Positions 1 to 64,000 of a DNA stretch of 64,000 nucleotides are shown piece after piece. Within the stretch, counting starts at the first letter, position 1, and every line of letters begins with the position of its first letter. The notes beneath the pieces are model-generated. The model made no database searches, was not told the DNA's origin, and worked only from the letters and a program-made list of their open reading frames with translations. The stretch lies in the IMG/VR virus record IMGVR_UViG_3300042541_001760, positions 1-64,000 of that record; one strand, written 5' to 3'. The position numbers and the translations under genes were made by a program.

Positions 1-3000
1 TACTAGGAAATGGTGTTTCAGTTGGTGTGGCAGTGTTTGTTGGGGTTTTAGTATTGGTTGGTGTTTGAGTAGTAGTAGTAGTATTAGTAGGCGTTTGAGT
101 AGTAGTAGGAGTTACCGTTGGTGTTGGGGTTTGGGTTGTAGTAGTGGTAGGTGTTTCTGTTCTAGTAGGGGTGTTAGTTGGCGTTTCATTTTGTGTTGGG
201 GTATTAGTTGGTGTTTCAGTTTGTGTTGGTGTTGGTGTCTGAGTGTTAGTCCGAGTATTAGTCGGAGTTGGAGTGTTTGTGGTTGTTTCGGTTGGGGTAA
301 TGGTATTAGTCGGTGTATTTGTAGGTGTTTGCGTAGGTGTTTGTGTTGGGGTTTTAGTCGGTGATTTTGTCACCGGTGGTGTCATGGTTGGTGTAGGTGT
401 CGGTGTATTTGATGGAGTTACGTCAGGTGTTTGTGTTGGGGTTTGTGTCTGAGTACTTGTTGGTGTATTTGTTGGGGTATTTGTTGGGGTTGGAGATTCC
501 GGCGTTGTTGGGGTTGGTGTTGGGGTTGTAGTTTTTGTTGGTGTATTTGTTGGTGTATTTGTTGGTGTAACAGTATTTGTTGTCGTGTTTGTTGGCGTGT
601 TTGTTGGTGTGTTTGTTGGTGTATCGGTATTTGTTGGTGTATTTGTTGTTGTGTTTGTTGGTGTTCTTGTTGGGTTCGGACTCGATAAAGGGGTTTTTGT
701 GTTTGTTGGTGTAACAGTATTTGTTGGTGTTTGAGTCGCGGTTTGAGTCGCGGTGGTGGTTATTGTTGGCGTATTTGTTGGTGTAACAGTATTTGTTGGT
801 GTTTGAGTCTCGGTTTGAGTTGGGGTAATGGTTATTGTTGGCGTAACAGTATTGGTAGGGGTTTTAGTTGGGGTAACGGTAGGTGTTGGTGTTGTCGTGG
901 GTGTTGGGCATACCACATCACCATTTAGAACTAAATTACACTCATCACAATCGTCAAATAACCTATACGAACTAAATGGTAATGAGGTATTAGGTATACC
1001 TCTTGAAATTACGGTACAAGCACTAAATCCATCTTCGGTTGTTAGTAAAAACGTATTTTGGGTACTACTAATTAATATACCTAATAGATCCGGCTGATTA
1101 GTTAAGTCAATACGGTAAGTACCACAACAAGAACTTAAAACAATTGGTAAAGTAGTTGTGCTCGGAGTTGGGGTATGTGTAGGTGTTGGGCTAGGTGTTG
1201 GACAAGCTCCTCCGGGTAAGTAATTAGCAATACAAGTATCACAATCACCAGTGAAATTAAAAACATAATCAGCAGTTTCAAAAACAAGATTAACATAACC
1301 GTATGTTAATTTCGTACAACCCGAATACCCATCAGTTTCAATATAATAAATTTCATTTAGAGTTAATCCAGAAGCGATTGCTGGATTTGTAAATTTAATA
1401 TTGGTATTACCACAACAAGAAGAGAATACTAATTCTACTTTTGTTGGGGTAGGTGTTGGGGTTGATGTTTGAGTTGGGGTTCTAGATGGATTATTAGTTC
1501 TAGTAGGTGTAGGGGTTGACCTATTACTCGGCGTTGATGTTTTAGTTGCGGTTATTGTAGGGGTAACCGTAGGTGTTGGGGTTGGGGTAGGCGTTAACCC
1601 TAAACAATCATTACAACTATTGTAAGGCCCAATAAATGAAGTTATTTGATTAGGACAACAAGAACAAGACCCACTCATAGTAACAACAAAACAATCCGTC
1701 TCAACATAAGAAGAATTATTTAATTCGGTAATACTATTTTGGGTGCAATTATTATATGAAGTAAAATAACCCCCAACTATTAAATTTAGACCGTCGTTTG
1801 TTAATGATACTTTATAAGCCGAACCACCACCAAAACCATTTCCTGTGACAAATGAAGTTACAACAGATCCGGTGGAATCCAATTTAACAATACCATTATA
1901 AGTTACCCCTTGATATGTGGTGAAATTACCAACGATTATATAATTACCATCAGAATCAACCTCAATATCTCTTATTGTTCCTCCACTAAATCCAACTCCC
2001 GTATTGAAACTATTGTCTACTGTTCCGTTTGAATTTAACTTTATTAATCCATTATGATTAATTCCGTTATATTGAGTAAAGTCACCACCAACTAAAATGG
2101 TATCATCCCCTAATACTTTAACCGCATAGACCGAATTATTAAACCCTACCCCACAATTAAATGCCGGTTCGATATTACCACCATTTGTTAACGCCACTAT
2201 CTTATTAGATGATATTCCATCAAACTCAGTAAAAGACCCGACCGCAATTATTGTTCCATCAGATAATAAATCTATGTCATAAACATATTCATCATTAATA
2301 TTTGGTAAAAAACCTCCATTACCAAAACCAGGATCAACACTACCATTATAATCTAATCTTATTAGTTTATGATAATATATTCCTCCGGGGTTACTAAATG
2401 TACCCCCAACCAATATTTGATTATTAGGTTGTATTTTTATTTTAGATATTGCACCTCCATTGGGGAAGTTTATTGTAGTGAATCCTGGGTCTATTAATCC
2501 TGTCGAATCTACTCTTTGTATTAGGTTACCGGCAATGTTTACTTGTTGAGCTAAACCAACCAATACGTATGTGTCTGGTTGTTGAACAACTTCATTAACA
2601 TATACATAACTTGGACCTCCGTAATTAAATGTTGTATCTAAAGTACCATTAGGATTTAATCTTATGACCTCATCTGACAAACTAATACCACTATATTGTG
2701 AGAAATTACCCGCCAATAATACCTTATCATCAATTTGTACATCAACACCAATTACAAAATTATTAAATCCTGAACCAATTCTAAAATCTCCCGTATTAAT
2801 TGTTCCGGGTAAAATATTAATATTGACATCATATATTGAATTTAAAACCATTGTACTTGTGGTACATCCACTATAAACTCTTCCATCGGTACACGCACTT
2901 AATTCATAACAATATCTTTGAATGAATGTTGGGGTAACCGTTGGTGTTTGTGTTGGGGTTGCCGTATTTGTTGAGGTTACCGTAGGTGTTGCCGTATTTG

Positions 3001-4498
3001 TTGCGGTTACCGTAGGTGTTACCGTCGGTGTTGAGGTTGTTGTTGGTGTTGGAGTAGGACATATAATCCCTATTGTGTCCAATCTACATGTATCACAATC
3101 TAAATATTCGGATATTGAAACGAAATCGTATAATATGTCAGGGGCATGATTAACAACCGTAGTACATCCAGTATAGCCATCTGTAATTAAATAATATGTT
3201 ATTAATGGGTTTAAGGAATAAATTAATTCTGACTCTTCAGTTAAACCAATATAAATTTCATCACAACAATCTTTAAAGGCTTTTTGTGGTCTAGTTGGTG
3301 TTGGGCTAGGTGTTTGAGTTGGTGTTGGTGTAGGACAATTATTATTACCGGTACTATCTGTTAAACAATTAATACAATTAGTATAAGGATTACTAATAGA
3401 AATAAATTCGTAAAAGTTATCAGGTCTTACGGGAACAATAGTCACACAACCAACAAATTGAGATGTCTCAATATAATATGTTTTTGTTGGATCAAGTGTT
3501 GATATAAACTGAGTTTCCTCCATCAAGGAGAATAAATCAGTTGTACAACAAGAACTAAATCCTAATTGTGGTGACGGGCTTGTTGGGGTAACTGTTGGTG
3601 TTAGTGTTGGGGTAACTGTTGGTGTTAGTGTTGGTGTGACTGTTTTGGTTGCAGTTCGACTTGGCGTGACTGTTTTAGTTGTAGTTGGAGTTGGTGTTGG
3701 TGTTGAAGTCGCGCTTGTTGGAGAGGGGGTTTGGGTTGCGGTTTTTGTGGGTATTGGTAATGGAACCCACGGACCGGTGTTTGGTTGAGGTTCTACGTAC
3801 CCAAATGTTTTAGTTGGGGTTGGGGTTGGTGTCTTAGTTGGGGTTGTGGCAGGAGTTGCGGTGTTAGTCGGAGTTTGGGTTGGTGTAGGTGTTGGGCTAG
3901 GTGTTGGGCAAGCTCCTCCGGGTAAGTAAGTAGTAATACAAGTATTACAATCACCAATTACATTAAAAACATTATCAGCGGTTTCTAAAACAAGATTAGC
4001 ATAACCGTATGTTAGTTTTGTACAAGCTGAATACCCATCAGTTTCAATATAATAAATTTCATTTAGAGTTAACCCAGAGGCAATTGCCGGATCTATGAAT
4101 TTAATATTGGTATTACCACAACAAGAAGAGAATACTAATTCTACTTTTGTTGGGGTGGGAGTATGGGTTGACGTTTGAGTTGGGGTTGACGTTTGAGTTG
4201 GGGTAGGCGGGGTAGGCGGGGTAGGCGGGGTAGGCGGGTCAATTACGACCTCACCTTTATCGTTCAAGATTAGATAAGTTATACAATCACCATCTAAAAA
4301 CCCATCAGGGGTATTAATACCAATTACTCCATTAACGTAAGTTTCTGTAGACCCATCCGAATAAGTAATAGTTCCAGATGTGTTATCAATATTCGGAGTT
4401 ACAATTACGGTAACACAATTTGCCCCATTACAATCACATATAGTAATAGTATATGGACCACAACTATATATTAGACCATTAAATATTAATTCACACAT
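1..4498 (-). CDS. Large mucin-like structural/adhesin protein (partial, runs off window start): Cys-rich modules, Thr/Pro linkers and a delta-60-type beta-propeller
   Basis: Not in the ORF track. ATG at 4498 ([16 protein letters not shown]...); same frame confirmed at several checkpoints down to position 2 (...[11 protein letters not shown]), about 1500 aa with no stop seen. Repeated SSCC...C..C...CPTP modules; propeller repeats such as [15 protein letters not shown]...[12 protein letters not shown] and [12 protein letters not shown]...[12 protein letters not shown] at about 1750-2760. Confidence 0.85.
1181..1480. repeat. 300-bp internal duplication, copy 1 (Cys-rich module)
   Basis: Aligns ungapped with 3887-4186 at roughly 90% identity; encodes [19 protein letters not shown]...[13 protein letters not shown]. 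Confidence 0.9.
3887..4186. repeat. 300-bp internal duplication, copy 2
   Basis: Partner of 1181-1480. Confidence 0.9.
4200..4238 (+). repeat. 9-bp tandem repeat (GGGGTAGGC)x4 encoding PTPPTPPTP
   Basis: Read directly from the sequence. Confidence 0.85.
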
Positions 4499-4594
4499 AC
4501 CGATAAATACAATTCATTTTAAAATAAATATAAGGTGATAAGATATATTTTAAACAACTTTTTGTATTTACTTTATTTTATTTTTTTGTGATCA

Positions 4595-4810
4595 TTATAT
4601 AACTAGATTATAATAACAATTACTATTAATAATACTTAATGAATAGGTTCCATATATATCTTTATTAATAGAACTAGAATCAAAAGTATAAGGTAATAAC
4701 TGGGTTCCCAGACCAAAAGATTCATTACTCCCGGTTGGAGTAAACATAATATTCGCCTGTTCTCCGCTAAAATTTACACTGCTTATTATAACTGTTTGTG
4801 GCATTATCAC
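4595..4810 (-). CDS. Small hypothetical (probable virion accessory) protein
   Basis: 71-aa ORF co-oriented between structural-type genes; beta-strand-like composition. Confidence 0.65.
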   Translation of the reverse strand: MIMPQTVIISSVNFSGEQANIMFTPTGSNESFGLGTQLLPYTFDSSSINKDIYGTYSLSIINSNCYYNLVI

Positions 4811-4834
4811 TTTTTTCTTAATAAAGTTGATGTT

Positions 4835-6118
4835 TTAGTTAAATATTTGGTTTTTGGTTTTAGTTGGTGTTCTTGTTGGTGTTAGTGTTGGTGTTCTTGT
4901 TACAGGTGGGGTTTTACGAGGCGTTCTAGTTTGTGTTGGTGAATTTGTCGGAGTTGGTGTTGGGCATGAACATACATTATTAATATATGCGGTGGCACCA
5001 CATGCACTTGAGATAATACTAACGTTTAAAGCACAGACACTATCCGTCATAAATTTCTTTAGTGTACGTGTGGTTGTAATCCCAAAACAATCTGTTACAG
5101 AAAAATATGAGAAATCACAAAGCATACCCCCATAAAGATTCCAATTTGAGCAACATTTTGCTGGTGTTGGGGTTGGTGTTCTTGTTGGGGTTGGTGTTCT
5201 TGTTACAGGTGGGGTTTTACGAGGTGTTCTAGTTGGTGTAGGAGTAGGTAATGTAGTTTTTGTTGGGGTTGGTGAACTAGACTTACTGATACTAGGAGTT
5301 ACTGTAATAGTCGGTGTTACTGTTACAGGTGGGGTTTTACGAGGTGTTCTAGTTTGTGTTCTAGTTGGTGTTACTGTTCTAGTTGGTGTTACCGTTTTAG
5401 TTGGAGTTACTGTTGATGTTCTAGTTGGTGTTACCGTTTTAGTCGGAGTTACTGTTGATGTTCTAGTTGGTGTTACTGTTCTAGTTGGTGTTACTGTTCT
5501 AGTTGGTGTTGGGGTTGAACTAACGCAAGGTATTTGAACTAATGATGTTGAGAATCCGGAATCATCCGTTATACAACTAACCGCTCCACTGAAATTAATC
5601 CATTGAGATTCATCACCAATAGGTAATGTCGTATCTAAAGGTAATGTAGACCCTGTTAGACCTAAATTGATATAATATACCACCCACTCAATCCCATTCC
5701 AATAAATAGAATAATTTTTTGAATTAGGGTATACGAAAGTGAATGATCTTTTTCCGTTTATAATTGAGCCTTCAGTTGGTGACACAACCCCACATTCAGA
5801 TGAAACCGAAAAATATTCGCAAAAGTAACCACTAGTTGAGGTTAGTGTTGGTGTATTGGTTATGGTCGGAGTTACTGATGGGGTTGGTGTTGCACCTGTT
5901 ATACAACTTTCGCACTGACCACTCATGTACTCAGGAGTAATAAAATTAGTAACACCACTTGATGTTCCTGTAAAAGATTCTAAATAATAACATGTTGTAC
6001 CACTACCATTATTATAGGACACTATGTCTCCAATTGAAAAAGCAGATAAAATTATATTAAAATTTATATCGTTAGTTGATGTTAGACAGTCGGTAAATAA
6101 TGAAGCGGTGTAAGACAT
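4835..6118 (-). CDS. Thr/Pro-rich mucin-like protein with Cys-rich modules
   Basis: 427 aa; TPTRTV and RTPRKTPPVT repeats; CxxC and CC motifs; TATTTAT motif upstream. Confidence 0.8.
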   Translation of the reverse strand: MSYTASLFTDCLTSTNDINFNIILSAFSIGDIVSYNNGSGTTCYYLESFTGTSSGVTNFITPEYMSGQCESCITGATPTPSVTPTITNTPTLTSTSGYFCEYFSVSSECGVVSPTEGSIINGKRSFTFVYPNSKNYSIYWNGIEWVVYYINLGLTGSTLPLDTTLPIGDESQWINFSGAVSCITDDSGFSTSLVQIPCVSSTPTPTRTVTPTRTVTPTRTSTVTPTKTVTPTRTSTVTPTKTVTPTRTVTPTRTQTRTPRKTPPVTVTPTITVTPSISKSSSPTPTKTTLPTPTPTRTPRKTPPVTRTPTPTRTPTPTPAKCCSNWNLYGGMLCDFSYFSVTDCFGITTTRTLKKFMTDSVCALNVSIISSACGATAYINNVCSCPTPTPTNSPTQTRTPRKTPPVTRTPTLTPTRTPTKTKNQIFN

Positions 6119-6144
6119 AATTTTTATATTTTATAATATAAATA

Positions 6145-9100
6145 TCACGGAGTACAAGAAGTGCAACCACTAAATGTGGAACCTGTCCAAGAAATTGAAA
6201 TTCTTTCTATAGGACTTTCTTGTACACCTCTATATTCCCAACATCCTGTGATACCTGATAATTTAACTACTTGATTAATAGTTAATCCTGACAAATTAGA
6301 GTTAGTGTATATACATTCTCTACTATCTCCACTAAAGAATCTATTAAAAGAATTTTGAATTGTTGTAGAACTAAAGTCTGTTACCGTAGGGTCAATATTC
6401 CAATCAAAGTTAATTAGACCAGCCCCATTCCTATCCAACACATTCAACGAAGTATATCCGGTTAATGATGTGTATGTTGAGAATGGATTAAGTGTCTGTA
6501 ATGTCACGAACGTCCAATTGTTACCCAACTCAGAGTTTATGTTTGGCCAAACCCCACCATTAAAATTATAATTAGAGAAGTAAGATGCTGACCTTGTTTG
6601 ACCTTCAATCAACGCTAACGACTCTAAAATAAATTGGAATGACTGAGCCTCCACAGTCAAGAAACCTTCAACAAGGTTACCATTTGGATTTACAAATAAT
6701 AGGTTATTTACTTTTTTACCTAAAGTGTTTGTAAAATAATTCCAAGATGTTAGGTAATTGTTATAATCCTTTTGAACTCCCGTATTGTTAATATAGAAAT
6801 TTGATGGTAAAGATGATGTATTACCATTTGTTAATGTAGACCCTGTTCGTGTATATATCGGAGAAGATTCATTAATTACACATATAGCAATAAAACTATC
6901 CGTTTCAGGGGTGAAATTACCTGCGGTTGAGAATTGTGTTAATTCCGCATGATTAAATGGAACACCTTGAGATCCGTATATATCTGAAGTTATAGTAGGG
7001 TATGATGCGAAATCCCAACCATTATTAATTATTTGTTTAACTGACGTATCGTTTGATATACCACTATATAGTAAAGAGTTATTATCAACGTAGTTACCAC
7101 CAATTGTCGCTCCCGATAAAGTTCCTGTTATAGGATAAATCGGCCAAGAAACCCATCTTTCATCCCACAATACCATCTCATAAAGAGACCCTGTATATCC
7201 ACTTGTTAATGTTAATCCACTATACCAAGTTCTAACACTTAAAGCAACATCTTGTAATAACGAATCACTATATGACCCAGAACCGTCATAGAAAACATAA
7301 ATATTTCTATCCAAATTAGGATTACAGTTACATAGTACGTCAGATAATATATTTGACCTTGGGCTTGGTGTGTTTGTTGGAGTTACCGTTTTAGTTGGGG
7401 TTATTGATGATGTAGGGGTGACAGTTTTGGTTACACTAGGGGTTAGCGTATTTGTTCTTGTTATGGTAGGAGTTACCGTATTAGTTGGAGTTTCAGTTTG
7501 TGTTGGGGTTGTTGTTTGTGTTGGAGTTTTAGTTGCAAATGGAGTTCTATTGGGAGTTTTTGTTGGAGTTGTTGTTTTCGTAGGGGTAACGGTGCTAGTT
7601 GGCGTAGTCGTATTTGTTGGAGTTTCAGTATTTGTCGGAGTTGTTGTTTTTGTGGGAGTAACTGTGATAGTTGGGGTGGGGGTATTTGTTGGGGTTGTGG
7701 TGTTTGAAGGTGGTATAGTAATAGTTGGAGTAGGTGTTTTAGTTGATGTTGGGGTGATAGTATTTGTCGGTGTTGGTGTATTTGTTGGTGTATTTGTTGG
7801 TGTTTCAGTATTTGTTGGTGTCGTTGTATTTGTTGGAGTTTGAGTTGCGGATGGAGTTTTTGTTTGGGTTATTGTGTTTGTAGGTGTTTGTGTTTGTGTG
7901 GCGGTAACTGTGTTGGACGGCGTTTGAGTATTTGTTGGTGTGGATGTCTGAGTTGGAGTTTTAGTATTTGTTGGTGTTGTTGTTTGAGTTGGAGTCTCTG
8001 TTCTGGTTGGTGTTTGTGTAATCGTATTCGTAGGTGTTGAGGTATTAGTTGAGGTAGGTGTTTTTGTATTTGTTGGAGTTACAGTATTGGTAGGTGTAAC
8101 TGTGCTAGTTGTAGTATTTGTATTAGTTATAGTGTTTGTGGGTGTTTGTGTAGATGTTGGCGTTCGAGTTGCGAATGGAGTTTTAGCGGGGGTTTTAGTG
8201 TTAGTTGGGGTCTGAGTAATTGTTTTAGTCGGAGTATTTGTTGGTGTTGATGTAATTGTATTAGTTGGGGTGGGGGTAGGTGTTTTTGTGTTAGTTGGAG
8301 TTATAGTATTAGTAGGTGTAACTGTATTAGTTGGGGTTTTAGTAGGTGTAACCGTATTAGTTGGTGTAGATGTTTTTGTGGGTGTTTTTGTATTGGTTGG
8401 GGTTAGGGTATTTGTAGTAGTAACAGTAGAAGTTATCGTATTAGTAGGGGTTGCAGTATTTGTTGGTGTTTGAGTATTAGTAGGGGTTTTAGTTGCAAAT
8501 GGAGTTTTAGCCGGAGTTTTAGTGCTAGTTATTGTTTGTGTGGGTGTTTGTGTAATAGTGTTAGTTGGTGTTTGGGTTCTAGTGTTTGTAGGTGTCTGAG
8601 TTGGTGTTTTAGTATTTGTTTGGGTTTGAGTATTAGTAGGAGTTTGAGTATTAGTAGGGGTTTGAGTATTAGTAGGGGTTTTAGTATTAGTAGGAGTTTT
8701 AGTATTAGTAGGAGTTTGAGTATTTGTTGGTGTGGATGTTATTTGAGCAGGTGTTATAGTTGGAGTAACAGTAGTTGTTTTAGTTGGAGTTATAGTATTA
8801 GTAGGAGTTATAGTATTAGTAGGAGTTTGAGTATTTGTTGGTGTGGATGTTTGAGTTTGAGTATTAGTTTGAGTTTGAGTATTAGTAGGGGTTTTAGTTG
8901 CAAATGGAGTTTTAGCCGGAGTTTTAGTGTTTGTAGGTGTTTGTGTTTGAGTTTGTGTGGTAGTGTTAGTTGGGGTTTGAGTATTTGTATTTGTAGGTGT
9001 CTGAGTTGGAGTTTTAGTATTTGTTGGTGTAGGTGTTTGAGTTGTCGTTTCTGTGTTGGTAGGTGTTTGAGTAATTGTATTTGTAGGTGTTGGCGTTTCT

Positions 9101-11322
9101 GTGTTGGTAGGTGTTTTTGTGTTAGTAGGAGTTATAGTATTAGTAGGAGTTTGAGTATTTGTTGGTGTGGATGTTTGAGTTTGAGTATTAGTTTGAGTTT
9201 GAGTATTAGTTGGGGTTTTAGTCGCAAATGGAGTTTTAGCCGGAGTTTTAGTGTTTGTAGGTGTTTGTGTTTGTGTCGGTGTAGGTGTGGATGTTATTTG
9301 AGCAGGTGTTATAGTTGGAGTAACAGTAGTTGTTTTAGTTGGGGTAACGGTAGTGGTTGGCGTTACCGTATTAGTCGGAGTATTCGTAGGTGTGGGTGTT
9401 GGTAATATACTAAAAGTAAAATCATTAGGTAAACAAGTAATGCCGCAATTAGGACAATCAGGGTCAAATAAATTAAATGTTGGTTTTAGTATTGAGAAAT
9501 TATGTTTAACCTCCGGAGCGGAAAGCGGTGAAACGTACATCCTGAATTGGGAAATACCCCCATTAAAAGTACCAGCAAAATTCTGTTCAATTAATATGTT
9601 TGTTGTAAGGGCGGATAATGAAGTTCCACTTAATACATTGTTAGGAAATAATTCAGGATCTTGAATATAAACATTGGTGTTACCTGTAGGACATGCAGAG
9701 AATGTTAAGTTTTCTCTTAACCCTTGTGTTCCACCACCCCAACTTATACTAAAAGGGACTCCTATTTGTTTTTCTTTTTCTGTATTTAAACCACGAGGTA
9801 TTATTTCCTCTACGTCTTCAACCACAAAGAAAACTTTACCATTTACATATATCTTTAATCTACCCTTTCTATATGAACCGTCCAATAACCATTTTTCATT
9901 TAATTGGACTATTTCAATTTGTTCAGGAGTTAAATTATCGTGAGTTACGGGTGGCTTTATTAAATAAACGGTATTGTTTGCTAGTGAGTCCAGATATTCA
10001 AACTTGGTAATATCCCCTAACCCACCTCTATAAAATAAATCACAAGTATCTAACCAAGTATATCTTTCCCAAACAACATCCACCAAAAACCAATGTTCTG
10101 ATATTGTAAAGGCCGAATTAACTGGAACACAATAGTCATATATCCCGTTTTCAGAGCAATAATCATCAACCGTATATCCTGTTGTATATGTAATTCCTGA
10201 TGTATTACAAGAACCTGTTGTTTCGCAATCACCTGTGAATCTTAAAATTCTTACACCAATTTTTGGGTTATCATCGTCACCACATAATCTAAGTGACATT
10301 GCGTTTGACATTGAATCATAAATCGGATCCTTGTCAGGTATGTTACTAATTGTTCCATTTGAGCATCCGCAACCACAACCAATATCGTGAGTTACAGTAA
10401 TTCCTGATGGATTATAAACGTCAACACATCTTGAATTAGTTACACCTGTGTCAGCACAAGCGCAAGTTTTTAAACAGTCAACTAATGACTCCGTTACTCT
10501 TGTATATCCTGTGTCAGAAGATGGGACACCTGCCGCATGGTGATAAAACTTGTTTTCCGCCCTTGTACCCATATAAAAGAACGTGTTCTTATTATTTGGA
10601 TAAATTTCGTTTAATGTGGTTTGACCTGAAGATGGAGTGAATTCATTTGTTAAACGAGGCTTCAAAACCATTTCAACAGACCAACCCTTATTCATTCTTG
10701 ATGGAAAAATATCATAATCAAAACCGAATAACTTATAGAATCCTTGGTAGAATCCACCATATAATTCTTGATAGTAACCTTCCGTAGTTCCCGTTTTTGA
10801 TACTATTTCATATAGAGTTTGTCCTGTTATACCTGAGAATCTTACATTTGGTTCTGAGGTGTAACCTGTGACTTGAAAAAACTTTAATCTTCTATCAAAG
10901 GATAACCTGTCAAATTTTTGAGAATCATCTAATAATCCGTTTGTAAAGGATATTGTTTGTCCCGTCATTCCGGTAACCAAACCATTATCAATTCCTGTTA
11001 ATCCAATGTCACATGCGGTTTGTGCAGTTAAACAAGTTAAATCAATATTATCAGGATTATAATAATTTTCAGATACGATAATGTTGTTAAAATCATAAGT
11101 ACCATAAGTCAATATAGGTTGTGTTGTGGTACCAGTACTATTTAAATCAAAATAAAATGGTAATCTATTGCCGTGAGTTTGAGCAATCAAATAAGGTGAA
11201 AAAACAACTTCTTGATTATAATCAACTTCATCGGAAGCCAAAGAAATGTCTGTTAAATCTAAGAGATATGGACTTAAATAAAATTTCTTATAAACATATT
11301 GATTAATGTTTTGTTGAGCCAT
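6145..11322 (-). CDS. Giant virion protein: N-terminal domain ending in a LamG/ConA-like fold, about 680-aa Thr/Pro mucin stalk, C-terminal vWA-like domain
   Basis: Track ORF 6145..11346; MAQQN start at 11322 preferred because it follows the TATTTAT motif. [21 protein letters not shown] resembles a LamG C-terminus; [12 protein letters not shown] contains a DxSxS MIDAS motif. Confidence 0.8.
8624..8731. repeat. 18-bp tandem array (about 6 copies) encoding [12 protein letters not shown]
   Basis: GTTTGAGTATTAGTAGGA-type unit repeated head to tail. Confidence 0.85.
8729..9342. repeat. Segmental duplications inside the mucin stalk: 59 bp (8729-8787 = 9284-9342) and 152 bp (8798-8949 vs 9122-9273, 2 mismatches)
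   Basis: Direct alignment by eye. Confidence 0.85.
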
Positions 11323-11326
11323 TATA

Positions 11327-11373
11327 TTTTTTATTGATAAATACACGACATTGAAGTATTTATTGATAAAAAA
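11327..11373. promoter_or_regulatory. Divergent late-promoter pair: 18-bp imperfect inverted repeat, each arm carrying TATTTAT
   Basis: TTTTTTATTGATAAATAC-N11-GTATTTATTGATAAAAAA (16/18 match) between divergent starts at 11322(-) and 11377(+). Confidence 0.65.
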
Positions 11374-11376
11374 GCG

Positions 11377-12228
11377 ATGATAAATTTTAATGAAGAGTAT
11401 TTTTCTAAACCTTACTATTTCTACCTAAAGGATAGAGGTAACAAGGTATCTTTGTACTATTCCGTGTCAGAGACATTATCAGAGTCAAGAAAGCAGGACA
11501 AGAAAATGGATTTTGATAAAAAAGATAGTCCTAAAATTAAGAATTTGATCGGTAAAATAATGAAAAATAAATCGGTAAAATCTACCGATGAGGTAACAAA
11601 AAGTTTAAAAAATATAAAAACTAAAAAACCAACAGAACTTGAAGAGTTGGTTGATGACGACGGAACAATGTCAACTTCAAAAGTTCCAATCCTTAATAAG
11701 TGGTTGACACCTAAAAGAACGATGGACCAAACTATTGTTGCCACAAGACAAACTAATAACCCAATTACTCGTGGTTATAGAACTTATTATGGTGAAAGTG
11801 TTGAAGAAGAACCTACTGTTAATGAAATTGATTACTCGGATGCTTTTGGATATGAAGAAACAAAAGATATGGACGGTAAAGATACATTCAAATCTTTAGT
11901 TAAAACTTTGGGTATGGAACCTGATGAAGCAAAACAAAGAACAAAACAATTCGGCAAAGACCCGTCAGGCAAAAGAGATAAAAAATCCAAATATAAAAAC
12001 GATAAAAATTTTATTGCTAAGATGACAATTTCCGAAAGAGAAAAAATGGAAATGAGTAAAATGGTTGATGAAATGTTGGCAAAAAGATCGAAGGATAATT
12101 CCGAAGTTCAAAATAAAGAAACCACCGTAAGTAAAATGTTAAAGAAAAATATTGAAGCGATTAAAAAAATTGCGGATAACGAAGGTATCTCAATAAACCA
12201 ACTAATTAAAATTCTTAAAAGTGAATAA
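11377..12228 (+). CDS. Hypothetical protein (probable virion/internal)
   Basis: 283-aa Lys/Glu-rich ORF downstream of TATTTAT; ends ...LIKILKSE. Confidence 0.75.
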
Positions 12229-12691
12229 GGATTTATACGGAAAAGAGATTAAGATTCCTGTGGAGATTAAAAATCACCTTAAGAATTCTTCTATGTCAAT
12301 AGGTGAAACATCCGAAAACGAAGAAGGGGCGAAAAGAAATAAGGAACTTCAAGACCAAGAATCAATGACCTACCAACAACTAAAAAGGGTTAAGAATTGG
12401 TTTGACGATTATAATGGAAATAAAGAAGACGCTCCATATATTTTAAATGGTGGAGATTATATGAAAAAATGGGTGGATGATACGTTAAATTATTTAAGAA
12501 CGGATATTTATAATACAAAGAAAAATAGATCTGAAGTGTTACCGAATCAATTTAATTCTGACCACACAAAGGACGATTTAAAAACAATGAATAGACCAAG
12601 TAAATCACATAATAACCCCATTGACCAATATAATATTAAAATAACAGAAAACCTGAAAAGGATAAACGAAATAATGAAAAAAATAATCTAA
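12221..12691 (+). CDS. Hypothetical protein
   Basis: 156-aa ORF overlapping the previous gene; C-terminal ITENLKRINEIMKKII helix. Confidence 0.75.
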   Translation: MNKDLYGKEIKIPVEIKNHLKNSSMSIGETSENEEGAKRNKELQDQESMTYQQLKRVKNWFDDYNGNKEDAPYILNGGDYMKKWVDDTLNYLRTDIYNTKKNRSEVLPNQFNSDHTKDDLKTMNRPSKSHNNPIDQYNIKITENLKRINEIMKKII

Positions 12692-12692
12692 C

Positions 12693-12983
12693 ATGGCAAC
12701 ACTTTTTCCAATTGATTTTACTCAACCAAACAACGCTTTGGGACAAATCGCAAAAGAAGAAAGAATTAGAGAAATTAAAATAAACGATTACAAACAAACC
12801 GCAAACGAATATTCGTCAGTTAATAGGGACGCAATGGCCGATGGGGATGGTTTTGGTAAAGGTACTGGTATCTTTCTTGACATCTTAAATGGTGGTTCGT
12901 CTGACGATTTCAGAGAAAGAAAAGAACAAATTAAAATCAACGCTTTCCAAGTAAGCAAACCATACACTACACCTAAGGCTTAA
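12693..12983 (+). CDS. Small hypothetical protein with internal repeat
   Basis: REIKINDY...EYS and EQIKINAF..KPY; coupled in the operon. Confidence 0.75.
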   Translation: MATLFPIDFTQPNNALGQIAKEERIREIKINDYKQTANEYSSVNRDAMADGDGFGKGTGIFLDILNGGSSDDFRERKEQIKINAFQVSKPYTTPKA

Positions 12984-13390
12984 TGAAACTTTACAACAGT
13001 TTAAAATCCCTTATCCTTGAGATAGCGTCAGTTGACTCTGTTACCGACTCTATTAAGAATCGACAAGTTGTCTCAATTTACTATACGGGTGACGAACCTG
13101 GAGGTAAAGGATTAAGGATTATTGAACCTGTTTGTTTAGGATATAGTAAAGCGGGAAACTTAGTGTTAAGGGCTTGGGATACTGACGGAGCGTCGCATAC
13201 CGCTTATTTGGGTAAACAACCCAAACCTAGTTGGAGATTATTTAGATTGGATAAAATCGTAATGTATAAATCAACGGGGGATACATTTAATGAGGCTAGA
13301 CCAAACTACAATCTTAGTGGGGATAAAAGTATGACAAACGTTTTAATTAACGCAAAATTTGATAATACACCAACACAACAAATAGCATAA
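12983..13390 (+). CDS. Stand-alone WYL-domain protein
   Basis: SIKNRQVVSIYY...LRIIEPVCLG...VLRAWD...SWRLFRLDKI follows the WYL pattern; no HTH domain. Confidence 0.8.
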   Translation: MKLYNSLKSLILEIASVDSVTDSIKNRQVVSIYYTGDEPGGKGLRIIEPVCLGYSKAGNLVLRAWDTDGASHTAYLGKQPKPSWRLFRLDKIVMYKSTGDTFNEARPNYNLSGDKSMTNVLINAKFDNTPTQQIA

Positions 13391-13391
13391 C

Positions 13392-14003
13392 ATGAGAACA
13401 GAAAATGATTTGATACAAAAACTTATGATATCCAAAAAAATAATGGATAAGCATAGTGAGATGCCAAGAGGCGGAGTTTCTGAAGGTTTGTCAAACTACT
13501 CAACACCTGAAGTTGCCGAATATAACGCACCTCAAGCGACATTCAATATTCCAAATGAATATCTAAGTGAATCGGAAATTAGTAAACCTGTTAATAATAA
13601 TCCACAACCATTAACGAAGGATAGGATTTTAAGTTCTAAATTACCCGACGAAATTAAAAGGTTGATGATGGAACATCCAATAGACCAACCAAACCAAGGT
13701 GGGGCGACATTATCTGACGACTTAGTTCAAAAAGCGGCTAGATTAATGAATACTAATAAGGGGTCTATTAATGAAACATCAACACCTAAAAAAACACAAC
13801 AATCACAACCCCAACCTAAACAACAACAATCGTCAATTAACTTGAACGAAATTAGAGATGTTATTAGAGAAACTGTGGAAGATGTATTAAAAGAAAATGG
13901 TTTATTAGTTGAGAGTACATCAAGAACGAATGATTTATTCACATTTAAAGTTGGTAAACATATATTTGAAGGTAAATTAACAAAAATAAAAAAAATTAGT
14001 TAG
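13392..14003 (+). CDS. Hypothetical protein
   Basis: 203-aa ORF; EIRDVIRETVEDVLKENGLLVES helix. Confidence 0.75.
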   Translation: MRTENDLIQKLMISKKIMDKHSEMPRGGVSEGLSNYSTPEVAEYNAPQATFNIPNEYLSESEISKPVNNNPQPLTKDRILSSKLPDEIKRLMMEHPIDQPNQGGATLSDDLVQKAARLMNTNKGSINETSTPKKTQQSQPQPKQQQSSINLNEIRDVIRETVEDVLKENGLLVESTSRTNDLFTFKVGKHIFEGKLTKIKKIS

Positions 14004-14026
14004 TATTAGTTTTATTAATTTTATAT

Positions 14027-14057
14027 AACCCTACGGCAATTAGTCGTGGGGTTTTTT
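14027..14057 (+). terminator. Rho-independent terminator
   Basis: AACCCTACGGC-AATTA-GTCGTGGGGTT hairpin followed by a T tract, after the 11377-14003 operon. Confidence 0.8.
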
Positions 14058-14077
14058 ATTTTATATTAGCCAATAAC

Positions 14078-14106
14078 TTGAATTAGTGTTAAAATATCTT
14101 TATACT
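14078..14106 (+). promoter_or_regulatory. sigma70-type promoter heading the glycan island
   Basis: TTGAAT-N17-TATACT, 22 nt upstream of ATG 14129. Confidence 0.65.
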
Positions 14107-14128
14107 TTGGGAAACACAATTATTTAAT

Positions 14129-15355
14129 ATGACAAAAATTAAAGTATTAGTCCTCCCCTCAGATAAAACGGGTGTAGGTAAATTCAGATCCGTTGACCCC
14201 CACACTTTCCTACAAAATATGTACCCTGATGATTTTCATGTGGACATTGACTACGAACCACGTATTAACGATATGAATTATTGGAAACAATATCAGATTG
14301 TTCATATCCATAGAAATATCGGACATTCATACGAACAAACCCCTAACATTATTAAAATGTTAAGGAGTATGGGTATTGTTACAATTGTTGATTTGGATGA
14401 TTATTGGATGCCTGGTAAAGAACATCCGATTCACGACATTATCAGAGCAAATAAGATTAATGAAAAAATCGTGGAGAATCTTAGACATCCTGACTATGTT
14501 ACAACCACCACCACTATTTTTGCTGACGAGATTAAAAAGTTTAACAAAAATGTGGAGATTTTCCCCAACGCAATTGACCCAAAAGAAAGTCAATTTAATG
14601 AACTAACATTACCATCTGATAAGATTCGTGTTGGTTGGTTGGGCGGATCATCTCACTTACATGATTTAATGTTATTGGACGGAATGGTTTCAAAACTAAA
14701 TCCAATTCAGGATAAATTACAATTTGTCGTTTGCGGATTTGATACAAGAGGAACTATCACTGAAATTAATCAACAAACGGGAGAACAAAAACAACGACCA
14801 ATACTACCACACGAAACGGTATGGGCTAAATATGAATCAATCTTCACGAACAATTATCAAATCATAACACCTGAATATAAAACATTCTTGGATAAGTTTA
14901 AGGAAGAATATTATGAAGGTGAGGAGTTTGGTAACTACCGAAGGGTATGGACTAAACCTGTTACGTCATATGCAACTAACTATTCAAAGTTTGATATCTC
15001 GTTAGCCCCAATTAAGAATCACATTTTTAATCGTGTTAAGTCACAACTTAAAGTTATTGAGGCGGGATTCTATAAGAAAGCAATTATCGCATCTGAAGTC
15101 GGACCTTATACGGTTGATTTGAAACACGCACTTAAAGATGGTAAATTTACAGATGGAAATGCTTTAATGGTTAAAGATTCAAGAAATCATAGTGATTGGG
15201 CTTCAAACATTAAGAAATTGGTTGATAATCCTAATATGATTATTGATATGGGTGAGCGTCTTTATGAGACAGTAAAAGACGAATATGACCTAAATAATGT
15301 AACAAGAAAACGTGCTGATTGGTACAAAGAAATTGTAAATAAAAAGAACAAATGA
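14129..15355 (+). CDS. GT-B fold (GT4-like) glycosyltransferase
   Basis: DLDDYW, RVGWLGGSSHLHDL, DISLAP...FNRVKSQLKVIEAG motifs. Confidence 0.8.
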   Translation: MTKIKVLVLPSDKTGVGKFRSVDPHTFLQNMYPDDFHVDIDYEPRINDMNYWKQYQIVHIHRNIGHSYEQTPNIIKMLRSMGIVTIVDLDDYWMPGKEHPIHDIIRANKINEKIVENLRHPDYVTTTTTIFADEIKKFNKNVEIFPNAIDPKESQFNELTLPSDKIRVGWLGGSSHLHDLMLLDGMVSKLNPIQDKLQFVVCGFDTRGTITEINQQTGEQKQRPILPHETVWAKYESIFTNNYQIITPEYKTFLDKFKEEYYEGEEFGNYRRVWTKPVTSYATNYSKFDISLAPIKNHIFNRVKSQLKVIEAGFYKKAIIASEVGPYTVDLKHALKDGKFTDGNALMVKDSRNHSDWASNIKKLVDNPNMIIDMGERLYETVKDEYDLNNVTRKRADWYKEIVNKKNK

Positions 15356-16086
15356 TAAACATCCCAATTACTAAAATATTATTTTTGGATATTGAAACTG
15401 TAGGTATATCTAAGGACTATAACACTTGTAAAAGTGAACGTCCTGAGATTGCCGAACAATTCTCAAAATACTTTGATTGGTTTTTAAAACGTTTTACTGA
15501 AGATGCTAACTTTAATTTAGTTGGTAATGGATCCACCGAAGAAGAACATATGGATTATGTTTTTAAAAAAAGATCCGCACTTGTTCCTGAGTTTGCGAAA
15601 ATTGTTTGTGTGTCAGTTTCATTCGTAACAGATAAAGGTGATATTAAATCACAAACTTTTTCAGGTGATGATGAAAAACAAGTATTGTTGGATAGTCAAA
15701 ACTTATTGGAGAGATGTGGTAAATTAGGATTCTATTTGTGTGGACATAACCTAAAGAATTTTGATATTCCAATGCTCGCAAAACGAATGGTTATCAACGG
15801 ATTATTACCACCATCAATACTTCCAAGTTATGATACAAAGCCTTGGGAAATTAAAGCGATTGACACCAAAGAAATTTGGCAGTTCGGTTCTTATACCTCA
15901 ATTGGGTCTTTGGATTTAATGTGTACTTGTATGGACATACCTTCACCAAAAGAGGGTGAGATAACAGGGGAAAAAGTTCATGATTCTTATTGGATTGATG
16001 GTAAATTGAAAGAGATTGCCGAATACTGCGAACGAGATGTTAAGGTATTGGTAGATGTAATAAAAAAATTAAAAGAATTGAAATAA
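15352..16086 (+). CDS. PolB-related 3'-5' exonuclease (DEDD family)
   Basis: LFLDIETV, GHNLKNFDIP and YCERDV exonuclease motifs. Confidence 0.85.
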   Translation: MINIPITKILFLDIETVGISKDYNTCKSERPEIAEQFSKYFDWFLKRFTEDANFNLVGNGSTEEEHMDYVFKKRSALVPEFAKIVCVSVSFVTDKGDIKSQTFSGDDEKQVLLDSQNLLERCGKLGFYLCGHNLKNFDIPMLAKRMVINGLLPPSILPSYDTKPWEIKAIDTKEIWQFGSYTSIGSLDLMCTCMDIPSPKEGEITGEKVHDSYWIDGKLKEIAEYCERDVKVLVDVIKKLKELK

Positions 16087-16709
16087 TGGAAGACCAAAAG
16101 GAGTTTGAAGAAATGCAAGCTAAACTACTACAACTTAAGGAGTTCATATCACAAAATATGGGAGACCATGAGGAGGAAGAAGATGAGGATATTGATTATG
16201 ATTTAATCAAATCTGAATTCGGTGTTGATTTAATGGCAATGGAGAATGAAATTATGTCACGTAAAGAACAATCTCCGTTAAAATATAACCTTGTTCATCC
16301 TGACGCAATTGACCCAAAATATAATTACGAATCCGACTCAGGATTTGATTTATATTCAGTTGAGGATATTGTTATACCCCCATTTGGTAGGGCATTAGTT
16401 CCGACGGGTATTTGTTTTGACATTCCCGAAGGATTGGAGATTCAAGTTAGAACAAAGAGTGGATTGGCTATTAATCAGGGTTTAATGGTAATGAATTCAC
16501 CTGGAACGGTAGATGCGGGTTACAATGGAGAAGTTAAAGCAATTATATTTAATACTAATAACTCTGAATTCACAATTAAGAAGGGTATGAAAGTTGCTCA
16601 AGGTGTATTATGTCCCGTATTAGCCGGTGGATATGTGGAATTAATTAAAGTATCGGAAATAAAAGAAAAAGACAGAAACTCAAACGGTTTCGGATCAACA
16701 GGAATATGA
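16086..16709 (+). CDS. dut: dUTPase with acidic N-terminal extension
   Basis: DSGFDL, RTKSGLA, GTVDAGYNGE and RNSNGFGSTG motifs. Confidence 0.92.
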   Translation: MEDQKEFEEMQAKLLQLKEFISQNMGDHEEEEDEDIDYDLIKSEFGVDLMAMENEIMSRKEQSPLKYNLVHPDAIDPKYNYESDSGFDLYSVEDIVIPPFGRALVPTGICFDIPEGLEIQVRTKSGLAINQGLMVMNSPGTVDAGYNGEVKAIIFNTNNSEFTIKKGMKVAQGVLCPVLAGGYVELIKVSEIKEKDRNSNGFGSTGI

Positions 16710-18340
16710 TAACAATAGGGTATAGTACAAGAACATCAAATCCACAATTTTCCGAATATTTGAAAAAATCATCAGGATTAAAGGATGTTGAGGTGATTGA
16801 GAAAGTTAATAATGGTGAAAAGTCATTGTCTCAGGTTTATAATGAGATAATTGACGAATCATCAAATGACATTATTGTGCTTTGTCACGACGACATCTAT
16901 TTTGACACAAAGAATTGGGGTAAAAGATTATTAAGGTCTTTTGAAAAAAATCCTGAGTTTGGTATCTTGGGAGTTGCTGGAAGCACTTATATGCCAAAAT
17001 CAGGTCAATGGTGGGAAGATAGATCAAAAATGGTTGGTGTAGTTAATCACGAACATCAAGGTAAAAAATGGGAGTCTAAGTACTCAATAAATGAAGAGCA
17101 TGAAATTAAGGAAACTGTTATAGTCGATGGATTATTTATTGCTTTAAATAAAAATAAAATAAAAAAAGGATTCGACGAATCTGTTGAGGGTTTTCATTTT
17201 TATGATGTTGAATTCTCATTTCAAAATCATTTAGACGGGGTTAAGGTCGGTGTTATGTTTAACGTAAGGGTAACCCATAAATCAATTGGGCAAACTAATC
17301 AGAAGTGGGAGGAAAATAGAAATATTTTCGCGGAAAAAAATAAAAACATATTACCCATTAAGATAAAATACAAAGACACTGATAAACTTAATGTTTTAAT
17401 AGGATGTCTATTTTTTCAAAAATTCACAGGTTCAGAAATGTATGTTTTTGAGTTATCAAAGAATTTAATTAAATTAAATTGTAATGTAACCATTGTTGCA
17501 TCTGAAACAAATGGACCTTTAGTTAGTATAGCCGAAAAATTGGGTGTAAAAGTTAAAAATATTAAAGAGTCACCAGGATATAAATTAGGTGATGGTAAGT
17601 GGATGCTTAATACACAAAATGGTCAAGAAATATCAAAACCGAATCAATATTATAAAATGTCGGAAGTTAATTTTGATATTATTCATTGCCAACACAAACC
17701 AATAGTCGATGTGTTAAATATGTTGTATCCAACAATAGATAAGATATGTACTATACACTCTGAAGTAATTGATTTGGAAAATCCAGTAATACACCCAACA
17801 ATTAAAAAATACATTGCGATTAGACCCGAAATAAAAGACCAAATAGTAAATAAATTTGGAATTGATGAAAATCTTGTTGAGGTTATTTATAACCCTGTTG
17901 ACGAAACAAAGTTTTATAATAAAAATCTAAAATCAAAAAATTATATATTATTTGTTGGGTCAATTGATTATTTAAGAGAAAAAACGATTAGAGATTTAAT
18001 TGAGGTATCTAAAAATGAAAATAAAGAACTGTGGTTAGTGGGAGAAAATAAATCAAATTATTTGAATGAGATACTCCTAAATAATCACGTTAAACATTTC
18101 GGACCGACATTAGATGTAAATAAATATATTCACGAATGTAGTGAAACTGCCGGTATTTTATTGGGTAGAACAACAATAGAAAGTTGGATGAGTGGAAAAC
18201 CAAGTTGGATTTACAATGTGGATAATTTGGGTAATATTATAGGGAAGGAACTACACGAGTGTCCGAATGATTTGGAAAAATTTAACTCAAAAGTAGTATC
18301 AGAAAAAATAAAAGAAGAATATATAAAAATTTTAAATTAG
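16706..18340 (+). CDS. Bifunctional glycosyltransferase (GT-A/GT2-like plus GT-B/GT4-like)
   Basis: N-terminal VLCHDDIYF and FHFYDVEF; C-terminal GSEMYVFELSKNL...IYNPVDE...LGRTTIE. Confidence 0.75.
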   Translation: MITIGYSTRTSNPQFSEYLKKSSGLKDVEVIEKVNNGEKSLSQVYNEIIDESSNDIIVLCHDDIYFDTKNWGKRLLRSFEKNPEFGILGVAGSTYMPKSGQWWEDRSKMVGVVNHEHQGKKWESKYSINEEHEIKETVIVDGLFIALNKNKIKKGFDESVEGFHFYDVEFSFQNHLDGVKVGVMFNVRVTHKSIGQTNQKWEENRNIFAEKNKNILPIKIKYKDTDKLNVLIGCLFFQKFTGSEMYVFELSKNLIKLNCNVTIVASETNGPLVSIAEKLGVKVKNIKESPGYKLGDGKWMLNTQNGQEISKPNQYYKMSEVNFDIIHCQHKPIVDVLNMLYPTIDKICTIHSEVIDLENPVIHPTIKKYIAIRPEIKDQIVNKFGIDENLVEVIYNPVDETKFYNKNLKSKNYILFVGSIDYLREKTIRDLIEVSKNENKELWLVGENKSNYLNEILLNNHVKHFGPTLDVNKYIHECSETAGILLGRTTIESWMSGKPSWIYNVDNLGNIIGKELHECPNDLEKFNSKVVSEKIKEEYIKILN

Positions 18341-18341
18341 T

Positions 18342-18962
18342 ATGGGATTTAATAAGTTTTTTGAAAATATTTTTTGTATTAACTTGGATAAAAGGAAGGA
18401 TAGGTGGTCATTTTTTACCGAAGAAATGAAAAAAAATTCTATTGATAATGTTGTTAGATATGAAGGGATTGATGGGGATGAAATCCATAACCCAACAAAC
18501 ATGCTAAACGGAGAATTAGGTATATTATTAACACACCTATCTTTAATAAAAGAATGTAAAAAACGTAATTATAAAAATGTTTTAATTTTTGAGGATGATA
18601 TAATTTTGAATGAAAATTATAATAATTTTGATGATTATATGAATCAAATACCTGATGATTGGGATTTTATTTATTTTGGTGGAAATCATGTTTATGGTAA
18701 AACTCCTGAAAAAATTAATAATAATGTTTTAAAATTGAATTATACAGTGTCATTACATTGTGTTGCGATTAGTAATACAATGTTTGACGTTATTATTAAT
18801 AAATTAAGCGCGTTCGAAAAACAAGTGGATGCTTGTTATGCCGACCTGCATAAGTCAGTTAATTGTTATGGCATCACACCCAACTTAGCATTACAAAAAG
18901 AAGGGTATAGTAATATACAAAATAAAACAGTAAACTATTATAGTTTTTTCCAAAATATATGA
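18342..18962 (+). CDS. GT25-family glycosyltransferase
   Basis: FCINLDKRKDRW, GELGILLTH and VLIFEDD motifs. Confidence 0.8.
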   Translation: MGFNKFFENIFCINLDKRKDRWSFFTEEMKKNSIDNVVRYEGIDGDEIHNPTNMLNGELGILLTHLSLIKECKKRNYKNVLIFEDDIILNENYNNFDDYMNQIPDDWDFIYFGGNHVYGKTPEKINNNVLKLNYTVSLHCVAISNTMFDVIINKLSAFEKQVDACYADLHKSVNCYGITPNLALQKEGYSNIQNKTVNYYSFFQNI

Positions 18963-19774
18963 AAAATTTTTATACTGCTTATTTAATGGGTGGATTGGGA
19001 AATCAAATGTTTCAAATGGCGCACGCAATATCCCAATCTTGGAAACATGACTCCGATTGTTTTTTTTTAAAAAAATCCGAAACGCCAGGTGATGGTAAAC
19101 AACCAAACAATTACATTAATAATATTTATAAAAATTTCAAATTTTCTGATGATGATAAATTTGATTTATTAATAAGAGAAAATCACTTTAATGATGCTAA
19201 AATCAATATAACACCAAATAAATCTATTAAATTTTGGGGGTACTTCCAAAGTAGTAAAAATTTCTTAGGGTATGATGAAAAAATTAAATCTATTTTTGAA
19301 CCTGATTTAGATTTTATAAAAAAAATAAAAAGTAAATTTCCACAATTAAATGGGAATACTACCTCTTTACACATAAGAAGGGGTGATTATTTATCAATAA
19401 CTAATATATTACCCATAATAGATAAAACATATTTTGATTTTTGTTTAAAAGAAATTGGTGACTATGGTCAAATTTTTATTTTTACTAACGATAAAGAATG
19501 GGTTAAAAATAATATAAAATATGAAAATTCAATTATTGTAACTGATTTGGAAGATTATGAAGAATTATGGATGATGAGTTTGTGTACTAATAACATATTA
19601 TCTAATTCTAGCTTTTCTTGGTGGGGTGGGTTTTTAAATAAAAATACTAATAAAAAAGTTATGGTGCCGAGTATTTGGTTTGGACCACAGGGGATACATC
19701 CACATTTTAATATTTTTGAAAAGGATTGGACGAAAATAAATGTTTTTTATGAAAATGGTATGTTAAAAACATAA
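18959..19774 (+). CDS. GT11 alpha-1,2-fucosyltransferase-like
   Basis: GGLGNQMFQ, GYFQS, HIRRGDY and NSSFSWWG motifs. Confidence 0.88.
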   Translation: MKNFYTAYLMGGLGNQMFQMAHAISQSWKHDSDCFFLKKSETPGDGKQPNNYINNIYKNFKFSDDDKFDLLIRENHFNDAKINITPNKSIKFWGYFQSSKNFLGYDEKIKSIFEPDLDFIKKIKSKFPQLNGNTTSLHIRRGDYLSITNILPIIDKTYFDFCLKEIGDYGQIFIFTNDKEWVKNNIKYENSIIVTDLEDYEELWMMSLCTNNILSNSSFSWWGGFLNKNTNKKVMVPSIWFGPQGIHPHFNIFEKDWTKINVFYENGMLKT

Positions 19775-19811
19775 TTTACTTAAAATAAAAAAAAGTTAAT
19801 ATTATATTGTT

Positions 19812-20603
19812 ATGGGAGTAAGGATAATTTATAATGGTAGATGTGGAAATAGAGTTTTTCAGTATGTTACCGCAAGAATTTTTGCGGAAAAAAATAAATT
19901 AAATTTAGAAACGGGGTTAGGTTGCGACATTGTAAAAACGAGTCCAATTAAAAATTTTGATGAATCATCCTGTTCACATGAAATTGGAATAAATTCATCA
20001 TCATTCGTGAACGATGAAATATTGTTTAGTGGTATCCACTACCATTATATATTCAGTGACTATTTTCAAAATTGTGTTTATATTAACAATAATAAAGAAT
20101 TGGTTAGAACTTTCTTTGATTTACCTGAGTTTGAAAAAAATACAAAAGATATTGTTTTACATCTTAGATTAGATGATAAAGTCCACTCAAGTGATATTAA
20201 TAATCCCGAAAATTGGGATAATGCGGAAATAATTCACCCTGATTACTATAAAAAAATACTTGATTTTGAAACATACGAAAAAATATATATTGTGGTTGAT
20301 AAAATAAAATATGATTGGGAAAAAAAATATTTATCTTATTTTGATAAATACAATCCAATTATAGTTAGTCAAACTCCGTATGAAGATTTTATGTTTATGA
20401 GGACATTTAATAAAATTATAACCTCAACAAGCACTTACTCTTATTGGTCAGCGTTTTTAAGTGATGCGGAAAAAATATACACATTTAAAAATGCGGGACA
20501 TCTTGGAATTAATTTAAGGTCACACGGGAGTCATGTTAAAGAACTTTGGAACATAAAAAATACATCTATTGCTATAGATGAAAAATTTTACTTTGGAATA
20601 TGA
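19812..20603 (+). CDS. Divergent GT11-like glycosyltransferase
   Basis: GRCGNRVFQY, DYFQ, LHLRLDD and STSTYSYWSAFLS parallel the GT11 motifs. Confidence 0.7.
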   Translation: MGVRIIYNGRCGNRVFQYVTARIFAEKNKLNLETGLGCDIVKTSPIKNFDESSCSHEIGINSSSFVNDEILFSGIHYHYIFSDYFQNCVYINNNKELVRTFFDLPEFEKNTKDIVLHLRLDDKVHSSDINNPENWDNAEIIHPDYYKKILDFETYEKIYIVVDKIKYDWEKKYLSYFDKYNPIIVSQTPYEDFMFMRTFNKIITSTSTYSYWSAFLSDAEKIYTFKNAGHLGINLRSHGSHVKELWNIKNTSIAIDEKFYFGI

Positions 20604-20659
20604 AAAATTATAATTTAGAATTATATAACGAATCAAATTATAAATTTAGTAAAATATGA
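20600..20659 (+). other. 19-codon mini-ORF coupled at both ends (gene remnant or translational coupler)
   Basis: MKNYNLELYNESNYKFSKI; ATGA overlap with both neighbouring genes. Confidence 0.5.
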
Positions 20660-21672
20660 AAAAAATAATCGTATTGGGTGGTGGTGGTTTCATAGGTGGT
20701 CACTTAGCTAAAAGAAAAAAAGATGAAGGTAATTGGGTTAGAGTTGTTGATATTAAAAAACATGAATATTATAATCATGATGAAATATGTCACGAATTTA
20801 TTATTGGTGATTTAACAGATTATAATTTTGTTAAATCAATAATTGATGAAGATGTTGATGAAATATACCAATTAGCCGCGGATATGGGTGGAGCTCTTTA
20901 TATATTTACAGGTGAAAATGATGCGGATGTTATGTATAATTCGGCTACTATCAACCTTAATGTTCTAAAAGAATGCGTAAATAAAAAAGTCAAAAAAATA
21001 TTTTATTCTTCTTCTGCATGTATATACCCAGAACATAATCAATTAGATTCTAATAATCCAATATGTGAAGAAAGTTCGGCGTATCCCGCAAATCCTGATT
21101 CTGAATATGGGTGGGAAAAATTATTTAGCGAAAGATTGTATCTATCTTTTAATAGAAATTATGGGTTAGACGTTAGAATCGCAAGATTTCATAATATATT
21201 TGGACCATATGGAACTTGGGAGGGTGGTAAAGAAAAATCGCCAGCGGCGTTGTGTAGAAAAATTGCGGAGTGTGAAGAAAATGGTGAAATTGAGGTTTGG
21301 GGGGACGGAAAACAGACTAGATCATTTTTATTTATAGATGAGTGTTTAGAGGCGGTTTCAAGACTTATGGAGTCTGACTTTACAGGTCCAGTTAATATTG
21401 GTTCTGAGGAAATGGTTACAATAAATCAATTATCATCTATGATAATTGATATTTCAGATAAAAATGTTAAAATATTAAATTTATTTGGGGAAGAATTTTT
21501 TAAAAAATATGGTTTTAAATGTCCTTTAGGTGTTAAAGGACGTAATTCAGACAACAATTTATATAAACAAAAAATAGGGTGGGGTGTTAGCCAACCATTA
21601 TCAATAGGGTTAAAAAAAACATTTTATTGGATAAATAATCAAGTAAAAAAAAATAAAAAATATGAAAAATAA
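20656..21672 (+). CDS. NAD-dependent epimerase, GDP-mannose 3,5-epimerase-like
   Basis: GGGGFIG, QLAADMGG, YSSSACIYP, YGWEK, RFHNIFGP and KSPAALCRK. Confidence 0.85.
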   Translation: MKKIIVLGGGGFIGGHLAKRKKDEGNWVRVVDIKKHEYYNHDEICHEFIIGDLTDYNFVKSIIDEDVDEIYQLAADMGGALYIFTGENDADVMYNSATINLNVLKECVNKKVKKIFYSSSACIYPEHNQLDSNNPICEESSAYPANPDSEYGWEKLFSERLYLSFNRNYGLDVRIARFHNIFGPYGTWEGGKEKSPAALCRKIAECEENGEIEVWGDGKQTRSFLFIDECLEAVSRLMESDFTGPVNIGSEEMVTINQLSSMIIDISDKNVKILNLFGEEFFKKYGFKCPLGVKGRNSDNNLYKQKIGWGVSQPLSIGLKKTFYWINNQVKKNKKYEK

Positions 21673-21895
21673 TTACTATAAAAATAGAGAATTTGGGGAA
21701 TTAAAATTATCAATCAATGATTCATTTATGTGTGATGAATTTTATTCCTAAGCGGGTCAAGACATTTTTGTTATTAGCGTACTCAATGGAAAAAAAGAAG
21801 GTGTTTTTTTGGATATAGGAGCCTCAGATCCACAAATAATAAATAATACTTTTTTACTGGAAAAGAAATTTGGGTGGAAAGGGGTTCGTTTTTAA
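21662..21895 (+). pseudogene. 5' fragment of an FkbM-type methyltransferase with an internal stop
   Basis: ...DEFYS*AGQDIFVISVLNGKKEGVFLDIGASDPQIINNTFLLEKKFGWKG; TAA at 21749-21751 replaces the Gln (CAA) of the YSQxGQD motif. Confidence 0.8.
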
Positions 21896-22047
21896 ATAAA
21901 AATAAATATAAAAAAATATTTGTTCCCAGTATTTGGTTCGGACCAAGCGGTGAAAAAAATTACCAAGACATCTACGAAGATGTATGGATAAAAATAAATG
22001 TAAAATATGAAAATGGAAAACTTATTCACAAAAACATCAATATCTGA
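21883..22047 (+). pseudogene. Orphan 3' fragment of a GT11 gene
   Basis: GSFLNKNKYKKIFVPSIWFGP...WIKINVKYENG parallels the C-terminus of 18959..19774 (GGFLNKNTNKKVMVPSIWFGP...WTKINVFYENG). Confidence 0.8.
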
Positions 22048-22783
22048 TAGTTACGATTTTAAAAATGTATGTAATGCGGCTTCTAAAGATGACTCAATAT
22101 TTAGTAATTTTAAATCTAACAGAGCGTTTACTGAAATATTAGAACACACAACATACAACCAAGGTAATGGGTATATAAATGAAATTGAAAAAGACTGTAA
22201 AATAGATTTAAATTTTATAAATAAGTTTAAAGAGAATGATTTGCAGGGTAACCCAAAATTAGAAACATTTAAAGACCCATACGGTAGTATTTCACCATCT
22301 ACCATTAGATACATAAAAGTTTTAAATGATTTAATTTCTTTATTTGGTGACCTAACTGACTTCAGAATTGTTGAAATTGGTGTCGGTTATGGTGGACAGT
22401 CTAAAATAATACAAGATTATTTTAAAATAAAAGAATATAATTATATTGATTTACCGGACGTTTTATCGTTAACTAAAAAATATCTAAAAACATTTAATTA
22501 CGATAATTTAAATTTTTTAGATTTTACATCATTACCCGATAAGTCTTATGATTTAATCATATCTAACTACGCCATAACAGAATGTAGTAAAGAAATACAG
22601 GACTTATATGTTGAAAAAATTATTAATAAATCAAAACATGGGTATATAACAGGAAATGATATTGGTGGTTTTTTTAATATAAAAAATTATACAAAAAACG
22701 ATTGGTTATTAAAATTACCTAATGTAAAAATAACCGATGAGAGACCATTAACACATGATAAAAATTATTTACTATATTTTTAA
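22007..22783 (+). CDS. Putative sugar O-methyltransferase
   Basis: FKSNRAFTEILEH, ISPSTIRY, IVEIGVGYGGQ and ISNYAITE. Confidence 0.75.
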   Translation: MKMENLFTKTSISDSYDFKNVCNAASKDDSIFSNFKSNRAFTEILEHTTYNQGNGYINEIEKDCKIDLNFINKFKENDLQGNPKLETFKDPYGSISPSTIRYIKVLNDLISLFGDLTDFRIVEIGVGYGGQSKIIQDYFKIKEYNYIDLPDVLSLTKKYLKTFNYDNLNFLDFTSLPDKSYDLIISNYAITECSKEIQDLYVEKIINKSKHGYITGNDIGGFFNIKNYTKNDWLLKLPNVKITDERPLTHDKNYLLYF

Positions 22784-22786
22784 CAT

Positions 22787-23596
22787 ATGTTAAAATTAAA
22801 TATGATAAGCAGGATTTTTGAACATAACGGTTCATCGACCGTCAATAGGGTACCAAAAAACTTTATATGGGACTTTAATGGGGTTGACGGATTAGTTGAT
22901 TTCTATATTGATGGTGATGTTCATTTAGGTTTAAAAAATAAAAATGATGGTAGGATAAAGATTTTATGGACATTAGAATCACCATATTTTAATAATAACG
23001 TTTTTGACTTTATTAAGGATAATTTAACAACTATAATAGATACTTTTGATTTAATTTTTACATACGACGATGATTTATTAAAATTAAACGATAAGTTTTG
23101 TTTTTTACCTGTTGGGGGTTCTTGGATAGTAAGTCCATCGATAAGAAAAAAAACAAAGACGGTATCAATGATAACATCTAATAAACGACTCACTCCACAA
23201 CAAAATGAAAGGGTTTTATTTGCTAATAATAATAAAAACAATATTGACGTATATGGTAGAGGGTTTAATGAAATAATCAATAAAGAAGAGGGTTTAGATG
23301 ACTACATGTTTTCTATATGTATAGAAAACGCAACCCATAATACTTACTTTACGGAAAAAATTTTAGATTGTTTTTTGACAGGTACAATCCCCGTCTATAA
23401 AGGGACTAAAAACATTACAAATTTTTTTGACACTGATGGAATTTTATTTTTAGATAAAATAGAAATCAAAGACTTAACACATAATTTATATCAATCAAAA
23501 ATAAAAAGTATTGAGGATAATTTCATTCGCGCAACTGAATTTATGTTACCTGAAGATATTATATATAATAAATTAAAAGAAAAAAAAATAATATAA
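22787..23596 (+). CDS. GT10 alpha-1,3/4-fucosyltransferase-like
   Basis: YMFSICIEN...YFTEKILDCFLTGTIPVYKG donor-binding motif; WTLESP. Confidence 0.75.
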   Translation: MLKLNMISRIFEHNGSSTVNRVPKNFIWDFNGVDGLVDFYIDGDVHLGLKNKNDGRIKILWTLESPYFNNNVFDFIKDNLTTIIDTFDLIFTYDDDLLKLNDKFCFLPVGGSWIVSPSIRKKTKTVSMITSNKRLTPQQNERVLFANNNKNNIDVYGRGFNEIINKEEGLDDYMFSICIENATHNTYFTEKILDCFLTGTIPVYKGTKNITNFFDTDGILFLDKIEIKDLTHNLYQSKIKSIEDNFIRATEFMLPEDIIYNKLKEKKII

Positions 23597-23652
23597 TAAA
23601 AATTATTTAATCACTAAAGATTGAATACATAACAATACAAAAAATTTGAATA

Positions 23653-24336
23653 ATGGATTTTACTTTTGGTATAATTACTGGCGGGGATAATGATAAGATG
23701 ATTAATGAGATAATTGACTCAATTGAGAATGAAAATATTCCAAATTATGAAATTATTATCGTAGGTAATTCAAATTTAGTAAGGAAAAATACTAAAGTGA
23801 TAAATTTTGATGAGACTATAAAAGTAGGATGGATTACAAAAAAGAAAAATATCATAACTAAAGAGTCTAATTTTGAAAATATTGTTTTTCTTCATGATTA
23901 TATAAAATTAAATGAGGGTTGGTACAACGGTTATTTGGAGAGTGGTAACGATTTTGCGATTAGAATGGATAAAATTATAAACCACAACGGTGAAAGATTT
24001 AGAGATTGGTGTATATGGCCACATAACAACAATGAAATGGATTCTTTTATAGGTAGGGATTGTTTAATCCCTTATACTATAAAACATTTAAGTAAGTATA
24101 TGTATATCTCAGGATCCTATTGGGTTGCCAAAAAATATGTTATGATGGAATTCCCGTTAAATGAAAATTTAACGTGGGGACAAGGAGAAGATGTTTTATG
24201 GTCCAAACAAGTTAGAGAAAAATATGAATTTAATATGAACACCAATTCTAGTGTTTTTATAATTAAAGGAGTTAAAGATAGGGTTTTTAATGAACCGGAT
24301 GAAAATAAAATAGAAGCACTAAAAAGTATAAATTAA
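23653..24336 (+). CDS. GT-A (GT2-like) glycosyltransferase
   Basis: FTFGIIT, YEIIIVG, WITKKKN, VFLHDY and GEDV. Confidence 0.65.
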   Translation: MDFTFGIITGGDNDKMINEIIDSIENENIPNYEIIIVGNSNLVRKNTKVINFDETIKVGWITKKKNIITKESNFENIVFLHDYIKLNEGWYNGYLESGNDFAIRMDKIINHNGERFRDWCIWPHNNNEMDSFIGRDCLIPYTIKHLSKYMYISGSYWVAKKYVMMEFPLNENLTWGQGEDVLWSKQVREKYEFNMNTNSSVFIIKGVKDRVFNEPDENKIEALKSIN

Positions 24337-24337
24337 A

Positions 24338-25711
24338 ATGATTAAATTAATAATATTCGATTTGGATGGGGTTTTAGTTGATGCCAAAGAAATCCATTAT
24401 GAGTCATTAAATAAAGCGTTAAAACAAATCGATGAAAAATTTGTAATAACTAGAGAAGAACATCTAACAAAATATGACGGGCTGACCACTAAAACAAAAT
24501 TGAAATTATTAAGTGATAATAAAAACTTACCGGAATCAAGTCATAGTAAAATATGGGAATTAAAACAATCATTGACATTTGATGTAATTAAAGAACAATT
24601 AACGGAGGATGTTCGTTTAAAAAAAATACTAAAGTCCCTTAAAGACGATGGATTTAAGATTTATGTGGCGTCGAATTCAATTCGAGAAACGATTAAATTG
24701 ATGTTATATAAAACAGGATTAATTGAGTATGTTGATTATTATTTAGCCAACGAAGACGTTAATAATACTAAACCACATCCAGAAATTTATTTAAAGTGTA
24801 TGGTACATGCTGGTGTAAAACCTAACGAAACTTTAATAGTTGAAGATAGTTTTCATGGTAGGCAGGCGGCGATAGAATCTGGAGGTTATTTATGTCCTGT
24901 CGAAACACCAAAAGATGTTACCTATAACAAAATATACAATCAAATTACAAACATAGATAATGTGCCAACATCAAACAAAAAATGGGAATCGGAAGATTTT
25001 AATATTTTAATACCCATGGCGGGTGCGGGTTCTAGATTTAGTTCTGCCGGCTACACATTTCCAAAACCATTAATAGAAGTTAATCATAAACCAATGATTC
25101 AAGTTGTGGTTGAGAATCTAAACATTAAATCTAAATTCATTTATATTGTTCAAAAAGAACACTATGAAAAATATAACTTAAAATTTTTATTAAATTTAAT
25201 AACACCTAATTGTGAAATAGTACAAGTTGAGGGGGTTACTGAAGGTGCTGCATGCACCACTCTTTTGGCTAAGGAATATATTAACACCGATAAACATTTA
25301 ATCATCGCTAATTCAGATCAATTTGTGGAGTGGGATAGTAATAGTTTTTATTATTCGATGACAAACGATAAAGTAGATGGAGGTATGTTAACGTTTAAAG
25401 CAACACACCCTAAATGGTCTTTCGCTAAATTAGATAGTAATGGTTATATTATTGAGATTGCCGAGAAAAAACCAATCAGTGACCTTGCGACAGTTGGGGT
25501 TTATTATTGGAACAAAGGTTCAGATTATGTTAAATACGCTGAACAAATGATTGAAAAAAATGTTAGAGTTAATAATGAATTTTATGTTGCTCCGGTTTAC
25601 AACGAAGCGATTTTAGATGGTTTAAAATTTAAACCATATAACATTAATAAAATGTGGGGTTTAGGAACGCCAGAAGACTTAAAAACATACTTAGAAAATA
25701 AAATAAAATAA
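24338..25711 (+). CDS. HAD phosphatase fused to sugar-phosphate nucleotidyltransferase
   Basis: IFDLDGVL...KPHPE...VEDS followed by IPMAGAGSRF...FPKPLI...LGTPEDL. Confidence 0.85.
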   Translation: MIKLIIFDLDGVLVDAKEIHYESLNKALKQIDEKFVITREEHLTKYDGLTTKTKLKLLSDNKNLPESSHSKIWELKQSLTFDVIKEQLTEDVRLKKILKSLKDDGFKIYVASNSIRETIKLMLYKTGLIEYVDYYLANEDVNNTKPHPEIYLKCMVHAGVKPNETLIVEDSFHGRQAAIESGGYLCPVETPKDVTYNKIYNQITNIDNVPTSNKKWESEDFNILIPMAGAGSRFSSAGYTFPKPLIEVNHKPMIQVVVENLNIKSKFIYIVQKEHYEKYNLKFLLNLITPNCEIVQVEGVTEGAACTTLLAKEYINTDKHLIIANSDQFVEWDSNSFYYSMTNDKVDGGMLTFKATHPKWSFAKLDSNGYIIEIAEKKPISDLATVGVYYWNKGSDYVKYAEQMIEKNVRVNNEFYVAPVYNEAILDGLKFKPYNINKMWGLGTPEDLKTYLENKIK

Positions 25712-25716
25712 ACACT

Positions 25717-26523
25717 ATGGATCATAATTACAAATTAACACCTTTTAAATTCAGAGAAATAACAAAAAGTTTACCGTGCAATGAAATATACATAAAAAAT
25801 GTTGACGAAGCTAAATTTTTAACTGGACAACCTTTAAATAAATTTTGGACTTTTGATTTTATAGAAACGATTTCAGAATATATTGATTTTAATGAAATCA
25901 AAACAATATTAGACTTAGGAAGTAGAGACGGTTATCAAAGTGTAGAATTTAGAACATGGTTTCCAGATGCTAAAATTATTCTTTTTGAAGCAAATCCAAA
26001 TCAGTTAGACCAAATTAATAGTGTTACTTATGGTCATAATATTGAAATTGTTATGTCATCGGTAGGAAATTTTAATGGTAAAACTAGTTTTTATATTTCA
26101 CCTAGTAACGTAGGGGCTTCATCGTTATTAAAAATTAATAATCACAAAAGAAGTTCTGAATGGCATCAACACGAAATTAATGTTGATATAATTAGAGTTG
26201 ATGATTGGGCTAAAGAAAATAACATAAATGAAATTGATATACTGTGGATGGATGTCCAAGGAGCTGAAAAAATGGTGCTAGAAGGTGTCGGCGAATATTT
26301 AAAAAACGTTAAATCTATTTGTACTGAAGTAGAAGTAGAACATATGTATCATGGATCAACATTAAAAACTGAATTAGACGATTTTTTGTTAGAAAATAAT
26401 TTTGTAGAACTACAAGCTTTTCATATGGTGCCTATAGAAAATGTTACATTATCTGAAATAAAAAATTTACAAGGTGAAGTTGATGTTATCTATATAAATA
26501 AAAAGTATTTAAAAAATGATTAA
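25717..26523 (+). CDS. FkbM-family methyltransferase
   Basis: LDLGSRDG, FEANP and IDILWMDVQGAE. Confidence 0.8.
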   Translation: MDHNYKLTPFKFREITKSLPCNEIYIKNVDEAKFLTGQPLNKFWTFDFIETISEYIDFNEIKTILDLGSRDGYQSVEFRTWFPDAKIILFEANPNQLDQINSVTYGHNIEIVMSSVGNFNGKTSFYISPSNVGASSLLKINNHKRSSEWHQHEINVDIIRVDDWAKENNINEIDILWMDVQGAEKMVLEGVGEYLKNVKSICTEVEVEHMYHGSTLKTELDDFLLENNFVELQAFHMVPIENVTLSEIKNLQGEVDVIYINKKYLKND

Positions 26524-26836
26524 AACAAATTTAAACGATTTTTTTAAAGGTTGGTTTGTTGGTAATTTTGATCCAACCTTAAACAACACTGAAGATTTTG
26601 AAGTTGCAGTTAAAAGATACAATGCGGGTAATTATGAAGAAAAACACCACCATAAAATATCAACAGAAATAACAGTAATTATCGAAGGAGAGGTTGAAAT
26701 GAATGGAACCAAATACATCAAAGATGATATAATTACGATACAACCAAATGAATCCACTGATTTTAAATGCATAACTGATGTTGTTACAGTTGTTGTTAAA
26801 ACACCATCAGCAAATAATGATAAATATATAAATTAA
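26516..26836 (+). CDS. Cupin-domain protein
   Basis: GWFVGNFDP, HHHKISTEITVIIEG and VVVKTPS. Confidence 0.75.
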   Translation: MIKTNLNDFFKGWFVGNFDPTLNNTEDFEVAVKRYNAGNYEEKHHHKISTEITVIIEGEVEMNGTKYIKDDIITIQPNESTDFKCITDVVTVVVKTPSANNDKYIN

Positions 26837-26839
26837 ACT

Positions 26840-27490
26840 ATGAAATTATTAACAGAAATAGCTAATAAATATGGTACAGATAAAGGAACTACTTTTTACC
26901 CATCACATGGATTTAGTGAAATTTACGATGATTTCTTTATTAATAAAAGAAATGATGTTCTAAAAGTCTTAGAAATAGGTATAGATAAAGGTAACTCATT
27001 AAGAATGTGGAGGGATTATTTTCCTAATGCCATAATATATGGATTAGATGTTCAAACACATCAATTTTTTACTGAAGAAAGGATAATCACTTCATATGCA
27101 AATCAATCAGATATACATGATTTAAATAATTTTATTGATGAATATGGAGGTGATTTTGATATCATCATCGATGATGGCGGCCATGACATAATCTTCCAAC
27201 AATTCACGTTAGGGGTATTGTTTAAATATTTAAAACCAAACGGAGTTTATATTGTAGAAGATTTACATACTTCTTTTTTAGAAGACTGGTTAAAAGATAA
27301 AGACTTGGAAGTAACATATGAATATACTGCATATAATACACTCAAAAATTTTGAAATTAATAAAGAATTAATTACCCCTCATATTGAGTTAGAAAATGTT
27401 GAATACATCAATAGAAATACTAAATCAATAAATATTTACGATATTAATGGGGATAATCAACACATAACCAGTATTTTATATAAAAAATAA
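26840..27490 (+). CDS. Class I SAM-dependent methyltransferase (sugar O-methyltransferase-like)
   Basis: YGTDKG, VLEIGI...SLRMWRDYFP, IIIDDGGH and GVYIVEDL. Confidence 0.8.
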   Translation: MKLLTEIANKYGTDKGTTFYPSHGFSEIYDDFFINKRNDVLKVLEIGIDKGNSLRMWRDYFPNAIIYGLDVQTHQFFTEERIITSYANQSDIHDLNNFIDEYGGDFDIIIDDGGHDIIFQQFTLGVLFKYLKPNGVYIVEDLHTSFLEDWLKDKDLEVTYEYTAYNTLKNFEINKELITPHIELENVEYINRNTKSINIYDINGDNQHITSILYKK

Positions 27491-28185
27491 TGTTTGTCAT
27501 ATGTTGTAAATATAATCCACAGTTCCCTAACATTATTGAATTAGTTGATGGTATTAGAAGATATCACCCCACAGAAAAAATTGTGGTCGTTGACAGTAAT
27601 TCTAGTGATAAAACATATTTTAATCTATTAAAAAAATATGATGTGATTATTGAAGATATTAGTAATGAAAATTGGATGATAGGGGCGTATTGGTATACAT
27701 ATAAAAAATACCCAAATGAGGAATTCTATTATTTTATGCATGACTCTATGAAGGTAAAATCAAACTTAACTTATTTAAAAGAAAATGATTTGACTATCCT
27801 AATGCATTTTGAAAGATTCAATGTAGCGCATTTTAATAATTGGGAATCTTTGGTTAATGAGAATACAAAATATAAATATAATAAAAATGGTTATGGTTGT
27901 TTCGGACCTATTTTTTTCTGTAAAAATAAAGTCATGAAGAATATGTTAGATGCGGGTGTTGATAAATTATTACCAAAAAATAAGTTCGAAACACAAATTT
28001 GTGAAGGTGCCTATGGTTTCTTTTTAGAAAATCAGGGTTATGATTTAACTAAATGCTCGTTATTCGGTAATGTTTTTGAGGTAGAAGGGCCTAATGGAAA
28101 ATCTGGACTACCACCACATAAAACAGATTGGCAATTTCCGGTTGAGAAATTTTACGCATCACATGTTGATGCAAAAAGATTATAA
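27490..28185 (+). CDS. Putative glycosyltransferase-like protein
   Basis: IVVVDSNS and YFMHDS resemble GT-A motifs; glycan-island context. Confidence 0.5.
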   Translation: MFVICCKYNPQFPNIIELVDGIRRYHPTEKIVVVDSNSSDKTYFNLLKKYDVIIEDISNENWMIGAYWYTYKKYPNEEFYYFMHDSMKVKSNLTYLKENDLTILMHFERFNVAHFNNWESLVNENTKYKYNKNGYGCFGPIFFCKNKVMKNMLDAGVDKLLPKNKFETQICEGAYGFFLENQGYDLTKCSLFGNVFEVEGPNGKSGLPPHKTDWQFPVEKFYASHVDAKRL

Positions 28186-28202
28186 TTAATAAAAATAAAA
28201 TT

Positions 28203-28562
28203 ATGAATAGACCAAAAACAATTTTTTTAGATATTGACGGAACACTTATAGAGCATTCTGAAAACATTGTAGAACAATTTACTAAAACACCTAAATTATT
28301 AAAAGGAACGTTAGAAAAATTATCTGAATGGGATAGAAAAGGACACAATATAATTTTAACAACTGGAAGACGTGAAGGTGTTAGAGATATTACAATTAAA
28401 CAATTATCGGAATTAGGTATTTTCTATGACCAATTAATTATGGGGATAGGTGGTGGAATAAGAGTTGTTGTAAATGATAGGAAAAAAGATAAAGAATATG
28501 ATACCGCAATAGCAATAAACCTCAAAAGAAATGAGGGTATAGGAACAATAAATGATTTATAA
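28203..28562 (+). CDS. Capless HAD-family phosphatase
   Basis: IFLDIDGTL, ILTTGR and VVVNDR. Confidence 0.75.
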   Translation: MNRPKTIFLDIDGTLIEHSENIVEQFTKTPKLLKGTLEKLSEWDRKGHNIILTTGRREGVRDITIKQLSELGIFYDQLIMGIGGGIRVVVNDRKKDKEYDTAIAINLKRNEGIGTINDL

Positions 28563-28563
28563 T

Positions 28564-28917
28564 ATGAAAAAAGAAGTTACGAAAGTTGATAAACCGTGGG
28601 GTTGGGAAAAATGGATTGAAGTTAATGAAAATTATGTTGTTAAAGAATTATTCATGACTGCCGGTAATAGTTGCAGCTTACAATATCATGAGAAAAAACA
28701 TGAATCTTTTTACGTTTTAAAGGGGCAATTAAAATTTGAAATTGGACCAGATAAAGACAATCTAAGTGAAATGATATTAAATGAAGGTGAATATTATACA
28801 ATAGAACCTTTTGTTGTACATAGAATGTCAGCAATTGTTGACAGTTTGTATTTAGAAAGTTCTACTAATTTCTTAGATGACGTTATTAGATTAGAAGATA
28901 AATATGGCAGAGTATAA
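28564..28917 (+). CDS. Cupin (mannose-6-phosphate isomerase type II C-terminal-like)
   Basis: KPWGWE, SLQYHEKKHE and VHRM; second Met preferred as start. Confidence 0.75.
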   Translation: MKKEVTKVDKPWGWEKWIEVNENYVVKELFMTAGNSCSLQYHEKKHESFYVLKGQLKFEIGPDKDNLSEMILNEGEYYTIEPFVVHRMSAIVDSLYLESSTNFLDDVIRLEDKYGRV

Positions 28918-29695
28918 AAATATTGCCATACTATTATGTGGGCATATAAGAAATTATGATGTTTTAGATTTATGTATTAAAAAACTAAATGAAAATTTAA
29001 TATCTAAAAACGAAAAAGTAAATTTTAAAATATTTTTTTGTTCTTGGGATTATTTAGATTGGCAACATGATGGAACTATTTATTCTTCAGAAAAAATAGA
29101 TGGTGAATTATTAAAAAAATATGGGTTTGATGGTTATAAAATATTAAAACAAAACGAATACCTATCATTTAATGATAGGATTCACTCACAATATCAAGTT
29201 ATTTTTGAATGCAATAAAGTTAAAAAAGAATATGAAACTAAAAGTAACATTATTTTTGACGGTGTGATAAGAACAAGATGTGATTTAATTATAGATTCAA
29301 TAATTAATATCGAAGAAATTAATTTAAATACATATACAATAACTGAAGATGAATTTGGTTTTGCTGATTGGTTTTGTGTTTCTAATAGTACAAATATGGA
29401 CTATTATAGTTTTTTGCACAAAGAATATTATAACCTTACTAAACAAATAAATACAAATGGTTGTTTTAAAAATTTTGATGTTGACCCACATAATATTTTA
29501 TTAATTCATTTACTAAACAATAAATTTGGCTTATCAAAAGAAAAAATATTAGAATTAAAAATAACAGAGAATATCGATGAGTATATAGATAATAATTTAA
29601 CACTTATTGATTCGTATTATATTGATTATTATTTAAAAAGAGTTGATAATCGAGTAAATGCAACATTTAAAAAAATTAAAAATGGAGACATATAA
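28904..29695 (+). CDS. Putative glycosyltransferase-like protein
   Basis: IAILLCGHIR, VIRTRCDL and FADWF; island context. Confidence 0.5.
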   Translation: MAEYKNIAILLCGHIRNYDVLDLCIKKLNENLISKNEKVNFKIFFCSWDYLDWQHDGTIYSSEKIDGELLKKYGFDGYKILKQNEYLSFNDRIHSQYQVIFECNKVKKEYETKSNIIFDGVIRTRCDLIIDSIINIEEINLNTYTITEDEFGFADWFCVSNSTNMDYYSFLHKEYYNLTKQINTNGCFKNFDVDPHNILLIHLLNNKFGLSKEKILELKITENIDEYIDNNLTLIDSYYIDYYLKRVDNRVNATFKKIKNGDI

Positions 29696-31232
29696 AGTTT
29701 TAATAACCACTAGTGGGATTGGTTCTAGATTAGGTGATTTAACAAAATATACAAATAAATGTTTAGTAAGGGTTGGTAAAAAACCGGCTATTTCATACAT
29801 TGTGGAATCCTACCCAAAAGAAATAGAAATAGTAATAACAATTGGTCATTTCGGTTCACAAATTAAAGACTTCATAACCTTAGCATATCCTGAAAGGAAT
29901 TTTACCTTTATTGAAATCGATAAATTTGAAGGTGAAGGATCCTCATTAGGTTATTCGATGATAAAAGCCAAAGAAGAATTGCAATGTCCTTTTATTTTTC
30001 ACGCTGCAGATACGATTATAACTGAAGATATAAAAGAACCAACCGAAAACTGGTTAGCTTGTCAGTACAAAGAAAACAACTCTCAATATCGAACAATTTC
30101 TTTTGTACCTAACAGAATGATAAATGAAAAAGGTGATTTAGAGTCTAATTTCGCTTATATTGGATTGGCAGGTATAAATGATTATAAAAACTTTTGGGGT
30201 GCGTTAGAAGAAGAATATAAGAATAATATCAACGATACAACATTAAGCGATTGTCATGCAATTAATAAAATGAATTGTAAATGGAATGTTGTTGAATATC
30301 ATAAGTGGTTAGATATTGGAAATGTTTCTGAATTAAAATACGCTAGAGAAACTATTTATGATAAATTTGATATACTAAATAAAGTTGACGAATCAATATT
30401 TCTATTCAACGACTTTGTAATTAAATTTTCTTACAATAAAACAGTTTGTACTAATAGAGTTCAGCGATGCAAAGAATTATATGGATTAACACCAAAACTT
30501 ATAGACTATACAGATAATTTTTATAAATACGAATATGCTAATGGCGATTTATTATCAACATCAGTTGATGAAGTAATCTTTGAAAATTTTTTAGATTGGA
30601 GTAAAAATAATCTATGGGTTAAACATGGTAAATCGGATGACTTCAAATTAATTACTAAAAAGTTTTATTTTGATAAAACATTTGAACGATTACAAAAATT
30701 ATTTAATGACAATAAAATAAATGATGAATCGATTTCCATCAACGGTATGTTTGTCCCGCCGGTTATGGATATGATAAAAGAAATAGACGAAAACTGGTTA
30801 TGTTCAGACACTTATTATCAATTTCACGGCGATTATATTTTAGACAATATAATTTACAAAGGTAAAGATGATTTTGTGTTGTTAGATTGGAGACAAGATT
30901 TTGGCGGAGATTTAAAAAATGGTGATATCTATTATGATTTAGCTAAATTAAACCACAATTTACTATTTAATCACGATATCGTTCATCAAAATTTATTTTC
31001 AGTAAAGAGAACTTCAAACACCATTAAATGTGATATTTTAAGGAGTGACAATTTGACTAACTGTAGAGAGAAGTTGCATACATGGATAGTTGATAACGGA
31101 TTAGATTTAAAAAAGGTTCAAACATTGACTGCAATCATATGGTTAAACATGTCACCATTACATGATTACAAGATGGGTGAATTTTTATATTATTTTGGAC
31201 GACTTAATCTTTACAAAATGCTATATAAATAA
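29682..31232 (+). CDS. Nucleotidyltransferase fused to an APH/choline-kinase-like kinase
   Basis: VLITTSGIGSRLG...NKCL, WLDIG; C-terminal FHGDYILDN...LLDW...DLAKL. Start at METYK preferred over 29658. Confidence 0.8.
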   Translation: METYKVLITTSGIGSRLGDLTKYTNKCLVRVGKKPAISYIVESYPKEIEIVITIGHFGSQIKDFITLAYPERNFTFIEIDKFEGEGSSLGYSMIKAKEELQCPFIFHAADTIITEDIKEPTENWLACQYKENNSQYRTISFVPNRMINEKGDLESNFAYIGLAGINDYKNFWGALEEEYKNNINDTTLSDCHAINKMNCKWNVVEYHKWLDIGNVSELKYARETIYDKFDILNKVDESIFLFNDFVIKFSYNKTVCTNRVQRCKELYGLTPKLIDYTDNFYKYEYANGDLLSTSVDEVIFENFLDWSKNNLWVKHGKSDDFKLITKKFYFDKTFERLQKLFNDNKINDESISINGMFVPPVMDMIKEIDENWLCSDTYYQFHGDYILDNIIYKGKDDFVLLDWRQDFGGDLKNGDIYYDLAKLNHNLLFNHDIVHQNLFSVKRTSNTIKCDILRSDNLTNCREKLHTWIVDNGLDLKKVQTLTAIIWLNMSPLHDYKMGEFLYYFGRLNLYKMLYK

Positions 31233-31244
31233 TATATTTGGCGT

Positions 31245-32243
31245 ATGAAACCAAAAATATTTATAGGTCCTATGAGTAAAAATATCGTAGATGCGATAAT
31301 TAAATACTCAAACGAAAATGATATTGAAATTGGGTTAATACCGTCTAGAAGACAAGTTGAATTTGACGGTGGTTATGTTAACAATTGGACAACAAAAGAT
31401 TTTTGCGAATACGTAAGAAACCGATCTAATAAAATATTATTAGTAAGAGATCATGCTGGGCCATCACAAGGATATAGTGAGGATGACGGTATGGATTCTT
31501 TTATTGAAGATTGTAAATATTTCGATATCATACATGTTGATGTTTGGAAAAAACATAAAGAGTATCGAGAAGGGTTATTATCTACAGTAGATTTTATTCT
31601 AAAAGGATTCAGTTTAAACTCAAACTTGTTATTTGAAGTGGGTACTGAAGAATCAATCAGACCAACTAACGAAATCGAATTAAATAACCTTTTAGGAGAC
31701 TTGAGAAAGTTATTACCGTTACAGGTATACGGCCAAATTAAATACGCAGTCATTCAATCTGGAACGGCCTTAAAAGGCAACACAAACATTGGTAGTTTCA
31801 ATCAATACAGATTAATCGAAATGGTTAAAGTTGTCAAAAATCACGGGATGATATCTAAAGAACACAATGGTGATTATTTGACAAATGAATTAGTTAAATC
31901 AAAATTTGAAAACGGTTTGAGCGGTATTAATATTGCGCCAGAATTTGGTCAGATAGAAACAAAAATTATTTTAGGGATTATTAAAACTAACCATCCAGAA
32001 TTGATAGATGAATTTTATAAAATTTGCTATGATTCAAAAAGATGGGTAAAATGGGTTGACGCAGATTTTATTCCGGAAAACAACAAAGAAGAAATTATAA
32101 ACATAAGCGGACATTATGTTTTTTCTGAACCTAAGTTTATCGAACTTAAAAATAAATTAAATTATAATAATTTAGATTCTGATGTACAACAATCAATCTA
32201 TAACAGAATCGATGAATTAATTAAAACTATAAATGAAATCTAG
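31245..32243 (+). CDS. GatZ/KbaZ-like (tagatose-6-phosphate 4-epimerase family) protein
   Basis: SRRQVEFDGGYV...T.KDF...ILLVRDHAGP, EVGTE, KEHNGDY and NIAPEFG. Confidence 0.65.
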   Translation: MKPKIFIGPMSKNIVDAIIKYSNENDIEIGLIPSRRQVEFDGGYVNNWTTKDFCEYVRNRSNKILLVRDHAGPSQGYSEDDGMDSFIEDCKYFDIIHVDVWKKHKEYREGLLSTVDFILKGFSLNSNLLFEVGTEESIRPTNEIELNNLLGDLRKLLPLQVYGQIKYAVIQSGTALKGNTNIGSFNQYRLIEMVKVVKNHGMISKEHNGDYLTNELVKSKFENGLSGINIAPEFGQIETKIILGIIKTNHPELIDEFYKICYDSKRWVKWVDADFIPENNKEEIINISGHYVFSEPKFIELKNKLNYNNLDSDVQQSIYNRIDELIKTINEI

Positions 32244-33024
32244 AACTGCGTTTATAATATTTGCTCATTCAACAATACACACAATTGAAGATGTTGATGA
32301 TATGATATCTAATATTTCTTATTTCCACGATAATTGTGATTTTATGATTAATCATCCTACTTTAGACCATCCTAAAATTAGAATGCGTCATATGCCTGGC
32401 AACTTAAATCACTCTAATTTAATTTTTGGTGGTTTGATTGATTTGATTAAAAATATTACCGAAGACGAAATAAACTCATTTGACCATTTTTGTTTGGTTT
32501 CAGCTAACCAATATTTTATAAACGGAATTAACTTTGAAAAAGGGATTAACTATGTTCAATTTTTTAACACTGAAGATTGGTATTCCACATATAATGGAAA
32601 AGATTCAGATATATCGATAGTAGGGTTTCCATTGCAACAACCATATGGTCGTTGGGATGGTAAAAACTTATATTTAGAATACAACGTAGACTTGCCAATG
32701 GGCGCTAATTGGGAATGTATGACTGTAACAAAAGAAGTAATATTATTGGCTAAACAACATTTAGATAAATGCTTAGAGTACTACCCAAATGATGATATGA
32801 TGTCTATATTTTTACCTTATATGGTTTTATTAAGTAAACAGACATGGGAATTCCCTTCTCATTTTGGTACTTATGACCCATCAAACAAACCTAATTATAA
32901 TCGGATAATAACAATAAATCAAATTGTTGAAAAATACAATCAAGGTTACTTTTCAATTAAAAGAGTTAATTATCTTAAAAGTTGTGAATTAAAACAATTC
33001 ATTAGACAAAATTACATGAAATGA
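32233..33024 (+). CDS. Hypothetical protein, possibly GT14/core-2-like
   Basis: TAFIIFAH and HFCLVSANQYF; weak resemblance only. Confidence 0.45.
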   Translation: MKSRTAFIIFAHSTIHTIEDVDDMISNISYFHDNCDFMINHPTLDHPKIRMRHMPGNLNHSNLIFGGLIDLIKNITEDEINSFDHFCLVSANQYFINGINFEKGINYVQFFNTEDWYSTYNGKDSDISIVGFPLQQPYGRWDGKNLYLEYNVDLPMGANWECMTVTKEVILLAKQHLDKCLEYYPNDDMMSIFLPYMVLLSKQTWEFPSHFGTYDPSNKPNYNRIITINQIVEKYNQGYFSIKRVNYLKSCELKQFIRQNYMK

Positions 33025-33983
33025 AAACAATAACAATAAATTATTTATCACATAATAGATTAGATTATTCTAATTTAATGTTTTATTTTTTATCTAAAAT
33101 AAAATTAGAAAATAAAATAAAATTAAAACTTAACGTATTAGCAACTCATGAAAATAATTGGGATAATAAATGTAAAACATTAGGTATTGATTATGAGATA
33201 CATATTATAAATACATATCATAATTATTTAGATAAAATAAGAATTGCTATTTCGAGCAACACTGAATATTCAGTTAAATTAGATGAAGACTGTTTTACTA
33301 ATAACCACGTTTGGGATTATTTAATTGAAAATGTTGTTGAATTACAAAATAATGATGTTCTTACATTATCACCAGTAATGTCAAACAATATACCATCATG
33401 CGATTATTTTATTGAAGATTTCATAAGTGATGACTTAGTTAAAAATAATGTATATAATAATTTTTTAAATAGACCGATGCCAAATGGGTTATGGAGTGTT
33501 GATTATACCCCATTAAATAAATTCACAATTGATGCAACAGAATGGGACGCTAATAAATTTTATGAAGGGTTAAACTTTTTAAACACAAACACAAAAGGAA
33601 TACACCCACTTAGAATTTCATATGAGGCTCAAATAGAAATTAATAATTATATTTTAAACAATATTGATAAATTTATTTCTAATAATGAATTTAAATTATT
33701 TGAAATAAATTCACCGTATTTTACTAATAGTTTATTTTTTATTAAAACTTCTGAATGGGTTAATATATTATCACAACCAACAATTGATGCGTATGATGAA
33801 ATAGCATTAAATAAATACAAAAGGGATAACAATAAAAAGTTTTTATTTGTTAAAAATGGATTTGGTATCCACCCTATGTTTAATACCGTATTCGGTAATA
33901 ACAACCCTTGGGGTATTGGTATTGTGAATGGTGAACAATTAGAGCAAAATTTTTATACTGACTTAAAAAATAAAATAATATGA
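33021..33983 (+). CDS. Putative GT-A glycosyltransferase
   Basis: YSVKLDEDCF (DxD-like) after a YLDKI helix. Confidence 0.5.
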   Translation: MKTITINYLSHNRLDYSNLMFYFLSKIKLENKIKLKLNVLATHENNWDNKCKTLGIDYEIHIINTYHNYLDKIRIAISSNTEYSVKLDEDCFTNNHVWDYLIENVVELQNNDVLTLSPVMSNNIPSCDYFIEDFISDDLVKNNVYNNFLNRPMPNGLWSVDYTPLNKFTIDATEWDANKFYEGLNFLNTNTKGIHPLRISYEAQIEINNYILNNIDKFISNNEFKLFEINSPYFTNSLFFIKTSEWVNILSQPTIDAYDEIALNKYKRDNNKKFLFVKNGFGIHPMFNTVFGNNNPWGIGIVNGEQLEQNFYTDLKNKII

Positions 33984-34618
33984 TACATTGTGTAGGAGAT
34001 AGTCACTCATCGGTGTTTAGTGGCAATGAAGAAATGCAACCCATTTGGCCGGAACGATCAAATGATATAACACCATTTTTTAAAAGTTATCGAATAGGAC
34101 CAGCAACTGCTTACCAATTAGATAATAAAAAAGAAATAATCAACCAAATAATACCGTTAGTAACGGAAGGTGATAAATTATTATTTTGTTTTGGGGAGGT
34201 AGATATAAGAGCACATTTATTAAATCAATCAATTGGTCAAAACCGACCGATTGAAGACGTTGTTATTGAATGCTTAACCCGTTATGTGGAAGTCATTAAA
34301 CATTACAAAAATTTAGGAATTTCAGTCATTGTTTGGGGACCTATTGCGTCTTGGAACGATAGTAAGCCGTATTTAGGTGGTCCTAGTTTTGGTACGAACA
34401 TTGAACGTAATGAAATTACAAGGCTTTTTAACAACCATTTATTATCACAGGTAAAAGTTTACAATATACCATTCGTCACCATATTTCATGATATGTTAAA
34501 TGGTGACGGTACAACTAATGTTGAGTTACTTGATAATTGGCAAGATTGTCATATTCATTTAAATCAAAAGGCCATGCCATTAATAATTAATAGATTTAAA
34601 AATGAAGGGTTAATATGA
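33980..34618 (+). CDS. SGNH/GDSL-like hydrolase or acyltransferase
   Basis: GDSHS, FGEVDIR and DCHIHLN. Confidence 0.65.
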   Translation: MIHCVGDSHSSVFSGNEEMQPIWPERSNDITPFFKSYRIGPATAYQLDNKKEIINQIIPLVTEGDKLLFCFGEVDIRAHLLNQSIGQNRPIEDVVIECLTRYVEVIKHYKNLGISVIVWGPIASWNDSKPYLGGPSFGTNIERNEITRLFNNHLLSQVKVYNIPFVTIFHDMLNGDGTTNVELLDNWQDCHIHLNQKAMPLIINRFKNEGLI

Positions 34619-35055
34619 TATTAATATCCCATAGAGGTAACACTAATGGTAGGGCGGAATCATTAGAAAATAACCCATCATATGTTGATTTAGCTATTTA
34701 TAATGGGTATGATGTTGAAGTGGATGTTTGGTATCTTGAGGGGGTTTTATATTTAGGACATGATAAACCACAATATGTTACCGATATAAAATGGTTTAGT
34801 GATAGGTTGACTAAACTATGGATTCATTGTAAAAATATCGATTCAGTAAAGTACTTTAAAGAGAGTGGATATGAATTCAATTATTTTTGGCATCAGAGAG
34901 ATGACATAACTCTCACCTCTAAAAACTTTTTATGGACGTTTCCCGGTAAAAAACTAACGACCCTGTCAATTGCGGTATTACCTGAAACTGTGGACTCATG
35001 GGATATGACAGAATGTTTAGGTGTATGTTCGGATTACATTAAAAATTATATATAA
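34615..35055 (+). CDS. Short GDPD-like phosphodiesterase
   Basis: ISHRGN, VEVDVW, LGHD, WIHCKN and GVCSD. Confidence 0.7.
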   Translation: MILISHRGNTNGRAESLENNPSYVDLAIYNGYDVEVDVWYLEGVLYLGHDKPQYVTDIKWFSDRLTKLWIHCKNIDSVKYFKESGYEFNYFWHQRDDITLTSKNFLWTFPGKKLTTLSIAVLPETVDSWDMTECLGVCSDYIKNYI

Positions 35056-35119
35056 GTATGAAAAAACCACATCTAATAAATAAAATAATACGACAATAAG
35101 ATAACAAAATAATTATTAA

Positions 35120-35173
35120 ATGACATATGAAGAATTAACTAAAGTAATAAAAATAGTAAATAAAAATAAGTGA
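35120..35173 (+). other. 17-codon mini-ORF overlapping the GTG start of fcl
   Basis: MTYEELTKVIKIVNKNK with a GTGA overlap; a second 13-codon ORF lies at 35058-35099. Confidence 0.4.
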
Positions 35174-36072
35174 GAAAATTATTAGTAACGGGGAGTAATG
35201 GGTTAGTTGGGTCATCAATTATTTCTGACATAAAAATAGGTAGACAATACGATTTACGAAATGTTGGAGAATCGGATAAGTTGTTTGAACTACACAATCC
35301 CACCCACGTTATTCATTGTGCGGGTAAAGTAGGTGGTGTTGGTGGAAATATGAACTATAAAGGTGAATACTTTTATGATAACATAATGATTAATACAAAT
35401 GTTATTGAGTCAGCAAGAAAAACAAATGTTAAAAATTTAGTTTGTTTTTTGTCCACATGTGTATTCCCTGATAACGTAAATTACCCCCTAACTGAGGATA
35501 TGATACATTTAGGAGAGCCCCACTTTTCAAACTATCCTTATGCTTACGCTAAAAGAATGGCGGACATACAAATAAGAGCGTATAGGGAACAATATGGTCT
35601 TAACTATACATCAGTTATACCAACTAACATTTACGGACCTAATGATAACTTTTCGTTAGAACACGGTCATGTTATGCCAATGTTAATACATAAGTTATAT
35701 TTAGCACAAAAAAACAATACCGATTTTACGGTGTGGGGATCAGGAAAACCTCTAAGGGAATTTATATTTTCTAAAGATGTTGCTAAACTATCAGAATGGG
35801 CGGTTGAGAATTATAACGAATCTGAACCTATAATATTTAGTCCTTCGCAGGAAATATCTATAATTGATTTAGTTGATTTAATAGTTAAAGAATTTAACTT
35901 TAAAGGTAAGGTTATCTTTGACAATACAAAACCTGACGGTCAATTTAGAAAGCCGTCAGACAATAGTAAACTAAAATCTTATTTACCAGATTTTAAATTT
36001 ACACCAATAGAGGAAGGGATTAAAGAAACTGTTAATTGGTTTTTTAAAAATTATGAAAATGCAAGAAAATAA
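35170..36072 (+). CDS. fcl: GDP-L-fucose synthase
   Basis: GSNGLVG, HCAGKVGG, STCVFP, YAYAKR, PTNIYGPNDNF and WGSGKPLREF. Confidence 0.9.
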   Translation: MRKLLVTGSNGLVGSSIISDIKIGRQYDLRNVGESDKLFELHNPTHVIHCAGKVGGVGGNMNYKGEYFYDNIMINTNVIESARKTNVKNLVCFLSTCVFPDNVNYPLTEDMIHLGEPHFSNYPYAYAKRMADIQIRAYREQYGLNYTSVIPTNIYGPNDNFSLEHGHVMPMLIHKLYLAQKNNTDFTVWGSGKPLREFIFSKDVAKLSEWAVENYNESEPIIFSPSQEISIIDLVDLIVKEFNFKGKVIFDNTKPDGQFRKPSDNSKLKSYLPDFKFTPIEEGIKETVNWFFKNYENARK

Positions 36073-37045
36073 AATAGCGTTAATCACGGGAATAAATGGT
36101 CAAGACGGATCATACTTATCTGAATTTTTATTAGAAAAAGGTTATGAAGTTCATGGAACATTAAAAAGAAATTCCGTATCTGAAAATCAAACATCAAGAT
36201 TAAATAATGTTTATGATAAACTTATATTACATTATGCGGATTTAACTGATTTAGCGTCTCTAATTAGAGTGATACAAGAAGTTAAGCCTGATGAAATTTA
36301 TAATTTAGCGGCGCAGTCTCACGTTAGAATTTCCTTTGACCAGCCAATTTATACCACAAATGTAACAGGTCTTGGAACTCTTAATTTATTGGAAGCGGTT
36401 AAACTAATAAAACCCAACACAAAAATATATCAAGCATCCTCATCTGAAATGTTTGGTAATAATATTGACGAGGATGGATACCAAAGAGAAACAACCCCAA
36501 TGAGTCCGGTATCTCCATACGGATGTGCCAAAGTTTTCAGTTATAACATATCAAGAAACTATAGAAATTCTTATGGTATGTTTGTATCAAACGGAATTTT
36601 ATTTAATCACGAATCACCAAGACGAGGAACAAACTTTGTAACAAATAAAGTTTGTAAGGAAGCGGTTAAAATTAAATTAGGATTATCTGATGAATTGAAA
36701 TTGGGTAATCTTGATGCTACAAGAGATTGGGGTCACGCCAAAGATTATGTTAAAGCGATGTGGGAGATATTACAATTGGATGAACCAGATGACTTCGTAT
36801 GTTCAACAGGGGTATCACACTCTGTTAAAGATTTGTGTGAATATGTGTTCGGTAAATTAGAATTAAATTGGGTTGATTATGTAACTCAAGATGAAAAATT
36901 TTTAAGACCCGAAGAACTACGAGACTTAAAGGGTGACTCATCAAAATTAATTAATAAAACAGGATGGTCGCACGAGTACTCCTTTGAGACCATGTTAGAT
37001 GAAATGATTGACTATTGGCTTAATTATTATAAGATTACAGTATGA
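36059..37045 (+). CDS. gmd: GDP-mannose 4,6-dehydratase
   Basis: ITGINGQDGSYL, NLAAQSHV, QASSSE, SPYGCAK, FNHESPRRG and LGNLDATRDWGHAKDYV. Confidence 0.93.
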   Translation: MQENKIALITGINGQDGSYLSEFLLEKGYEVHGTLKRNSVSENQTSRLNNVYDKLILHYADLTDLASLIRVIQEVKPDEIYNLAAQSHVRISFDQPIYTTNVTGLGTLNLLEAVKLIKPNTKIYQASSSEMFGNNIDEDGYQRETTPMSPVSPYGCAKVFSYNISRNYRNSYGMFVSNGILFNHESPRRGTNFVTNKVCKEAVKIKLGLSDELKLGNLDATRDWGHAKDYVKAMWEILQLDEPDDFVCSTGVSHSVKDLCEYVFGKLELNWVDYVTQDEKFLRPEELRDLKGDSSKLINKTGWSHEYSFETMLDEMIDYWLNYYKITV

Positions 37046-37785
37046 CAAGAAAAAAAGTATCACCCACTCAGAAATCTCAAACGTCAGCTAGACCTGAGTC
37101 AAACGAGAGACGACTTTCAAAAAAAGAATTAATTAATTCTTTAATAACAAAAAAAATAAGAAATAAATTCCTAACCGAAAGTCAAAAAACCTATTATGAC
37201 CTACTGACCAATAATCAGATAGTTCTATGTTCAGGTCCGGCAGGTGTTGGTAAGAGTTACATATCAATGAAGGCGGCGGTTGATTTACTAATGGATCCCG
37301 AAAACTCATATGAGAAATTGGTAATTGTTCGTCCTGCAGTTGAGGCTGAAGAAAAATTGGGTTCTCTCCCCGGCAATGTTGAAGAGAAATTGGATCCATA
37401 TATTTTTCCATCTTATTATCTATTAAATAAAATTATTGGTAAAGAGGCTCGTGAGAAGTTAAAGGAGGCTGAAATTATTGAGGTATTCGCTCTTGCTTAT
37501 ATGAGAGGTATGAATATTGATAATACCATTTTGATTTTTGAGGAGGCCCAAAATGCCACCCCAAACCAAATGAAATTGTTATTAACAAGAATTGGTTATA
37601 ACTCTAAATTTTTCATATCAGGAGATTTGGAACAAACGGACAGATATAAAGACAAAAAACAATCCGGTCTTTGGGACGCTTTACAACGATTTAAAGGTGT
37701 TGATGATATTGGAGTATTTGAATTTGGTGACGAGGATGTTGTAAGAAATCCATTGATTACTAAACTCTTAAAAAGATACATATAA
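37042..37785 (+). CDS. phoH: PhoH-family ATPase
   Basis: GPAGVGKS, RPAVEAEEKLGSLPG, YMRG, EEAQN and GDLEQTD. Confidence 0.9.
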   Translation: MTRKKVSPTQKSQTSARPESNERRLSKKELINSLITKKIRNKFLTESQKTYYDLLTNNQIVLCSGPAGVGKSYISMKAAVDLLMDPENSYEKLVIVRPAVEAEEKLGSLPGNVEEKLDPYIFPSYYLLNKIIGKEAREKLKEAEIIEVFALAYMRGMNIDNTILIFEEAQNATPNQMKLLLTRIGYNSKFFISGDLEQTDRYKDKKQSGLWDALQRFKGVDDIGVFEFGDEDVVRNPLITKLLKRYI

Positions 37786-38444
37786 TGAGAGTCGGTATTG
37801 AGTTAAATGGTGTTTTGAGGGACACCATAAGCAAGATAACTCAGGTATATGAAAAACATATGGTTGAGGAGATGGCGGAAGAAATCATTAAGACCTATGA
37901 AACTACCGTAGATTCTGAGGATTATGTTGAGATGACTTTTGATGAGGTTGATTTTAAATACGAAATCAAAAGTCCGGTAACATCATTAAATTTAATGGAA
38001 CACTTTTCCTTTAAAGATAAGGACGAGTTATATAATTTTATGTATGAGGAATTCCCAATGCAAATATTTGGTCATGCCCCATCAACTGAATTGACATCAT
38101 TCTACGATTTAAACGACATTTACTACAGATTAAGAGACGATCATGACCTAATGATAGTATCTGATGAAATAGGTAGATCAAAACCGGCATCACTATTCTT
38201 TTTATCAAAGTTCGGATGTTTAATTGAAAAAGTTAAATTCTATAGTAATTCTACAATTAATTCAATGTGGGATGAAATTGATATTTTACTTACTTCCAAT
38301 CCTGACTTACTATTAAGTTATCCAGATAATAAGATTATCATAAAATACGAAACTGAATATAATAAACAAATTAATTCGGAATATTCTATAACCAAAATAA
38401 AGGAACTTGAGGATGTTTTGAATACCATTTTAAACCCTGAATAA
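37785..38444 (+). CDS. HAD/5'-nucleotidase-like protein with degenerate motif I
   Basis: RVGIELNGVLRD in place of DxDGVL. Confidence 0.55.
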   Translation: MRVGIELNGVLRDTISKITQVYEKHMVEEMAEEIIKTYETTVDSEDYVEMTFDEVDFKYEIKSPVTSLNLMEHFSFKDKDELYNFMYEEFPMQIFGHAPSTELTSFYDLNDIYYRLRDDHDLMIVSDEIGRSKPASLFFLSKFGCLIEKVKFYSNSTINSMWDEIDILLTSNPDLLLSYPDNKIIIKYETEYNKQINSEYSITKIKELEDVLNTILNPE

Positions 38445-38704
38445 TGCTAAAAGTACTTAACGAAAATTATTACCTTGATTTGGATGCTATTGAACAATAT
38501 ATCAATATCACCTCATTAACGGGAGGACCTGAAACACACATTAATGTTGTTAAATATGAGGTCGTAAAAACTATGCTTGAGGTTATTATGACCGAAGATG
38601 AAGAAGTTGATGAGGCTTTGGGTCAAAAATCAACGGGTTTAACAATCCCTTTTAAACTGGCATTTAACACGCTTTTAAATAAAAAACTAATAAATAAATA
38701 TTAA
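38444..38704 (+). CDS. Hypothetical protein
   Basis: 86-aa coupled ORF. Confidence 0.7.
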   Translation: MLKVLNENYYLDLDAIEQYINITSLTGGPETHINVVKYEVVKTMLEVIMTEDEEVDEALGQKSTGLTIPFKLAFNTLLNKKLINKY

Positions 38705-38705
38705 T

Positions 38706-39770
38706 ATGGACCAAGAAACATTAAAAAAATTAGAGAAATCTATCGAGAATCTTAAAGACAAGAGTGCTAGAATTTATTTCATTGTACAAGATACAAAAGG
38801 TAATGCTAAGGCATCTTTAAGTTACATTTACAGAATGGCTTTATCTTTAAAGCGTAACGGATTTAATCCAATTATGTTACAAGAAAAACCTGATTACACC
38901 GGAGTAGAATCTTGGTTGGGCGAAGAATTCATGACTGAGTTACCTCACAAAGCAATTGAGGGTCAGAATCTTGAAATTTCACCTGAAGATTTTATTGTTG
39001 TACCGGAACTTTATGGTTTCATTATGCCACAATTGGAGAAACTACCTTGTGCTAAAATTGTTTTATGTCAATCATATGATTATATGTTGGAGACATTACA
39101 ACCAGGTCAAACTTGGGCTCAATTAGGTTTCTTTAAGTGTATTACAACATCGGAATTACAAAAAGATTATATTAGTAACATCATGAAAGGTGTTACCTTT
39201 GATATAATTGAACCTGTTATTTCAGATAAATTTAGAAAACAAGAATTACCACCTAAACCAATCATTGCGATTCATACAAGAGACCATAGAGATACTTTAA
39301 CTCTGATTAAATCTTTCTACCTTAAATTCCCACAATACAGATGGGTTACATTCAGAGACCTTAGAGGATTGTCCGAACAAGAATTCGCAAACGCATTACA
39401 AGATTGTTTCTTGTCTGTTTGGATTGACCCTAATGGTGGATTTGGGACATTCCCATTGGAATCAATGAAGTCAGGAGTTCCTGTTATTGGTAAAATACCA
39501 AATCTATTCCCGCAATGGATGAATGAAGATAATGGTATTTGGATTAGAGAACACAATCAAATTGTTGATTTTGTTTCTGACTTTTTACAGAATTGGTTGG
39601 AGGATAATATTAACGAAGAATTATTCTCTGAGATTGAGAAAACATCATCTAACTATTCAGATTTTAGTAAGTTTGAATCTAGTGTTGTTGATACATTTGG
39701 TAAATATATGACCACTAGATTTGAGTCATTCACGGAACAATTAAATAAACTAGAAACAACGGAATCGTAA
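38706..39770 (+). CDS. GT-B fold glycosyltransferase-like protein
   Basis: FIVVPELYG and EFANALQDC...GFGTFPLESMKSGVPVIG (GT4-type C-terminal motif). Confidence 0.7.
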   Translation: MDQETLKKLEKSIENLKDKSARIYFIVQDTKGNAKASLSYIYRMALSLKRNGFNPIMLQEKPDYTGVESWLGEEFMTELPHKAIEGQNLEISPEDFIVVPELYGFIMPQLEKLPCAKIVLCQSYDYMLETLQPGQTWAQLGFFKCITTSELQKDYISNIMKGVTFDIIEPVISDKFRKQELPPKPIIAIHTRDHRDTLTLIKSFYLKFPQYRWVTFRDLRGLSEQEFANALQDCFLSVWIDPNGGFGTFPLESMKSGVPVIGKIPNLFPQWMNEDNGIWIREHNQIVDFVSDFLQNWLEDNINEELFSEIEKTSSNYSDFSKFESSVVDTFGKYMTTRFESFTEQLNKLETTES

Positions 39771-39771
39771 T

Positions 39772-40578
39772 ATGGAAAATTATATAAATCTATCGGTTAT
39801 TTTGCCGATCAAGTCAGCGGCGGTTAAAGATTTTGACGAATTGTTTGAAAAAGCAATTAACTCACTTAAGAATCAAAAATCATTATTTAACGAATTAATT
39901 ATTGTTCACACAGATGAAACTAAATTAGTTGATACTATTAACAGATTTGATTTCGGCGATTTAAATGTTAAGAAACTTTTATGGGATAAAGAACCAAGTT
40001 ACTCTAATCAGATTAATTTTGGTGTTGAGAACTCTTCATCTGAATGGGTTTCATTTTTTGAATTTGATGATGAATATTCAAGTATTTGGTTTAAAAATGT
40101 AAAATTATATTCGGAAGCGTATAAAGATGTTCAGGCTTTCTTACCAATTGTTGTTGATATTGACGATAAAGGGTTGTTCGCAGGATTCACAAATGAAGCA
40201 TCATTCGCGGCTAATTTCTCTAACGAAATTGGTTATCTGAATAACGAAACACTACAAAGTTATCAGAACTTCCAAAGTGCTGGAATGGTTATCAAGAAAA
40301 GTGTATTTGAGGAATATGGTAAATTTAAACCATCAATTAAATTAACTTTCGTATACGAATTCTTACTTAGAATGACTTATAATAATGTTAAGATTATGAC
40401 AATCCCTAGAATTGGTTATAAGCATTTAAATTTACGTGAAGGGTCTATTTTTTGGAACTACAAGAATGGATCTGAGGTTATGTCACCTGATGAGGTAAAG
40501 TTTTGGATTGAGTCTGCTAAGAAAGAATATTTTTTCACTATTGATAGAAACATAAAATATGAACCACAAACAGTTTAA
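39772..40578 (+). CDS. GT2-like glycosyltransferase
   Basis: LSVILPI, NFGVE, SFFEFDDEY and YEFLLRM. Confidence 0.7.
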   Translation: MENYINLSVILPIKSAAVKDFDELFEKAINSLKNQKSLFNELIIVHTDETKLVDTINRFDFGDLNVKKLLWDKEPSYSNQINFGVENSSSEWVSFFEFDDEYSSIWFKNVKLYSEAYKDVQAFLPIVVDIDDKGLFAGFTNEASFAANFSNEIGYLNNETLQSYQNFQSAGMVIKKSVFEEYGKFKPSIKLTFVYEFLLRMTYNNVKIMTIPRIGYKHLNLREGSIFWNYKNGSEVMSPDEVKFWIESAKKEYFFTIDRNIKYEPQTV

Positions 40579-41321
40579 TGACATTAAGTGGTTCCACGGA
40601 TATTGAGGTTAAAAGGAAAGGTAGAAAACCTAAAGCGGATAATTATTTTGATGTAAGGGAAGAGGTTGCGGTAAGATTATTCTTATCCGCAACAACTTCA
40701 GAAGAAAAAAACAAAATATATAATCAAAGTTTAAGGAAACCTCTCGACAAAATGATATCGTCAATAATAAGACGATATAAGTTATATCGGAAAGATATGG
40801 ATTTTATTGAGATCCACGCTGACACGCACTCGTTCTTAATGACCAAAATAGATAAGTTTAAACCATCAAAAGAAAAGAAAGCGTATTCGTATTTTGGTAC
40901 CATATGTAAAAATTATCTTATGGGTCAAATAATAAAAGACCAAAAAGAAACGAACAGAAAAATTTCATACGAGGATATATCATACGATTTGGAAAATAAC
41001 CTTAGACCCGACTTAATATATTATATTGATAATGATTCAATAGACACGGACGATATAATATCCTCTTACATTAGTGAATTACAAAAAATAATACATGAAG
41101 AAGGTTTAAACGAAAATGAGCGTAAATTAGGTGAATCTTTATGTGAAATTTTTGTTAATTACAAATCAATCTTCATAAGTACCGACAATAATAAGTTTAA
41201 TAAGAATATTATATTGTTATCATTAAGAGAAATGACCAACTTATCAACTAAAGAAATAAGGTCATGCATGAAAAAATACAAAAGAGTATATTTTGATTTA
41301 ATTCAAAATATGGTTAAGTAA
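40578..41321 (+). CDS. Divergent sigma factor, T4 gp55-like (candidate late sigma)
   Basis: KIDKFKPSKEKKAYSYFGTICKNYL resembles sigma region 2 of gp55-like proteins. Confidence 0.65.
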   Translation: MTLSGSTDIEVKRKGRKPKADNYFDVREEVAVRLFLSATTSEEKNKIYNQSLRKPLDKMISSIIRRYKLYRKDMDFIEIHADTHSFLMTKIDKFKPSKEKKAYSYFGTICKNYLMGQIIKDQKETNRKISYEDISYDLENNLRPDLIYYIDNDSIDTDDIISSYISELQKIIHEEGLNENERKLGESLCEIFVNYKSIFISTDNNKFNKNIILLSLREMTNLSTKEIRSCMKKYKRVYFDLIQNMVK

Positions 41322-41322
41322 A

Positions 41323-41329
41323 TATTTAT
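41323..41329 (+). promoter_or_regulatory. TATTTAT late-promoter-like motif
   Basis: 4 nt upstream of ATG 41334; one of 13 such sites upstream of gene starts. Confidence 0.55.
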
Positions 41330-41333
41330 AGGT

Positions 41334-41696
41334 ATGACTAGACCACAGAAAAAAAAGATAGAGTTAAATAAGGAATCAATATTATCCTTATTACAGGAAA
41401 TCTACAACGAGCTTGTGGAACAAAGAAATACCGCTCTAAGGATACAGAATAAAATGTTATCAATGATGAAAGACCCTGAAGATATGACTCTTATTGGTCC
41501 GGTAATTGAGAAACAACAAAAAATTATAAACGATTGTGTTGAGAAGAAGTTACAACTCTCTAAACTACAATCGTCTATTTGGGAAAAATCCGCAAGTAAA
41601 GAGGAGAGTTTCTCTATTTCCGATATGGATGATGATCTGTTAAAAGATTTAATTGAAAAAGACGCTTTAGAGAGTAAACCATTTAAATTAAAGTAA
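41334..41696 (+). CDS. Coiled-coil hypothetical protein
   Basis: 120-aa ORF. Confidence 0.75.
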   Translation: MTRPQKKKIELNKESILSLLQEIYNELVEQRNTALRIQNKMLSMMKDPEDMTLIGPVIEKQQKIINDCVEKKLQLSKLQSSIWEKSASKEESFSISDMDDDLLKDLIEKDALESKPFKLK

Positions 41697-41702
41697 TCAA
41701 TT

Positions 41703-43607
41703 ATGGCCATAGATATTAATCAAGGTTATGACGATATTGGTAAAAAAATTGCTTCTAGCAAAACCTTCATAAAGATAAAATCGGATATTAAATCCATTAG
41801 CTCACAAGGCAATAGTTCTTTTGAAGAGGCTAACAAAGATATTGCTAATAGTTTAGATAAATTAACCGAACAGAAAAATAGATTACAAAAACAAGTACAA
41901 ACTCAATTTGAACAACTATTAAAATTATTCGTACAAAATAGAGGTAATGGGTTAAGTACAAATAAGTATTTAAAGACCGCACTAACTAAGACACTATTTA
42001 AAATAAAACCTGATATTGAGGAGATTTTAATTGATGCAGTAATTACCGCAATAGGTTGTTCACAACAACAACAATACCAAGGAAATCAAACTCTATATAT
42101 AAGAGTATCTTCAGTAGATTTTAAATCTCTACTAAAGATAGACCCCAATGCAAAATCAGGTAAAGTTAAATACGAAAAACAAAAAGACCTAAACACCGGA
42201 AACATAAAATATCCGATGAATAGACAATTGTTTCAAAGAATATCAGAACAAGGAATTTTATACCCATTTAACGGAGCTTCTGGTCAGAATCTTTTTGATA
42301 TCTCATACGAACCTGCTGATGGGTCAGGTCAACCGGGCGATTGGTTTAAAATTGATTTAAAAAATAAAGCAAATAATACTAATAAAATATCGGATTTCTT
42401 AAGGGATTATTATAGAAGAATGTCAGTTGTGGAGATTACAAACATATTCGCGCAACTGATGGATCAAATAACGGGTGCGGTATCATTTAACGCTAATATA
42501 GGATTAAAGGGTCTTGAGGAACAAACAAAGTTCAGTAGATTACTACAAAGAGCTATGGGATTATGTTTTGACAACAGAAATGAAATTGATGTAAGTGGTA
42601 ATTCAAAAATAGGGGAACTTGATAATTTAGATGATGATTTCTTTGAATTCACTAATTTAGATTTACTTCAGATTGGTCAGGAGGTTACAAACATACAAAA
42701 TGGAGCGGTGGAGTTTGAGGGTTGTGATAATATTAAGTTTCCTGTTAATTCAATTCAGATATTAGATAGTTTAGACCAATTAAACTTTATTGAAGGTGAG
42801 GGGGATGAATTAGTAAACGCTATTAATAATCTAACTTCAACATTCACAAATAATCCAGAACTAAACGGGATTGGGTTGGACTTGAATGTAAAACTATCTT
42901 TAGATTTTTCTTTTATTAAAGAATTACCGAAAGCGTTAGTTACGTCATTATTAACACCAAAAATAATGTTACCTATTTTTACAATGTTAGCGGCGTTAAA
43001 TCAGACGGCATCTCTTGAAATAACGTCATTGACTGACTTCGCTAAAAAATTCAAATCTTTTTTTATTGAGATAACAACCAAAATTGGGGGATTATTCGTT
43101 AAAGAATTATTTGGTATGTTGAAGAAAGATATTGTAATTTTACTTAAGTCAATTGCTAAGGATTTATCCAAAGAGAAATCGTTAAAAAAATACGCATTAA
43201 TTATAAACTTAATTGCTATATTAATACAAATAGCCAAAATAATAAATGATTGGAGGCAGTGTAAAAATATCATAGACCAATTATTAGCTTTATTTACCGG
43301 TATTGGTATTCCGTCATTTAAAAGGACATCAATACCACTACCTCTTTTATTGGCAGCGCCGGCATTACCAGGATATTCGCCGAATAGAGCGTTTATAAAT
43401 CAAATTGAGGAGTTACAAAAATTAGGTTTACCGACCGGTCCTTTACCTGATGGTAGTCCTAATTTGGGGTTAATTGCGGGATTTGCGGCGTTACAAGGAC
43501 AGGGAAAAGAGTTAAATGAAAACGCTAAAGTGGAGTTTGCGATACCTCCTTTACCGGTTGCCGTTGTTTCAACATCAATATCAAGTTTTTCAGGAAAATT
43601 TGTATAA
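41703..43607 (+). CDS. Probable structural (baseplate-region) protein
   Basis: 634-aa ORF upstream of the spike gene; function inferred from context. Confidence 0.6.
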   Translation: MAIDINQGYDDIGKKIASSKTFIKIKSDIKSISSQGNSSFEEANKDIANSLDKLTEQKNRLQKQVQTQFEQLLKLFVQNRGNGLSTNKYLKTALTKTLFKIKPDIEEILIDAVITAIGCSQQQQYQGNQTLYIRVSSVDFKSLLKIDPNAKSGKVKYEKQKDLNTGNIKYPMNRQLFQRISEQGILYPFNGASGQNLFDISYEPADGSGQPGDWFKIDLKNKANNTNKISDFLRDYYRRMSVVEITNIFAQLMDQITGAVSFNANIGLKGLEEQTKFSRLLQRAMGLCFDNRNEIDVSGNSKIGELDNLDDDFFEFTNLDLLQIGQEVTNIQNGAVEFEGCDNIKFPVNSIQILDSLDQLNFIEGEGDELVNAINNLTSTFTNNPELNGIGLDLNVKLSLDFSFIKELPKALVTSLLTPKIMLPIFTMLAALNQTASLEITSLTDFAKKFKSFFIEITTKIGGLFVKELFGMLKKDIVILLKSIAKDLSKEKSLKKYALIINLIAILIQIAKIINDWRQCKNIIDQLLALFTGIGIPSFKRTSIPLPLLLAAPALPGYSPNRAFINQIEELQKLGLPTGPLPDGSPNLGLIAGFAALQGQGKELNENAKVEFAIPPLPVAVVSTSISSFSGKFV

Positions 43608-43608
43608 T

Positions 43609-43815
43609 ATGGAAATTGAAAAATTTAAAAGTATCATTAGCAATATTGAAAATAGTCCCAATAAGGATTTAACTTCTGTTATGGATTTCATTAATGAGGA
43701 TTTTGTTAAAACTAAAAACTCAATTATTAACTTGACGCATTATTTAGATAATTTAGAAATTACCTATAATAGAGTATTAAAAGAGTATCAAAAAAGAAAT
43801 AATGGAAATAGGTAA
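43609..43815 (+). CDS. Small hypothetical protein
   Basis: MEIEKFKSII...; start moved from the track's 43516 to avoid a long overlap. Confidence 0.7.
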   Translation: MEIEKFKSIISNIENSPNKDLTSVMDFINEDFVKTKNSIINLTHYLDNLEITYNRVLKEYQKRNNGNR

Positions 43816-45406
43816 AATATTATTTACTGGTGTTGTTCTTGATAGTGCAGACCCTTATAGATTGGGTAGATTGAGAGTACAACCCGAAAATCAAACCAAA
43901 AGTGATATATTAAATAGCGTTGACCCAAAATATCTGAGTTCAACTAAGGACAATATTTCACCAATTTATCTATGGACAAAATATGATCCATTTGTTTTTT
44001 TACCCTTACTACCATTTTCTTTAAATGTAACACCAAGAATTAACGAATCTGTTAATATATTATATCCTGTTGTTCAAAATGTGGGTAACACTCAGTTAAC
44101 CAAATTCACGGATGCGGCGAGATATTATTTACCAACATCACCATCCTCACCAATGGCAGTGGTTTATGAGAACTATATCTCTTCAAAAACAAACACATCA
44201 AAAGGAGATAATATTGCCCCAACTTTACCATTAGCGGGTAATGGAGGTGAGGTACCAAAGGATTCAAGAGGAATATTTCCCGAACCTGAAGATAATGCGA
44301 TTTTAGGTAGGGGAACAACAGATATCGTTCTTAAAGAGAATGATGTGTTAATTAGAGCCGGTAAAACAAAAAAGTATGATGTAAATACATTACCAACCGC
44401 AAATGATAATAGATCGTTTTTACAATTGTCACATTTCACGACCTCAATGGTTAAGGATATTCCAACATCCCAATTAAGTATAACCACCGTACCACAACAA
44501 ATAAAATTATTGGTGGAATGGCATATAACTAACCCTGAGAATGACCAAGACGTTTTTACAGGATACGTTAATTTATATAATGTACAAAGAAAAAAAGACG
44601 AAAGATTAAATAGTAAAAACTTCAAAGTATCTACTGATATTGAAGACATAAAAGGCGCTCAGCTACCTATTAGCACTAACTTCCAAGGACAGAGTTATGA
44701 AAACGCCGTTAACTTAATCAACACTTTTATTTTTCAATTATTTAGTGGTGAGATAAATATGAAAGATTTTGATGGTTATAATGGTAAAATATTCAAACCC
44801 CAAAATGATGGAGACCAATTCACATTTGCTTTTAGACCTTCACCGGCAACATATAATAAATTGAATGATTTGGGAGGACAATCGGGACTTGAGTCGGTTT
44901 TAGAGTCAAGTAACATAATGAGATTTTACCAAAGAATTAAAGTGGGTAATGGAACTTTGTCCGCCGGTTTTGGTATTGTCTCAGGTAAAAATAAAGATGG
45001 AGAACCTATTTTTGGTGATCCAATTAAAGTTAAAACAAACAAATACACGCCATTTAAAGTTAATAATGAAAGTGTAACTTATGGTGTGTTAGGTGCTCAA
45101 AAAATATATTTAATATCTCAAGATTCACAAGTGGGTCAAAAGAAGGTAGATTTAAAAAATACAATTTACGGAATACCCCAACCGAAATTAGTTGATATGG
45201 TAAATCAAACCGAACCAATGGTTAGAGGTGATAAATTAATGGATATGATAACTTTAATTGTTAAATTCTTAACCGCTCACGTACATTCATATCACGGGTT
45301 AGCCCCAATCCCAACGGCATTGGATGGTACATTATCCGCAGATATATTACAAAAGATGTTGGACGCTCCAAATACGGTTCTAAACCAAAACGTAAGAATA
45401 AATTAA
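43802..45406 (+). CDS. Baseplate central spike, gp5/gpV-like (OB-fold N-terminus, His-motif tip)
   Basis: GVVLDSADPYRLGRLRV; C-terminal AHVHSYHG; no lysozyme domain recognised. Confidence 0.7.
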   Translation: MEIGKILFTGVVLDSADPYRLGRLRVQPENQTKSDILNSVDPKYLSSTKDNISPIYLWTKYDPFVFLPLLPFSLNVTPRINESVNILYPVVQNVGNTQLTKFTDAARYYLPTSPSSPMAVVYENYISSKTNTSKGDNIAPTLPLAGNGGEVPKDSRGIFPEPEDNAILGRGTTDIVLKENDVLIRAGKTKKYDVNTLPTANDNRSFLQLSHFTTSMVKDIPTSQLSITTVPQQIKLLVEWHITNPENDQDVFTGYVNLYNVQRKKDERLNSKNFKVSTDIEDIKGAQLPISTNFQGQSYENAVNLINTFIFQLFSGEINMKDFDGYNGKIFKPQNDGDQFTFAFRPSPATYNKLNDLGGQSGLESVLESSNIMRFYQRIKVGNGTLSAGFGIVSGKNKDGEPIFGDPIKVKTNKYTPFKVNNESVTYGVLGAQKIYLISQDSQVGQKKVDLKNTIYGIPQPKLVDMVNQTEPMVRGDKLMDMITLIVKFLTAHVHSYHGLAPIPTALDGTLSADILQKMLDAPNTVLNQNVRIN

Positions 45407-45423
45407 TTATCCGACTTTATTGA

Positions 45424-45430
45424 TATTTAT
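45424..45430 (+). promoter_or_regulatory. TATTTAT late-promoter-like motif
   Basis: 14 nt upstream of ATG 45445. Confidence 0.55.
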
Positions 45431-45444
45431 TGTAAAATAGAAAA

Positions 45445-46935
45445 ATGTCAATAAATAACTCATATTTCATTAGAAACAACACTATACTATATAACACATA
45501 TAGTAACCAAGGTCAGTCACCAATAACAGAACTTTTTTTTGGGTATATTAGTATTGAAAATCCAAGTCCTATATATAGCCGATTTATCTTTGATTTAAAT
45601 TTAGATTTATTAACAGAGAAGATTAGTGATGGCATCATCCAAACAGGATGTACCAGTTCTATGACCCACACATTAATAATGACCAATACCGCATCATTTG
45701 ATTCAGGATTATTAAATTCTAGTAAATTTTCAGGTGAAATAAAAAGAGCCTCATCTTTTGACTTAATATTATTTAGAATACCTCTATCTTCAGGATCGAC
45801 AGGGAATTCACAACCTTGGGATGAGGGTGTTGGTAAAGAATATGATTTGGGTATAGGGTTAAATGACACCGAATCAATTTTTACAAAAAAGAATTACTCA
45901 ATAGACCCATCCAATTGGTTTTATCGTCAAACAACATTACCTTGGTCAACAGAAGGTATATATGACAACACAAACTCAATAACAGGGGCAGGTGTAAATT
46001 ATTCAGGTCTTACGATTATTGGAGAACAACACTTTGAATTTGGAAATGAGAATATATCATTTGATATGACTGATGAAATTAATGGTATATTAAACGGGAC
46101 TATAACGGGAGTAACAGGATGGGGTATTGCATATAAACCAAATATAGAATTATTTAATCAATTAACTCAATATTTTTCTGTTGGTTTCTTTACTCGACAT
46201 ACTCAAACATTTTACGAACCATATCTATTAACTAATTATGATGATTTAATTACCGATGATAGAAATCTATTTAGTTTAGGAAAACCAAATAAATTATATT
46301 TGTATATATATGAAGATGGTAATCCGGTTAATTTGGATTCCAACCCAATTGTATCACTATTGGATAATAGTGGTGACGTAATACCATCATTATCGGCAGT
46401 TACAACTTGTAGAAAAACTCAAGGAATATATGAGGTAACGATACCCGCATTATTGGGGTATAAGTCACCTTGTACCTTTACTGACGTGTGGGGTGATTTA
46501 TTTTTAAATGGGATTCAATTACCTGATATTGAAAATGAGTTGGTGGTACAACCATATTCAAAATCCATAACTATAGGAACTTCAACCAAAGAACCCTCAT
46601 TATTCGGTTTTGACTTTTATGGTATAAATCAAGATGAGAAGTTATTAAATACCGATTTACGTAAGGTTGGTGTTATTATTAAAAAACAATACACATCAAA
46701 CCAACCATTAGAAAAAATTAAGGCTTATTACCGAGTATATGTTAAAGAAGGTCAAACAGAAGTCCAAGTTCAGGATTGGACACAAATAAATAAAACACCT
46801 AATGAGTATTATTTTATCTTTGATACAAGGGATAAAATACCTAACGAATATTACATTGATTTGAAATTAGATGTAACGGGGGAAATCAACACATACAAAA
46901 AACAAATTAAGTTTCAAATTGTAAATAAAAAATGA
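45445..46935 (+). CDS. Probable structural (baseplate/tail) protein
   Basis: 496-aa beta-rich ORF after the spike gene. Confidence 0.6.
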   Translation: MSINNSYFIRNNTILYNTYSNQGQSPITELFFGYISIENPSPIYSRFIFDLNLDLLTEKISDGIIQTGCTSSMTHTLIMTNTASFDSGLLNSSKFSGEIKRASSFDLILFRIPLSSGSTGNSQPWDEGVGKEYDLGIGLNDTESIFTKKNYSIDPSNWFYRQTTLPWSTEGIYDNTNSITGAGVNYSGLTIIGEQHFEFGNENISFDMTDEINGILNGTITGVTGWGIAYKPNIELFNQLTQYFSVGFFTRHTQTFYEPYLLTNYDDLITDDRNLFSLGKPNKLYLYIYEDGNPVNLDSNPIVSLLDNSGDVIPSLSAVTTCRKTQGIYEVTIPALLGYKSPCTFTDVWGDLFLNGIQLPDIENELVVQPYSKSITIGTSTKEPSLFGFDFYGINQDEKLLNTDLRKVGVIIKKQYTSNQPLEKIKAYYRVYVKEGQTEVQVQDWTQINKTPNEYYFIFDTRDKIPNEYYIDLKLDVTGEINTYKKQIKFQIVNKK

Positions 46936-47420
46936 AAAAAGTAATTAGATTAACTGAAGCGGATTTAAGTCGTTTAGTTAAACGAGTATTAAACGAATCA
47001 CACGAAGAACGTGGTGATAGATATATGTTCTTTTCAAACTTAGAACAGATGAAAAGACAATGTGAGATTCTATTAGAAAAAGATAGAGGGATGATAGAAG
47101 AAATATTGGATAATGGTCACGATTGGGCACAAGACCATATTGCCGAATCCAAAAACAATATGGATCAAGTTTTTGATTTTATGATGAATCACATAGAAGG
47201 TGATGGTGAACAACATATGGATGATAATTCTTTTGATGATGTAATTGGGGAGGGTAGAAAAAAAGCCGGAACTAAATTATGCGCAAGAGGTAAGGTGGCG
47301 GCAAAAGGTAAATTTAAGGTCTACCCTAGTGCTTATTCGAACGGCTACGGAGTTCAAGTATGTAAAGGAACAAAACCAGGTTTAGATGGTAAAAAAAGAT
47401 GTTCCCCACCATATTGTTAA
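46932..47420 (+). CDS. Putative capsid-internal protein with basic Cys-containing C-terminal domain
   Basis: MKKVIRLTEADLSRLVKRVLNES leader; KLCARGKVAAKGKFKVYPSAY...VCKG...CSPPYC. Confidence 0.65.
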   Translation: MKKVIRLTEADLSRLVKRVLNESHEERGDRYMFFSNLEQMKRQCEILLEKDRGMIEEILDNGHDWAQDHIAESKNNMDQVFDFMMNHIEGDGEQHMDDNSFDDVIGEGRKKAGTKLCARGKVAAKGKFKVYPSAYSNGYGVQVCKGTKPGLDGKKRCSPPYC

Positions 47421-47476
47421 TACGAAAATAAATAATATTTTTTTGTATTTTTATGATTATCCATATATTTATATGT

Positions 47477-47968
47477 ATGGATACACAAAAGATATGTAAA
47501 ATTTGCGGTTTATCAAAACCAATAAACGAATTTTATAATAGTCAAAGAGGGAGTAAATGTAAAGAATGTACTTTAATAGTGACTAGAGAGTATAAAAAAG
47601 AAAAAAGAAAAAATCTTGATTTTAGAAAGATTGAGGGATTAAAACAAAAAGAAAGAAGAATTAGATTGTGGCAAAATACCTTAATTAACGACTCTAAATG
47701 TAGAGGGTTAGAGAATACTTTAACGGTAGATGACATAAATGAACTATACAAAAAACAAAATGGGTTATGTTATTGGTTTAACGTTCCTCTAATACCATCC
47801 AACTCACATAAATCCCCACAACAACCATCATTAGATAGGTTAGACGGAAATAAAGGTTATACTAAAGATAATGTAGTATTATGTTGTTACTCCGCAAATA
47901 TTGGTAGGAATGAGAATGATGTTGAAACTTGGGAATCTTTTTTAAAAGTTTTAAAGAACAGTATCTAA
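47477..47968 (+). CDS. Free-standing HNH (His-Me finger) endonuclease with N-terminal zinc ribbon
   Basis: CKICG...CKEC; CYWFNVPL...SLDRLDGNKGYTKDNVVLCC...N; start MDTQK preferred. Confidence 0.8.
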   Translation: MDTQKICKICGLSKPINEFYNSQRGSKCKECTLIVTREYKKEKRKNLDFRKIEGLKQKERRIRLWQNTLINDSKCRGLENTLTVDDINELYKKQNGLCYWFNVPLIPSNSHKSPQQPSLDRLDGNKGYTKDNVVLCCYSANIGRNENDVETWESFLKVLKNSI

Positions 47969-47976
47969 TTTTTTCA

Positions 47977-47984
47977 TATCTTTG
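47977..47984 (+). promoter_or_regulatory. Possible Bacteroidota-type -7 promoter element
   Basis: TATCTTTG (TAnnTTTG) 19 nt upstream of ATG 48004; no clear -33 TTTG. Confidence 0.4.
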
Positions 47985-48003
47985 TAAAACCAAAATCTGA
48001 TAT

Positions 48004-48423
48004 ATGACACCCTACCAATTCGTAAAACATAAAATCAATAGATTCGCTTTCCATTATTACAAATGGATAAAACGTCGTCCATTAGACCAAGGATTAGATC
48101 CAGAAATTAAGGAGTTCCAAACGACTTGCTTTCACATTTGTCGTAAATTAATTAATCAGAATGATTCTGAATTAATATTATCACCCATAAGTGATAAACG
48201 TGTGGTTAAGAATGAGAGATTGGGTATATACCTAACAATACAGAATCAACAGGCATTCGTAACCAATCACGTATATCATTATTCTATTATTTTAGACGCT
48301 AGAACTTGGGAAAGGGTAGTTTACTTGTTTAACAACGAGATAGAGCGTCGTAGGAAGTCCTACGAGGTTGTTATCAATAGTCAGATTAGTCACTCGCTTA
48401 ATGATATTCTTAAAAAGTTCTAA
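48004..48423 (+). CDS. Hypothetical protein
   Basis: 139-aa ORF. Confidence 0.7.
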   Translation: MTPYQFVKHKINRFAFHYYKWIKRRPLDQGLDPEIKEFQTTCFHICRKLINQNDSELILSPISDKRVVKNERLGIYLTIQNQQAFVTNHVYHYSIILDARTWERVVYLFNNEIERRRKSYEVVINSQISHSLNDILKKF

Positions 48424-49135
48424 TTTCCTTTAGGATTTTTTTAACCAACACATTAATACTTTCATTTTTGGAAGTATTTTTTTTTGGTTTATAATGAGTC
48501 ATTTTTGGTTTGTTTCCCGTTCCTGACTTAGAGTGTGATTTCTCGGCAGTTCTTTTTTGTTGACAAGCACTTTTCTTTTGTGAGTCAGTCATTTTTGAGG
48601 CAACTCCTGCTGCTCTACATTTTGGATATCCCTTATCTGAAGCCTCAGGTCTACCACAAGGAGGATGACCCCCACCTTCTTTTTTACGACATATATTAAC
48701 CCAAGGACCTCCCGGTTGTTTACTACCTTTAGGTTTTTTCTTAGTCCCAAACCAAACCGCTAAATCCTCCCTTAAAACATCCTTAATAATATCCCTGATG
48801 TTTTCGTTCTTAGGTGCTTTATTCAATGGTTTAATCGGACCATTACCACTATTTAAGTTATTACCATCATCATCAGAATCACTTGGATGGTCCTTAATAT
48901 ATTTAGATATCTTTCTTGCGTTTGCTTCCATTTTCTTTATCTTTTTTTTTGGTGTTGACATCTTACCGTCATAACTATCATAAGCCAATTCGGAGTCATC
49001 GTATTTAGAGGTTGGTATATAAAAAGGTTGCATTTCTTGCTTATCAAATTCCCTAATACCTGGCGATAATGGTGCTTGGTATTTACCTGACGATGAAGAT
49101 GTAACTGTAGCCTCGTTTAATTTCTTGTTACTCAT
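48410..49135 (-). CDS. Putative capsid-internal basic protein with Cys-containing domain
   Basis: IRDIIKDVLREDLAVWFG...WVNICRKK...PCGR...YPKCR...ACQQKR. Confidence 0.7.
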   Translation of the reverse strand: MSNKKLNEATVTSSSSGKYQAPLSPGIREFDKQEMQPFYIPTSKYDDSELAYDSYDGKMSTPKKKIKKMEANARKISKYIKDHPSDSDDDGNNLNSGNGPIKPLNKAPKNENIRDIIKDVLREDLAVWFGTKKKPKGSKQPGGPWVNICRKKEGGGHPPCGRPEASDKGYPKCRAAGVASKMTDSQKKSACQQKRTAEKSHSKSGTGNKPKMTHYKPKKNTSKNESINVLVKKILKEIRTF

Positions 49136-49193
49136 TTGACTTAATGATTTGTTATTTCTATTTTTATATAAATATCTTAAAAAACGAATTGTT

Positions 49194-49334
49194 ATGATAT
49201 ACGAACATTTTAAATGGACTCCTGAGTTAAGAGAAGAATTTTCTAAAATAGTTTTGGATAATTACGAATTAATTGATAATATTGAGCAAGAAATAATGAT
49301 GTTTATAAAATCAAAAGTATATGCAAGAAGATAA
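49194..49334 (+). CDS. Small hypothetical protein
   Basis: MIYEHFKWTPELREEF...; start moved from 49149. Confidence 0.55.
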   Translation: MIYEHFKWTPELREEFSKIVLDNYELIDNIEQEIMMFIKSKVYARR

Positions 49335-49554
49335 TCCATACGCAGTTTTATTCGGTAGTATAGAACTACACTCAGAAGAACATATAGATTTAATTTTGGG
49401 TGTTATGGATAAGGAACACGCAAACTATTACTTAGTGGAAGCCGTTAGACACGCTTATCAGAGGGGGGTATATAGTTTCGCTGAGGTTGAAATCATATCT
49501 AAATCAATAAGGGTATTGTCTAAAACGGAAGAATTACCAAAAGAGGGGGAATAA
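49321..49554 (+). CDS. Small hypothetical protein
   Basis: 77-aa ORF ending just before a terminator. Confidence 0.7.
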   Translation: MQEDNPYAVLFGSIELHSEEHIDLILGVMDKEHANYYLVEAVRHAYQRGVYSFAEVEIISKSIRVLSKTEELPKEGE

Positions 49555-49581
49555 AAAAAGGGACAATCTCTTGTCCCTTTT
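49553..49581. terminator. Bidirectional rho-independent terminator
   Basis: AAAAGGGACAA-TCTC-TTGTCCCTTTT perfect hairpin between convergent genes. Confidence 0.85.
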
Positions 49582-49602
49582 CAATATTACATAGATAATT
49601 GA

Positions 49603-51441
49603 TTATCTCAATTCTCTCAAATCAAACGTTCTAACTCCATCAACGGTAATTCTAGCATAGAAGCGATTATTTACCATCTTTTTCGCGTATCTTGTCATAA
49701 TCCCTTTAATTGGTGTGAAATTAAATGGGTTATACATAGTTGGAGTTAATTGTAGAGGTACGTACGGTGCGTAGATGTAACCTGTGTCAAGTAACGATGT
49801 ACCTTTGTGACCAATCAACACCTGATTAGCAGGGAAGTAAGGGTCACGGAACACTTGGTAACGACCAGCTAATGTACCAACTCTTTCAATACCCATGTTG
49901 TACTGATCTTGCTCCGGTGAAGCATTTGATACGTGGAAGTATTCTAAGTCATCAAAAATTGCAGAAACTTCAGAAGAAACTACGATCCAATTAGCGCCAC
50001 CTCTTAAAGTTGACTTGTGAATTTGAGCTGACAATTGGTTAATTGCAGTAATCAAAGTCTGATTCCAATCTTTCTGAGTGTATTGAGTTAATGGATTAGA
50101 TGATGTTCCTCTTTTCCAACCGTTGTAATCCCAACGTAGATTCCAAGCCGCTCCTTTACGTAAGTCACGTAAAATTTCACGGTCAATCTCAGCAGCTACT
50201 TGTTCTGACAACAATGCCGTCAATTCAGCCTCAGCGTCGATGTTATGGAAAGCCGCAACGTCTTGAGCTAACTCAGGAGACCATTGTGCTCTTAGTTTTC
50301 TTTCAGTAACAGATACAGTAACAGACTGAAGATCGAAAGAAACTTCTCCAATTTCATCTTCAAATTCTAATGTCTTATATCTTCTGAAAATACATCTAAA
50401 TTGAGTCCCAGTAGCAACAGTACCGGCAACAGTTAAAGTTAAACCTGAGTAACCATCCAAAGATGCTGCTCCAAGCGCGCAAGGAACTTGTAGGTCTACT
50501 TCTAAGTAAATAGTACCGGTTGAATCACATATATCGTAATAAGAACCACCATTTCCTGTTGATGACCAAGTTGTTGATTGTTGTGATCCGTATTGTACGA
50601 TACCTTTACCGTATTTTTGAGTAACAACTCTAAATAGTAAATCACCAGAACCCATACCTGAGAACGCCCCGGTGGATATTGCTTGAACTCTTAAATCTGA
50701 AAGGAACGCTTCACTATCCATTTCCTGACCGTCAGGTCCAATTAATTTACCTTCACCTGCATTAGTGAAACCTGTTAAAACAATTAACGCTTTTCTATAA
50801 ACAGGACCTCCGTCAGCACCAGTTGCGGCAACTTGGCCACCTGTTAAACTGTAAGCGGTAGGTACTAATACTCCATTTGACCAAGCAACTGTAGTGGTAT
50901 CGGTAGTTGTGATTGCCGTGTAAGCTCCTTTAGAGTAATCGAAAAGACCAGGAGGATCCAAAGTCGGTTCATTACCTTCGTAAAATCTGTCATAAAGGTT
51001 TTTGTCGTTAGCTCCATATGCCGCTTGTGATTCCGCAAGTGTTGGTCCGTTTGGTGCTCCTACAGGACCAAAATGTGCATTTTCGTTAGAACCTGCCTCT
51101 TGGTATCCTTGGATTTTAGGTACGAAGTAGAACAATTTACCAATTGGTAAGTTCATTGCTTGTACTGATACGATTTCGTTAGCCAACAATTTAGAGAAAA
51201 CACGTCTTACGATTGGAAAAACAACTGTTTCAAATGCTCCGTTAGAAGATTCTGAAGATGCTTCGTTAATCAAGAAAGATGCTTGGTTTTCATAAAGTTG
51301 TGCAACGTTTTCTTTTAGGTGGCCTTTAAGACCTTCTAGGAACCCTAATTTGTCCCATTTGTTAATTGTATCTTCTTTGATAACCTTAAGGTGCTTAAGA
51401 CCGATGTTACCAACAAGACCTGATTCTAATAATGCTCCCAT
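49603..51441 (-). CDS. gp23: Major capsid protein (T4 gp23-like)
   Basis: FPIVRRVF, VSVQAMNLPIG.LFY, RKLRAQWSPELAQD..AFHNIDAEAEL, YAPYVPL and MTRYA. Confidence 0.95.
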   Translation of the reverse strand: MGALLESGLVGNIGLKHLKVIKEDTINKWDKLGFLEGLKGHLKENVAQLYENQASFLINEASSESSNGAFETVVFPIVRRVFSKLLANEIVSVQAMNLPIGKLFYFVPKIQGYQEAGSNENAHFGPVGAPNGPTLAESQAAYGANDKNLYDRFYEGNEPTLDPPGLFDYSKGAYTAITTTDTTTVAWSNGVLVPTAYSLTGGQVAATGADGGPVYRKALIVLTGFTNAGEGKLIGPDGQEMDSEAFLSDLRVQAISTGAFSGMGSGDLLFRVVTQKYGKGIVQYGSQQSTTWSSTGNGGSYYDICDSTGTIYLEVDLQVPCALGAASLDGYSGLTLTVAGTVATGTQFRCIFRRYKTLEFEDEIGEVSFDLQSVTVSVTERKLRAQWSPELAQDVAAFHNIDAEAELTALLSEQVAAEIDREILRDLRKGAAWNLRWDYNGWKRGTSSNPLTQYTQKDWNQTLITAINQLSAQIHKSTLRGGANWIVVSSEVSAIFDDLEYFHVSNASPEQDQYNMGIERVGTLAGRYQVFRDPYFPANQVLIGHKGTSLLDTGYIYAPYVPLQLTPTMYNPFNFTPIKGIMTRYAKKMVNNRFYARITVDGVRTFDLRELR

Positions 51442-51461
51442 TATATTTTAGTTTTTGTTGT

Positions 51462-52943
51462 TTAGTTTATTTTACTCATCAGATCTTTCATTCTCAAGAA
51501 CTGAGGATTTTCATACGTTTTTGATTCAATCAATGTAGAAGCCGATCCTGATGCAGGTGTTTTTTCGATTCTTGTTTCAATTGATTCTGTAATTGACCCT
51601 TTAGTTTTTGTTGAAAGTTCGTCTTTTATTGTTTTATACAAATTCTTAGATTCTTTTATGGTTTCAACACCGTCAAATCTTCTTAAGATGTTTATTTTTT
51701 CTTGTTTTGAAGTTGAGTGTTCTGTGAACAATCTCGTAGCGTACGCTAGGTTTGAATTAAAAATAGCGACTTCATTAAGTTTATCTCTAAACACATTAAG
51801 AGCCTTACGATATTCTTCGTTCTTTTCTCTTAAAATTTGTACTTGATTAATGTTTCTTTGTTCTTCAATACTGATATTTGATTTGGAATGAGCTCTTGGT
51901 TTTGGTAGACCGCCTTTTCTGAACATTGAACCGTTACCTAATGTACGTGAAGCTTCTTTGGTTTCTTCCTTAGATTTACCTGAAACAAACATAGATGAAG
52001 GTTTCCCTTTGCCCATCATAGCACCTTCTTTGGTTTCTTTCTTCACAGGTTTGTTAAAAATTGTACCTTTAACTTTACCCATTCCAACACCTTTAGTACC
52101 TGTTTTCATAGATTCTTTGAAACCACCTTTAGAAGTTTTGTAAGAGAATTTTGAAGGTTTTCCGATTTTTGCTCCTTTACCAATTTTTGGTTTCATTGAT
52201 TCGTAAATATCTTCATCTTCTTGTTCAGACATTTCTTCTTCATCTTCTTGTTCAGACATTTCTTCTTCGTCAGAATCCATTTCAATTTCATAGACAACTT
52301 CTTCATCGTCTACATCAACTGTTTCACCTTCGTCAAAAACTTTTGATATAATACTATCAATGTCGTCATCATCAGATTCTTCCATTTCTTCGTAAGATTC
52401 ATCCATTTCTTCCTCATCAGATTCGTACATTTCATACTCCTCTTCTTCGGACTCACCCATTTGGATTAGATATTCAGAATCTTTGTTTTCGTCTGTTAGA
52501 TGAATTTGGTCATCGTCTTTTTTAACAATAATACCATCTTTTTCTCCCATCGCCATGAAAACCTTTAATAGGTCATCATCTGAGATACTATCTTCATCTG
52601 ATAGATCGATAACTTCGTCATCCTCCATATCCATATCAGTATCCATTTCCATTTCATCCTCATCAGAGTCAATGTCCATATCCATTTCCATTTCATCCTC
52701 ATCGGAATCCATATCCATATCCATATCCATCTCTTCTTCATCAGAATCCATATCCATGTCAACTTCTGTGTCAATCTCCTCGTCATCATCATCTTGTTCA
52801 GATACGATAGATTCTTTTACTAATTCTTTGATTTCTTGCTTCATTGTAGATGCAAGTATTCCTTTTGCGTTTTGTGAAACTGCCTCTTCCAAATTTCTCA
52901 TTTGTAGAAGAGCGTCTTCAACTAAAGATTTTTCTTTTGCCAT
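51462..52943 (-). CDS. Prohead scaffold/core protein (gp22-like) with D/E/M low-complexity tracts
   Basis: Position between protease and MCP; coiled-coil C-terminus LREKNEEYRKALNVFRDKLNEV; DMDMDMD repeats. Confidence 0.8.
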   Translation of the reverse strand: MAKEKSLVEDALLQMRNLEEAVSQNAKGILASTMKQEIKELVKESIVSEQDDDDEEIDTEVDMDMDSDEEEMDMDMDMDSDEDEMEMDMDIDSDEDEMEMDTDMDMEDDEVIDLSDEDSISDDDLLKVFMAMGEKDGIIVKKDDDQIHLTDENKDSEYLIQMGESEEEEYEMYESDEEEMDESYEEMEESDDDDIDSIISKVFDEGETVDVDDEEVVYEIEMDSDEEEMSEQEDEEEMSEQEDEDIYESMKPKIGKGAKIGKPSKFSYKTSKGGFKESMKTGTKGVGMGKVKGTIFNKPVKKETKEGAMMGKGKPSSMFVSGKSKEETKEASRTLGNGSMFRKGGLPKPRAHSKSNISIEEQRNINQVQILREKNEEYRKALNVFRDKLNEVAIFNSNLAYATRLFTEHSTSKQEKINILRRFDGVETIKESKNLYKTIKDELSTKTKGSITESIETRIEKTPASGSASTLIESKTYENPQFLRMKDLMSKIN

Positions 52944-52961
52944 TAGTGCTAATTTTTCTAT

Positions 52962-52968
52962 ATAAATA
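52962..52968 (-). promoter_or_regulatory. TATTTAT late-promoter-like motif for the scaffold-MCP operon
   Basis: 18 nt upstream of ATG 52943. Confidence 0.6.
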
Positions 52969-53019
52969 TTACCATTTCAGTAAAAATTCGTTTATTATAG
53001 TTAAATCGTAAAAAAAAGC

Positions 53020-53052
53020 AAAAAAAAAAGGAGAACGTTAGTTCCCCCTTTT
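53020..53052 (-). terminator. Rho-independent terminator
   Basis: On the minus strand GGGGAAC-TAAC-GTTCTCC followed by a T9 tract. Confidence 0.75.
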
Positions 53053-53070
53053 AAAATAGTTCATTAAATA

Positions 53071-53280
53071 TTAATCAATAACCTCATCAATTTTACTTTC
53101 TGATATTGAGGTGATTCGCCAATCAAAAGTAAATGTTTCATATCGTTTGGTTACCTTTGCCTCAACATCTGTTGGGTTATACCCATTAATCAATTTTTCT
53201 TCTCTGACCTTTTTAACTTTTCCGGTTTGTTCGTCAGGCATTTCATAAGTGATTTTAGCCACAAAATATTTCTCGTCCAT
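53071..53280 (-). CDS. DUF4494-like protein
   Basis: YFVAKITY...EQTGKVKKVREEKLING...TDVEAKV pattern, recalled as typical of Bacteroidota and their phages. Confidence 0.6.
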   Translation of the reverse strand: MDEKYFVAKITYEMPDEQTGKVKKVREEKLINGYNPTDVEAKVTKRYETFTFDWRITSISESKIDEVID

Positions 53281-53351
53281 AATTATTTTTATTTTTTATA
53301 AATGTCGTCATTAAATTATAATTTGTCAAGTTCTATTGACATTAATAACAA

Positions 53352-54083
53352 TCATCTACCCAAATAATCCGATAATTTTCTCATTAAATCTAATGACTTA
53401 TTTCCTGTTTCACCAACTTGTCTTTCAATAGACATTTTTTTCTCCTCTTCCAAGTTCTCTTCGTATTTCATTCTATCATCAGGGTTTGAGAATAGATATG
53501 CTCCCGGTGTTGATGGTGATGATACTAAGTCAAAACAAATTAATTCAAAGTCGTCCTGAACTTCATTTTGTTCTCCCACTTTTTTAAGTGAACCAACACC
53601 TCTTGAAGATATACCTAATGTAACTCCTTGTCTAAGGTAGTTTGCTGCTAAGTCACCCTTTGATGAACAAACCCCTCTTTCGTGGAATCCTGGTGTTGTT
53701 AGTAATCTTAATTTACCCATTAAAACATTACCCTCCCACCATACTTCAGTAATAAGGTGAGAAACTCTGTCTAAATCTATTAAAGAAGATTCGGGGTGAT
53801 TTAATTCAGATAAAGATGTTCCTTTTTGAATTAATTTTTTATAATTCTCGGCTTCTCTTTTTAATATTTTTTCGGGGTATGATCTACCATTTCTGTTTGG
53901 CGTGTCGTATTTTTGTAATACGGCGTAGAACTCAAAAGGTTTACTATGATCTAGAAAACCTTTTGATTCTTTTAATATATCTTGGTTACCGAACTCTCTT
54001 GGTGATACATAACCTGCGTCATCCTCAATAAGAATACCTTTCTTACCTGATTCGTTACCTTTTAAAATTCTATATTCGCTCAT
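53352..54083 (-). CDS. gp21: Prohead core protease (T4 gp21-like, S77 family)
   Basis: NRNGRSY, SELNHP, DRVSH, GISSRGVGS and FDLVSSPSTPGAY. Confidence 0.92.
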   Translation of the reverse strand: MSEYRILKGNESGKKGILIEDDAGYVSPREFGNQDILKESKGFLDHSKPFEFYAVLQKYDTPNRNGRSYPEKILKREAENYKKLIQKGTSLSELNHPESSLIDLDRVSHLITEVWWEGNVLMGKLRLLTTPGFHERGVCSSKGDLAANYLRQGVTLGISSRGVGSLKKVGEQNEVQDDFELICFDLVSSPSTPGAYLFSNPDDRMKYEENLEEEKKMSIERQVGETGNKSLDLMRKLSDYLGR

Positions 54084-54119
54084 ATGTTATTTTAACAATA
54101 AATACCGCGAACTTTATAT

Positions 54120-54572
54120 TTATGCCTCAACTAATTCAGATTTGTCTTTTTTACTAACGTGAAATTTAAAATACTCATTACCTTTAAACACATCATTGTG
54201 TATTGAGTTCACAATATCTTTAATGGATTTCTTAAGTTCGGGTGATTTAAAATCAATCTCATTTATTAAGAATAAATTTATCTCTAAATTCATAAAAGAC
54301 CTTTTTTTGTATTGTATGCCACTTGTTCTTAGGTCTAAATCAACTATAAAATTCTCATCATATATTTCCCTGTTGATTATTTCATATATTGAGTGTTTTA
54401 CCGCTCTTGACATATTTAGGACGATTCTTGTCCAATTTTCGTAATCATCACTTGGCTCAACCCAAGATTGTATATTAATGTAAAGTGATTTAAGTTCTTT
54501 TGAATCTACTGTCCCGTAATTAATTTTTGATGATTTGTAACCGACTAATTTTGAGGTTTTACCCTTCTTCAT
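54120..54572 (-). CDS. Hypothetical protein
   Basis: 150-aa ORF with its own sigma70-type promoter. Confidence 0.75.
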   Translation of the reverse strand: MKKGKTSKLVGYKSSKINYGTVDSKELKSLYINIQSWVEPSDDYENWTRIVLNMSRAVKHSIYEIINREIYDENFIVDLDLRTSGIQYKKRSFMNLEINLFLINEIDFKSPELKKSIKDIVNSIHNDVFKGNEYFKFHVSKKDKSELVEA

Positions 54573-54605
54573 AATTCCATAATTGATATGTTTATTGTTT
54601 TAGGA

Positions 54606-54634
54606 ATTATAGGTTAATATTATTATTTTGTCAA
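54606..54634 (-). promoter_or_regulatory. Perfect sigma70 consensus promoter
   Basis: TTGACA-N17-TATAAT on the minus strand upstream of ATG 54572. Confidence 0.8.
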
Positions 54635-54638
54635 AAAA

Positions 54639-55367
54639 TTAAAGTTTATCAATTAATGAACGCAATTTAACTAATTCTAACCTATCTGGAGTTTTGATTT
54701 TAATATTGTCTATTGTTTCGTTAATGGTGGTTCTAACCGACTCATCACTCTCATTTACCGTTAATAATGCTAGTTTAACAATAGCGTCATCTCTCAACTC
54801 GTTAAATTTCCTTTCTAATGTTGACTCATCCATTTTTAATAGACCTATAACCTCTTTTTGTTCCGATTCGGTAAGGTTACTAATATATTCCGAATATGAC
54901 TTATTCGCGATACTCAGCATTGAGTTTATTGGTATGTTAATGTTTGTATTATTTTCACAAGAAGGTTCTTTTTGTAAATTTTCTACAACGATTTTTTTGT
55001 TTTTAATTTTATTCTCTAAATTTAAAACGTCATTTGATCTACCCAATAAATTATCAATATGTTCGTATTGATTATCTACTTTTATTTTAGACACCCACCC
55101 CATAATGGATTTAATGTCCTTGTCTTGAACTCTATTAATTATATTCTCATAAAGTGTAATGGATTCAAATACGAATTCTTTTGCGATACTCTCATTCAAA
55201 CCCTTATTAGAACTTAGTTCATCATATAGATAAAATAACTTAGAGATATTTTTATTACTAAGAACCAATTTATTGAATGTTTTTATTTCATTCTTAAATG
55301 TGTTATTACTATATGACTCCAATAATAGAGTTTCAATTTTCGTTTTTAATATACCAAATTTTACCAT
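54639..55367 (-). CDS. Hypothetical head-module protein
   Basis: 242-aa ORF; FGILKTKIETLLLESY leader; TATTTAT upstream. Confidence 0.75.
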   Translation of the reverse strand: MVKFGILKTKIETLLLESYSNNTFKNEIKTFNKLVLSNKNISKLFYLYDELSSNKGLNESIAKEFVFESITLYENIINRVQDKDIKSIMGWVSKIKVDNQYEHIDNLLGRSNDVLNLENKIKNKKIVVENLQKEPSCENNTNINIPINSMLSIANKSYSEYISNLTESEQKEVIGLLKMDESTLERKFNELRDDAIVKLALLTVNESDESVRTTINETIDNIKIKTPDRLELVKLRSLIDKL

Positions 55368-55393
55368 CTCTTTAAATGTTTTTTATATAAATA

Positions 55394-57256
55394 TCAATCA
55401 TTTAACAATCTGTTCAATTCATTCTCCATTTCACCTAAAGAATTCTTTGCCCTAGACAAATTTATATACTCACTTTCAGATACTAAACTACTATTTTCTA
55501 ATAATATATTCGCACTATCTCTATTTGAAGATTCGGGTGTTACTCCCGCTTCTCCACCCGGAGTTGGTCCTGGTGGTGGTGGTGCGATACCTCCACCTTC
55601 TTCTCCACCCATTGGTGGTGGTGGTTCCATTCCTCCCATATCACCACCCATATCTCCGCCAGGTGGTGGAGGTGGTACTGCGGCGGACGCTGAGGTTGTT
55701 CCCGTTTGTTGTCCGTATAATTTATCAATATTATCAAATATACCTGTATGAACAATAATTGTTGGTGTATTTGTAAGTTCGGCCGCGACTGCTTTCTCAA
55801 TTCTTTGTTGTTGTAAATCCAATCTAATCTCTTCGTCAGAGAATCCTAAGATATGTTTCTTAGCCCAAGATTGTGATACAGGGGCGATACCCTCAATTCC
55901 TGCAACCGCATCCTTATATAATAATATCTTCTCTTTCCAAACATCAATTTTTAACAAATCAGCCTGTGTTGATGGATTAGATAATGCTAACGTAAAGTTA
56001 GATAACTCGTCTTCAAAACCTAAAAGAAATAAATGGATAATGGCTATTTTATTCATCTCAGCCAACATACTCTTTTGAATACGATTAATAGTTCTCGCAA
56101 AACGAATATCCATCAATGATAGATTTTTACCATCTCCAACAACCTCCTCAAAACCTAAGAACGCTTTTGGGACTCTCAATGCGGTTAATAGTTTCTTTTG
56201 AATATACTCAATATCGGCGATTTCCGATAAGTTAGTCGCTCCGGGAAGTGTTGTAATAGGGTCAGGAGCGGCAGCATCTCTAACAGGTATGAAGTAATCT
56301 TGGTCAACCGCCATTTGGTTAAATCTCATATCAACATTACCTGTGTTATTATCTACAACTTGAGAACGCTTGAACTTGTTTGCCATACGTTGTACATACG
56401 GTTCAACATCCTTATCATCCATATTACCTACGAATATCTTGAACATTCTTCTTTCGGGGGCTCTTGATGTTCTGTAAATTAACATCGCATCCTCAGACAA
56501 TAATAACTGTTTCCAAATTCTCCTCGCCTTTTCCAACATAGATGTACCATAAGGTAACTTTCTATCATCCCCCAATAATCTAAAGTGGGCAATTTCCCAA
56601 GAATTAAATTCCATATCCTTGGCTTTCCATTTAAATCTCAATCCTGTATTTCTTGGGTCTTGTTCGGTATTTGTAGTTTTTGATGCCATACCCATCTCCA
56701 ATCTTTCAATCTCAATGTTTGGTAACTGCATACAACCAACAACCCCTCTTTCAGTATCCAATTTTAGATAAACAAAATTATCACCATATTTACAAGCATT
56801 TCTTGTCCACATTGGTAAGTTTGTATTAATATCCAAATTGTTATTAAACAAATCCGATAATATTGATTTTATTCTCTGTGATTCAGAATAAATCTGTAAC
56901 ATATCACCATTTTGGTCAACCGTGGTGGATTCCTCACCATAGATATCCAACGCTGCGGATATTTCGGGTGTGTACTCCATAGATTCAAAATCATAGAATG
57001 ATGCTAATCTTGTTGGTTCGTAATATGTTGCTTGGGTATATAAATTATTCTCAATCTTAGTCCATTGATTGGATAAGTAGAATGTTTGTTGAGCTTGGAG
57101 TTTTTCCTTCTCGTATTGTTGTTTACTGTTTGTTTTTAGTAATTCTGTCTTATCGTATTTGTAGGTCGGATAATCTTGACCTAATAATGAGTAAGGACCG
57201 AAGGCTTGGGTTAATCTTTGCCAAACGGTCAAATTTTGATTATTGTTATTTTCCAT
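55394..57256 (-). CDS. gp20: Portal protein (T4 gp20-like) with Pro/Gly/Met-rich tail
   Basis: PEISAALD, LLSEDAMLIYRTSRAPERR.F.IFVGN, QDYFIP, TLPGATNL.EI.DIEY...LRVP. Confidence 0.93.
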   Translation of the reverse strand: MENNNNQNLTVWQRLTQAFGPYSLLGQDYPTYKYDKTELLKTNSKQQYEKEKLQAQQTFYLSNQWTKIENNLYTQATYYEPTRLASFYDFESMEYTPEISAALDIYGEESTTVDQNGDMLQIYSESQRIKSILSDLFNNNLDINTNLPMWTRNACKYGDNFVYLKLDTERGVVGCMQLPNIEIERLEMGMASKTTNTEQDPRNTGLRFKWKAKDMEFNSWEIAHFRLLGDDRKLPYGTSMLEKARRIWKQLLLSEDAMLIYRTSRAPERRMFKIFVGNMDDKDVEPYVQRMANKFKRSQVVDNNTGNVDMRFNQMAVDQDYFIPVRDAAAPDPITTLPGATNLSEIADIEYIQKKLLTALRVPKAFLGFEEVVGDGKNLSLMDIRFARTINRIQKSMLAEMNKIAIIHLFLLGFEDELSNFTLALSNPSTQADLLKIDVWKEKILLYKDAVAGIEGIAPVSQSWAKKHILGFSDEEIRLDLQQQRIEKAVAAELTNTPTIIVHTGIFDNIDKLYGQQTGTTSASAAVPPPPPGGDMGGDMGGMEPPPPMGGEEGGGIAPPPPGPTPGGEAGVTPESSNRDSANILLENSSLVSESEYINLSRAKNSLGEMENELNRLLND

Positions 57257-57319
57257 ATAATAAATTTAACTATATCCATAAATAGTTAAACACTAGTATT
57301 TTGGATATTTCGATAAATA

Positions 57320-59092
57320 TCATCGTTTGTTACCAAATAACCAACCATAGTCAATATAGTCCTGTCTTGATGCTCCTTGTTGTCTTGGGTCTTGGTATCT
57401 TTGTTGTATATTGGGCGATCCAGGATTAAACGAAATTGACTTGGCTGGAGACTCATCAACGTTAACCGTCCAAGATTCCAACATCGCTTTTGTATGTTCT
57501 GTAACCTTTCCTAATTGACTAAATGAAGATTCACCAACATAAATTGCCATCGCAATGGACATAAGTAAATCATCGTGTTGACCCTTTTGATGATCAGGTC
57601 TACCACTAATATAAACAAAAGTATTCATCTCGTTTAATAGACGATTACTATGAATAATAAAATTATGTCTTACCGCCTCCTCAAACGCCGCAATTATCTG
57701 AACTCTCTTATTATTGAAGTTAATACCCGGTATCTTCTCATTTTGCTTTGGGTCGTATTTCCATTTGTTTTGATAATCAACACCATCAACATATAAATCC
57801 CTATAACCCAACTCCTGCATTTTTCTAGACGTAGATACTCCCATTCCTCCTGTTATATCAACAACAACAAAACAAGAATACATATTAGCCCATTTAAAGG
57901 CAATATCCGCCATAATGTCTGGTGGTACCTTACCAACATATTCGGCAACTTGTTCTCTCTCATCAAAATCTATAATTTGGAATGTTGAGTAATCCTCACT
58001 ATCTCCTCTTGATACGTCAACCCCCATAATGTATTTGTGACCAATTACAGGTTCTTTCCATATCCATAAAGAGTTTGCCATCATCTTATTTGTCGGCTCT
58101 GAAATGGTATTTTCACGAATCTTGGTAAGTGTCTTTGAATCAAACACGTTATCACCAGATCCAAGGAAGTTACACTCCAATTCCTGAGAAACTTTTCTCT
58201 TGTCGTATTTTAACTTCTTTACCATTCCCTCAAACCAAGAAGAACAAGGTTTAAATCCGTCTTTAAAATAAGGTTTTAGTTTTTCGTGGTCACCACTATT
58301 TGGGTGATAATGTTCTATTTTTACTACTGCATCTGATGGGTATTGTTCCTTATTTAACAAATAGTGAATAATATCATCCGTTTTAACCAAGAACATATCT
58401 TTGGTATATCTTGGATCTCTATACCAAAACATTTCAGATATTTTAAAATCATTAAACCCTCTTAACGCCTGGTCATAGATTTCGTAATAAATGGGGTCAT
58501 ACCCGTTTGGTGTTGAAATTACAATAACTTTACCACCCGTAGATAGTGAAGCCATACAGGCTGACCAGAAATCCGCATCCGCTTCAATGTAAGCAGCCTC
58601 ATCAAATATTAGTATTGTTGGTGTATAACCACGTAAAGCATCCTTAGATGTTGCTACCGCCTTTACTTCACAACCATTTGTTAATTTGTAATGTCTTTGT
58701 GAGTTCTTTTCTTTAGCAAATCCAATATCAACCCAAGACGGCCATTGTTCAATAAACCCTCTGACTTTATTAGCCATCTCTTGGGCGGTATCCAATTTAT
58801 TGGCGATAATTAGAATCTTCTCAGGTGTTTGTTTTTTCGCGAAGGCTATTTTCTTAGACGCCCAAGCGGCGGTTACGGTGGATACGCCCGCCTGTCTATA
58901 CTTTAGGGCGATATTCTCGTTATTATTCTCATAATCGTCAAGTAAGGATATTTGGTCGGGAAACAATTCTAAAGGAACAAATCTAGATACCGTATTATCA
59001 TACGTCTGTAAATACGTTTTAAGTGCATAAGGGGTATCCCTCATACACTTAACATATTCTATTAAAACTTGTTCCTTTGTTATATTTTGCAT
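57320..59092 (-). CDS. gp17: Terminase large subunit (T4 gp17-like)
   Basis: KYRQAGVST, ILIFDEAA, ISTPNG, QELEC.FLGS, GVDVSRG and HDDLLM. Confidence 0.93.
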   Translation of the reverse strand: MQNITKEQVLIEYVKCMRDTPYALKTYLQTYDNTVSRFVPLELFPDQISLLDDYENNNENIALKYRQAGVSTVTAAWASKKIAFAKKQTPEKILIIANKLDTAQEMANKVRGFIEQWPSWVDIGFAKEKNSQRHYKLTNGCEVKAVATSKDALRGYTPTILIFDEAAYIEADADFWSACMASLSTGGKVIVISTPNGYDPIYYEIYDQALRGFNDFKISEMFWYRDPRYTKDMFLVKTDDIIHYLLNKEQYPSDAVVKIEHYHPNSGDHEKLKPYFKDGFKPCSSWFEGMVKKLKYDKRKVSQELECNFLGSGDNVFDSKTLTKIRENTISEPTNKMMANSLWIWKEPVIGHKYIMGVDVSRGDSEDYSTFQIIDFDEREQVAEYVGKVPPDIMADIAFKWANMYSCFVVVDITGGMGVSTSRKMQELGYRDLYVDGVDYQNKWKYDPKQNEKIPGINFNNKRVQIIAAFEEAVRHNFIIHSNRLLNEMNTFVYISGRPDHQKGQHDDLLMSIAMAIYVGESSFSQLGKVTEHTKAMLESWTVNVDESPAKSISFNPGSPNIQQRYQDPRQQGASRQDYIDYGWLFGNKR

Positions 59093-59095
59093 AAA

Positions 59096-60349
59096 TTAGA
59101 TTCCAAGATCACTCAAAGAAGGACCTTCGTAATCTTCATCCTCATCATTATCTCCGAATTGAGAATCAAAATCTTGTTTCTTTAATTCCTCAATTATTTC
59201 ATCAACCATTCTTTGTAATACCTGTTTTCCTTTAGGATTATCAGATAAAATGAATTTAGATAATTTAAAGAATTGTTCCGGTGATAAAGATGAAAATCTC
59301 ATAAACAGATAATGCTGAATATGACGTTTGTCCTCCTCAAAAATTTCATCGGGATACGCCGCCAAGAATTTCTCCCAAAAAATAGGACCTAATCTTAAAT
59401 CCCATATCTCTGCGGGTAATGTATCTTCACTCGCAATAACCATTTCGGCTTGACGAGGGTCATCAGGTAATCCGTGAGTTCCGAAAATCTCATATACGCC
59501 TTTAACCAATTCGTGAATTAACACGGGGAAAGAAGCCCCTCTTGCGATTACTGTTGGTGGGTCTGTTTCCGTATCAACTTCTGATTGACCTACTTGACCT
59601 TCACCCGATGCTGCCATACTTGACACCATTTGTTCAGGATAAATCCAATATAGATGGTCTAACAATGCTTGTGACATACCATAAATCCTAACAAGTTCAG
59701 GATTAATATTCTCAAGTTCATCAGCAACCAATTCAAACATATAATGTCCTTTTTTAGCCGCTCCACCAATTAATGCGTTAATAAATCTACGCTTGGCTTT
59801 CTCTTGATTAAATTTCTCAAAAGAATCCATAAAAGCCTCCAACTCATCCTGATGTTCATCAGCTGATGCGAATGCGTCTTTTACTTCTTCTGCCGTAGGT
59901 TCTTCGGATTCACCTCTCATACCTTCAGCCGATGACATACCCCCGTGAATAAGTTTTGCGTCAAACTGCATTGCCCCTTCGGGAATTGACATTTCTTTTT
60001 TAACTAACTCAACCGCTAAATTCTCAAGATATTCTTTGTTACGACTTTCAATCTGACCAATTTTACCGAACAACTGCATTGCCGATGACATAAGTGACAT
60101 CATAACTTGTTGAGGACCACCTTGTATCTTGGTAGTATCACCCAAATATCTTCTAACGTTATTAACAGAATTTTTAAATCTTTCAGATGAAATAACCTCA
60201 ACGAAATCTCTATCCATTTTAGGTAATCCAGGATGTTCAGCATAAGGAGTCGTTTTAGATGTAATTTTACGCTCAATACTTGGATCCATTCTTTCAGGTC
60301 CTTCGTAATCTATTGGTGCTTCGCTGATATTTTTTCTATTCTTTGCCAT
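59096..60349 (-). CDS. Hypothetical protein upstream of terminase
   Basis: 417-aa ORF; FPVLIHELVKG contains an HExxK-like motif. Confidence 0.75.
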   Translation of the reverse strand: MAKNRKNISEAPIDYEGPERMDPSIERKITSKTTPYAEHPGLPKMDRDFVEVISSERFKNSVNNVRRYLGDTTKIQGGPQQVMMSLMSSAMQLFGKIGQIESRNKEYLENLAVELVKKEMSIPEGAMQFDAKLIHGGMSSAEGMRGESEEPTAEEVKDAFASADEHQDELEAFMDSFEKFNQEKAKRRFINALIGGAAKKGHYMFELVADELENINPELVRIYGMSQALLDHLYWIYPEQMVSSMAASGEGQVGQSEVDTETDPPTVIARGASFPVLIHELVKGVYEIFGTHGLPDDPRQAEMVIASEDTLPAEIWDLRLGPIFWEKFLAAYPDEIFEEDKRHIQHYLFMRFSSLSPEQFFKLSKFILSDNPKGKQVLQRMVDEIIEELKKQDFDSQFGDNDEDEDYEGPSLSDLGI

Positions 60350-60366
60350 TTGAAATATAATTTTAC

Positions 60367-61158
60367 TTAAATATTAATTCCTAATTCACCCCAACTTAAC
60401 CAAGATGGTACCGATTTTTTACCCGCTTTAGGTGCTGGTTTAACTCCGGGTTTAGGTTTATATGGTGTTGAAGGTGTTTTTGTTTTTTCCTTTTCTTTTG
60501 GTGGTGCGATGGTTGGACTACTTTGTTCTTTAGTTTCCACCTTAGCCTTAGGTGCGGGTTTAACTCCCGGTTTTGGACTATATGGTGTTGAAGGTTTTTT
60601 AGTTGTTTCTCCCGGCTTTACCGTAGGTACTTTTGGTTTAACTGGAGTTTGAGTTTCAGATTCTTTAATCATATCTAAAAATTCTTTTTTACTAATTTTT
60701 GGTTGAATATTTCTTTCCAACAAAGATACGATTTTATTTTCTAAAAACAACTCGGACGGGTCTCTTCCTTCTTTTACGGATTTTTTAACATCCATAACAC
60801 ATCTTTCGTATTTCTTCTTGTCTTTTCTACCTACAGTGGAAGTACAAATAGCCCAAGGATTGTATTTTTTGGATTTACCCTTACCCTCTTTCATTTCACT
60901 TTCCTTTGGGGTAGCCATAACTTCCCCTGTTGTGGTTTTAGTAACATTATATCCTTTTGGGTTTGGGGGTAAAGATCCACCACCTGTTCCTATTTTAAGG
61001 GATGTTTTTGTAACGGGGGTAACTTGTTCCTTAGATTCTTCTTTACCCTCGTTCAATTTCTTATAAAGTTTAACCAATTGTGATTCAGTTAAACTTGCTA
61101 ATGTTTCGGCTTTAAATCCCATATCCATTAATTTAAATGCTGCGTTATCAGTTTTCAT
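60367..61158 (-). CDS. Basic Pro/Lys-rich hypothetical protein
   Basis: PSTPY.PKPGVKPAPKA occurs twice; NPWAICTSTVG...KYERCV. Confidence 0.75.
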   Translation of the reverse strand: MKTDNAAFKLMDMGFKAETLASLTESQLVKLYKKLNEGKEESKEQVTPVTKTSLKIGTGGGSLPPNPKGYNVTKTTTGEVMATPKESEMKEGKGKSKKYNPWAICTSTVGRKDKKKYERCVMDVKKSVKEGRDPSELFLENKIVSLLERNIQPKISKKEFLDMIKESETQTPVKPKVPTVKPGETTKKPSTPYSPKPGVKPAPKAKVETKEQSSPTIAPPKEKEKTKTPSTPYKPKPGVKPAPKAGKKSVPSWLSWGELGINI

Positions 61159-61558
61159 AAACTACTTTTTTTTCAAATTCTAAAACTATATCTCTTTCAT
61201 ATAGTTTTTCTTTTATTGTTTTTTCATCCTCACCAAATCTAAAAACCAATCTTTTTTCAGTTTCAAAATTGGTATCAGAATCTTCGGATTCCCAACCCAA
61301 CGCAATTACATCATCAAGAGAATCTATCATAGAAAAAAAGTCAGAATCCTGAATTAGGGATAACTTAATATCCACACTTTTTAGAGTTCCGACTTTCTGT
61401 ATAAATTCTATATCGGGAGCGGATGGATTACCGTTAGACGGTTTTGACTCCCATCCCTCTCCCCATATATCGGTTATTGTATCTGAAAAGATAAATTCAT
61501 ATATATTATCACCTTTATAATTAGGTCCTAAACCATTTATATAAATTAGATAACTCAT
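61148..61558 (-). CDS. Hypothetical protein
   Basis: 136-aa ORF. Confidence 0.75.
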   Translation of the reverse strand: MSYLIYINGLGPNYKGDNIYEFIFSDTITDIWGEGWESKPSNGNPSAPDIEFIQKVGTLKSVDIKLSLIQDSDFFSMIDSLDDVIALGWESEDSDTNFETEKRLVFRFGEDEKTIKEKLYERDIVLEFEKKVVYEN

Positions 61559-62982
61559 AGAATCGCTCCGTCAGGTGTGATTTTAAATTGTTTACCATTA
61601 ACCTCAAAAACCAAATTTCTCTTATTAGTTTTACCGATTAATTCGGCTTTAGAATATCTTGTTATAAATTTCTCAGAAGTTACTTCTTGGTCAATTGATT
61701 CTGACAATCTCTTAACTTCTTTCATTTGTTTAACCTTATGAGTTTTTTTCTCAACAAATTTTCTAACTCCTCTTTCTTCGTTTAATCTTTTTTCGTTAGG
61801 TGATTCTTGAAAATATTTTGATAAAATCTTATCAACTTTTGATTCTGAGAAAATTTCATCAAAAATTTTACCCATTCCATCAGCGTGATTATCTTCTAAC
61901 ATATCACCCATTTTACTTTTAATGAGTTCGCTATGTTTATTAGTAACTGCTTTGTTAAAGTCCATTTCCTCCATTGGGGATTTTGGGTGTCTTCTTCTTT
62001 TAGGTTCATCACTAAATCCTAAATCATAATCTCCGTCCATAGTTCCTTCCCATTCTTCGGACATTTCACCTTCAGGTAATTCTTCATCGCCCATTTCAGG
62101 TTCTTCCGGCATATCCATACCCGCATCATCCATTTCAGGTTCTTCCGGTATATCCATATCCTCATCACCCATATCTTCATTATCCTCAAATCTGGTCATA
62201 ATCTCCTCAACATCCTCATCGGATAATTGACTTAAATCAAGAGCTGACAATATTGAGTTAATAACATATTTTGTGTCATCAGATGAAATTGGTTCTTCAC
62301 CTTGATTAAGTTTTCTAATTTTTTGACCTAACTTACCTGTTAGTTTTTGGATTGATTTAAAGGTAACCATACCTTCTTCACCTTCAGGTTCTCCGCCCAT
62401 ATCCATTCCTTCGTCACCCATATCCATACCTTCATCACCCATTTCAGGATCTTCCGGCATACCCATTCCTTCATCACCCATAGATGGGTCTTCAGGCATA
62501 TCCATACCTGCGTCAGGCATAGGTGGCATATCAGTTGGTGCGGGTACGGGAGCTGGTGCGGGGGCAGGTGCTGGCATCGGCGGTGCTTCTACAGGTGCGG
62601 GTTTAGGAGTTTTTAATGTGAATTTTTTTTGTTCACCAAATAATGAAATATTTTCTTCATTACCAACCAAAGTATTAACTTCTTTTGTAATTAAGTTTAA
62701 TCTCTTTAATGCTTGGGAATAAGAAGGGTAATACTTTCTATTCTGCATTGGTTCAAGATAATCCATATCGGATTCATTAATTGATTTTTTAATGACATAT
62801 CCGTTCTTATCTCTTTCAATTTTGTATGTATTACCATCGGCTAACATTATTCCATATTCCGTGGATCTTACTTCATTAACAGGATTTGGAATGTTTTCCT
62901 TATAACGAGAAATTTCAATGATACGGTTTATTTTTTCCATACCTTCTAATCTTTCACTTCCTATTGGTTTTAATTTTCCCAT
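61555..62982 (-). CDS. Acidic low-complexity protein (probable prohead core/internal)
   Basis: PAPAPAP linker; repeated DMPEEPEMGDE/MGDEGMD units. Confidence 0.75.
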   Translation of the reverse strand: MGKLKPIGSERLEGMEKINRIIEISRYKENIPNPVNEVRSTEYGIMLADGNTYKIERDKNGYVIKKSINESDMDYLEPMQNRKYYPSYSQALKRLNLITKEVNTLVGNEENISLFGEQKKFTLKTPKPAPVEAPPMPAPAPAPAPVPAPTDMPPMPDAGMDMPEDPSMGDEGMGMPEDPEMGDEGMDMGDEGMDMGGEPEGEEGMVTFKSIQKLTGKLGQKIRKLNQGEEPISSDDTKYVINSILSALDLSQLSDEDVEEIMTRFEDNEDMGDEDMDIPEEPEMDDAGMDMPEEPEMGDEELPEGEMSEEWEGTMDGDYDLGFSDEPKRRRHPKSPMEEMDFNKAVTNKHSELIKSKMGDMLEDNHADGMGKIFDEIFSESKVDKILSKYFQESPNEKRLNEERGVRKFVEKKTHKVKQMKEVKRLSESIDQEVTSEKFITRYSKAELIGKTNKRNLVFEVNGKQFKITPDGAIL

Positions 62983-62999
62983 TTTATTTTTTTTTATAT

Positions 63000-63188
63000 T
63001 TAATTGTTTAATCCGTTAAATCCCCCAAGAGTAACCGCACTACATTGATTAATAGTACCACCAGTAACGTTTGAGTATACGGGTGTTGGTGTACCAAAGG
63101 TAACTACAGAACCTACGGTATTTCCGGAAGCTGCAACATATCCGGTTATTCTTGTTGTGTAATATGAGGTACAGGCAGTTGTTGGCAT
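63000..63188 (-). CDS. Small Thr/Gly-rich probable virion protein
   Basis: 62-aa ORF; TATTTAT 17 nt upstream. Confidence 0.7.
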   Translation of the reverse strand: MPTTACTSYYTTRITGYVAASGNTVGSVVTFGTPTPVYSNVTGGTINQCSAVTLGGFNGLNN

Positions 63189-63263
63189 ATCTTTATTTTT
63201 TCTTTATAAATATATCAATATTAATAATAGTTTATGTGTAATTAATATTATTATCAAAATGAT

Positions 63264-64000
63264 TTAGATTTTGTTAGCAAATTCCTTATAGAAATTTTTA
63301 AATATTTCTGAGTGGTCGTAACTATCCTTATCCGTACAAATAACTTTTCCTTTGTAGTTAGAATCGTCTTTATGGGTGCAGTACCATTTTAATACCTCCC
63401 TTGGGACATACCCTGGTGGTTTATTTCCCCAATTTTTCCAATTACATGTCATGTAAGTATTACTACCAAAATCTAAATTAATATATGGTGATTCTCCTTG
63501 TCCCTGACCTTCAGGTGAAGGGTCAATTAAACCCACAAATTTCATATTACTTCTTGGACCTACATAATCCCACATTTTCATACCTCCTTTAGAAAACCCG
63601 GCAATTGAGGTTACGGTCGCATTGTAATTATCTTTCACGTGCTTTATAGCCTCTTCAACAGAGGTTCCCCAATGAGTTATCACTACCAAAACTTTACCTT
63701 TAATTGGGTCAACTCCCGATCCGTAAAAACTTTCATTTAATGAAATCTGACCATTTTGATTAGAATGTAATCCCGCAAATAAAACGTGTGCTTCACCACC
63801 CTTAAAATTATCAGGTTTATAAACTAAGTAATTCTTAGACTTTCTTTTTTCGGTTGGTTGATTTTTATCTCCGATTGTGGATTCTTTAGATTTTACAGGT
63901 TTATTTTCTATCTTATCTATGTAAGGTTCTATATCTTCTGATTGGATATTTTTTTCTTTTAATTTTCCTAATAGAACTTTAACCATTTCAGGTGTCGCAA
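63264..64000 (-). CDS. Partial gene (extends beyond window) with C-terminal alpha/beta-hydrolase-like domain
   Basis: Frame is open upstream of the track's ATG (...ATPEMVKVLL); SIAGFSKGG nucleophile elbow, GLIDP and HSEI. Confidence 0.65.
   Translation of the reverse strand, partial: ATPEMVKVLLGKLKEKNIQSEDIEPYIDKIENKPVKSKESTIGDKNQPTEKRKSKNYLVYKPDNFKGGEAHVLFAGLHSNQNGQISLNESFYGSGVDPIKGKVLVVITHWGTSVEEAIKHVKDNYNATVTSIAGFSKGGMKMWDYVGPRSNMKFVGLIDPSPEGQGQGESPYINLDFGSNTYMTCNWKNWGNKPPGYVPREVLKWYCTHKDDSNYKGKVICTDKDSYDHSEIFKNFYKEFANKI

Follow-up and report, generated by a model that had tools for sequence, protein, structure and literature searches.

A phage gene encoding repeats of a previously undescribed six-cysteine module, and its possible role as a surface fibre of a huge T4-like freshwater phage

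A gene on the minus strand at one end of a lake-water phage contig (2..4498) encodes a protein in which five copies of a six-cysteine module and one β-propeller are strung on Thr/Pro-rich (TP) linkers. Judged by its sequence, the module constitutes a real, previously undescribed domain family. As to function, we lean slightly toward the view that the gene product is a long and flexible surface fibre or adhesin of a huge T4-like freshwater phage, with disulfide-stapled beads and possibly O-glycosylated, mucin-like linkers; the virion location, disulfide chemistry, glycosylation and binding role of this bead protein are those that we infer from the evidence below. The window (the whole stretch of DNA analyzed, 64,000 nucleotides) covers the initial 64 kb of one contig of 261,052 bp, an IMG/VR virus record that is 89% complete, and encodes a T4-like phage, as identified by the gp23 capsid protein, the gp20 portal and the large terminase.

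A beads-on-a-string protein of about 1500 residues that runs off the window had been proposed in a preliminary description, and the frame agrees with this: it starts with an ATG at 4498, comprises 1,499 codons with a complete N-terminus, and is open at its 3' end, which is lost where the contig ends inside a Thr/Pro tract. Because the window starts at the contig end, the gene is cut by the contig itself, not just by the window. Circular closure of the contig was tried and rejected; the joined ends give a stop after 4 codons and, as there is no terminal repeat, joining them is meaningless. Logan contigs from four other lake-water runs cover positions 80-565, 803-1352, 1421-4058 and 4127-4698, which include modules 1-4 and the greater part of the propeller. 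They show 0 differences and no indels, so that the frame survived a check for stops or frameshifts in other assemblies. It is very improbable that the frame results from mis-assembly or gene decay, with mis-joined TP-coding repeats and no real 1,499-residue product. The contig does break within a TP tract, the Logan contigs join TP-coding repeats in many alternative ways, and two module copies that are 87% identical (1 and 4) invite mis-assembly; however, besides the independent four-run coverage, a single 2,359-nt Logan contig (1421-3779) holds modules 2 and 3 and the bulk of the propeller and reaches into the start of module 4, no stop occurs across 4,497 nt in a genome of 32% GC, and the same bead architecture is common to relatives. 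The gene and its repeats are real. Megablast of positions 1-6200 against 50,697 phage records returned no match, the stretch was absent from all RNA runs among those searched for it, and no description of the bead proteins was found in the literature searched. The T4 late-promoter motif TATAAATA was uninformative (19 occurrences versus 16.7 expected), and none lies upstream of the bead gene.

All five full module copies lie on the minus strand: copy 1 (aa 120-197, 3908..4141), copy 2 (aa 311-388, 3335..3568), copy 3 (aa 405-480, 3059..3286), copy 4 (aa 1022-1099, 1202..1435) and copy 5 (aa 1118-1197, 908..1147). Each was placed by alignment and copies 2, 3 and 5 also by pairwise BLASTP, which bears out the earlier count of at least five copies of a module of roughly 70 residues; their actual length is 76-80 residues, with the spacing CC-x31-35-C-x22-24-CxxC-x8-9-C (cysteines 126, 127, 159, 184, 187 and 197 in copy 1). 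Across the aligned copies the six cysteines and the CPTP ending are invariant, while identity to copy 1 is 87% for copy 4 and 27-32% for the remaining copies. The repeat is far beyond chance: in pairwise BLASTP, copies 2 and 3 matched each other at E 1e-18 and copies 1 and 5 at 1e-8.

Between copies 3 and 4 lies the β-propeller that had been noticed previously (aa 560-933; 1700..2821, minus strand). It belongs to a known family, the delta-60 repeat or DUF5122: PF17164 matched in five stretches with an E value of 4e-40 (136.1 bits against a cut-off of 27), TIGR02608 scored 99 bits against a cut-off of 76.5, and AlphaFold2 (AF2) predicted a closed fold with pLDDT above 90 throughout. The best Foldseek matches were seven-bladed propellers (E 8.5e-10; TM 0.78 by target). 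Among its 1,250 homologues, surface proteins of bacteria predominate, and the T9SS sorting domain PF18962 is present in many of them. A Cys-rich stretch of low pLDDT that follows the propeller (aa 918-965; 1604..1747, minus strand) matched the C-terminal three quarters of the module by iterated HMM and hhalign and ends in CxxC and a TP linker; by sequence, we regard it as a degenerate or split module copy. The idea that the propeller is inserted into a split module is neither strengthened nor weakened by its flanks, which fold at pLDDT below 50; hhalign gave the C-terminal flank a probability of just 32%.

The N-terminal domain (aa 1-87; 4238..4498, minus strand) has six cysteines in a spacing unlike that of the module, yielded no family, and is possibly the attachment end of the protein. 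At the other end, a Thr/Pro-rich tract of at least 302 residues (2..907, minus strand; 64-76% T+P) consists of imperfect tandem repeats (12-72 nt) and breaks off where the contig ends. All units are separated by TP linkers, as had been described, and TP tracts make up about 500 of the 1,499 residues, giving the long Thr/Pro tandem repeats typical of mucin-like O-glycoproteins. No fibre, baseplate-attachment or chaperone domain (Peptidase_S74, T4 gp34-37, collagen, β-helix) was detected in the 1,499 residues, which lack the C-terminus. With Pfam, the N-terminal domain, the globular parts of a 1,733-residue neighbour (discussed later) and the relatives gave sub-threshold matches only (Laminin_G_3, E 0.1; tail-fibre gp32, E 0.12).

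The preliminary description could not assign the module to a known family, and our searches led to the same result. The module matched nothing in Pfam-A, PHROGs or NCBIfam at E<=0.1, whether searched in isolation or within whole proteins, and no match was found among PDB sequences. The profile search of metagenomes that it had proposed was carried out with 23 module copies against 1.84 billion proteins (E<=1e-3) and recovered 235 cluster representatives, all unnamed; TP linkers were present in 104 of the best 150. Every module context looked at was that of a phage: some carry PolB and T4 gp13, others RNR, holin and amidase, and another is a tail-fibre locus in which Peptidase_S74 accompanies SprB repeats. 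The source genome has a second module locus at 226-228 kb, with matches to SprB and Ig_J, that is syntenic with a relative's Peptidase_S74/SprB tail-fibre locus. When modules 2-3 were used as queries, tblastn against the 50,697 phage records returned nothing, and an IMG/VR scan with the two as one protein returned no relative. A feature search of the ESM Atlas returned unnamed viral clusters only, at 0.81-0.85, which is below the reliable range.

For a single module (copy 1), AF2 predicted with good confidence (pLDDT 89.9) a small barrel of six strands with a C-terminal helix, and Foldseek found no significant match to it among solved structures; the structural check suggested at the outset thus gave a confident fold with no solved look-alike. 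Double-psi and other small barrels are over-represented among the weak Foldseek matches, but with TM scores of just 0.24-0.38 we do not claim such a fold.

How the cysteines are used can be judged from their variation. In a set of 23 copies whose mean identity is 30%, none of the six varies, and most modules have an even count of six. Across the family, modules with one cysteine instead of two at the CC site tend to lack C6 as well (odds ratio 29; Fisher p 1e-13, uncorrected for relatedness), and in some variants C3 and C5 disappear together while CC, C4 and C6 are kept. Since cysteines are lost in pairs, the sequences favour three disulfides over a zinc site. In the putative pairing, C3 would bond with C5, and the CC pair would bond to C4 through one cysteine and to C6 through the other, tying the C-terminal tail to the first strand. 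A zinc-binding domain, in which the CxxC and two other cysteines chelate Zn(II) and the remaining pair is disulfide-bonded or free, appears unlikely to us, although several observations would suit it: the CxxC stands at the start of the only helix in the AF2 model, a common zinc-knuckle geometry; a common four-Cys variant, which retains one N-terminal cysteine, C3, C4 and C5, could make a Cys4 site; and zinc would permit folding within the reducing cytoplasm, where these proteins are made. Set against this, joint loss of C3 and C5 destroys any CxxC-based site and fits pairwise disulfides, as does the coupled loss of one CC cysteine and C6; and neither sequence nor fold matches any zinc-finger family. 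Zinc ribbons and treble clefs conserve four ligand cysteines as a set, usually with two CxxC-type knuckles; the module has one CxxC and loses its cysteines in pairs instead of as a set of four. Disulfides are hard to form in a reducing cytoplasm, and the genome encodes a thioredoxin and a glutaredoxin while no Erv1/ALR-type sulfhydryl oxidase was found in it, which speaks for zinc; if the module is disulfide-bonded, oxidation must follow lysis.

Two neighbouring genes on the same strand encode further TP-linked bead proteins. The first (4835..6118) encodes 427 residues, with an N-terminal four-Cys module variant (aa 8-85, 5864-6097); of its two other beads, one (aa 95-205) is of a second type and the other is Cys-rich. 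The second (6145..11346) encodes 1,733 residues. Its globular parts, one N-terminal (650 residues) and one C-terminal, are separated by a TP/TN tract of about 640 residues, and a four-Cys variant closes the protein (aa 1673-1733, 6148-6330). CxxC-TP endings related to the module had been reported in both. An iterated HMM did match them as four-Cys variants (domain E 5e-5 and 9e-6, respectively, in a small set), but against the strict six-Cys profile hhalign gave probabilities of just 30% and 54%, so that the two endings may be, on weak support, four-Cys relatives of the module. By reading, none of the three bead proteins has a signal-peptide-like N-terminus, a feature compatible with zinc binding in the cytoplasm and also with release by lysis as parts of the particle.

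These three proteins, the richest in TP within the genome, are encoded together near a 20-kb glycan island (16706..37045, plus strand); a gap of 5.4 kb separates the island from the point where the third bead gene starts. The island encodes glycosyltransferases (a GT2_5+GT4 fusion, GT25, two GT11 and GT10), two epimerases, a GDP-mannose 4,6-dehydratase, a HAD and nucleotidyl-transferase fusion and an FkbM methyltransferase, and could be what supplies the linkers with O-glycans. A second phage lineage, distantly related and represented by two contigs, has a glycosyltransferase cluster immediately upstream of its TP-bead gene. No polypeptide-type glycosyltransferase of families PF11397 or PF25342 was detected in the genome, which says little, as the control genomes gave no match either. 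We doubt, at about the same level as the zinc site, that the three TP-bead proteins act outside the particle, as lysis-released or intracellular sticky, mucin-like matrix, decoy or exclusion proteins, while the lipopolysaccharide or capsule of the host is what the island alters. Such a role would accord with the usual view of sugar-nucleotide and glycosyltransferase islands in aquatic T4-like phages, which takes them to remodel the host surface, with the unrelated genes of nucleotide metabolism that separate the island from the bead genes, and with the separation of the latter from the head-gene block (48-64 kb). By contrast, proteins of tail-fibre-type loci, here and in a relative, carry the module, neither signal peptide nor membrane anchor is present for a role at the cell surface, and bead genes stand beside glycosyltransferase clusters in two distantly related lineages.

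If the protein is a surface fibre, the five barrels and the seven-bladed propeller would be independent domains on extended Thr/Pro linkers. Three disulfides per barrel would make rigid knobs, resistant to proteases and shear, once the particle reaches oxic lake water. While still in the infected cell, the linkers would probably receive O-glycans from the enzymes of the phage's island (GDP-fucose pathway, GT10, GT11, GT25, GT2, GT4). Propeller and beads might then offer multivalent, low-affinity binding of host-surface or particle polysaccharide, which would widen the capture radius before tail engagement. More tentatively, and with less confidence than in the fibre itself, we suggest that this clade of huge freshwater phages may build mucin-like, self-glycosylated virion fibrils, on which fucose-pathway enzymes and glycosyltransferases decorate hundreds of linker threonines, and whose linkers carry shuffled, undescribed disulfide-rich beads of the six-Cys barrel and at least one other type. 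If this is true, giant viruses with their glycosylated fibrils would have a counterpart among the viruses of bacteria.

The module is well defined: it lies outside curated libraries and solved structures, has a confident predicted fold and is represented by 235 diverged sequences. With a name for it, hundreds of large hypothetical proteins in freshwater huge phages could be annotated in part, and it would be a marker for the surface or fibre proteins of these phages. Being small, stable-looking and modular, it is tractable for structure determination and binding screens, and the bead genes beside glycosyltransferase clusters in two lineages provide a concrete, testable case of autonomous virion glycosylation beyond mycobacteriophages.

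Several known systems resemble parts of this one. Like delta-60/DUF5122 proteins of Bacteroidota and other bacteria, the protein has a seven-bladed propeller above both curated cut-offs; unlike in those proteins, it sits between Cys-rich flanks and TP linkers, and no secretion signal or T9SS domain is present. Modular glycoside hydrolases and cellulosomal proteins, which carry small carbohydrate-binding modules, share the beads-on-a-string plan, small β-rich domains and Thr/Pro linkers, which here resemble their PT-boxes (as well as mucins); PT-box linkers are O-glycosylated in several bacteria. The phage protein differs from them in its setting, in having neither a catalytic domain nor a match to any CBM family, and in its bead, a six-Cys barrel found in no cellular genome among the contexts looked at. 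Autonomous viral glycosylation of fibrils or capsids has precedent in giant viruses (Mimivirus) and in mycobacteriophages, where, as here, a viral sugar-nucleotide pathway and glycosyltransferases are encoded near genes for surface proteins, which are putative here. The bead domain is unrelated to proteins of either system, and glycans, if present, would be attached to the mucin-like TP tracts of a T4-like phage that infects bacteria. Finally, although it lacks Ig-like and Hoc domains and has far longer linkers and another type of domain, the bead protein recalls the decoration and whisker proteins of large myoviruses, such as T4 Hoc and the whiskers of hairy jumbo phages (CBB), as an accessory, non-essential-looking, multi-domain, putative surface protein, and Hoc and jumbo-phage whisker proteins are thought to give weak adhesion.

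The minus-strand frame at 2-4498, in an ORF listing that allowed open ends, comprises 1,499 codons from an ATG start, is open at its low end, and has no stop codon anywhere in its translation, in agreement with the preliminary description of a long, uncatalogued frame of about 1500 residues running off the window. Because this frame runs off the start of its source contig (a single contig of 261,052 bp and 32% GC, of which the window is the first 64 kb), the gene is truncated by the contig end, within a tract of Thr/Pro (TP)-coding repeats, and the C-terminus of its product, the bead protein, is incomplete. The contig has no terminal repeats, and the IMG/VR virus record is classed as 'linear' with 89% completeness (CheckV). 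The standard genetic code suffices for the window, and no resemblance to a toxin or to human sequence was seen in it. The first 1.9 kb of the gene is contained in at least 24 lake-water metagenome runs. Compared with positions 1-5000, Logan contigs from four such runs covered 80-565, 803-1352, 1421-4058, and 4127-4698 without a single difference, and neither insertions nor deletions were reported; thus, no frameshift or stop, which the preliminary description had named as counting against the frame, was seen in the covered parts. The numerous joints among these Logan contigs all fall within TP-coding repeats. A small ORF of about 69 codons can be made out by eye at 4594-4803 (minus strand), inside the 336-bp gap between this gene and that of the neighboring 427-aa protein.

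The bead protein has 47 regularly patterned cysteines. Five copies of a six-Cys module lie at aa 120-197, 311-388, 405-480, 1022-1099, and 1118-1197, with the spacing CC, 31-35 residues, C (C3), 22-24 residues, CxxC (C4 and C5), 8-9 residues, C (C6), and then PTP at once. All six cysteines are invariant in an alignment of the five copies, and copy-versus-copy BLASTP returned E values of 1e-18 and 1e-8, bearing out the earlier count of at least five copies of a module of about 70 residues. Copy 4 is 87% identical to copy 1, suggesting that the two arose by recent duplication; the remaining copies share 27-32% identity with copy 1. The TP linkers described between units are likewise present, at 16-113 residues each, and Thr and Pro together make up 64-76% of the final 302 residues present. 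The beta-propeller that had been noticed in the central part is of the delta-60 repeat type (PF17164, E 4e-40; TIGR02608, above its cut-off), is modeled by AF2 at aa 560-933 with pLDDT >90, and has seven-bladed propellers as its closest structural matches. The module HMM matches its C-terminal flank (aa 918-977), and the two Cys-rich flanks, for which the AF2 fold is of low confidence and hhalign gives only 32%, may be two halves of one module.

A complete six-Cys set was found in 234 of 299 distinct module copies. The commonest departure is a single cysteine at the CC site, usually with loss of C6 (odds ratio 29, Fisher p 1e-13, uncorrected for relatedness and indicative only). In a rarer variant, seen in the metagenomic proteins P0032 and P0035, CC, C4, and C6 are kept and C3 and C5 are both absent; P0004, P0005, and P0009 include a similar variant copy lacking the CxxC. 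Disulfide partners tend to disappear in pairs, and because cysteines are lost in pairs across the family, the pattern predicts that C3 bonds with C5, and that C4 and C6 each bond with a different one of the two CC cysteines. We consider it probable that the module cysteines form disulfides. A zinc site is an unlikely alternative, in that joint loss of C3 and C5 would destroy any Cys4 site that includes the CxxC. Three observations weigh against disulfides: the bead proteins lack a signal peptide, thioredoxin and glutaredoxin are encoded in the genome (adjacent genes at genome 193194-193668, minus strand, on pieces L005 and L006), and the 89%-complete record yielded no Erv1-type sulfhydryl oxidase. 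Disulfides in the module would accordingly have to form by oxidation after lysis.

Related CxxC-TP endings had been proposed for both neighboring genes. The 427-aa protein (4835-6118, minus strand) does contain a four-Cys variant of the module, at its N-terminus and with weak support; the 1,733-aa protein (6145-11346, minus strand) ends in another, for which hhalign support is weak. At aa 95-205, the former also carries a second type of bead, likewise undescribed and about 100 aa long, in which Cys residues are conserved and an NG[KR] motif and Trp are present. This type, assigned also to aa 285-400 of L001:6714-8186 (plus strand) in this genome's tail-fiber-like locus, occurs three times in P0004 (E 5e-15); a similar bead-sized block is common to P0163, from this genome, and P0007 (E 2e-22). 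As bead types recur between proteins of these phages, small Cys-rich beads shuffled on TP strings are a toolkit common to them. In the 1,733-aa protein, a TP/TN tract of about 640 residues lies between two globular parts, and the four-Cys variant comes last. That tract is an almost unbroken run of Thr, Pro, Asn, and Gln with large internal repeats; the N-terminal 650 aa gave only a sub-threshold match to Laminin_G_3 (E 0.1), and the C-terminal part opens with a motif, DGSGS, reminiscent of a vWA MIDAS site.

The module is also present in two proteins of L001 (genome 221-234 kb): one of 537 aa (226143-227753), with the module at its N-terminus and a SprB repeat, and one of 246 aa (228022-228762), with the module twice. 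L001 is a locus of large genes, encoded on the minus strand, that give matches to SprB repeats and Ig_J. Every examined contig with the module is phage-like. P0004, on a 326.5-kb contig, and P0006 are encoded beside PolB and a T4 gp13 homolog, and P0029 and P0020 beside RNR, amidase, and holin. P0162 lies in a relative's locus (L007) with a Peptidase_S74 fiber protein and SprB-repeat proteins. There, a primase-like gene is followed by a gene for a propeller or bead protein on the plus strand and then by a run of large minus-strand genes, an order syntenic with L001. On the basis of these phage contexts and the fiber-locus synteny, the module is a component of fiber-type proteins in this phage group.

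Only four stop-to-stop frames in this genome have substantial TP tracts, and the three with the most TP (about 500, 145, and 607 residues) are next to one another on the minus strand at 2-11346. A 20-kb plus-strand glycan island (16706-37045) is divergent from these genes and separated from them by 5.4 kb that contains unrelated genes (WYL, exonuclease, dUTPase). It encodes a GT2_5+GT4 fusion (16706-18340), GT25 (18342-18962), two GT11 proteins (18959-19774 and 19812-20603), two epimerases (20656-21672 and 35170-36072), GT10 (22787-23596), a HAD plus nucleotidyl-transferase fusion (24338-25711), an FkbM methyltransferase (25717-26523), and GDP-mannose 4,6-dehydratase (36053-37045). Both GT10 and GT11 are families of fucosyltransferases, and the pairing of dehydratase with epimerase is the GDP-fucose route. 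Numerous ORFs without a family are interspersed among these genes. The WYL-domain protein (135 aa, E 7e-5; 12983-13390, plus strand) is a possible regulator. The bead genes of the P0004 and P0006 phages each have a glycosyltransferase cluster directly upstream. One cluster comprises PF11397 GlcNAc-transferase, GT_PLOD, HtrL_YibB, and FkbM, and the other GT10, GT25, FkbM, and HtrL_YibB. Because the relationship of these phages to the present one is only distant (2 of the 16 proteins of that locus matched in this genome), the co-location recurs across lineages, with differing enzyme sets. The usual alternative is that such genes remodel the host surface instead of modifying the linkers; recurrence in separate lineages supports, short of proof, the TP linkers as glycan acceptors.

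A gp23-type major capsid protein (49603-51441, minus strand), a T4-type portal (55394-57256), and a large terminase (57320-59092) are encoded in the window. The capsid protein shares only about 40-43% identity with its best relatives in the database, which come from uncultured huge phages, Microcystis phage Mel-JY01, and Flavobacterium phages; the genome is that of a huge lake-water phage, distantly T4-like. At 612 aa, the capsid protein matches Pfam Gp23 best at aa 356-597, is only 54-64% covered by its tblastn relatives, and may have additional sequence, either N-terminal or inserted. ARAGORN found no tRNA genes in 1-64000, and the T4 late-promoter motif TATAAATA is not enriched in the window (19 observed, 16.7 expected). 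Two leads hint at a Bacteroidota host: the SprB repeats in this genome's other fiber-like proteins, and the T9SS sorting domain often found in the propeller's closest cellular homologs.

Taken as a whole, the 'beads-on-a-string' description holds, and we lean, somewhat beyond even, toward the bead protein being a flexible surface fiber or adhesin whose beads are stapled by disulfides and whose linkers may be glycosylated. As the preliminary description had it, the module is without a known family: it had no match in Pfam-A, PHROGs, or NCBIfam, nor did its profile match PDB sequences. A word search recovered eight unnamed metagenomic proteins (871-1,304 aa) sharing the module and TP linkers, and 23 copies aligned from seven proteins have all six cysteines invariant at a mean column identity of 30%. 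Among 1.84 billion cluster representatives, the module profile matched 235 proteins at E<=1e-3, 39 at E<=1e-10, and none at E<=1e-30; TP-rich linkers are present in 104 of the 150 best matches, most of which have several copies, and source names seen among ten matches looked up were 'hypothetical', 'surface protein', or a propeller label. The AF2 model of copy 1, built from a 23-row alignment (mean pLDDT 89.9, pTM 0.77), has six strands and then a helix beginning at the CxxC. Its best Foldseek match in the PDB had an E value of 0.65, and good structural matches were found only among unnamed phage models, namely two in BFVD (TM 0.61 and 0.68, probability 1.0, 24-27% identity; one labeled 'SprB repeat') and those in ESM Atlas (TM 0.62-0.67, clusters 100% viral). 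The family of the propeller is known; that of the six-Cys bead is undescribed, is phage-borne in all contexts examined, and has a confident but unmatched fold that, as modeled, we call a small beta-barrel with a stapled C-terminal helix and assign to no known fold.

Follow-up and report, generated by a model that had tools for sequence, protein, structure and literature searches.

The window, which is the whole stretch of 64,000 nucleotides analysed here, is the fibre end of a freshwater T4-like jumbo phage of ~260-320 kb, and the best-supported reading of its gene content, to which we give an about even chance, is that this phage may glycosylate its own Thr/Pro (TP)-rich fibres. What makes fibre self-glycosylation probable to this degree is that a close relative carries a GT60-type gene directly behind a TP fibre gene. 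The first-pass annotation had proposed the same process; the late class of the fibre genes, the soluble enzymes and the GT60 gene in the TP cluster speak for it, whereas the predicted co-variation of repeats and glycan genes as well as a late motif on the glycan island are missing. The source contig has a size of 261 kb, and genes for gp23, gp20, TerL and a prohead protease mark it as a T4-like jumbo phage of the lytic type; the window genes give no hint of temperate growth. The host probably belongs to the Bacteroidota, and no close DNA or fibre-protein relative was found among GenBank phages.

Table 1. Positions of genes, domains and transcription signals in the window.
Feature	Position	Strand	Remark
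Gene A	<1..4498	-	fibre/adhesin, 1,499 aa seen, C-terminus cut by contig end; 5-6 Cys modules
Late motifs before A	4503-4509, 4524-4530	-	
Gene B	4835..6118	-	427 aa, degenerate Cys modules
Late motif before B	6138-6144	-	26 nt upstream
Gene C	6145..11322	-	fibre, 1,725 aa, ATG start
C, C-terminal domain	6145-7350	-	400 aa, vWA-like; kin to SprB/T9SS surface-protein domains
C, TP array	~7351-9429	-	693 aa, follows N-terminal 630 aa
C, N-terminus	9430-11322	-	conserved 630 aa, lectin-like by fold only
Late motif before C	11337..11343	-	TATTTAT, 21 nt ahead of ATG
Late motifs, plus strand	11357-11363, 41323-41329, 45424-45430	+	
Five small conserved genes	11377..14003	+	late-motif unit; one weak WYL match; hairpin terminator at end
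Intrinsic terminator	14027-14053	+	
Host-type promoter	14078-14106	+	TTGAAT-17-TATACT, opens glyco block
Conserved left flank	14129..18340	+	four genes, next rows
GT-B glycosyltransferase	14129-15355	+	phrog_7162, E 1e-42
PolB-exo-like exonuclease	15352-16086	+	
dUTPase	16086-16709	+	
Bifunctional GT2_5+GT4 glycosyltransferase	16706-18340	+	HMM
Hypervariable soluble glycan island	18342..37045	+	18.7 kb, G+C mostly 25-33%
GT25	18342	+	HMM
GT11, two genes	18959, 19812	+	HMM
Epimerase	20656	+	
Gene wreckage	21672-22007	+	
Methyltransferases	22007, 26840	+	weak
GT10	22787	+	HMM
Probable GT-A, GT2/GT7C-like	23653	+	Atlas 0.98
HAD plus nucleotidyltransferase	24338	+	
FkbM methyltransferase	25717	+	firm
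HAD	28203	+	
Cupin	28552	+	
Nucleotidyltransferase fused to kinase-like part	29658	+	
Probable GT14/Branch-like	32233	+	Atlas 0.94
fcl-like epimerase	35170	+	
gmd	36053	+	E 2e-118
Right flank	37042..41321	+	PhoH 37042, three further genes, GT2 39772-40578 (HMM), gene 40578-41321
Putative tail/baseplate-side genes	41334..46935	+	41334, 41703, 43802, 45445; late motif; right-hand boundary of glyco block
Further late motifs	49168-49174, 52962-52968, 54098-54104, 55387-55393, 57278-57284	-	

Genes A, B and C encode late virion fibre or adhesin proteins, which combine anchor or Cys modules and binding domains with long Thr-Pro spacers. TP-rich residues amount to 650 in A, 203 in B and 693 in C (in total 1,546), and the TP-rich segments consist of 35-49% Thr and 16-32% Pro, which bears out the first-pass description of three late-type proteins with more than 1000 repeat residues. 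The remaining ORFs of the window contain at most 33 TP-rich residues each, and the capsid protein of this phage has no TP tail. Because the coding repeats are degenerate (TRF arrays with periods of 6, 12 and 18 nt and 62-100% matches), the TP repeats are real and old and not an assembly artefact. The Cys-rich modules described between the repeats were recovered as well: at least seven copies align as a single module of ~80 aa with the consensus F-S-S-C-C ... YYIET-DG-Y-x-x-C ... D-C-x-x-C ... C-P-T-P. This module is new; it has no Pfam match, and a search among proteins of similar length yielded no homologue. Homologues of A and B were not found outside the clade of the window, those of A only in the relatives L005 and L002/L003. 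The suggested likeness to animal mucins holds for the composition, but vWD, CysD and CK domains were not found.

Among the folded domains previously named, the beta-propeller in gene A is firm (DUF5122, aa ~560-905, five stretches, E 4e-40), whereas the lectin and vWA assignments in C are weak. The predicted fold of the N-terminus of C (pLDDT 69, pTM 0.75) has ConA-like jelly rolls as top PDB matches (E ~1e-3, low TM), which weakly suggests a lectin-like domain. Hints of a vWA-like domain come from a DGSGS motif, from Atlas VWA clusters (0.83) and from vWF-A1 and integrin beta-I as top Foldseek matches (E ~0.02); each of the three is weak, but they agree with one another. In relatives, the N-terminal part of C is a core gene and the C-terminal part is variable with TP arrays of 0 to 873 aa, and this combination is the usual pattern of receptor-binding fibres.

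Fibre genes and glycan genes fall into two transcription classes. The late motif RTATTTATWnnnAAAA is common to the TP genes and to head and baseplate genes, both in the window and in relatives, and supports the late class of the TP proteins. It precedes 90-100% of the homologues of C, 11377, 41334 and 45445, but 0% of the homologues for nearly all island gene families. In place of the late motif the island has a host-type promoter, and the arrangement of terminator and host-type promoter is kept in >40 distinct relatives. Position and late motif suggest that the genes to the right of the glycan genes belong to the tail/baseplate side; an HMM search gave no match for them.

The glycan genes had been described as one coupled block of 27 kb (14129-41321). 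Their presence is confirmed, but the block consists of three evolutionary units, and its gene content extends to an exonuclease, a dUTPase, PhoH and further conserved genes. Genes of the left flank are kept in 63-70 of 80 loci and the right flank in all 80 PhoH-anchored relatives, whereas the island in between spans 0.5 to >10 kb in more than 80 relatives, and 632 ORFs form 309 clusters at 40% identity. The gene wreckage in the island of this phage points to rapid turnover. HMM searches support seven ORFs with eight glycosyltransferase domains and two more are probable according to the Atlas, so that only the low end of the announced 9-13 glycosyltransferases is reached; Atlas neighbours of ORF 32233 are located among Nucleocytoviricota. 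NDP-sugar enzymes and methyltransferases are present as annotated (gmd, fcl-like, epimerase, nucleotidyltransferases and FkbM), and the island also holds ~9 further ORFs. A GT60 or other protein-priming transferase was not found within the 64-kb window. For all ORFs from 11377 to 41321, the Kyte-Doolittle means over 19 residues stay below 1.6, a simple criterion for membrane spans that is neither TMHMM nor SignalP, and none of A, B and C begins with a signal-like N-terminus. Both results agree with the reported absence of membrane-spanning enzymes from the block and of signal peptides from the TP proteins. The islands of the relatives (484 ORFs, 80 relatives) contain no membrane enzyme either.

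Relatives possess a conserved cassette that opens with a GT60-family gene (PF11397, E 1.7e-64, 65-91% identity, found on 408 or more stretches of viral contigs) and closes with the gene of an HtrL_YibB+GT2 protein, with 1-13 soluble enzyme ORFs in between. The cassette is located among TP-rich late genes and runs in the direction of the TP genes on either side. In 35 of 67 loci (52% vs 13% background) GT60 is immediately preceded by a TP-rich ORF, and in 38 of 63 loci such an ORF comes after HtrL, while none of the 239 cassette ORFs themselves is TP-rich. In the clade of the window (C at 80% identity), a gap of 73 nt with no terminator separates GT60 from the preceding gene, which encodes a 3,289-aa TP protein with a combination of the modules typical of A, B and C. 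Homologues of seven island ORFs (18342, 22787, 24338, 25717, 26840, 28552 and 34615) recur inside the GT60 cassettes; both loci therefore share one gene pool. The source contig is absent from the best 80 GT60 matches listed, GT60 is ~67 kb away from gene C in some clades, and the adjacency of GT60 and TP genes could partly stem from a shared hypervariable zone. GT60 enzymes are polypeptide alpha-GlcNAc-transferases, which start mucin-type O-glycosylation in protists and also modify Skp1 in the cytoplasm (PMC8724618, PMC6939170).

If the phage glycosylates its fibres, the host-type promoter would switch on the soluble island ahead of the late genes. The island would provide GDP-fucose via gmd and fcl, other NDP-sugars via its two nucleotidyltransferases, epimerases and phosphatases, and an elongating or capping set of GT25, GT2-like, alpha-1,2- (GT11) and alpha-1,3-fucosyltransferase (GT10) types and O-methyltransferases. 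Later, a GT60-type polypeptide GlcNAc-transferase, which is expected just past the contig end in this phage, would act in the cytoplasm and prime the TP arrays at Thr (or modified Pro), and the other transferases may lengthen this primer to short fucosylated and methylated O-glycans. The fibres would then be stiff, protease-resistant bottle-brush spacers.

The co-variation of TP length with the size of the glycosyltransferase island, which had been suggested as a test, fails: cassette size is unrelated to TP length (rho 0.04, n=44) and island size shows no clean relation in nine contigs. Relatives whose island measures 10-12 kb carry just ~45 TP residues close to C, relatives without the variable island retain TP arrays (159+198), and TP length varies from 0 to >1,500 aa among relatives, all with core glycosyltransferases. 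The lack of a dose relation would fit a remodelling of the host envelope, an unlikely but still serious alternative, in which NDP-sugars and peripheral transferases from the island, and perhaps also from the cassette, enter host lipid-linked pathways (O-antigen, capsule or Bacteroidota general O-glycan), possibly to block superinfection or to keep progeny from sticking to debris, and the TP arrays are bare spacers. LPS/LOS is the classic context of the families GT10, GT11 and GT25. The lack of membrane enzymes is compatible with host lipid-linked glycans, because the elongating cytoplasmic transferases of these pathways are soluble too, and both the host-type promoter without late motif and a hypervariability like that of O-antigen loci point in the same direction. 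Moreover, the T4-like cyanophages P-SSM2, S-SCSM1 and S-SCSM2R (>200 kb) carry cell-wall/LPS gene clusters with a comparable set of ~13 glycosyltransferases (families 1, 2, 10, 11 and 25) and NDP-sugar epimerases, whose putative function has been read as host-surface or DNA modification, and no link to TP fibres or GT60 was reported (PMC12801897). However, an initiating phosphoglycosyl transferase, flippase, polymerase, ligase or Gtr-type protein was found neither in the window nor in the islands of relatives, temperate signs are absent from the window, and GT60 is a polypeptide-directed family located in the late fibre cluster.

We consider it improbable that the TP arrays carry no glycans and act as entropic "fishing-line" linkers of the sort found in many bacterial surface proteins, and that the glycan genes are coincidental neighbours within the same plastic accessory zone, with another or a phage-dependent target. 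The wide range of TP lengths beside constantly kept core glycosyltransferases, the missing quantitative co-variation, the confinement of A and B to one clade and the rapid turnover of the island would be in line with this, but GT60 and HtrL are strongly conserved, frame the variable enzymes and are oriented like the flanking TP genes, and TP-rich ORFs upstream of GT60 are far above background. Very improbable is a DNA hypermodification, in which some transferases, chiefly the GT-B enzyme 14129, glycosylate modified phage bases to evade restriction: 14129 is kept in 70 of 80 loci, adjoins nucleotide-metabolism genes (exonuclease, dUTPase) and has kin in E. coli phages and 735-kb huge phages, and the diversity of phage DNA glycans is already known, but hydroxymethylase, TET/JBP-type oxygenase and base-kinase domains were not found in the window, the 19-kb toolkit for fucosyl-, methyl- and amino-sugars far exceeds known DNA glycans, and GT60 would be left unexplained.

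Self-glycosylation of the fibres would resemble several known systems. The capsid glycans of chlorovirus PBCV-1 and the fibril glycans of mimivirus are produced by a cytoplasmic virus-coded pathway with gmd and fucose-synthase-type enzymes. Like these viruses, the phage has such enzymes of its own, several soluble glycosyltransferases and methyltransferases, and the glycan gene clusters vary by clade, but PBCV-1 and mimivirus infect eukaryotes, and their acceptors (N-linked or fibril proteins) are of a different type. Long hydroxy-amino-acid repeats are shared with the serine-rich-repeat adhesins of Gram-positive bacteria, which are O-GlcNAc-primed and extended by soluble cytoplasmic glycosyltransferases (GtfA/GtfB), although this system is cellular and has accessory Sec export, Ser-rich instead of Thr-Pro repeats and GT4 priming. 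As in the GT60 systems of T. cruzi and Dictyostelium, the PF11397 gene of the relatives adjoins Thr/Pro-rich arrays, the acceptor type of protist mucins, and the cytosolic Skp1 Gnt1 offers a parallel for cytoplasmic glycosylation including fucose (PMC8724618, PMC6939170); the protist mucin enzymes, however, are located in the Golgi, and the GT60 gene lies outside this window, in relatives, where its enzymatic activity is a prediction. According to PMC12619734, which cites Freeman et al. 2023, virion glycosylation with proven attachment is found in mycobacteriophages of the Che8/Corndog type, where soluble glycosyltransferases encoded by the phage likewise probably modify its virion proteins while these are still in the cytoplasm, before the cell lyses. 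There, the gene set counts 2-4 glycosyltransferases, and the acceptors are short tails at the C-termini of capsid and tail-tube subunits, whereas the candidate acceptors here are fibres with hundreds of TP residues beside tens of genes. The same paper, which in the text covered mentions neither fucose nor threonine nor TP repeats, describes the Moraphages as aquatic jumbo phages of 200-307 kb, for which Bacteroidota are the predicted hosts and which have four glycosyltransferase orthogroups in their core, and by this description our freshwater phage is similar to them in genome size, predicted host and core glycosyltransferases.

The three minus-strand genes at the start of the window, A (<1..4498), B (4835..6118) and C (6145..11322), encode Thr/Pro-rich (TP-rich) fibre proteins as described in the first-pass annotation, with sizes of 1,499 aa (A, which runs off the contig end), 427 aa (B) and 1,725 aa (C). 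TP-rich segments make up 1,546 residues in all, and such dense Pro/Thr/Ser arrays are of the acceptor type found in mucin-type O-glycosylation. At the DNA level the arrays are degenerate repeats with a period of 6, 12 or 18 nt. No other protein of the window has comparable arrays and the capsid protein carries no S/T-rich tail; the candidate acceptor here is the fibre, not a capsid or tail-tube subunit. The arrays alternate with a module of about 80 residues containing six Cys (CC...YYIET-DG...C...DCxxC...CPTP), which is present in at least seven copies spread over A, B and the end of C. No Pfam model matched this module, a word-indexed protein search detected no relatives of similar length, and it is a new type. 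The suggested likeness to animal gel-forming mucins holds for the TP composition, where it is convergent, but does not extend to the domains, as no vWD, CysD or cystine-knot domains flanking the PTS segments were found and the sole Pfam domain was the DUF5122 propeller in A (E 4e-40).

Residues 1-630 of C correspond to one of the family's core genes. An AlphaFold model of this part (33 homologues, pLDDT 69) had only weak ConA-like lectin jelly rolls as PDB matches; the neurotoxin entries among them reflect this generic fold and have no functional meaning. For the last 400 residues of C, three observations make the label vWA-like plausible: a DGSGS motif, VWA domains in Atlas neighbours (0.83) and top Foldseek matches to the domains vWF-A1 and integrin beta-I (E about 0.02). 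PDB sequence searches with both ends of C gave nothing significant. The C-terminal domain (6145-7350) is very rare; just 22 relatives were found in 1.84 billion cluster representatives. Several of these are large proteins with SprB repeats and there is one sub-threshold match to a T9SS sorting domain, so the relatives look like Bacteroidota surface adhesins, and these sequence affinities are pointing to a Bacteroidota host.

The glycan block (14129-41321) consists of conserved flanks and a hypervariable island of 18.7 kb (18342..37045). Seven ORFs with eight glycosyltransferase (GT) domains recognized by Pfam, PHROGs or NCBIfam and two probable ones give nine GTs, accompanied by gmd, an fcl-like gene, one further epimerase, two nucleotidyltransferase fusions, HAD phosphatases, a cupin and one firm and two weak methyltransferases. 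The enzymes of the proposed single coupled block are therefore present, but the block is not uniform, as an exonuclease, a dUTPase, PhoH and conserved unknown genes lie inside it. The G+C content is mostly 25-33% between 18 and 37 kb versus 33-39% in the fibre and head regions. A 335-nt stretch (21672-22007) contains the 3' end of a GT11-type gene (42 aa, 71% identity to relatives, E 1e-16) and a stop-interrupted N-terminus, which was read as methyltransferase-like, with a tblastn match to FkbM of just E 1.8. These remnants are a sign of turnover, recombination and decay inside the island.

The absence of membrane-spanning enzymes, as originally claimed, was confirmed, since no ORF of the block contains a hydrophobic stretch fit for a membrane span. 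Serotype conversion of the GtrABC/Oac type uses a membrane GtrA flippase, GtrB and a type-specific membrane transferase, and O-antigen or capsule loci combine an initiating phosphoglycosyl transferase with Wzx/Wzy or an ABC exporter. Pfam detected none of these components in the window. In the relatives, the GtrABC, phosphoglycosyl-transferase and Wzx/Wzy families are also absent among the 25 most frequent families (of 112) of 150 representative island ORFs.

A comparison of 80 loci anchored on C and 80 anchored on PhoH revealed a fixed gene order: C (minus strand), five small genes, a terminator with a promoter, a GT-B gene (14129; ORFs are named by start coordinate), the exonuclease, the dUTPase, a GT2_5+GT4 fusion (16706), the variable island, PhoH, four conserved genes including a GT2 (39772), one more conserved gene and the baseplate-side late genes. 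Between the 16706 homologue and PhoH the relatives have 0.5 kb to more than 10 kb, and in some of them the dUTPase or the 16706 homologue directly abuts PhoH; the island of the window is the largest seen. The 632 island ORFs fall into 309 clusters at 40% identity. According to the Pfam census of the 150 representatives they encode epimerases/dehydratases, GT2, GT8, GT10, GT11, TylF/FkbM and other methyltransferases, DegT aminotransferases, acetyltransferases and hexapeptide transferases. None is multi-spanning and a single hydrophobic segment occurs in 8 of 484. A hypervariable set of GT and NDP-sugar-modifying genes at a fixed site is shared with O-antigen and capsule loci, while the membrane part was not found here, and the island is therefore a diversity cassette of the O-antigen type with its membrane half missing.

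Many relatives encode, among the genes that come after C on its strand, a 414-aa protein that strongly matches PF11397 (E 1.7e-64), the GT60 family. GT60 enzymes are polypeptide alpha-GlcNAc-transferases, which initiate the mucin-type O-glycosylation of Thr-rich mucins in T. cruzi and Dictyostelium and also modify Skp1 in the cytoplasm (PMC8724618, PMC6939170). The phage gene occurs in at least 408 viral contig stretches with 65-91% identity among distant relatives; a PDB sequence search with it gave nothing significant. It opens a cassette of 1-13 small soluble ORFs, including GT10, GT25-like and methyltransferase genes, which is closed by a conserved protein of about 556 aa (HtrL_YibB+GT2) and followed by the late motif and further fibre-like genes. 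Neighbours were counted at 70 distinct loci: a TP-rich ORF directly precedes GT60 in 35 of 67 (in 21 of them with 100 TP residues or more) against a background of 13%, and a TP-rich ORF follows HtrL in 38 of 63, whereas none of 239 cassette ORFs contains a TP-rich segment. L418, a contig of the window's clade with 80% identity in C, encodes a protein of 3,289 aa with 1,045 TP residues, which unites the vWA-like domain, the Cys modules and the propeller that are distributed over C, B and A in the window. GT60 begins 73 nt downstream with no terminator in between, and its cassette holds homologues of the window's 24338 and 34615. Altogether, homologues of seven island genes of the window occur inside GT60 cassettes of relatives, which indicates that both loci share one enzyme pool.

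Within the window neither GT60 nor another polypeptide-directed initiating transferase was found, and the window's contig is absent among the best 80 GT60 matches listed, in two such lists. Gene A is cut inside its terminal TP array at position 1, the contig start, and the source contig is 30-60 kb shorter than those of the longest relatives. Probably the assembly broke in the repeat of A and the adjoining region, which is the GT60 site in relatives, is missing, so that a GT60 cassette may lie unassembled beyond A. A search for sequence beyond A with its propeller as query found itself only, and the contig of the closest relative (L402) ends 2.5 kb after the A homologue without GT60; in the next relative, L418, the gene is present. 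Adjacency to C is not universal, as GT60 lies about 67 kb away from C in one clade. Homologues with 44-47% identity occur in the cultured jumbo phages XacN1, Xoo-sp13 and Stenotrophomonas CM1/RAS14, and these isolates could serve as experimental models. In Xanthomonas phage XacN1 (AP018399.1, 203-224 kb) GT60 has a carbamoyltransferase and a GT9 as neighbours, and a baseplate-adjacent protein of 3,313 aa in which short PT linkers occur is encoded about 9 kb away.

Some mycobacteriophages, chloroviruses and mimiviruses are established cases of viruses that encode soluble enzymes for their own glycosylation. The mycobacteriophage and chlorovirus systems have soluble GTs and sugar-nucleotide enzymes in common with the window, but their acceptors are capsid or tail-tube subunits. 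Based on gene content and position, we see about even chances that the phages described here add glycans to their TP-rich fibre proteins themselves, while still in the cytoplasm. Priming of the TP fibres would fall to a GT60-type enzyme, and both the activated sugars, here with GDP-fucose at the centre, and the enzymes for elongation, fucosylation and methylation would come from the soluble island. Somewhat more tentatively, it seems possible that the widespread freshwater jumbo-phage family with GT60 runs true mucin-type O-glycosylation, in which the GlcNAc-transferase would prime fibre Thr-Pro arrays of up to 1,500 residues in the bacterial cytoplasm and the hypervariable islands would extend them into clade-specific fucosylated and methylated glycans. 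If so, the prokaryotic virosphere would have its first mucin-like glycoprotein system, started by the initiating enzyme family of protist mucins. If the fibres are glycosylated, lake phage particles would carry dense, clade-specific glycan brushes, which would change the view of adsorption, host range, protease and grazer resistance and particle stickiness in an abundant phage family. GT60 mucin-type priming would be extended from protists to phages, the "LPS-like" clusters of big aquatic T4-like phages would gain a concrete, testable target and a compact set of soluble enzymes for producing O-glycosylated repeat proteins in bacteria would be at hand. Fibre proteins in which TP repeats extend over hundreds to more than 1,500 residues, the family-wide GT60-HtrL cassette among TP fibre genes and the fixed hypervariable soluble glycan site appear to be new, and a literature search found no paper on them. 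The proposed system is widespread and directly testable, and should the hypothesis fail, the late motif, the fixed hypervariable glycan site and the cassette would still map a poorly known lineage.

Fibres and island differ in the motifs upstream of their genes. The start codons of A, B, C, 11377, 41334, 45445 and several head genes have the motif RTATTTATWnnnAAAA about 20 nt upstream, and among the relatives (L001-L400) it precedes 90% of the C homologues, 94% of 11377, 91% of 41334 and 100% of 45445. Half of the other TP-rich ORFs of relatives carry it as well. For nearly all island gene families no homologue is preceded by the motif; one or a few stray matches each were found for homologues of 14129, 34615, 35170, 37042 and 40578. 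Judged from these positions, the motif probably serves as late promoter in this T4-like lineage. The late promoter of T4 is TATAAATA, and this sequence is not enriched in the window (19 found versus 16.7 expected), where TATTTAT was found instead. Upstream of 14129 a strong hairpin terminator is followed by a host-type promoter (TTGAxx-17-TATAxT; 14027-14106), and both are found at the same place in more than 40 distinct relatives. The late motif on the fibres versus the host-type promoter on the island argues for two transcription units; the fibre genes are accordingly late and the island is a unit of its own, probably an earlier one. Such timing fits a sugar-nucleotide supply that is set up first, but equally a role directed at the host. 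Remodelling of host envelope glycans is the main rival to fibre glycosylation and is the usual reading of very similar GT10/11/25/2 clusters in large T4-like cyanophages, large GT clusters being known in big aquatic T4-like phages (PMC12801897). It is weakened by the missing membrane enzymes and we consider it unlikely.

Less probable still is that the TP segments are bare spacers with glycan genes as coincidental neighbours. The predicted co-variation of TP length with GT-island size was not observed among nine contigs with both anchors, and the high TP values belong to one clade only. Likewise, cassette size and upstream TP length are uncorrelated at 44 GT60 loci (rho 0.04, p 0.78). TP arrays and glycan genes are linked through their position and gene families, not through dose.

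C-to-PhoH distance and TP residues near C in the nine contigs
Contig	C-to-PhoH distance (kb)	TP residues
Window	25.7	1,546
L005 (window's clade)	19.7	1,840
L003 (window's clade)	17.2	1,096
L054 and L034	17.6	42
L070	17.8	129
L036	19.4	46
L042	12.0	0
L043	5.0	357

DNA hypermodification is chiefly relevant to the conserved GT 14129, for which a DNA-directed role is conceivable because of its position next to the exonuclease and dUTPase, but no domain of a base-hydroxymethylating or oxidising enzyme that could feed a DNA glycosyltransferase was found in the 64-kb window, and we regard this explanation as very improbable. The 14129 protein (14129-15355) has relatives with 27-35% identity in about 130 GenBank phages, mostly E. 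coli Phapecoctavirus-like and often with two copies, and also in 735-kb huge phages; a PDB sequence search with it gave nothing significant.

The window contains a T4-like set of hallmark genes. The best identities of the capsid protein among GenBank phages are at most 42% to cultured phages and 43% to a 484-kb uncultured huge phage, with Microcystis phage Mel-JY01 and Flavobacterium phage immuto as further nearest neighbours, which places the phage in a distant T4-like lineage. The strongest gp23 match of this long protein (612 aa) is confined to residues 356-597, so that the N-terminal half has either diverged or acquired an insertion. Against GenBank phages, neither Megablast with the structural half nor tblastn with the N-terminus of C and with the 16706 GT gave a match, PHROGs matched almost nothing among tail-side, head-side and other structural genes, and Rfam and tRNA scans of the window were empty. 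In IMG/VR the lineage is very common, with the fibre gene in more than 150 contigs and capsid and PhoH in about 600 each. The source contig (IMGVR_UViG_3300042541_001760), whose first 64,000 positions match the window with 100% identity, has 261,052 bp and the longest contigs of the lineage 290-322 kb.

Late-type motifs and T4-like hallmark genes in the window
Feature	Position	Strand	Pfam match (E)
Late-type motif TATTTAT	4503-4509, 6138-6144, 11337-11343, 49168-49174	minus	
Late-type motif TATTTAT	52962-52968, 54098-54104, 55387-55393	minus	
Late-type motif TATTTAT	11357-11363, 41323-41329, 45424-45430	plus	
gp23-type capsid protein	49603-51441	minus	PF07068 (1.5e-72)
Prohead protease	53352-54083	minus	PF03420 (2e-23)
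T4-type portal (gp20)	55394-57256	minus	PF07230 (3e-74)
T4-type large terminase (TerL)	57320-59092	minus	PF03237 (3e-15)

The lineage resembles the recently named moraphages, which are freshwater phages of 200-307 kb with Bacteroidota hosts and four core GT orthogroups (PMC12619734). A non-Bacteroidota host, considered on account of the sigma-70-like island promoter, was dropped, since the -10 region also approximates the Bacteroidota sequence TAnnTTTG, so that the promoter does not settle the host phylum, and the affinities of the adhesin domain and gmd point to Bacteroidota. The closest genomic genes to gmd (36053-37045) are found in Saprospiraceae (78%), Acidobacteriota (75%) and Aureispira and Cryomorphaceae MAGs. 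One 4-kb "Saprospira" MAG contig with gmd may be mis-binned phage DNA, as its sample also gave a near-identical phage contig. Among the ORFs scanned for hydrophobic segments (4835-49135), a 634-aa protein of the late cluster (41703-43607) with no HMM match is the sole one that has them (aa 411-430 and 493-517), and it may be a tape-measure or membrane-penetration component.

What the first reader, a model, noticed from the sequence alone, without database searches (positions are those of the whole stretch)
4503..63212. Genome-wide late-promoter motif TATTTAT, the reverse complement of the T4 late promoter core
TATTTAT lies on the sense strand 4-32 nt upstream of at least 13 starts, nearly all structural-type: 4503-4509(-), 6138-6144(-), 11337-11343(-), 11357-11363(+), 41323-41329(+), 45424-45430(+), 47466-47472(+), 49168-49174(-), 52962-52968(-), 54098-54104(-), 55387-55393(-), 57278-57284(-) and 63206-63212(-). 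I did not see it at glycan-island starts. Established: T4 gp55 recognises TATAAATA on the non-template strand. Here the same core points the other way, although the head module is T4-like. The gp55-like gene at 40578..41321 is the obvious cognate sigma.
Basis: partly seen in the sequence, partly recalled or inferred. Interest (0 to 1): 0.6.

Follow-up and report, generated by a model that had tools for sequence, protein, structure and literature searches.

The report
Phage-specific promoter motif TATTTAT(A)
A strictly conserved 7-8 base signal, TATTTAT(A), sits just upstream of about a hundred genes of this 261-kb freshwater phage and of its cultured relatives, and is most likely the promoter read by a phage-encoded sigma factor distantly related to T4 gp55; it is a re-tuned version of the T4 late promoter, not a reversed one.

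Summary
All 13 sites exist. TATTTAT is not over-represented in the window as a whole, but it is strongly placed: genome-wide, 97 of 273 copies lie on the sense strand within 35 nt of a start (baseline 2.5%), and 93 genes carry it against 18.8±4.1 in shuffles. Inside genes it is depleted two-fold on the sense strand. It has no -35 partner, an A-rich start region 5-7 nt downstream, and two spacings to ATG: 4-6 nt (leaderless) and 13-19 nt. It heads 37 of 70 divergent gene starts.

The motif is conserved in 80 metagenomic relatives, in Flavobacterium phage immuto and in Microcystis phage Mel-JY01. All of these carry a homologue of the window's 247-aa protein (40578-41321). That protein has a sigma region-2 fold (Z 10.2 to T4 gp55). 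The two cultured relatives lack the genome's second, RpoD-like sigma.

A separate class of host-type Bacteroidota promoters (TAnnTTTG) marks early genes.

"Reverse complement of T4" is a coincidence of a near-palindrome. In the same orientation the motif matches TATAAATA at 6 of 8 positions and keeps the adenines at -12 and -8.

"Late only" is not shown: a helicase-RNR operon, lysins and many small genes also carry it.

The parts
4503..4509 (-). TATTTAT, 4 nt before ATG 4498 of the 1499-aa ORF (leaderless spacing); a second copy lies at 4524-4530(-)
6138..6144 (-). TATTTAT, 19 nt before ATG 6118 (427-aa ORF)
11337..11343 (-). TATTTAT, 14 nt before ATG 11322 (1725-aa ORF); one half of a divergent promoter pair
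11357..11363 (+). TATTTAT, 13 nt before ATG 11377; other half of the divergent pair, heading the long + strand block
40578..41321 (+). 247-aa divergent sigma factor: N-terminal sigma region-2 domain most like T4 gp55, plus a C-terminal helical domain. Proposed reader of the motif
41323..41329 (+). TATTTAT immediately after the sigma gene's stop, 4 nt before ATG 41334. A TATTTAT also lies directly after the sigma gene's stop in immuto and Mel-JY01
45424..45430 (+). TATTTAT, 14 nt before ATG 45445 (496-aa ORF)
47466..47472 (+). TATTTAT, 4 nt before ATG 47477, the probable true start of the HNH/endonuclease VII-like gene listed from 47453
49168..49174 (-). TATTTAT, 32 nt before ATG 49135 (241-aa ORF)
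52962..52968 (-). TATTTAT, 18 nt before ATG 52943. It heads the 493-aa gene and the major capsid gene (49603-51441). Several metatranscriptome contigs end at 52938-52952, just downstream of it
54098..54104 (-). TATTTAT, 14 nt before ATG 54083 (prohead protease)
55387..55393 (-). TATTTAT, 19 nt before ATG 55367 (242-aa ORF)
57278..57284 (-). TATTTAT, 21 nt before ATG 57256 (portal). It keeps its position in relatives while the flanks diverge. A second copy lies at 57313-57319(-)
63206..63212 (-). TATTTAT, 17 nt before ATG 63188. It heads the run of genes ending in the large terminase (57320-59092)

Best explanation
TATTTAT(A/T) is the -10-type core of a phage-specific promoter class. Host RNA polymerase core, carrying the phage's own 247-aa sigma (window 40578-41321), melts the DNA at this element and starts at an A about 5-7 nt downstream, with no -35 contact. 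This sigma is a distant relative of T4 gp55 with an extra C-terminal domain.

About a third of the units place ATG 4-6 nt after the motif, so the mRNA would be leaderless. The others have a short A-rich leader without a Shine-Dalgarno sequence, as suits a Bacteroidota host.

Early genes use a different, host-type promoter (TTTG ... TAnnTTTG). The TATTTAT class drives what comes after, including all recognisable virion genes.

Shown:
- the placement, strand bias, specificity and conservation of the motif;
- the lack of a -35 box;
- the existence of the two promoter classes;
- the sigma fold of the 247-aa protein;
- its co-occurrence with the motif across lineages.

Inferred:
- that the motif is a transcription start signal;
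- which sigma reads it;
- the position of the start site;
- the timing of expression.
For: Placement and specificity:
- 36% of all copies lie sense-strand within 35 nt of a start, against a 2.5% baseline and 0-12% for one-base variants.
- 93 genes carry it against 18.8±4.1 in shuffles.
- It is depleted on the sense strand inside genes, 45 against 85.3±9.4.

Anatomy:
- There is no -35 signal. A purine sits just upstream. A makes up 76-83% of the bases at the 5th-7th nt downstream in leadered units, the same place where ATG sits in the 4-6 nt class.
- Many copies directly follow terminator-like hairpins.
- It occurs where a promoter must exist: 37 of 70 divergent gene starts have it in the spacer, and 12 have the host-type box.

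Conservation:
- In 80 related loci, 366 of 882 copies are placed the same way.
- Upstream of portal the motif stays fixed while the flanks diverge.
- In Flavobacterium phage immuto's structural module there are 19 copies in 52 upstream regions against 1.2 expected.
- In Microcystis phage Mel-JY01, ATATTTAT occurs 13 times against 1.0 expected.

The sigma:
- Sigma70_r2 gives 13.7 bits, about what T4 gp55 itself scores at 13.1.
- phrog_234 has its single genome hit here, E 1.2e-3.
- BLASTP to gp55 gives 1e-4.
- gp55 is the top PDB sequence hit, E 0.11.
- VIA-align gives Z 10.2 to gp55, and Z 10.1 at 2.2 Å to sigmaE region 2 bound to -10 DNA.
- Homologues exist in immuto (E 8.5e-18) and Mel-JY01. 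Neither genome has any Sigma70_r2 or r4 gene.
- No phage multisubunit RNA polymerase was found.

Fit to gp55 chemistry:
- gp55 inserts A-12 (stacking on Y97), A-9 (N13, H95) and A-8 into pockets (PMC7892883).
- TATTTATA keeps A at -12 and -8 and changes -10 and -9.
- In the alignment Y97 is invariant (Y105 here), while both -9 pocket residues differ: H95 becomes Y or F, and N13 becomes D in this phage.

RNA: contigs from three of four freshwater metatranscriptomes end at 52938-52952, just below the 52962-52968 motif.
Against: - No transcription start has been mapped. The RNA data are assembled contigs, which cannot prove a 5' end, and one contig runs through the motif.
- The gp55 relationship is below family thresholds by sequence. 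By fold, sigmaE scores as high as gp55.
- The pocket-residue argument rests on a 16-30% identity alignment.
- No gp33 and no T4-type clamp were found, so T4's activation mechanism is not evident.
- How the sigma gene itself is transcribed is unknown. No host-type promoter was found just upstream.
- The motif also precedes replication and nucleotide-metabolism genes, so the temporal class is open.
- 24 of 70 divergent starts have neither motif.
Confidence: 0.7

Rival explanations
1. The motif is read by the genome's other sigma, the 266-aa RpoD-like protein at G000 209666-210466(-). This protein is made early and would redirect host polymerase to TATTTAT promoters.
For: It is a complete sigma with regions 1.2, 2 and 4 and matches phrog_351. 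Its two-gene operon sits behind a host-type TACATTTG box at 211011, so it is plausibly expressed before the TATTTAT class.
Against: Immuto and Mel-JY01 have the motif but no Sigma70_r2 or r4 gene at all. TATTTAT sites have no -35 element for region 4 to read. The spacing between the key A and T in the motif matches T4's 8-mer, not the TATAAT hexamer. Two perfect canonical TTGACA-N16/17-TATAAT sites in intergenic spacers look like better targets for this sigma.
Confidence: 0.1
2. The motif acts on RNA, not DNA. It would be a UAUUUAU processing or translation-control site at the head of each cistron, cut or bound after transcription from other promoters.
For: Sense-strand bias, position just upstream of starts, sense-strand depletion inside genes and RNA contig ends near the motif would all fit an RNA-level signal as well.
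Against: - It occupies 37 of 70 divergent spacers, where no upstream same-strand transcript is expected.
- It often follows terminator-like hairpins.
- Its distance to ATG varies between lineages: 4-6 and 13-19 nt here, mostly 13-44 nt in Mel-JY01 with most virion-gene sites at 32-44 nt. The A-rich start region just below it is constant.
- It resembles a gp55-type -10 element, and a matching sigma is conserved with it.
Confidence: 0.07
3. The motif is read by a host sigma (primary or alternative), or it is only AT-rich background upstream of genes.
For: Upstream regions are AT-rich, and the whole-window count equals the shuffled expectation.
Against: - Dinucleotide shuffles of the upstream regions themselves give 18.8±4.1 genes against 93 observed.
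- One-base variants are not placed this way.
- The host-type box TAnnTTTG forms a separate class in the same genome, matching published flavobacterial sigmaA promoters (PMC9723704).
- The same motif serves phages of Flavobacterium and of Microcystis.
Confidence: 0.05

Closest known systems
Phage T4 late promoters (TATAAATA) read by gp55 with gp33 and the gp45 sliding clamp
   Same: Both are a single, nearly invariant AT-rich 8-bp -10-type element with no -35 box. Both sit ahead of virion genes in a phage with T4-type capsid, portal, protease and terminase. The motifs are identical at 6 of 8 positions in the same orientation, including the adenines at -12 and -8 that gp55 inserts into deep pockets. 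The candidate factor has a gp55-like region-2 domain and keeps the A-12 stacking tyrosine.
   Different: The central AA is TT. The factor is 247 aa with an added C-terminal helical domain and scores below the gp55 family threshold. No gp33 and no T4-type clamp were found. The motif is about twice as frequent per genome as I recall for T4 late promoters (own knowledge) and also precedes non-virion genes. About a third of units are spaced for leaderless mRNA.
Bacteroidota primary-sigma promoters (-33 TTTG, -7 TAnnTTTG)
   Same: They are present in the same genome, with the same two spacings to ATG (4-5 nt and about 20 nt) and the same Shine-Dalgarno-free A-rich leaders. The published box lies at -12 to -5.
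   Different: The sequence differs, and these promoters have an upstream TTTG partner. They head a different gene set: small ORFs, primase, phosphoesterase, kinase and the RpoD-like sigma. TATTTAT sites do not carry the box.
ECF-type sigma factors (E. coli sigmaE region 2 bound to its -10 non-template strand)
   Same: Best structural match of the N-terminal domain: Z 10.1, 2.2 Å over 91 residues. The whole-length alignment to sigmaE gives Z 10.3, suggesting a two-domain sigma.
   Different: ECF promoters have a conserved -35 (AAC) and a GC-containing -10 (own knowledge). Here there is no -35 and the core is purely A/T. The sequence is not detectably ECF: no Pfam family passes.
T4-superfamily phages lacking gp33 (Sinorhizobium phage PhiM9 group)
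   Same: A T4-type head with a gp55 relative but no gp33, plus an additional canonical sigma gene in the genome (PMC4621102).
   Different: That group carries a recognisable gp55 and an RpoE-type extra sigma. Here the gp55 relative is far more divergent and the extra sigma is RpoD-like.

Membership tests
T4-type late transcription system | Specificity factor homologous to gp55 (sigma region-2 domain) | tested here: inconclusive
   By sequence the match is weak. phrog_234 has its single genome hit at 16.1 bits, E 1.2e-3. BLASTP gives 1e-4 over 54 aa. gp55 is the top PDB hit at E 0.11. hhalign probability is only 7.6%. By fold, gp55 scores Z 10.2, tied with sigmaE at 10.3. The sigma region-2 fold is clear; gp55 family membership is not.
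T4-type late transcription system | Promoter is one -10-type octamer with no -35 element | tested here: met
   Positions upstream of the motif carry almost no information, and none in the -35 zone; the largest value is 0.26 bits, at a W-rich patch 14-17 nt upstream.
T4-type late transcription system | Consensus TATAAATA on the non-template strand | tested here: not met
   The sense-strand form is TATTTATA. Of 107 copies of each 8-mer, 56 TATTTATA copies lie near starts against 16 for TATAAATA. The two agree at 6 of 8 positions.
T4-type late transcription system | Co-activator gp33 | tested here: not met
   phrog_254 has no match at E <= 10 in the 261-kb record. Caveats: gp33 is small and fast-evolving, and the record is estimated 89% complete.
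T4-type late transcription system | gp45-type sliding clamp as mobile activator | tested here: not met
   phrog_223 has no match at E <= 10, and no family-B DNA polymerase was found. A different clamp type was not searched for.
T4-type late transcription system | Expression late in infection and dependent on replication | not testable with these tools
   Only assembled metatranscriptome contigs were available. The gene content behind the motif is mixed.
Canonical sigma70 (-35/-10) promoters | TTGACA-like -35 at 16-18 bp from a TATAAT-like hexamer | tested here: not met
   TATTTAT sites have no -35 signal. Canonical sites are not enriched overall, 15 against about 21 in shuffles. Two of the three perfect 12/12 sites stand in intergenic spacers.
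Bacteroidota sigmaA promoters | TAnnTTTG box at -12 to -5 with an upstream TTTG | tested here: not met
   The two bases before TATTTAT are not TA. The host-type box forms its own class of sites. Only 3 of 70 divergent starts carry both.

The most novel reading that the evidence does not exclude
This lineage of T4-related phages of Bacteroidota and cyanobacteria runs its post-early programme with an unsplit late sigma. One 240-260-aa protein would combine the gp55-like region-2 domain with a region-4-like domain that does the job of gp33. It would work on RNA polymerase cores of two bacterial phyla, need no sliding clamp, and have a re-specified -10 element (TATTTATA) tracked by changes in the -9 pocket residues. 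In the jumbo member the promoter has multiplied to about 100 copies, a third of them making leaderless mRNAs. This would be a living intermediate between ordinary two-domain sigmas and T4's split gp55/gp33 system.
Probability: 0.3. Interest if true: 0.7.

Novelty: new variant of a known kind. Interest (0 to 1): 0.55.

Why it matters
- It gives a ready promoter rule for a large, abundant and almost unannotated group of freshwater and marine phages. More than 590 related contigs turned up in one scan, and at least 8000 homologues of the sigma (the search's scoring cap) in another.
- With this rule, post-early transcription units and true start codons can be called from sequence alone. One example is 47477 in place of 47453.
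- It offers a natural specificity variant of the gp55 / -10 interaction. Two promoter bases and the residues of the matching pocket differ, and this can be tested directly because a relative, Flavobacterium phage immuto, is in culture.
- The separate host-type promoter class points to a Bacteroidota host for an uncultured 261-kb phage.

Tried and rejected
- **Whole-window count.** The plain count shows no enrichment. Taken alone, this would have wrongly dismissed the finding.
- **Motif discovery.** A home-made ZOOPS expectation-maximisation run on upstream regions drifted to a generic AT-rich model and was dropped.
- **DNA similarity.** A search of 40000-47000 against phage records found nothing.
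- **Family scans of the sigma.** PHROGs and Pfam scans of the 247-aa protein returned no family at default thresholds. tblastn found only Mel-JY01. hhalign against single-sequence gp55 gave a low probability of 7.6%.
- **Foldseek.** E-values were all above 0.02, although nearly every hit was a sigma factor.
- **Host sigmaA reading.** Rejected because the TAnnTTTG register does not fit.
- **Canonical sigma70 promoters as a large third class.** Not supported overall.
- **Promoter for the sigma gene.** A search for a host-type promoter feeding it found none that was convincing.
- **Annotation.** PHROGs and Pfam scans of about 60 large proteins named only about 20 of them. The split into structural and non-structural genes behind the motif is therefore incomplete.
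- **Literature.** Searches for the motif as a phage promoter, for Mel-JY01 and for immuto transcription found nothing relevant.
- **RNA runs.** All RNA runs were held as assembled contigs only, so no true 5' ends could be read.


Full report
**What the window is**

The window is the first 64 kb of a 261,052-bp, 32% GC virus record, a single contig estimated 89% complete. It carries a T4-type head module: major capsid protein, prohead protease, portal and large terminase. Its nearest named relatives by capsid protein are Microcystis phage Mel-JY01 (42% identity), Flavobacterium phage immuto (40%) and uncultured huge phages. T4 itself is at 25%. No family-B DNA polymerase, T4-type clamp or gp33 was detected. 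More than 590 related contigs exist in IMG/VR.

**The observation**

All 13 sites are real and lie on the sense strand 4-32 nt before an ATG. The plain count in the window equals expectation: 56 against 59.9±7.6. Placement does not.
- Genome-wide, TATTTAT is the most enriched 7-mer in the 60 nt before starts: 103 observed, 10.1 expected, reverse complement 44.
- 97 of its 273 copies lie sense-strand within 35 nt of a start, against a 2.5% baseline. No one-base variant exceeds 12%.
- Dinucleotide shuffles of the upstream stretches themselves give 18.8±4.1 genes with the motif against 93 observed. For the window the figures are 2.6±1.6 against 12.
- Inside genes the sense-strand motif is about two-fold depleted against codon shuffles, 45 against 85.3±9.4. 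The antisense form is barely depleted, 59 against 71.7±8.0.

So the motif is selected for ahead of genes and against within them. This is why the total count looks unremarkable.

**Anatomy**

Aligned on the motif, the sites show the following.
- There is no -35 element, only a weak W-rich patch 14-17 nt upstream.
- The base just before the motif is a purine in 86% of sites.
- The base just after it is A or T.

Two spacings to ATG stand out.
- **4-6 nt (34 sites of the 97).** The ATG itself sits where a start site would be expected, so the mRNA would be leaderless.
- **13-19 nt (most of the 54 sites of the 97 that lie 11-25 nt from ATG).** The 5th-7th bases after the motif are 76-83% A, followed by an A-rich leader without a Shine-Dalgarno sequence.

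Both classes share the same flanks, so they are one promoter type with two kinds of leader. Many copies directly follow hairpin-plus-T-run terminators. At the 70 divergent gene starts, where transcription must begin inside the spacer, 37 carry TATTTAT and 12 carry the host-type box.

**A second promoter class, and the host**

Spacers without TATTTAT often carry TTTG ... TAnnTTTG, typically TATCTTTGTAAAAC. This is the published primary-sigma promoter of flavobacteria, with the box at -12 to -5 (PMC9723704). About 25-30 such sites precede small ORFs, the neighbourhood of the tRNA cluster, a primase, a phosphoesterase, a kinase-like ATPase, a peptidase and an RpoD-like sigma gene. Together with the leaders lacking Shine-Dalgarno sequences, this points to a Bacteroidota host. 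It also marks these sites as the early, host-read promoters. TATTTAT is then the phage-specific class.

**What reads it**

There is no phage multisubunit RNA polymerase. There are two sigma candidates.

*The 247-aa protein at 40578-41321.*
- It has no family hit at normal thresholds.
- It scores 13.7 bits on Sigma70_r2. T4 gp55 itself scores 13.1.
- It is the only genome hit of the gp55 family profile, E 1.2e-3.
- It aligns to gp55 at E 1e-4, and gp55 is its best PDB sequence match.
- Its AlphaFold model (pLDDT 73.5) finds almost only sigma factors.
- VIA-align gives Z 10.3 to sigmaE, Z 10.2 to gp55 (model residues 22-149 on gp55 10-138), and Z 10.1 at 2.2 Å to sigmaE region 2 bound to -10 DNA.
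- Whole-length alignments to two-domain sigmas suggest that residues about 157-246 are a region-4-like domain.
- It is very conserved: 74-98% identity among the 120 best of at least 8000 metagenomic homologues.

*The 266-aa protein at 209666-210466(-).*
- It is a complete RpoD-like sigma.
- It lies behind a host-type box.

*The phyletic test decides between them.* Immuto's structural module has 19 TATTTAT copies in 52 upstream regions against 1.2 expected. These include copies ahead of terminase, portal, tail sheath, baseplate hub and tape measure. Mel-JY01 has ATATTTAT as its top upstream 8-mer, 13 against 1.0, in the two genome pieces first examined. Genome-wide it has 24 sites within 45 nt of a start, about half of them in its virion-gene regions, and most of its virion-gene sites lie 32-44 nt from the ATG ahead of a GGAG-type ribosome site. 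Both genomes have a homologue of the 247-aa protein (E 8.5e-18 and 4.8e-14). Neither has any Sigma70_r2 or r4 gene. In all three lineages a TATTTAT stands immediately after the sigma gene's stop. The motif therefore travels with the 247-aa sigma across hosts of two phyla and does not need the RpoD-like sigma.

**Relation to T4**

A promoter cannot simply be flipped, and here the sense-strand form is clearly TATTTATA. In the same orientation the two octamers agree at positions 1-3 and 6-8 and differ only at positions 4-5.

The gp55 open-complex structure shows the non-template A at -12 in a deep pocket stacked on Y97. A-9 sits in a shallow pocket formed by N13 and H95, and A-8 sits in a deep pocket (PMC7892883). 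If the octamer occupies -13 to -6 as in T4, TATTTATA keeps A-12 and A-8 and changes -10 and -9.

In the alignments Y97 is the one aromatic residue invariant across T4, this phage, immuto and Mel-JY01 (Y105 here). H95 is Y, F and F in the three TATTTAT lineages. N13 aligns with D25 in this phage. This fits a re-tuned -9/-10 reading, but it rests on a low-identity alignment and is an inference.

**Is it "late"?**

Every recognisable virion gene in the window lies behind a TATTTAT site, as does a baseplate wedge gene elsewhere in the genome. In Mel-JY01 about half the sites lie in virion-gene regions, and most of the sites in immuto's structural module precede virion genes.

In this genome the motif also heads the following:
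- a DnaB-type helicase and ribonucleotide-reductase operon;
- a DNA methyltransferase;
- an FtsH-like protease;
- two lysin-domain proteins;
- an HNH endonuclease;
- many small paralogous ORFs.

Sequence alone supports "post-early, phage-sigma dependent", not "late only".

**RNA evidence**

Four freshwater metatranscriptome runs from four studies hold parts of the head region, but only as assembled contigs. Several contigs over the 51462-52943 gene end at 52938-52952, just below the 52962-52968 motif. One relative's contig runs on through its own TATTTAT. This is compatible with a start there, but contigs cannot prove a 5' end.

**Verdict**

The motif is very probably a promoter core for a phage sigma, and the 40578 protein is the best candidate. 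The "reversed T4 core" idea should be replaced by "T4-type octamer with its two central bases changed". I found no paper describing this motif. I rate it a new variant of a known kind.

Noticed in passing
window 47977-47984(+); 31233-31240(+); genome-wide, e.g. G000 86320(-), 99160(+), 122397(-), 132889(+), 211011(-), 221386(-): There is a second promoter class of Bacteroidota primary-sigma type (TTTG ... TAnnTTTG, often TATCTTTGTAAAAC), with about 25-30 sites. It precedes small ORFs, a primase, a phosphoesterase, a kinase-like ATPase, a peptidase and a sigma gene. It points to a Bacteroidota host and probably marks the early genes.
   Followed up: partly
G000 209666-210466(-), with 210471-210986(-) upstream: This is a complete RpoD-like sigma (regions 1.2, 2 and 4; 33-39% identical to the bacterial-type RpoD sequences matched in the phage collection). 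It sits in a two-gene operon behind a host-type box. Its targets are unknown. It is absent from immuto and Mel-JY01.
   Followed up: partly
window 54606-54634(-); G000 about 256637-256664(-); G000 about 98430-98459(-): Three perfect 12/12 canonical TTGACA-N16-18-TATAAT sites occur. Two stand in intergenic spacers 33-35 nt before an ATG. The class is not enriched overall, but these could be targets of the RpoD-like sigma, since the host's own sigma reads a different box.
   Followed up: partly
genome-wide; window examples 4503, 41323, 47466: 34 of the 97 TATTTAT sites, and several host-type boxes, place ATG 4-6 nt after the element, implying leaderless mRNAs. This is far above the 5.5% reported for Flavobacterium psychrophilum (PMC9723704).
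   Followed up: partly
G000 156744, 157071, 158499, 177283, 189430, 193073 (all -); and 66369, 105464, 139040, 140352, 143466 (all -): Two families of small paralogous genes occur, with products starting MDIQVNK... and MKKVIRLT... Each copy has its own TATTTAT and a nearly identical leader, as if gene and promoter were duplicated together.
   Followed up: no
L036, L038, L047, L062, L075, L080, L083, L093, L094 (upstream of portal): In a subgroup of relatives the portal promoter reads TATTTAA or TATTTAG in place of TATTTAT at the same position. Some of these have an extra exact copy further upstream. This may be a natural weak variant or a shifted specificity.
   Followed up: partly
G000 78390-87350 (L004 14390-18832; L005 948-3350): A cluster of seven tRNA genes (Met x2, Tyr, Cys, Thr, Arg, Glu) lies on the - strand, among host-type promoters.
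   Followed up: no
window 2-4498(-): This 1499-aa ORF is cut by the contig end. It has repeated DUF5122 beta-propeller units and a repetitive T/G-rich opposite strand. It is probably a fibre or adhesin and sits behind a leaderless-spaced TATTTAT.
   Followed up: no
window 12221-40578(+): The glycosyltransferase-rich island has 27-29% GC over most of its length, lower than the rest of the window. Its genes are tightly packed or overlapping, with no TATTTAT at any start. How it and the sigma gene at its end are transcribed is unresolved.
   Followed up: partly
window 52001-58000: Contigs 85-99% identical to this stretch occur in four freshwater or lake metatranscriptome runs from four studies, so relatives of this phage are present, and probably active, in lakes.
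   Followed up: partly
G000 66919-68961(+): A 680-aa ATP-dependent protease (phrog_4871, E 1e-239; FtsH/AAA-like) is encoded by the phage behind a TATTTAT site.
   Followed up: no

What the first reader, a model, noticed from the sequence alone, without database searches (positions are those of the whole stretch)
24338..35055. Possible undescribed nucleotide-sugar pathway: GatZ-like epimerase with kinase, phosphatases, cupins and two nucleotidyltransferases
The set comprises HAD-nucleotidyltransferase (24338), cupin (26516), capless HAD (28203), cupin (28564), nucleotidyltransferase-kinase (29682), GatZ/KbaZ-like protein (31245) and a short GDPD-like enzyme (34615). Together they match the isomerase/kinase/phosphatase/nucleotidyltransferase logic of heptose activation (GmhA/HddA/GmhB/HddC). 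GatZ-family proteins interconvert fructose-6-P and tagatose-6-P in catabolism, but here one sits in a biosynthetic cluster. Inference: one or two pathways activating a rare ketose or polyol-phosphate donor.
Basis: inference. Interest (0 to 1): 0.6.

Follow-up and report, generated by a model that had tools for sequence, protein, structure and literature searches.

The report
Phage sugar-nucleotide cassette with GatZ-like enzyme
A 261-kb aquatic jumbo phage carries a conserved four-gene, five-enzyme cassette that most likely turns a central ketose phosphate into an unidentified nucleotide-activated sugar for a phage-encoded glycan. Its back half is related to the recently solved phage UDP-arabinose pathway, and its front half (GatZ-like enzyme plus mannose-6-phosphate-isomerase-like cupin) is not described.

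Summary
The core is four genes. They are a capless HAD phosphatase (28203), a PMI-type cupin (28552), a nucleotidyltransferase fused to an APH-like kinase (29658) and a GatZ-fold TIM barrel (31245). In 60 of 63 viral loci all partners lie within 5 kb of the GatZ-like gene. The reciprocal count is 58 of 60. Some genomes fuse them as GatZ-NTase-kinase and HAD-cupin. The same set occurs in glycan loci of SAR11, Bdellovibrionota, Planctomycetota, CPR bacteria and archaea. The NTase-kinase and the HAD match the PHROG families that hold RB69 gp52/53 and gp51. These correspond to AfhE and AfhF, which in phage HY126 convert arabinose-5-P to UDP-arabinose through a 1,5-bisphosphate. By analogy, the cassette runs ketose-P to epimeric ketose-P (GatZ-like), then aldose-6-P (cupin), aldose-1,6-bisP (kinase), aldose-1-P (HAD) and NDP-aldose (NTase). 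The product is unknown. HAD-NTase, the 106-aa cupin and the GDPD-like gene are lineage-specific accessories. Verdict: new variant of a known kind, moderately high interest.

The parts
28203..28562 (+). Core gene 1: capless HAD phosphatase (119 aa), AfhF/GmhB-like. It is predicted to remove the distal phosphate from an aldose-1,6-bisphosphate.
   Evidence: Pfam Acid_phosphat_B 30 bits and HAD_PNKP. NCBIfam HAD-IIIA and Cof. The profile hits Pnkp1 at 3.5e-10, 1xpj at 0.028 and GmhB at 0.04. It hits phrog_1238 at 1.7e-7, the family that holds RB69 gp51. Found within 5 kb of the GatZ-like gene in 62 of 63 viral loci.
28552..28917 (+). Core gene 2: PMI-type cupin (121 aa; likely start 28564). Predicted ketose-6-P / aldose-6-P isomerase.
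   Evidence: PF01050 34.9 bits (cut-off 23.6) and Cupin_2. TIGR01479 GMP_PMI C-terminal region. An SLQYH...E motif is visible in the sequence. Fused to the HAD in other genomes, for example L156:6597-7307, L234:13315-14070 and L248:9553-10266.
28904..29695 (+). Inserted ORF of unknown function (263 aa; weak DUF7796 match). Not part of the conserved cassette.
   Evidence: Pfam E 6.6e-4, below cut-off. A homologue is present in only 3 of 80 viral loci.
29658..31232 (+). Core gene 3: bifunctional nucleotidyltransferase (N-terminal) plus APH/choline-kinase-fold kinase (C-terminal). The likely start is 29682. AfhE-like.
   Evidence: AF2 pLDDT 89.4. VIA Z 25.0 to 4ecm and 24.2 to LicC for the N-terminal domain; Z 15.9 to APH(4)-Ia and 14.9 to LicA for the C-terminal domain. 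Invariant GxGSRL, K34, D118, WLDIG, K256, HGD...N (390-397) and D410. phrog_4098 E 4e-12 over residues 13-477, the family of RB69 gp52/53.
31245..32243 (+). Core gene 4: short GatZ/KbaZ-fold class II aldolase-superfamily TIM barrel (332 aa). Predicted ketose-phosphate epimerase, with aldolase as the alternative.
   Evidence: AF2 pLDDT 90.7. Foldseek 3txv 1.6e-14 and 2fiq 2e-12. The profile hits KbaY-type 8q57 at 1e-5 and 3txv at 1.5e-4. Motifs RDH, HxD, GTEE, QSGT, KEHNGDY and NIAPE are shared with PF08013 proteins. 4306 homologues.
24338..25711 (+). Accessory: beta-PGM-like HAD fused to an RmlA-like nucleotidyltransferase. A second, independent sugar-activation enzyme (mutase or phosphatase plus NTase).
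   Evidence: A homologue is present in 13 of 80 viral loci.
25717..28185 (+). Accessory genes: FkbM methyltransferase (25717), 106-aa probable cupin (26516), class I methyltransferase (26840), and an unknown 231-aa protein with a weak GT2-like N-terminus (27490).
   Evidence: The cupin hits phrog_24762, of unknown function.
32233..35055 (+). Accessory genes downstream of the cassette: two unknown proteins (263 and 320 aa), an SGNH/GDSL-like protein (33980) and a short GDPD-like protein (34615).
   Evidence: They co-occur as a block only in the closest relatives, 10-11 of 80 loci.
35170..37045 (+). GDP-L-fucose branch: a GDP-fucose synthase-like SDR (35170, GTG start, intact Rossmann motif) and GDP-mannose 4,6-dehydratase (36053).
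   Evidence: GDP_Man_Dehyd E 1.8e-118. The N-terminus was read.
14129..24336 (+). Upstream glycan genes: GT1-like, GT2_5/GT4, GT25, two GT11, an SDR, a methyltransferase and GT10. An exonuclease and a dUTPase are interspersed.

Best explanation
The unit is a four-gene, five-activity cassette at 28203-32243. It makes a nucleotide-activated aldose from a central ketose phosphate, for the glycan assembled by the surrounding phage glycosyltransferases.

Proposed order of steps:
1. The GatZ-fold enzyme remodels a ketose phosphate by retro-aldol/aldol chemistry. The most likely reaction is C4 epimerisation of fructose-6-P to tagatose-6-P.
2. The PMI-type cupin isomerises that ketose-6-P to the aldose-6-P.
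3. The APH-fold kinase domain phosphorylates C1, giving an aldose-1,6-bisphosphate.
4. The capless HAD removes the 6-phosphate.
5. The nucleotidyltransferase domain condenses the aldose-1-P with an NTP.

Shown here:
- The folds and the conserved catalytic motifs.
- The near-obligate co-occurrence of the four genes.
- The fusions.
- The profile-level kinship of steps 3-5 with the AfhE/AfhF families.

Inferred:
- The order of steps, taken from AfhE/AfhF and the heptose pathway.
- The substrate of step 1, the stereochemistry, the nucleotide and the acceptor.

If F6P, C4 epimerisation and PMI stereochemistry all hold, the product would be NDP-D-talose. Galactose, altrose, allose or a higher-carbon aldose are not excluded.
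For: Folds:
- GatZ-like.
- NTase plus APH-like kinase.
- PMI-type cupin and HAD above the Pfam cut-offs.

Catalytic residues are invariant across the families.

Co-occurrence:
- 60 of 63 GatZ-anchored viral loci hold all three partners within 5 kb. The count is 0 of 26 for PTS-linked PF08013 loci and 0 of 15 for Flavobacteriaceae stand-alone copies.
- 58 of 60 NTase-kinase-anchored viral loci hold the GatZ-like gene. In four of these it is fused into one 856-871-aa protein, and HAD-cupin is fused into 237-251-aa proteins.

The same set sits in bacterial glycan loci, with GT2, carbamoyltransferase and methyltransferase in a SAR11 SAG, and with DegT and SDRs in Bdellovibrionota.

Precedent and kinship:
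- NT_kin matches phrog_4098 (E 4e-12, nearly full length) and phrog_21938. HAD119 matches phrog_1238. These families contain RB69 gp52/53 and gp51.
- PMC13326640, citing He et al. 2026, equates those proteins with AfhE (Ara5P 1-kinase plus UDP-Ara pyrophosphorylase) and AfhF (Mg-dependent phosphatase) of phage HY126.
- An EKG...SNFAYIGLAG stretch, seen by eye, resembles the EKP...SN-A-G-Y motif of sugar-1-P nucleotidyltransferases. That resemblance rests on my own knowledge.
Against: - No biochemistry exists for any member of this cassette.
- The GatZ-like protein fails the PF08013 threshold. Its nearest above-threshold relatives, the PTS-linked proteins of Klebsiella and Listeria, are themselves uncharacterised.
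- The known tagatose-6-P 4-epimerase activity belongs to the more distant 3txv-type branch. That assignment is from my own knowledge and was not verified here.
- Direct similarity to the RB69 proteins is marginal (BLASTP E 0.05-0.1; hhalign probability 10-28%).
- The jackhmmer profiles for the small HAD and cupin may have picked up paralogues in some viral loci.
- A PMI-type isomerase together with the neighbouring Gmd/Fcl genes would equally fit a plain GDP-mannose route.
Confidence: 0.55

Rival explanations
1. GDP-mannose supply line. The cupin is an ordinary phosphomannose isomerase. The kinase plus HAD replace phosphomannomutase (Man-6-P to Man-1,6-bisP to Man-1-P). The NTase is a GDP-mannose pyrophosphorylase that feeds the phage Gmd/Fcl and fucosyltransferases. 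The GatZ-like protein has an ancillary role.
For: - The cupin passes PF01050.
- The phage has Gmd, Fcl, GT10 and GT11. It has no PGM/PMM-family mutase, and its only NTase domains are the two in this region.
- Gmd lies within 10 kb of the cassette in 37 of 80 viral loci and GT10 in 34 of 80.
- Monofunctional type II MPIs next to Gmd/Fcl are already reported in cyanophages (PMC9602691).
Against: - This route leaves the most tightly linked partner unexplained. The GatZ-like gene is present in 58 of 60 loci and is physically fused to the NTase-kinase in four.
- More than half of the viral loci have no Gmd within 10 kb.
- In the one SAR11 and one Bdellovibrionota locus annotated with Pfam, no gene for a 330-aa Gmd-type enzyme stands next to the cassette. 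The SAR11 locus shows no GDP_Man_Dehyd hit at all. The SDRs of the Bdellovibrionota locus hit GDP_Man_Dehyd only among several SDR families.
- Phage S-SCSM1, which has MPI plus Gmd/Fcl, gave no NTase-kinase hit by tblastn.
Confidence: 0.15
2. Donor for DNA hypermodification. As in RB69 and HY126, the NDP-sugar is transferred to a modified base of the phage DNA rather than to a glycan.
For: - The activation half is related to AfhE/AfhF, which serve DNA arabinosylation.
- The phage is T4-like.
- An exonuclease, a dUTPase/dCTP-deaminase-like gene and PhoH are interspersed in the cluster.
- A ThyA-family gene exists in the genome.
Against: - The ThyA homologue lies about 135 kb away and scores as a canonical thymidylate synthase (276 bits).
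- The neighbours are GT10, GT11, GT25 and GT2 enzymes, Gmd/Fcl and sugar methyltransferases, which is typical of LPS-like glycans.
- The same cassette sits in cellular polysaccharide loci of SAR11, Bdellovibrionota and others.
Confidence: 0.08
3. CDP-alcohol-type donor (LicA/LicC logic). The kinase phosphorylates a free ketose, polyol or amino alcohol released by the HAD. The LicC-like NTase then makes a CDP-linked phospho-donor that is added as a phosphodiester substituent. The GDPD-like and SGNH proteins would process this substituent.
For: - LicC is the best PDB sequence match of the NTase (3e-7 and 1e-8) and has the highest TM by target (0.81).
- LicA is among the best kinase matches.
- JGI names homologues 'choline kinase'.
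- A GDPD-like gene lies downstream.
Against: - No LicD was found in the genome.
- RmlA, GalU and MurU score as well as LicC structurally.
- The related AfhE acts on an aldose phosphate and makes a UDP-sugar.
- A PMI-type isomerase has no role in this scheme.
- The GDPD-like gene accompanies the cassette in only 11 of 80 loci.
Confidence: 0.07
4. Higher-carbon sugar route (lincomycin LmbR/N/P/K/O-like). The GatZ-fold enzyme acts as a true aldolase and condenses a dihydroxyacetone unit with an aldose phosphate to build a heptulose or octulose phosphate. That product is then isomerised, 1-phosphorylated, dephosphorylated and nucleotidylated.
For: - The protein belongs to the class II aldolase superfamily.
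- The five activities map one-to-one onto transaldolase / isomerase / kinase / phosphatase / NTase of GDP-octose biosynthesis. This mapping is from my own knowledge of Lin et al. 2014 and was not checked here.
Against: - The protein shares the GatZ-type motifs. It has Leu where KbaY-type aldolases place the second Zn-binding His (GTAL against GTAH).
- In a huge-phage contig (L002/L097) the cassette lies directly beside a canonical heptose gene set (SIS, GHMP kinase, cytidylyltransferase-like), which argues against simple redundancy with heptose synthesis.
Confidence: 0.1

Closest known systems
AfhE/AfhF (with arabinose-5-P isomerase) UDP-D-arabinofuranose pathway of T4-like phages HY126, RB69 and DLP3 (He et al., Nat Chem Biol 2026, as cited in PMC13326640)
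   Same: - A bifunctional N-terminal NTase / C-terminal APH-like kinase followed by a ~120-130-aa HAD phosphatase, with a sugar-phosphate isomerase upstream. All are phage-encoded.
- NT_kin and HAD119 hit the same PHROG families as RB69 gp52/53 and gp51.
   Different: - The isomerase is a PMI-type cupin, not a SIS arabinose-5-P isomerase.
- An extra GatZ-fold enzyme is obligatorily linked.
- The context is glycan GTs plus GDP-fucose genes, not a 5-hydroxy-dCMP synthase with DNA arabinosyltransferases.
- Pairwise similarity is marginal.
- The cassette also occurs in cellular genomes.
GDP-D-glycero-alpha-D-manno-heptose pathway (GmhA, HddA, GmhB, HddC)
   Same: The same logic: ketose-P to aldose-P, then 1-phosphorylation, distal dephosphorylation by a capless HAD, then nucleotidylation. 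HddC (6jq8) matches the NTase domain at Z 20.9. GmhB appears among the weak HAD hits.
   Different: The isomerase is a cupin rather than SIS, and the kinase has an APH fold rather than GHMP. There is an added GatZ-like step. A canonical heptose gene set lies directly upstream of the cassette in L002.
GatZ/KbaZ/AgaZ family (PF08013), including the tagatose-6-P 4-epimerase branch and PDB 3txv and 2fiq
   Same: Best structural matches. The RDH, HxD, GTEE, Q-x-GT, KEHNGDY and N-x-AP motifs are shared with PF08013 members.
   Different: - About 90 residues shorter, and below the Pfam cut-off.
- Forms a separate clade with 100% SH-aLRT support.
- No GatY/KbaY partner and no PTS or tagatose operon; it is linked to sugar-nucleotide enzymes instead.
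LicA/LicC CDP-choline pathway (fused LicCA in some bacteria)
   Same: The NTase domain's best sequence match is LicC, and the kinase fold matches LicA.
   Different: No LicD or LicB. The obligate partners are a sugar-phosphate isomerase, a phosphatase and a GatZ-like enzyme.
Monofunctional type II mannose-6-phosphate isomerases of marine cyanophages (S-SCSM1; PMC9602691)
   Same: A small cupin with the PF01050 domain in a phage glycan / GDP-fucose gene cluster.
   Different: Here the cupin is coupled, and sometimes fused, to a HAD phosphatase, and is always accompanied by the NTase-kinase and the GatZ-like gene.

Membership tests
GatZ/KbaZ-like (PF08013) | Score above the Pfam gathering threshold | tested here: not met
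   13.8 bits against a cut-off of 26.7, E 0.022. The Listeria relative L003:7929-9197 passes with 56 bits.
GatZ/KbaZ-like (PF08013) | Class II aldolase-type TIM barrel closest to the solved GatZ structures | tested here: met
   Foldseek 3txv E 1.6e-14 and 2fiq 2e-12, TMq 0.74-0.79, ranked above all FBP aldolases.
GatZ/KbaZ-like (PF08013) | Conserved active-site motifs of the family | tested here: met
   RDH-GP-Q, H-I/V-D, E-x-GTEE, Q-x-GT, KEHNGDY and N-I/V-AP align with PTS-linked PF08013 proteins. Leu replaces the aldolase-type second His.
GatZ/KbaZ-like (PF08013) | Genomic partnership with a GatY/KbaY aldolase or a PTS/tagatose catabolic operon | tested here: not met
   The neighbours are an NTase-kinase, a HAD and a cupin. 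A PTS context is seen only in the distant clade.
GatZ/KbaZ-like (PF08013) | Ketohexose-6-P 4-epimerase activity (or aldolase-subunit activity) | not testable with these tools
   Needs an enzyme assay.
AfhE-type bifunctional sugar-phosphate 1-kinase / NDP-sugar pyrophosphorylase | N-terminal NTase and C-terminal APH-fold kinase in one polypeptide, with catalytic motifs intact | tested here: met
AfhE-type bifunctional sugar-phosphate 1-kinase / NDP-sugar pyrophosphorylase | Sequence homology to characterised or assigned members (RB69 gp52/53) | tested here: met
   Both hit phrog_4098: window protein E 4e-12 over residues 13-477, RB69 proteins E 1e-118 to 1e-169. Both also hit phrog_21938. Direct pairwise and hhalign comparisons are only marginal, so the relationship is remote.
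AfhE-type bifunctional sugar-phosphate 1-kinase / NDP-sugar pyrophosphorylase | Adjacent small HAD phosphatase (AfhF-like) | tested here: met
   28203-28562. phrog_1238 E 1.7e-7, the family of RB69 gp51. 1xpj and GmhB are among the PDB hits. Found in 62 of 63 loci.
AfhE-type bifunctional sugar-phosphate 1-kinase / NDP-sugar pyrophosphorylase | SIS-type arabinose-5-P isomerase, and linkage to a 5-hydroxy-dCMP synthase and DNA arabinosyltransferases | tested here: not met
   No SIS domain is present in the region. The isomerase is a cupin. The only ThyA homologue is ~135 kb away.
GDP-heptose pathway (GmhA/HddA/GmhB/HddC) | SIS isomerase and GHMP kinase | tested here: not met
   Neither domain is present in 24338-35055. 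Both are present as separate genes beside the cassette in L002.
LicA/LicC CDP-choline pathway | LicD-type phosphocholine transferase in the same genome | tested here: not met
   PF04991 was not found in the 261-kb genome, which is 89% complete by CheckV.
Type II phosphomannose isomerase cupin (PF01050) | Score above the Pfam gathering threshold | tested here: met
   34.9 bits against a cut-off of 23.6.
Glycerophosphodiester phosphodiesterase (GDPD) | Recognisable GDPD domain with catalytic His/Glu/Asp motifs | tested here: inconclusive
   No Pfam hit. The profile hits only GDPDs but weakly (E 0.009-0.08), and the HRG, EN, E-x-D and HD motifs align. The protein is about half the length of a GDPD barrel.

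The most novel reading that the evidence does not exclude
The cassette is a previously unknown de novo route to a nucleotide-activated rare aldohexose. An example would be NDP-D-talose made by C4 epimerisation of fructose-6-P, PMI-like isomerisation and AfhE/AfhF-type activation. A GatZ-family enzyme would then be used biosynthetically, and the route would be spread by aquatic phages and shared with SAR11, CPR bacteria, Bdellovibrionota, Planctomycetota and archaea.
Probability: 0.35. Interest if true: 0.75.

Novelty: new variant of a known kind. Interest (0 to 1): 0.62.

Why it matters
The word search returned thousands of matches for both families: 4306 proteins for the GatZ-like query and 3972 for the NTase-kinase query. 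They come from JGI, ENA, Logan and TARA assemblies. None carries a functional annotation beyond 'choline kinase' or 'hypothetical'.

If the product is a new sugar nucleotide, it would add a building block to the glycans of abundant aquatic bacteria and their phages. It would give GatZ-family enzymes a biosynthetic role. It would also show that the AfhE/AfhF activation module, so far tied to DNA arabinosylation, is a general and portable device for making sugar nucleotides without a phosphomutase. It further offers a compact two- to four-gene enzymatic route from fructose-6-P to an activated rare sugar.

Tried and rejected
- Megablast of the region against the phage collection found nothing.
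- The literature searches for GatZ with phage, glycosyltransferase or O-antigen, and for 'tagatose 6-phosphate 4-epimerase', returned nothing relevant.
- I tested whether the Flavobacteriaceae stand-alone GatZ-like gene might be their only FBP aldolase. It is not: a canonical PF01116 gene is present in all four genomes checked. The NTase-kinase was not found in those four genomes with the protein query.
- The Sinorhizobium shofinae locus (L038) looked like a cultured-organism lead. It carries a DegT aminotransferase, a HAD and a DeoR regulator in place of the NTase-kinase, so it is a different system.
- I first labelled the distant clade 'canonical GatZ'. The alignment showed it to be a distinct PTS-linked PF08013 subfamily, found with transaldolase and transketolase in Klebsiella, so the label was corrected.
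- The apparent N-terminal truncation of the GDP-fucose synthase gene was checked and dismissed. The Rossmann motif follows the GTG start.
- Nucleotide specificity and product stereochemistry could not be derived from the sequence.
- No cultured organism with a known glycan structure was found to carry the cassette.

Full report
**Context**

The window is the first 64 kb of a single 261,052-bp virus record, 89% complete by CheckV. It encodes:
- a T4-type major head protein (49603-51441, minus strand);
- a portal (55394-57256);
- a large terminase (57320-59092).

The head protein's nearest relatives are uncultured huge phages, a Microcystis phage and Flavobacterium phages, at about 40-43% identity.

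The finding lies inside a ~27-kb block of plus-strand genes (14129-41321). This block is rich in glycosyltransferases (GT1-like, GT2/GT4, GT25, two GT11, GT10, GT2), sugar methyltransferases, GDP-mannose 4,6-dehydratase and a GDP-fucose-synthase-like SDR. Its G+C is 25-29%, against 31-39% in the flanking structural regions. This is a phage glycan island, not a bacterial capsule locus.

**Observation**

Four assignments are solid:
- 24338 is a beta-phosphoglucomutase-like HAD fused to an RmlA-like nucleotidyltransferase.
- 28203 is a capless HAD.
- 28552 is a PMI-type cupin that passes the PF01050 cut-off.
- 29658 is a nucleotidyltransferase plus an APH/choline-kinase-fold kinase. Pfam is sub-threshold, but the AlphaFold model (pLDDT 89.4) matches RmlA and LicC at Z 24-25 and APH(4)-Ia and LicA at Z 15-16. 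The G-x-G-S-R-L, Lys, Asp, HGD...N and Asp motifs are invariant.

The GatZ call needs nuance. The protein fails the PF08013 threshold (13.8 bits). However, its model (pLDDT 90.7) is closest to the two solved GatZ-family structures (3txv and 2fiq, TMq 0.74-0.79), ahead of class II aldolases. It also shares every conserved motif with above-threshold PF08013 proteins.

Two assignments rest on weak evidence only:
- the 106-aa 'cupin';
- the 146-aa 'GDPD-like' protein, supported by alignment of the HRG / EN / E-x-D / HD motifs to GDPDs at E 0.009.

**The conserved unit**

Homologues of the GatZ-like protein (4306) and of the NTase-kinase (3972) are abundant in JGI, ENA, Logan and TARA assemblies, mostly without annotation.

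Co-occurrence counts:
- I anchored on the GatZ-like gene in IMG/VR contigs with at least 5 kb on both sides. In 60 of 63 loci the NTase-kinase, a small HAD and a PMI-type cupin all lie within 5 kb.
- Anchoring on the NTase-kinase, 58 of 60 loci carry the GatZ-like gene.
- Controls are clean: 0 of 26 PTS-linked PF08013 loci and 0 of 15 Flavobacteriaceae stand-alone loci have any partner.

Three kinds of fusion tie the activities together:
- NTase-kinase, in every locus examined;
- HAD-cupin, 237-251 aa;
- GatZ-NTase-kinase, 856-871 aa. With this form, two genes encode all five activities.

The same set occurs in cellular polysaccharide loci:
- A SAR11 single-cell genome has methyltransferase / GatZ-like / GT2 / cupin / NTase-kinase / PNK3P-type HAD / carbamoyltransferase.
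- A Bdellovibrionota MAG has HAD / GatZ-like / cupin / NTase-kinase among DegT and SDR genes.
- The GatZ-like gene, the cupin and the NTase-kinase also lie together in Legionellales, Saccharibacteria, Gribaldobacteria, Leptolyngbyaceae, Verrucomicrobiota, Planctomycetota and archaeal contigs. Peregrinibacteria and an uncultured delta-proteobacterium show the GatZ-like gene and the NTase-kinase only.

By contrast, the HAD-NTase, the 106-aa cupin and the GDPD-like gene accompany the cassette only in the window's closest relatives, in 8-13 of 80 loci. In the window an unrelated 263-aa ORF (28904) is inserted between the cupin and the NTase-kinase.

**Mechanism**

The decisive lead is a published precedent. 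T4-like phages that arabinosylate 5-hydroxycytosine make UDP-arabinofuranose in four steps:
1. An arabinose-5-P isomerase makes arabinose-5-P.
2. AfhE, an N-terminal pyrophosphorylase fused to a C-terminal kinase, converts Ara5P to Ara-1,5-bisP.
3. AfhF, a HAD phosphatase, gives Ara-1-P.
4. The AfhE N-terminal domain makes UDP-Ara.

RB69 gp55, gp52/53 and gp51 are the counterparts of these enzymes (PMC13326640, citing He et al., Nat Chem Biol 2026).

The RB69 proteins define phrog_4098, phrog_21938 and phrog_1238. The window's NTase-kinase hits phrog_4098 almost end to end (E 4e-12) and phrog_21938 (E 4e-12). Its HAD hits phrog_1238 (E 1.7e-7). Direct pairwise comparison is only marginal, so the relationship is remote but real at profile level.

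I therefore read the back half of the cassette as aldose-6-P to aldose-1,6-bisP to aldose-1-P to NDP-aldose. The front half differs from the arabinose system. It has a PMI-type cupin in place of the SIS isomerase, plus the GatZ-fold enzyme.

GatZ-family and class II aldolase chemistry acts on ketose phosphates by cleaving and re-forming the C3-C4 bond. The simplest scheme is F6P to T6P (GatZ-like), then T6P to an aldohexose-6-P (cupin), then activation. These steps, the substrate and the stereochemistry are inference. With PMI-like stereochemistry the product would be NDP-D-talose.

**Rivals**

- *GDP-mannose supply.* This is the most serious rival. The phage has Gmd, Fcl and fucosyltransferases, but no phosphomannomutase-family gene and no other NTase. 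PMI, kinase, HAD and NTase could make GDP-mannose without a mutase. The scheme fails to explain why the GatZ-like gene is the most faithful partner, and sometimes a fusion partner, of the NTase-kinase.
- *DNA hypermodification.* This is suggested by the AfhE/AfhF kinship. It is disfavoured by the LPS-type GT neighbours, the cellular polysaccharide contexts and the distant, canonical-looking ThyA.
- *LicA/LicC-like CDP-alcohol route.* It fits the best sequence hit (LicC). It lacks LicD and gives the isomerase no role.
- *True aldolase role building a heptulose or octulose.* This follows lincomycin-type logic and remains possible. The protein has the GatZ-type, not the aldolase-type, metal-site pattern.

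**Evolution**

In a maximum-likelihood tree the cassette-type proteins form a clade that is cleanly separated (100% SH-aLRT) from the PTS-linked PF08013 proteins. The longer bacterial and archaeal cassette forms are basal. The short ~330-aa forms make one long-branched clade dominated by viruses.

Stand-alone copies in streamlined marine Flavobacteriaceae sit beside sdhCAB. In the four genomes checked, the NTase-kinase was not found with the protein query. These copies nest inside the viral clade next to a cassette-bearing Flavobacteriaceae contig. This suggests phage-to-host transfer followed by loss of the partners, and it hints at the host range.

**Verdict**

- The system is a new variant of a known kind, namely isomerase / kinase / phosphatase / NTase sugar activation of the AfhE/AfhF and heptose type.
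- The front end is undescribed and the product is unknown.

Noticed in passing
L008:10001-10978 (= L084); also L004-L018, L021, L024, L048: Streamlined marine Flavobacteriaceae genomes (1.8-2.1 Mb) carry a stand-alone copy of the short GatZ-like gene, 46-51% identical to the phage one. In the one locus annotated with Pfam (L008/L084) it lies next to sdhCAB. In four of these genomes a canonical FbaA is present and the NTase-kinase was not found with the protein query. In the tree these copies nest inside the viral clade, which suggests phage-to-host transfer and a new, cassette-independent role.
   Followed up: partly
L234:5133-7703, L236:6975-9545, L240:6996-9572, L248:6948-9563; L234:13315-14070, L248:9553-10266: In some IMG/VR contigs, two of them labelled GVMAG, the five activities are packed into two genes. 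One is a GatZ-NTase-kinase triple fusion (856-871 aa) and the other a HAD-cupin fusion (237-251 aa).
   Followed up: yes
L067/L172 (Klebsiella sp. R390, GatZ-like at L172:7001-8254); L003:7929-9197 (Listeria-derived contig filed as phage): A distinct PF08013 subfamily shares all motifs with the cassette type. It sits in PTS operons, and in Klebsiella it lies next to a transaldolase/FSA gene, a HAD and a transketolase. As far as I know it is uncharacterised. The 'Listeria phage LM 4-11-1 / 4-14-1' records that hold it look like host chromosomal fragments.
   Followed up: partly
L002:2727-4926 (= L097), 598-kb and 281-kb huge-phage contigs: A canonical-looking heptose set (GHMP kinase, SIS isomerase, cytidylyltransferase-like protein, two SDRs) lies directly upstream of the HAD-cupin-NTase/kinase-GatZ cassette. 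These phages appear to encode two parallel sugar-activation routes.
   Followed up: no
L233:1932-9600 and L239:6410-9600: These are the only two NTase-kinase loci without a GatZ-like or cupin gene. L233 has two tandem NTase-kinase plus HAD pairs. They may be AfhE/AfhF-like modules for other sugars.
   Followed up: no
window:2-4498 (-) and 6145-11346 (-): Two very large ORFs (more than 1499 aa and 1733 aa) lie on the minus strand, in a stretch with extreme GC skew (0.59 at 8001-10000) and many nested plus-strand ORFs. They are probably repetitive structural or fibre proteins and were not examined.
   Followed up: no
window:18000-34000: The glycan island is markedly AT-richer (G+C 25-29%) than the structural module (33-37%). 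This is consistent with a horizontally exchanged island.
   Followed up: no
G000:C1:168518-169705 (-): A ThyA-family gene lies in a 404-aa open frame. Its Pfam match is split in two pieces, which suggests an insertion. Whether it is a plain thymidylate synthase or a base-modifying homologue was not determined.
   Followed up: no
Hits H22-H29: Synechococcus phage S-SRM01 195687-197141; Enterococcus phages 9183, TJE4 and Planchet; Bacillus phage G gp309: Cultured phages carry distant (21-25% identical) full-length NTase-kinase homologues, variously annotated as NDP-sugar synthase or glycosyltransferase. They may be further AfhE-type sugar-activation enzymes.
   Followed up: no
L001:11008-11352; P0023, P0032 and other ~436-aa homologues: Many GatZ-like homologues carry a C-terminal SnoaL_2 (NTF2-like) domain or are followed by a separate SnoaL_2 gene. 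The window's copy lacks it. Its role, for example as a mutarotase or isomerase, is unknown.
   Followed up: no
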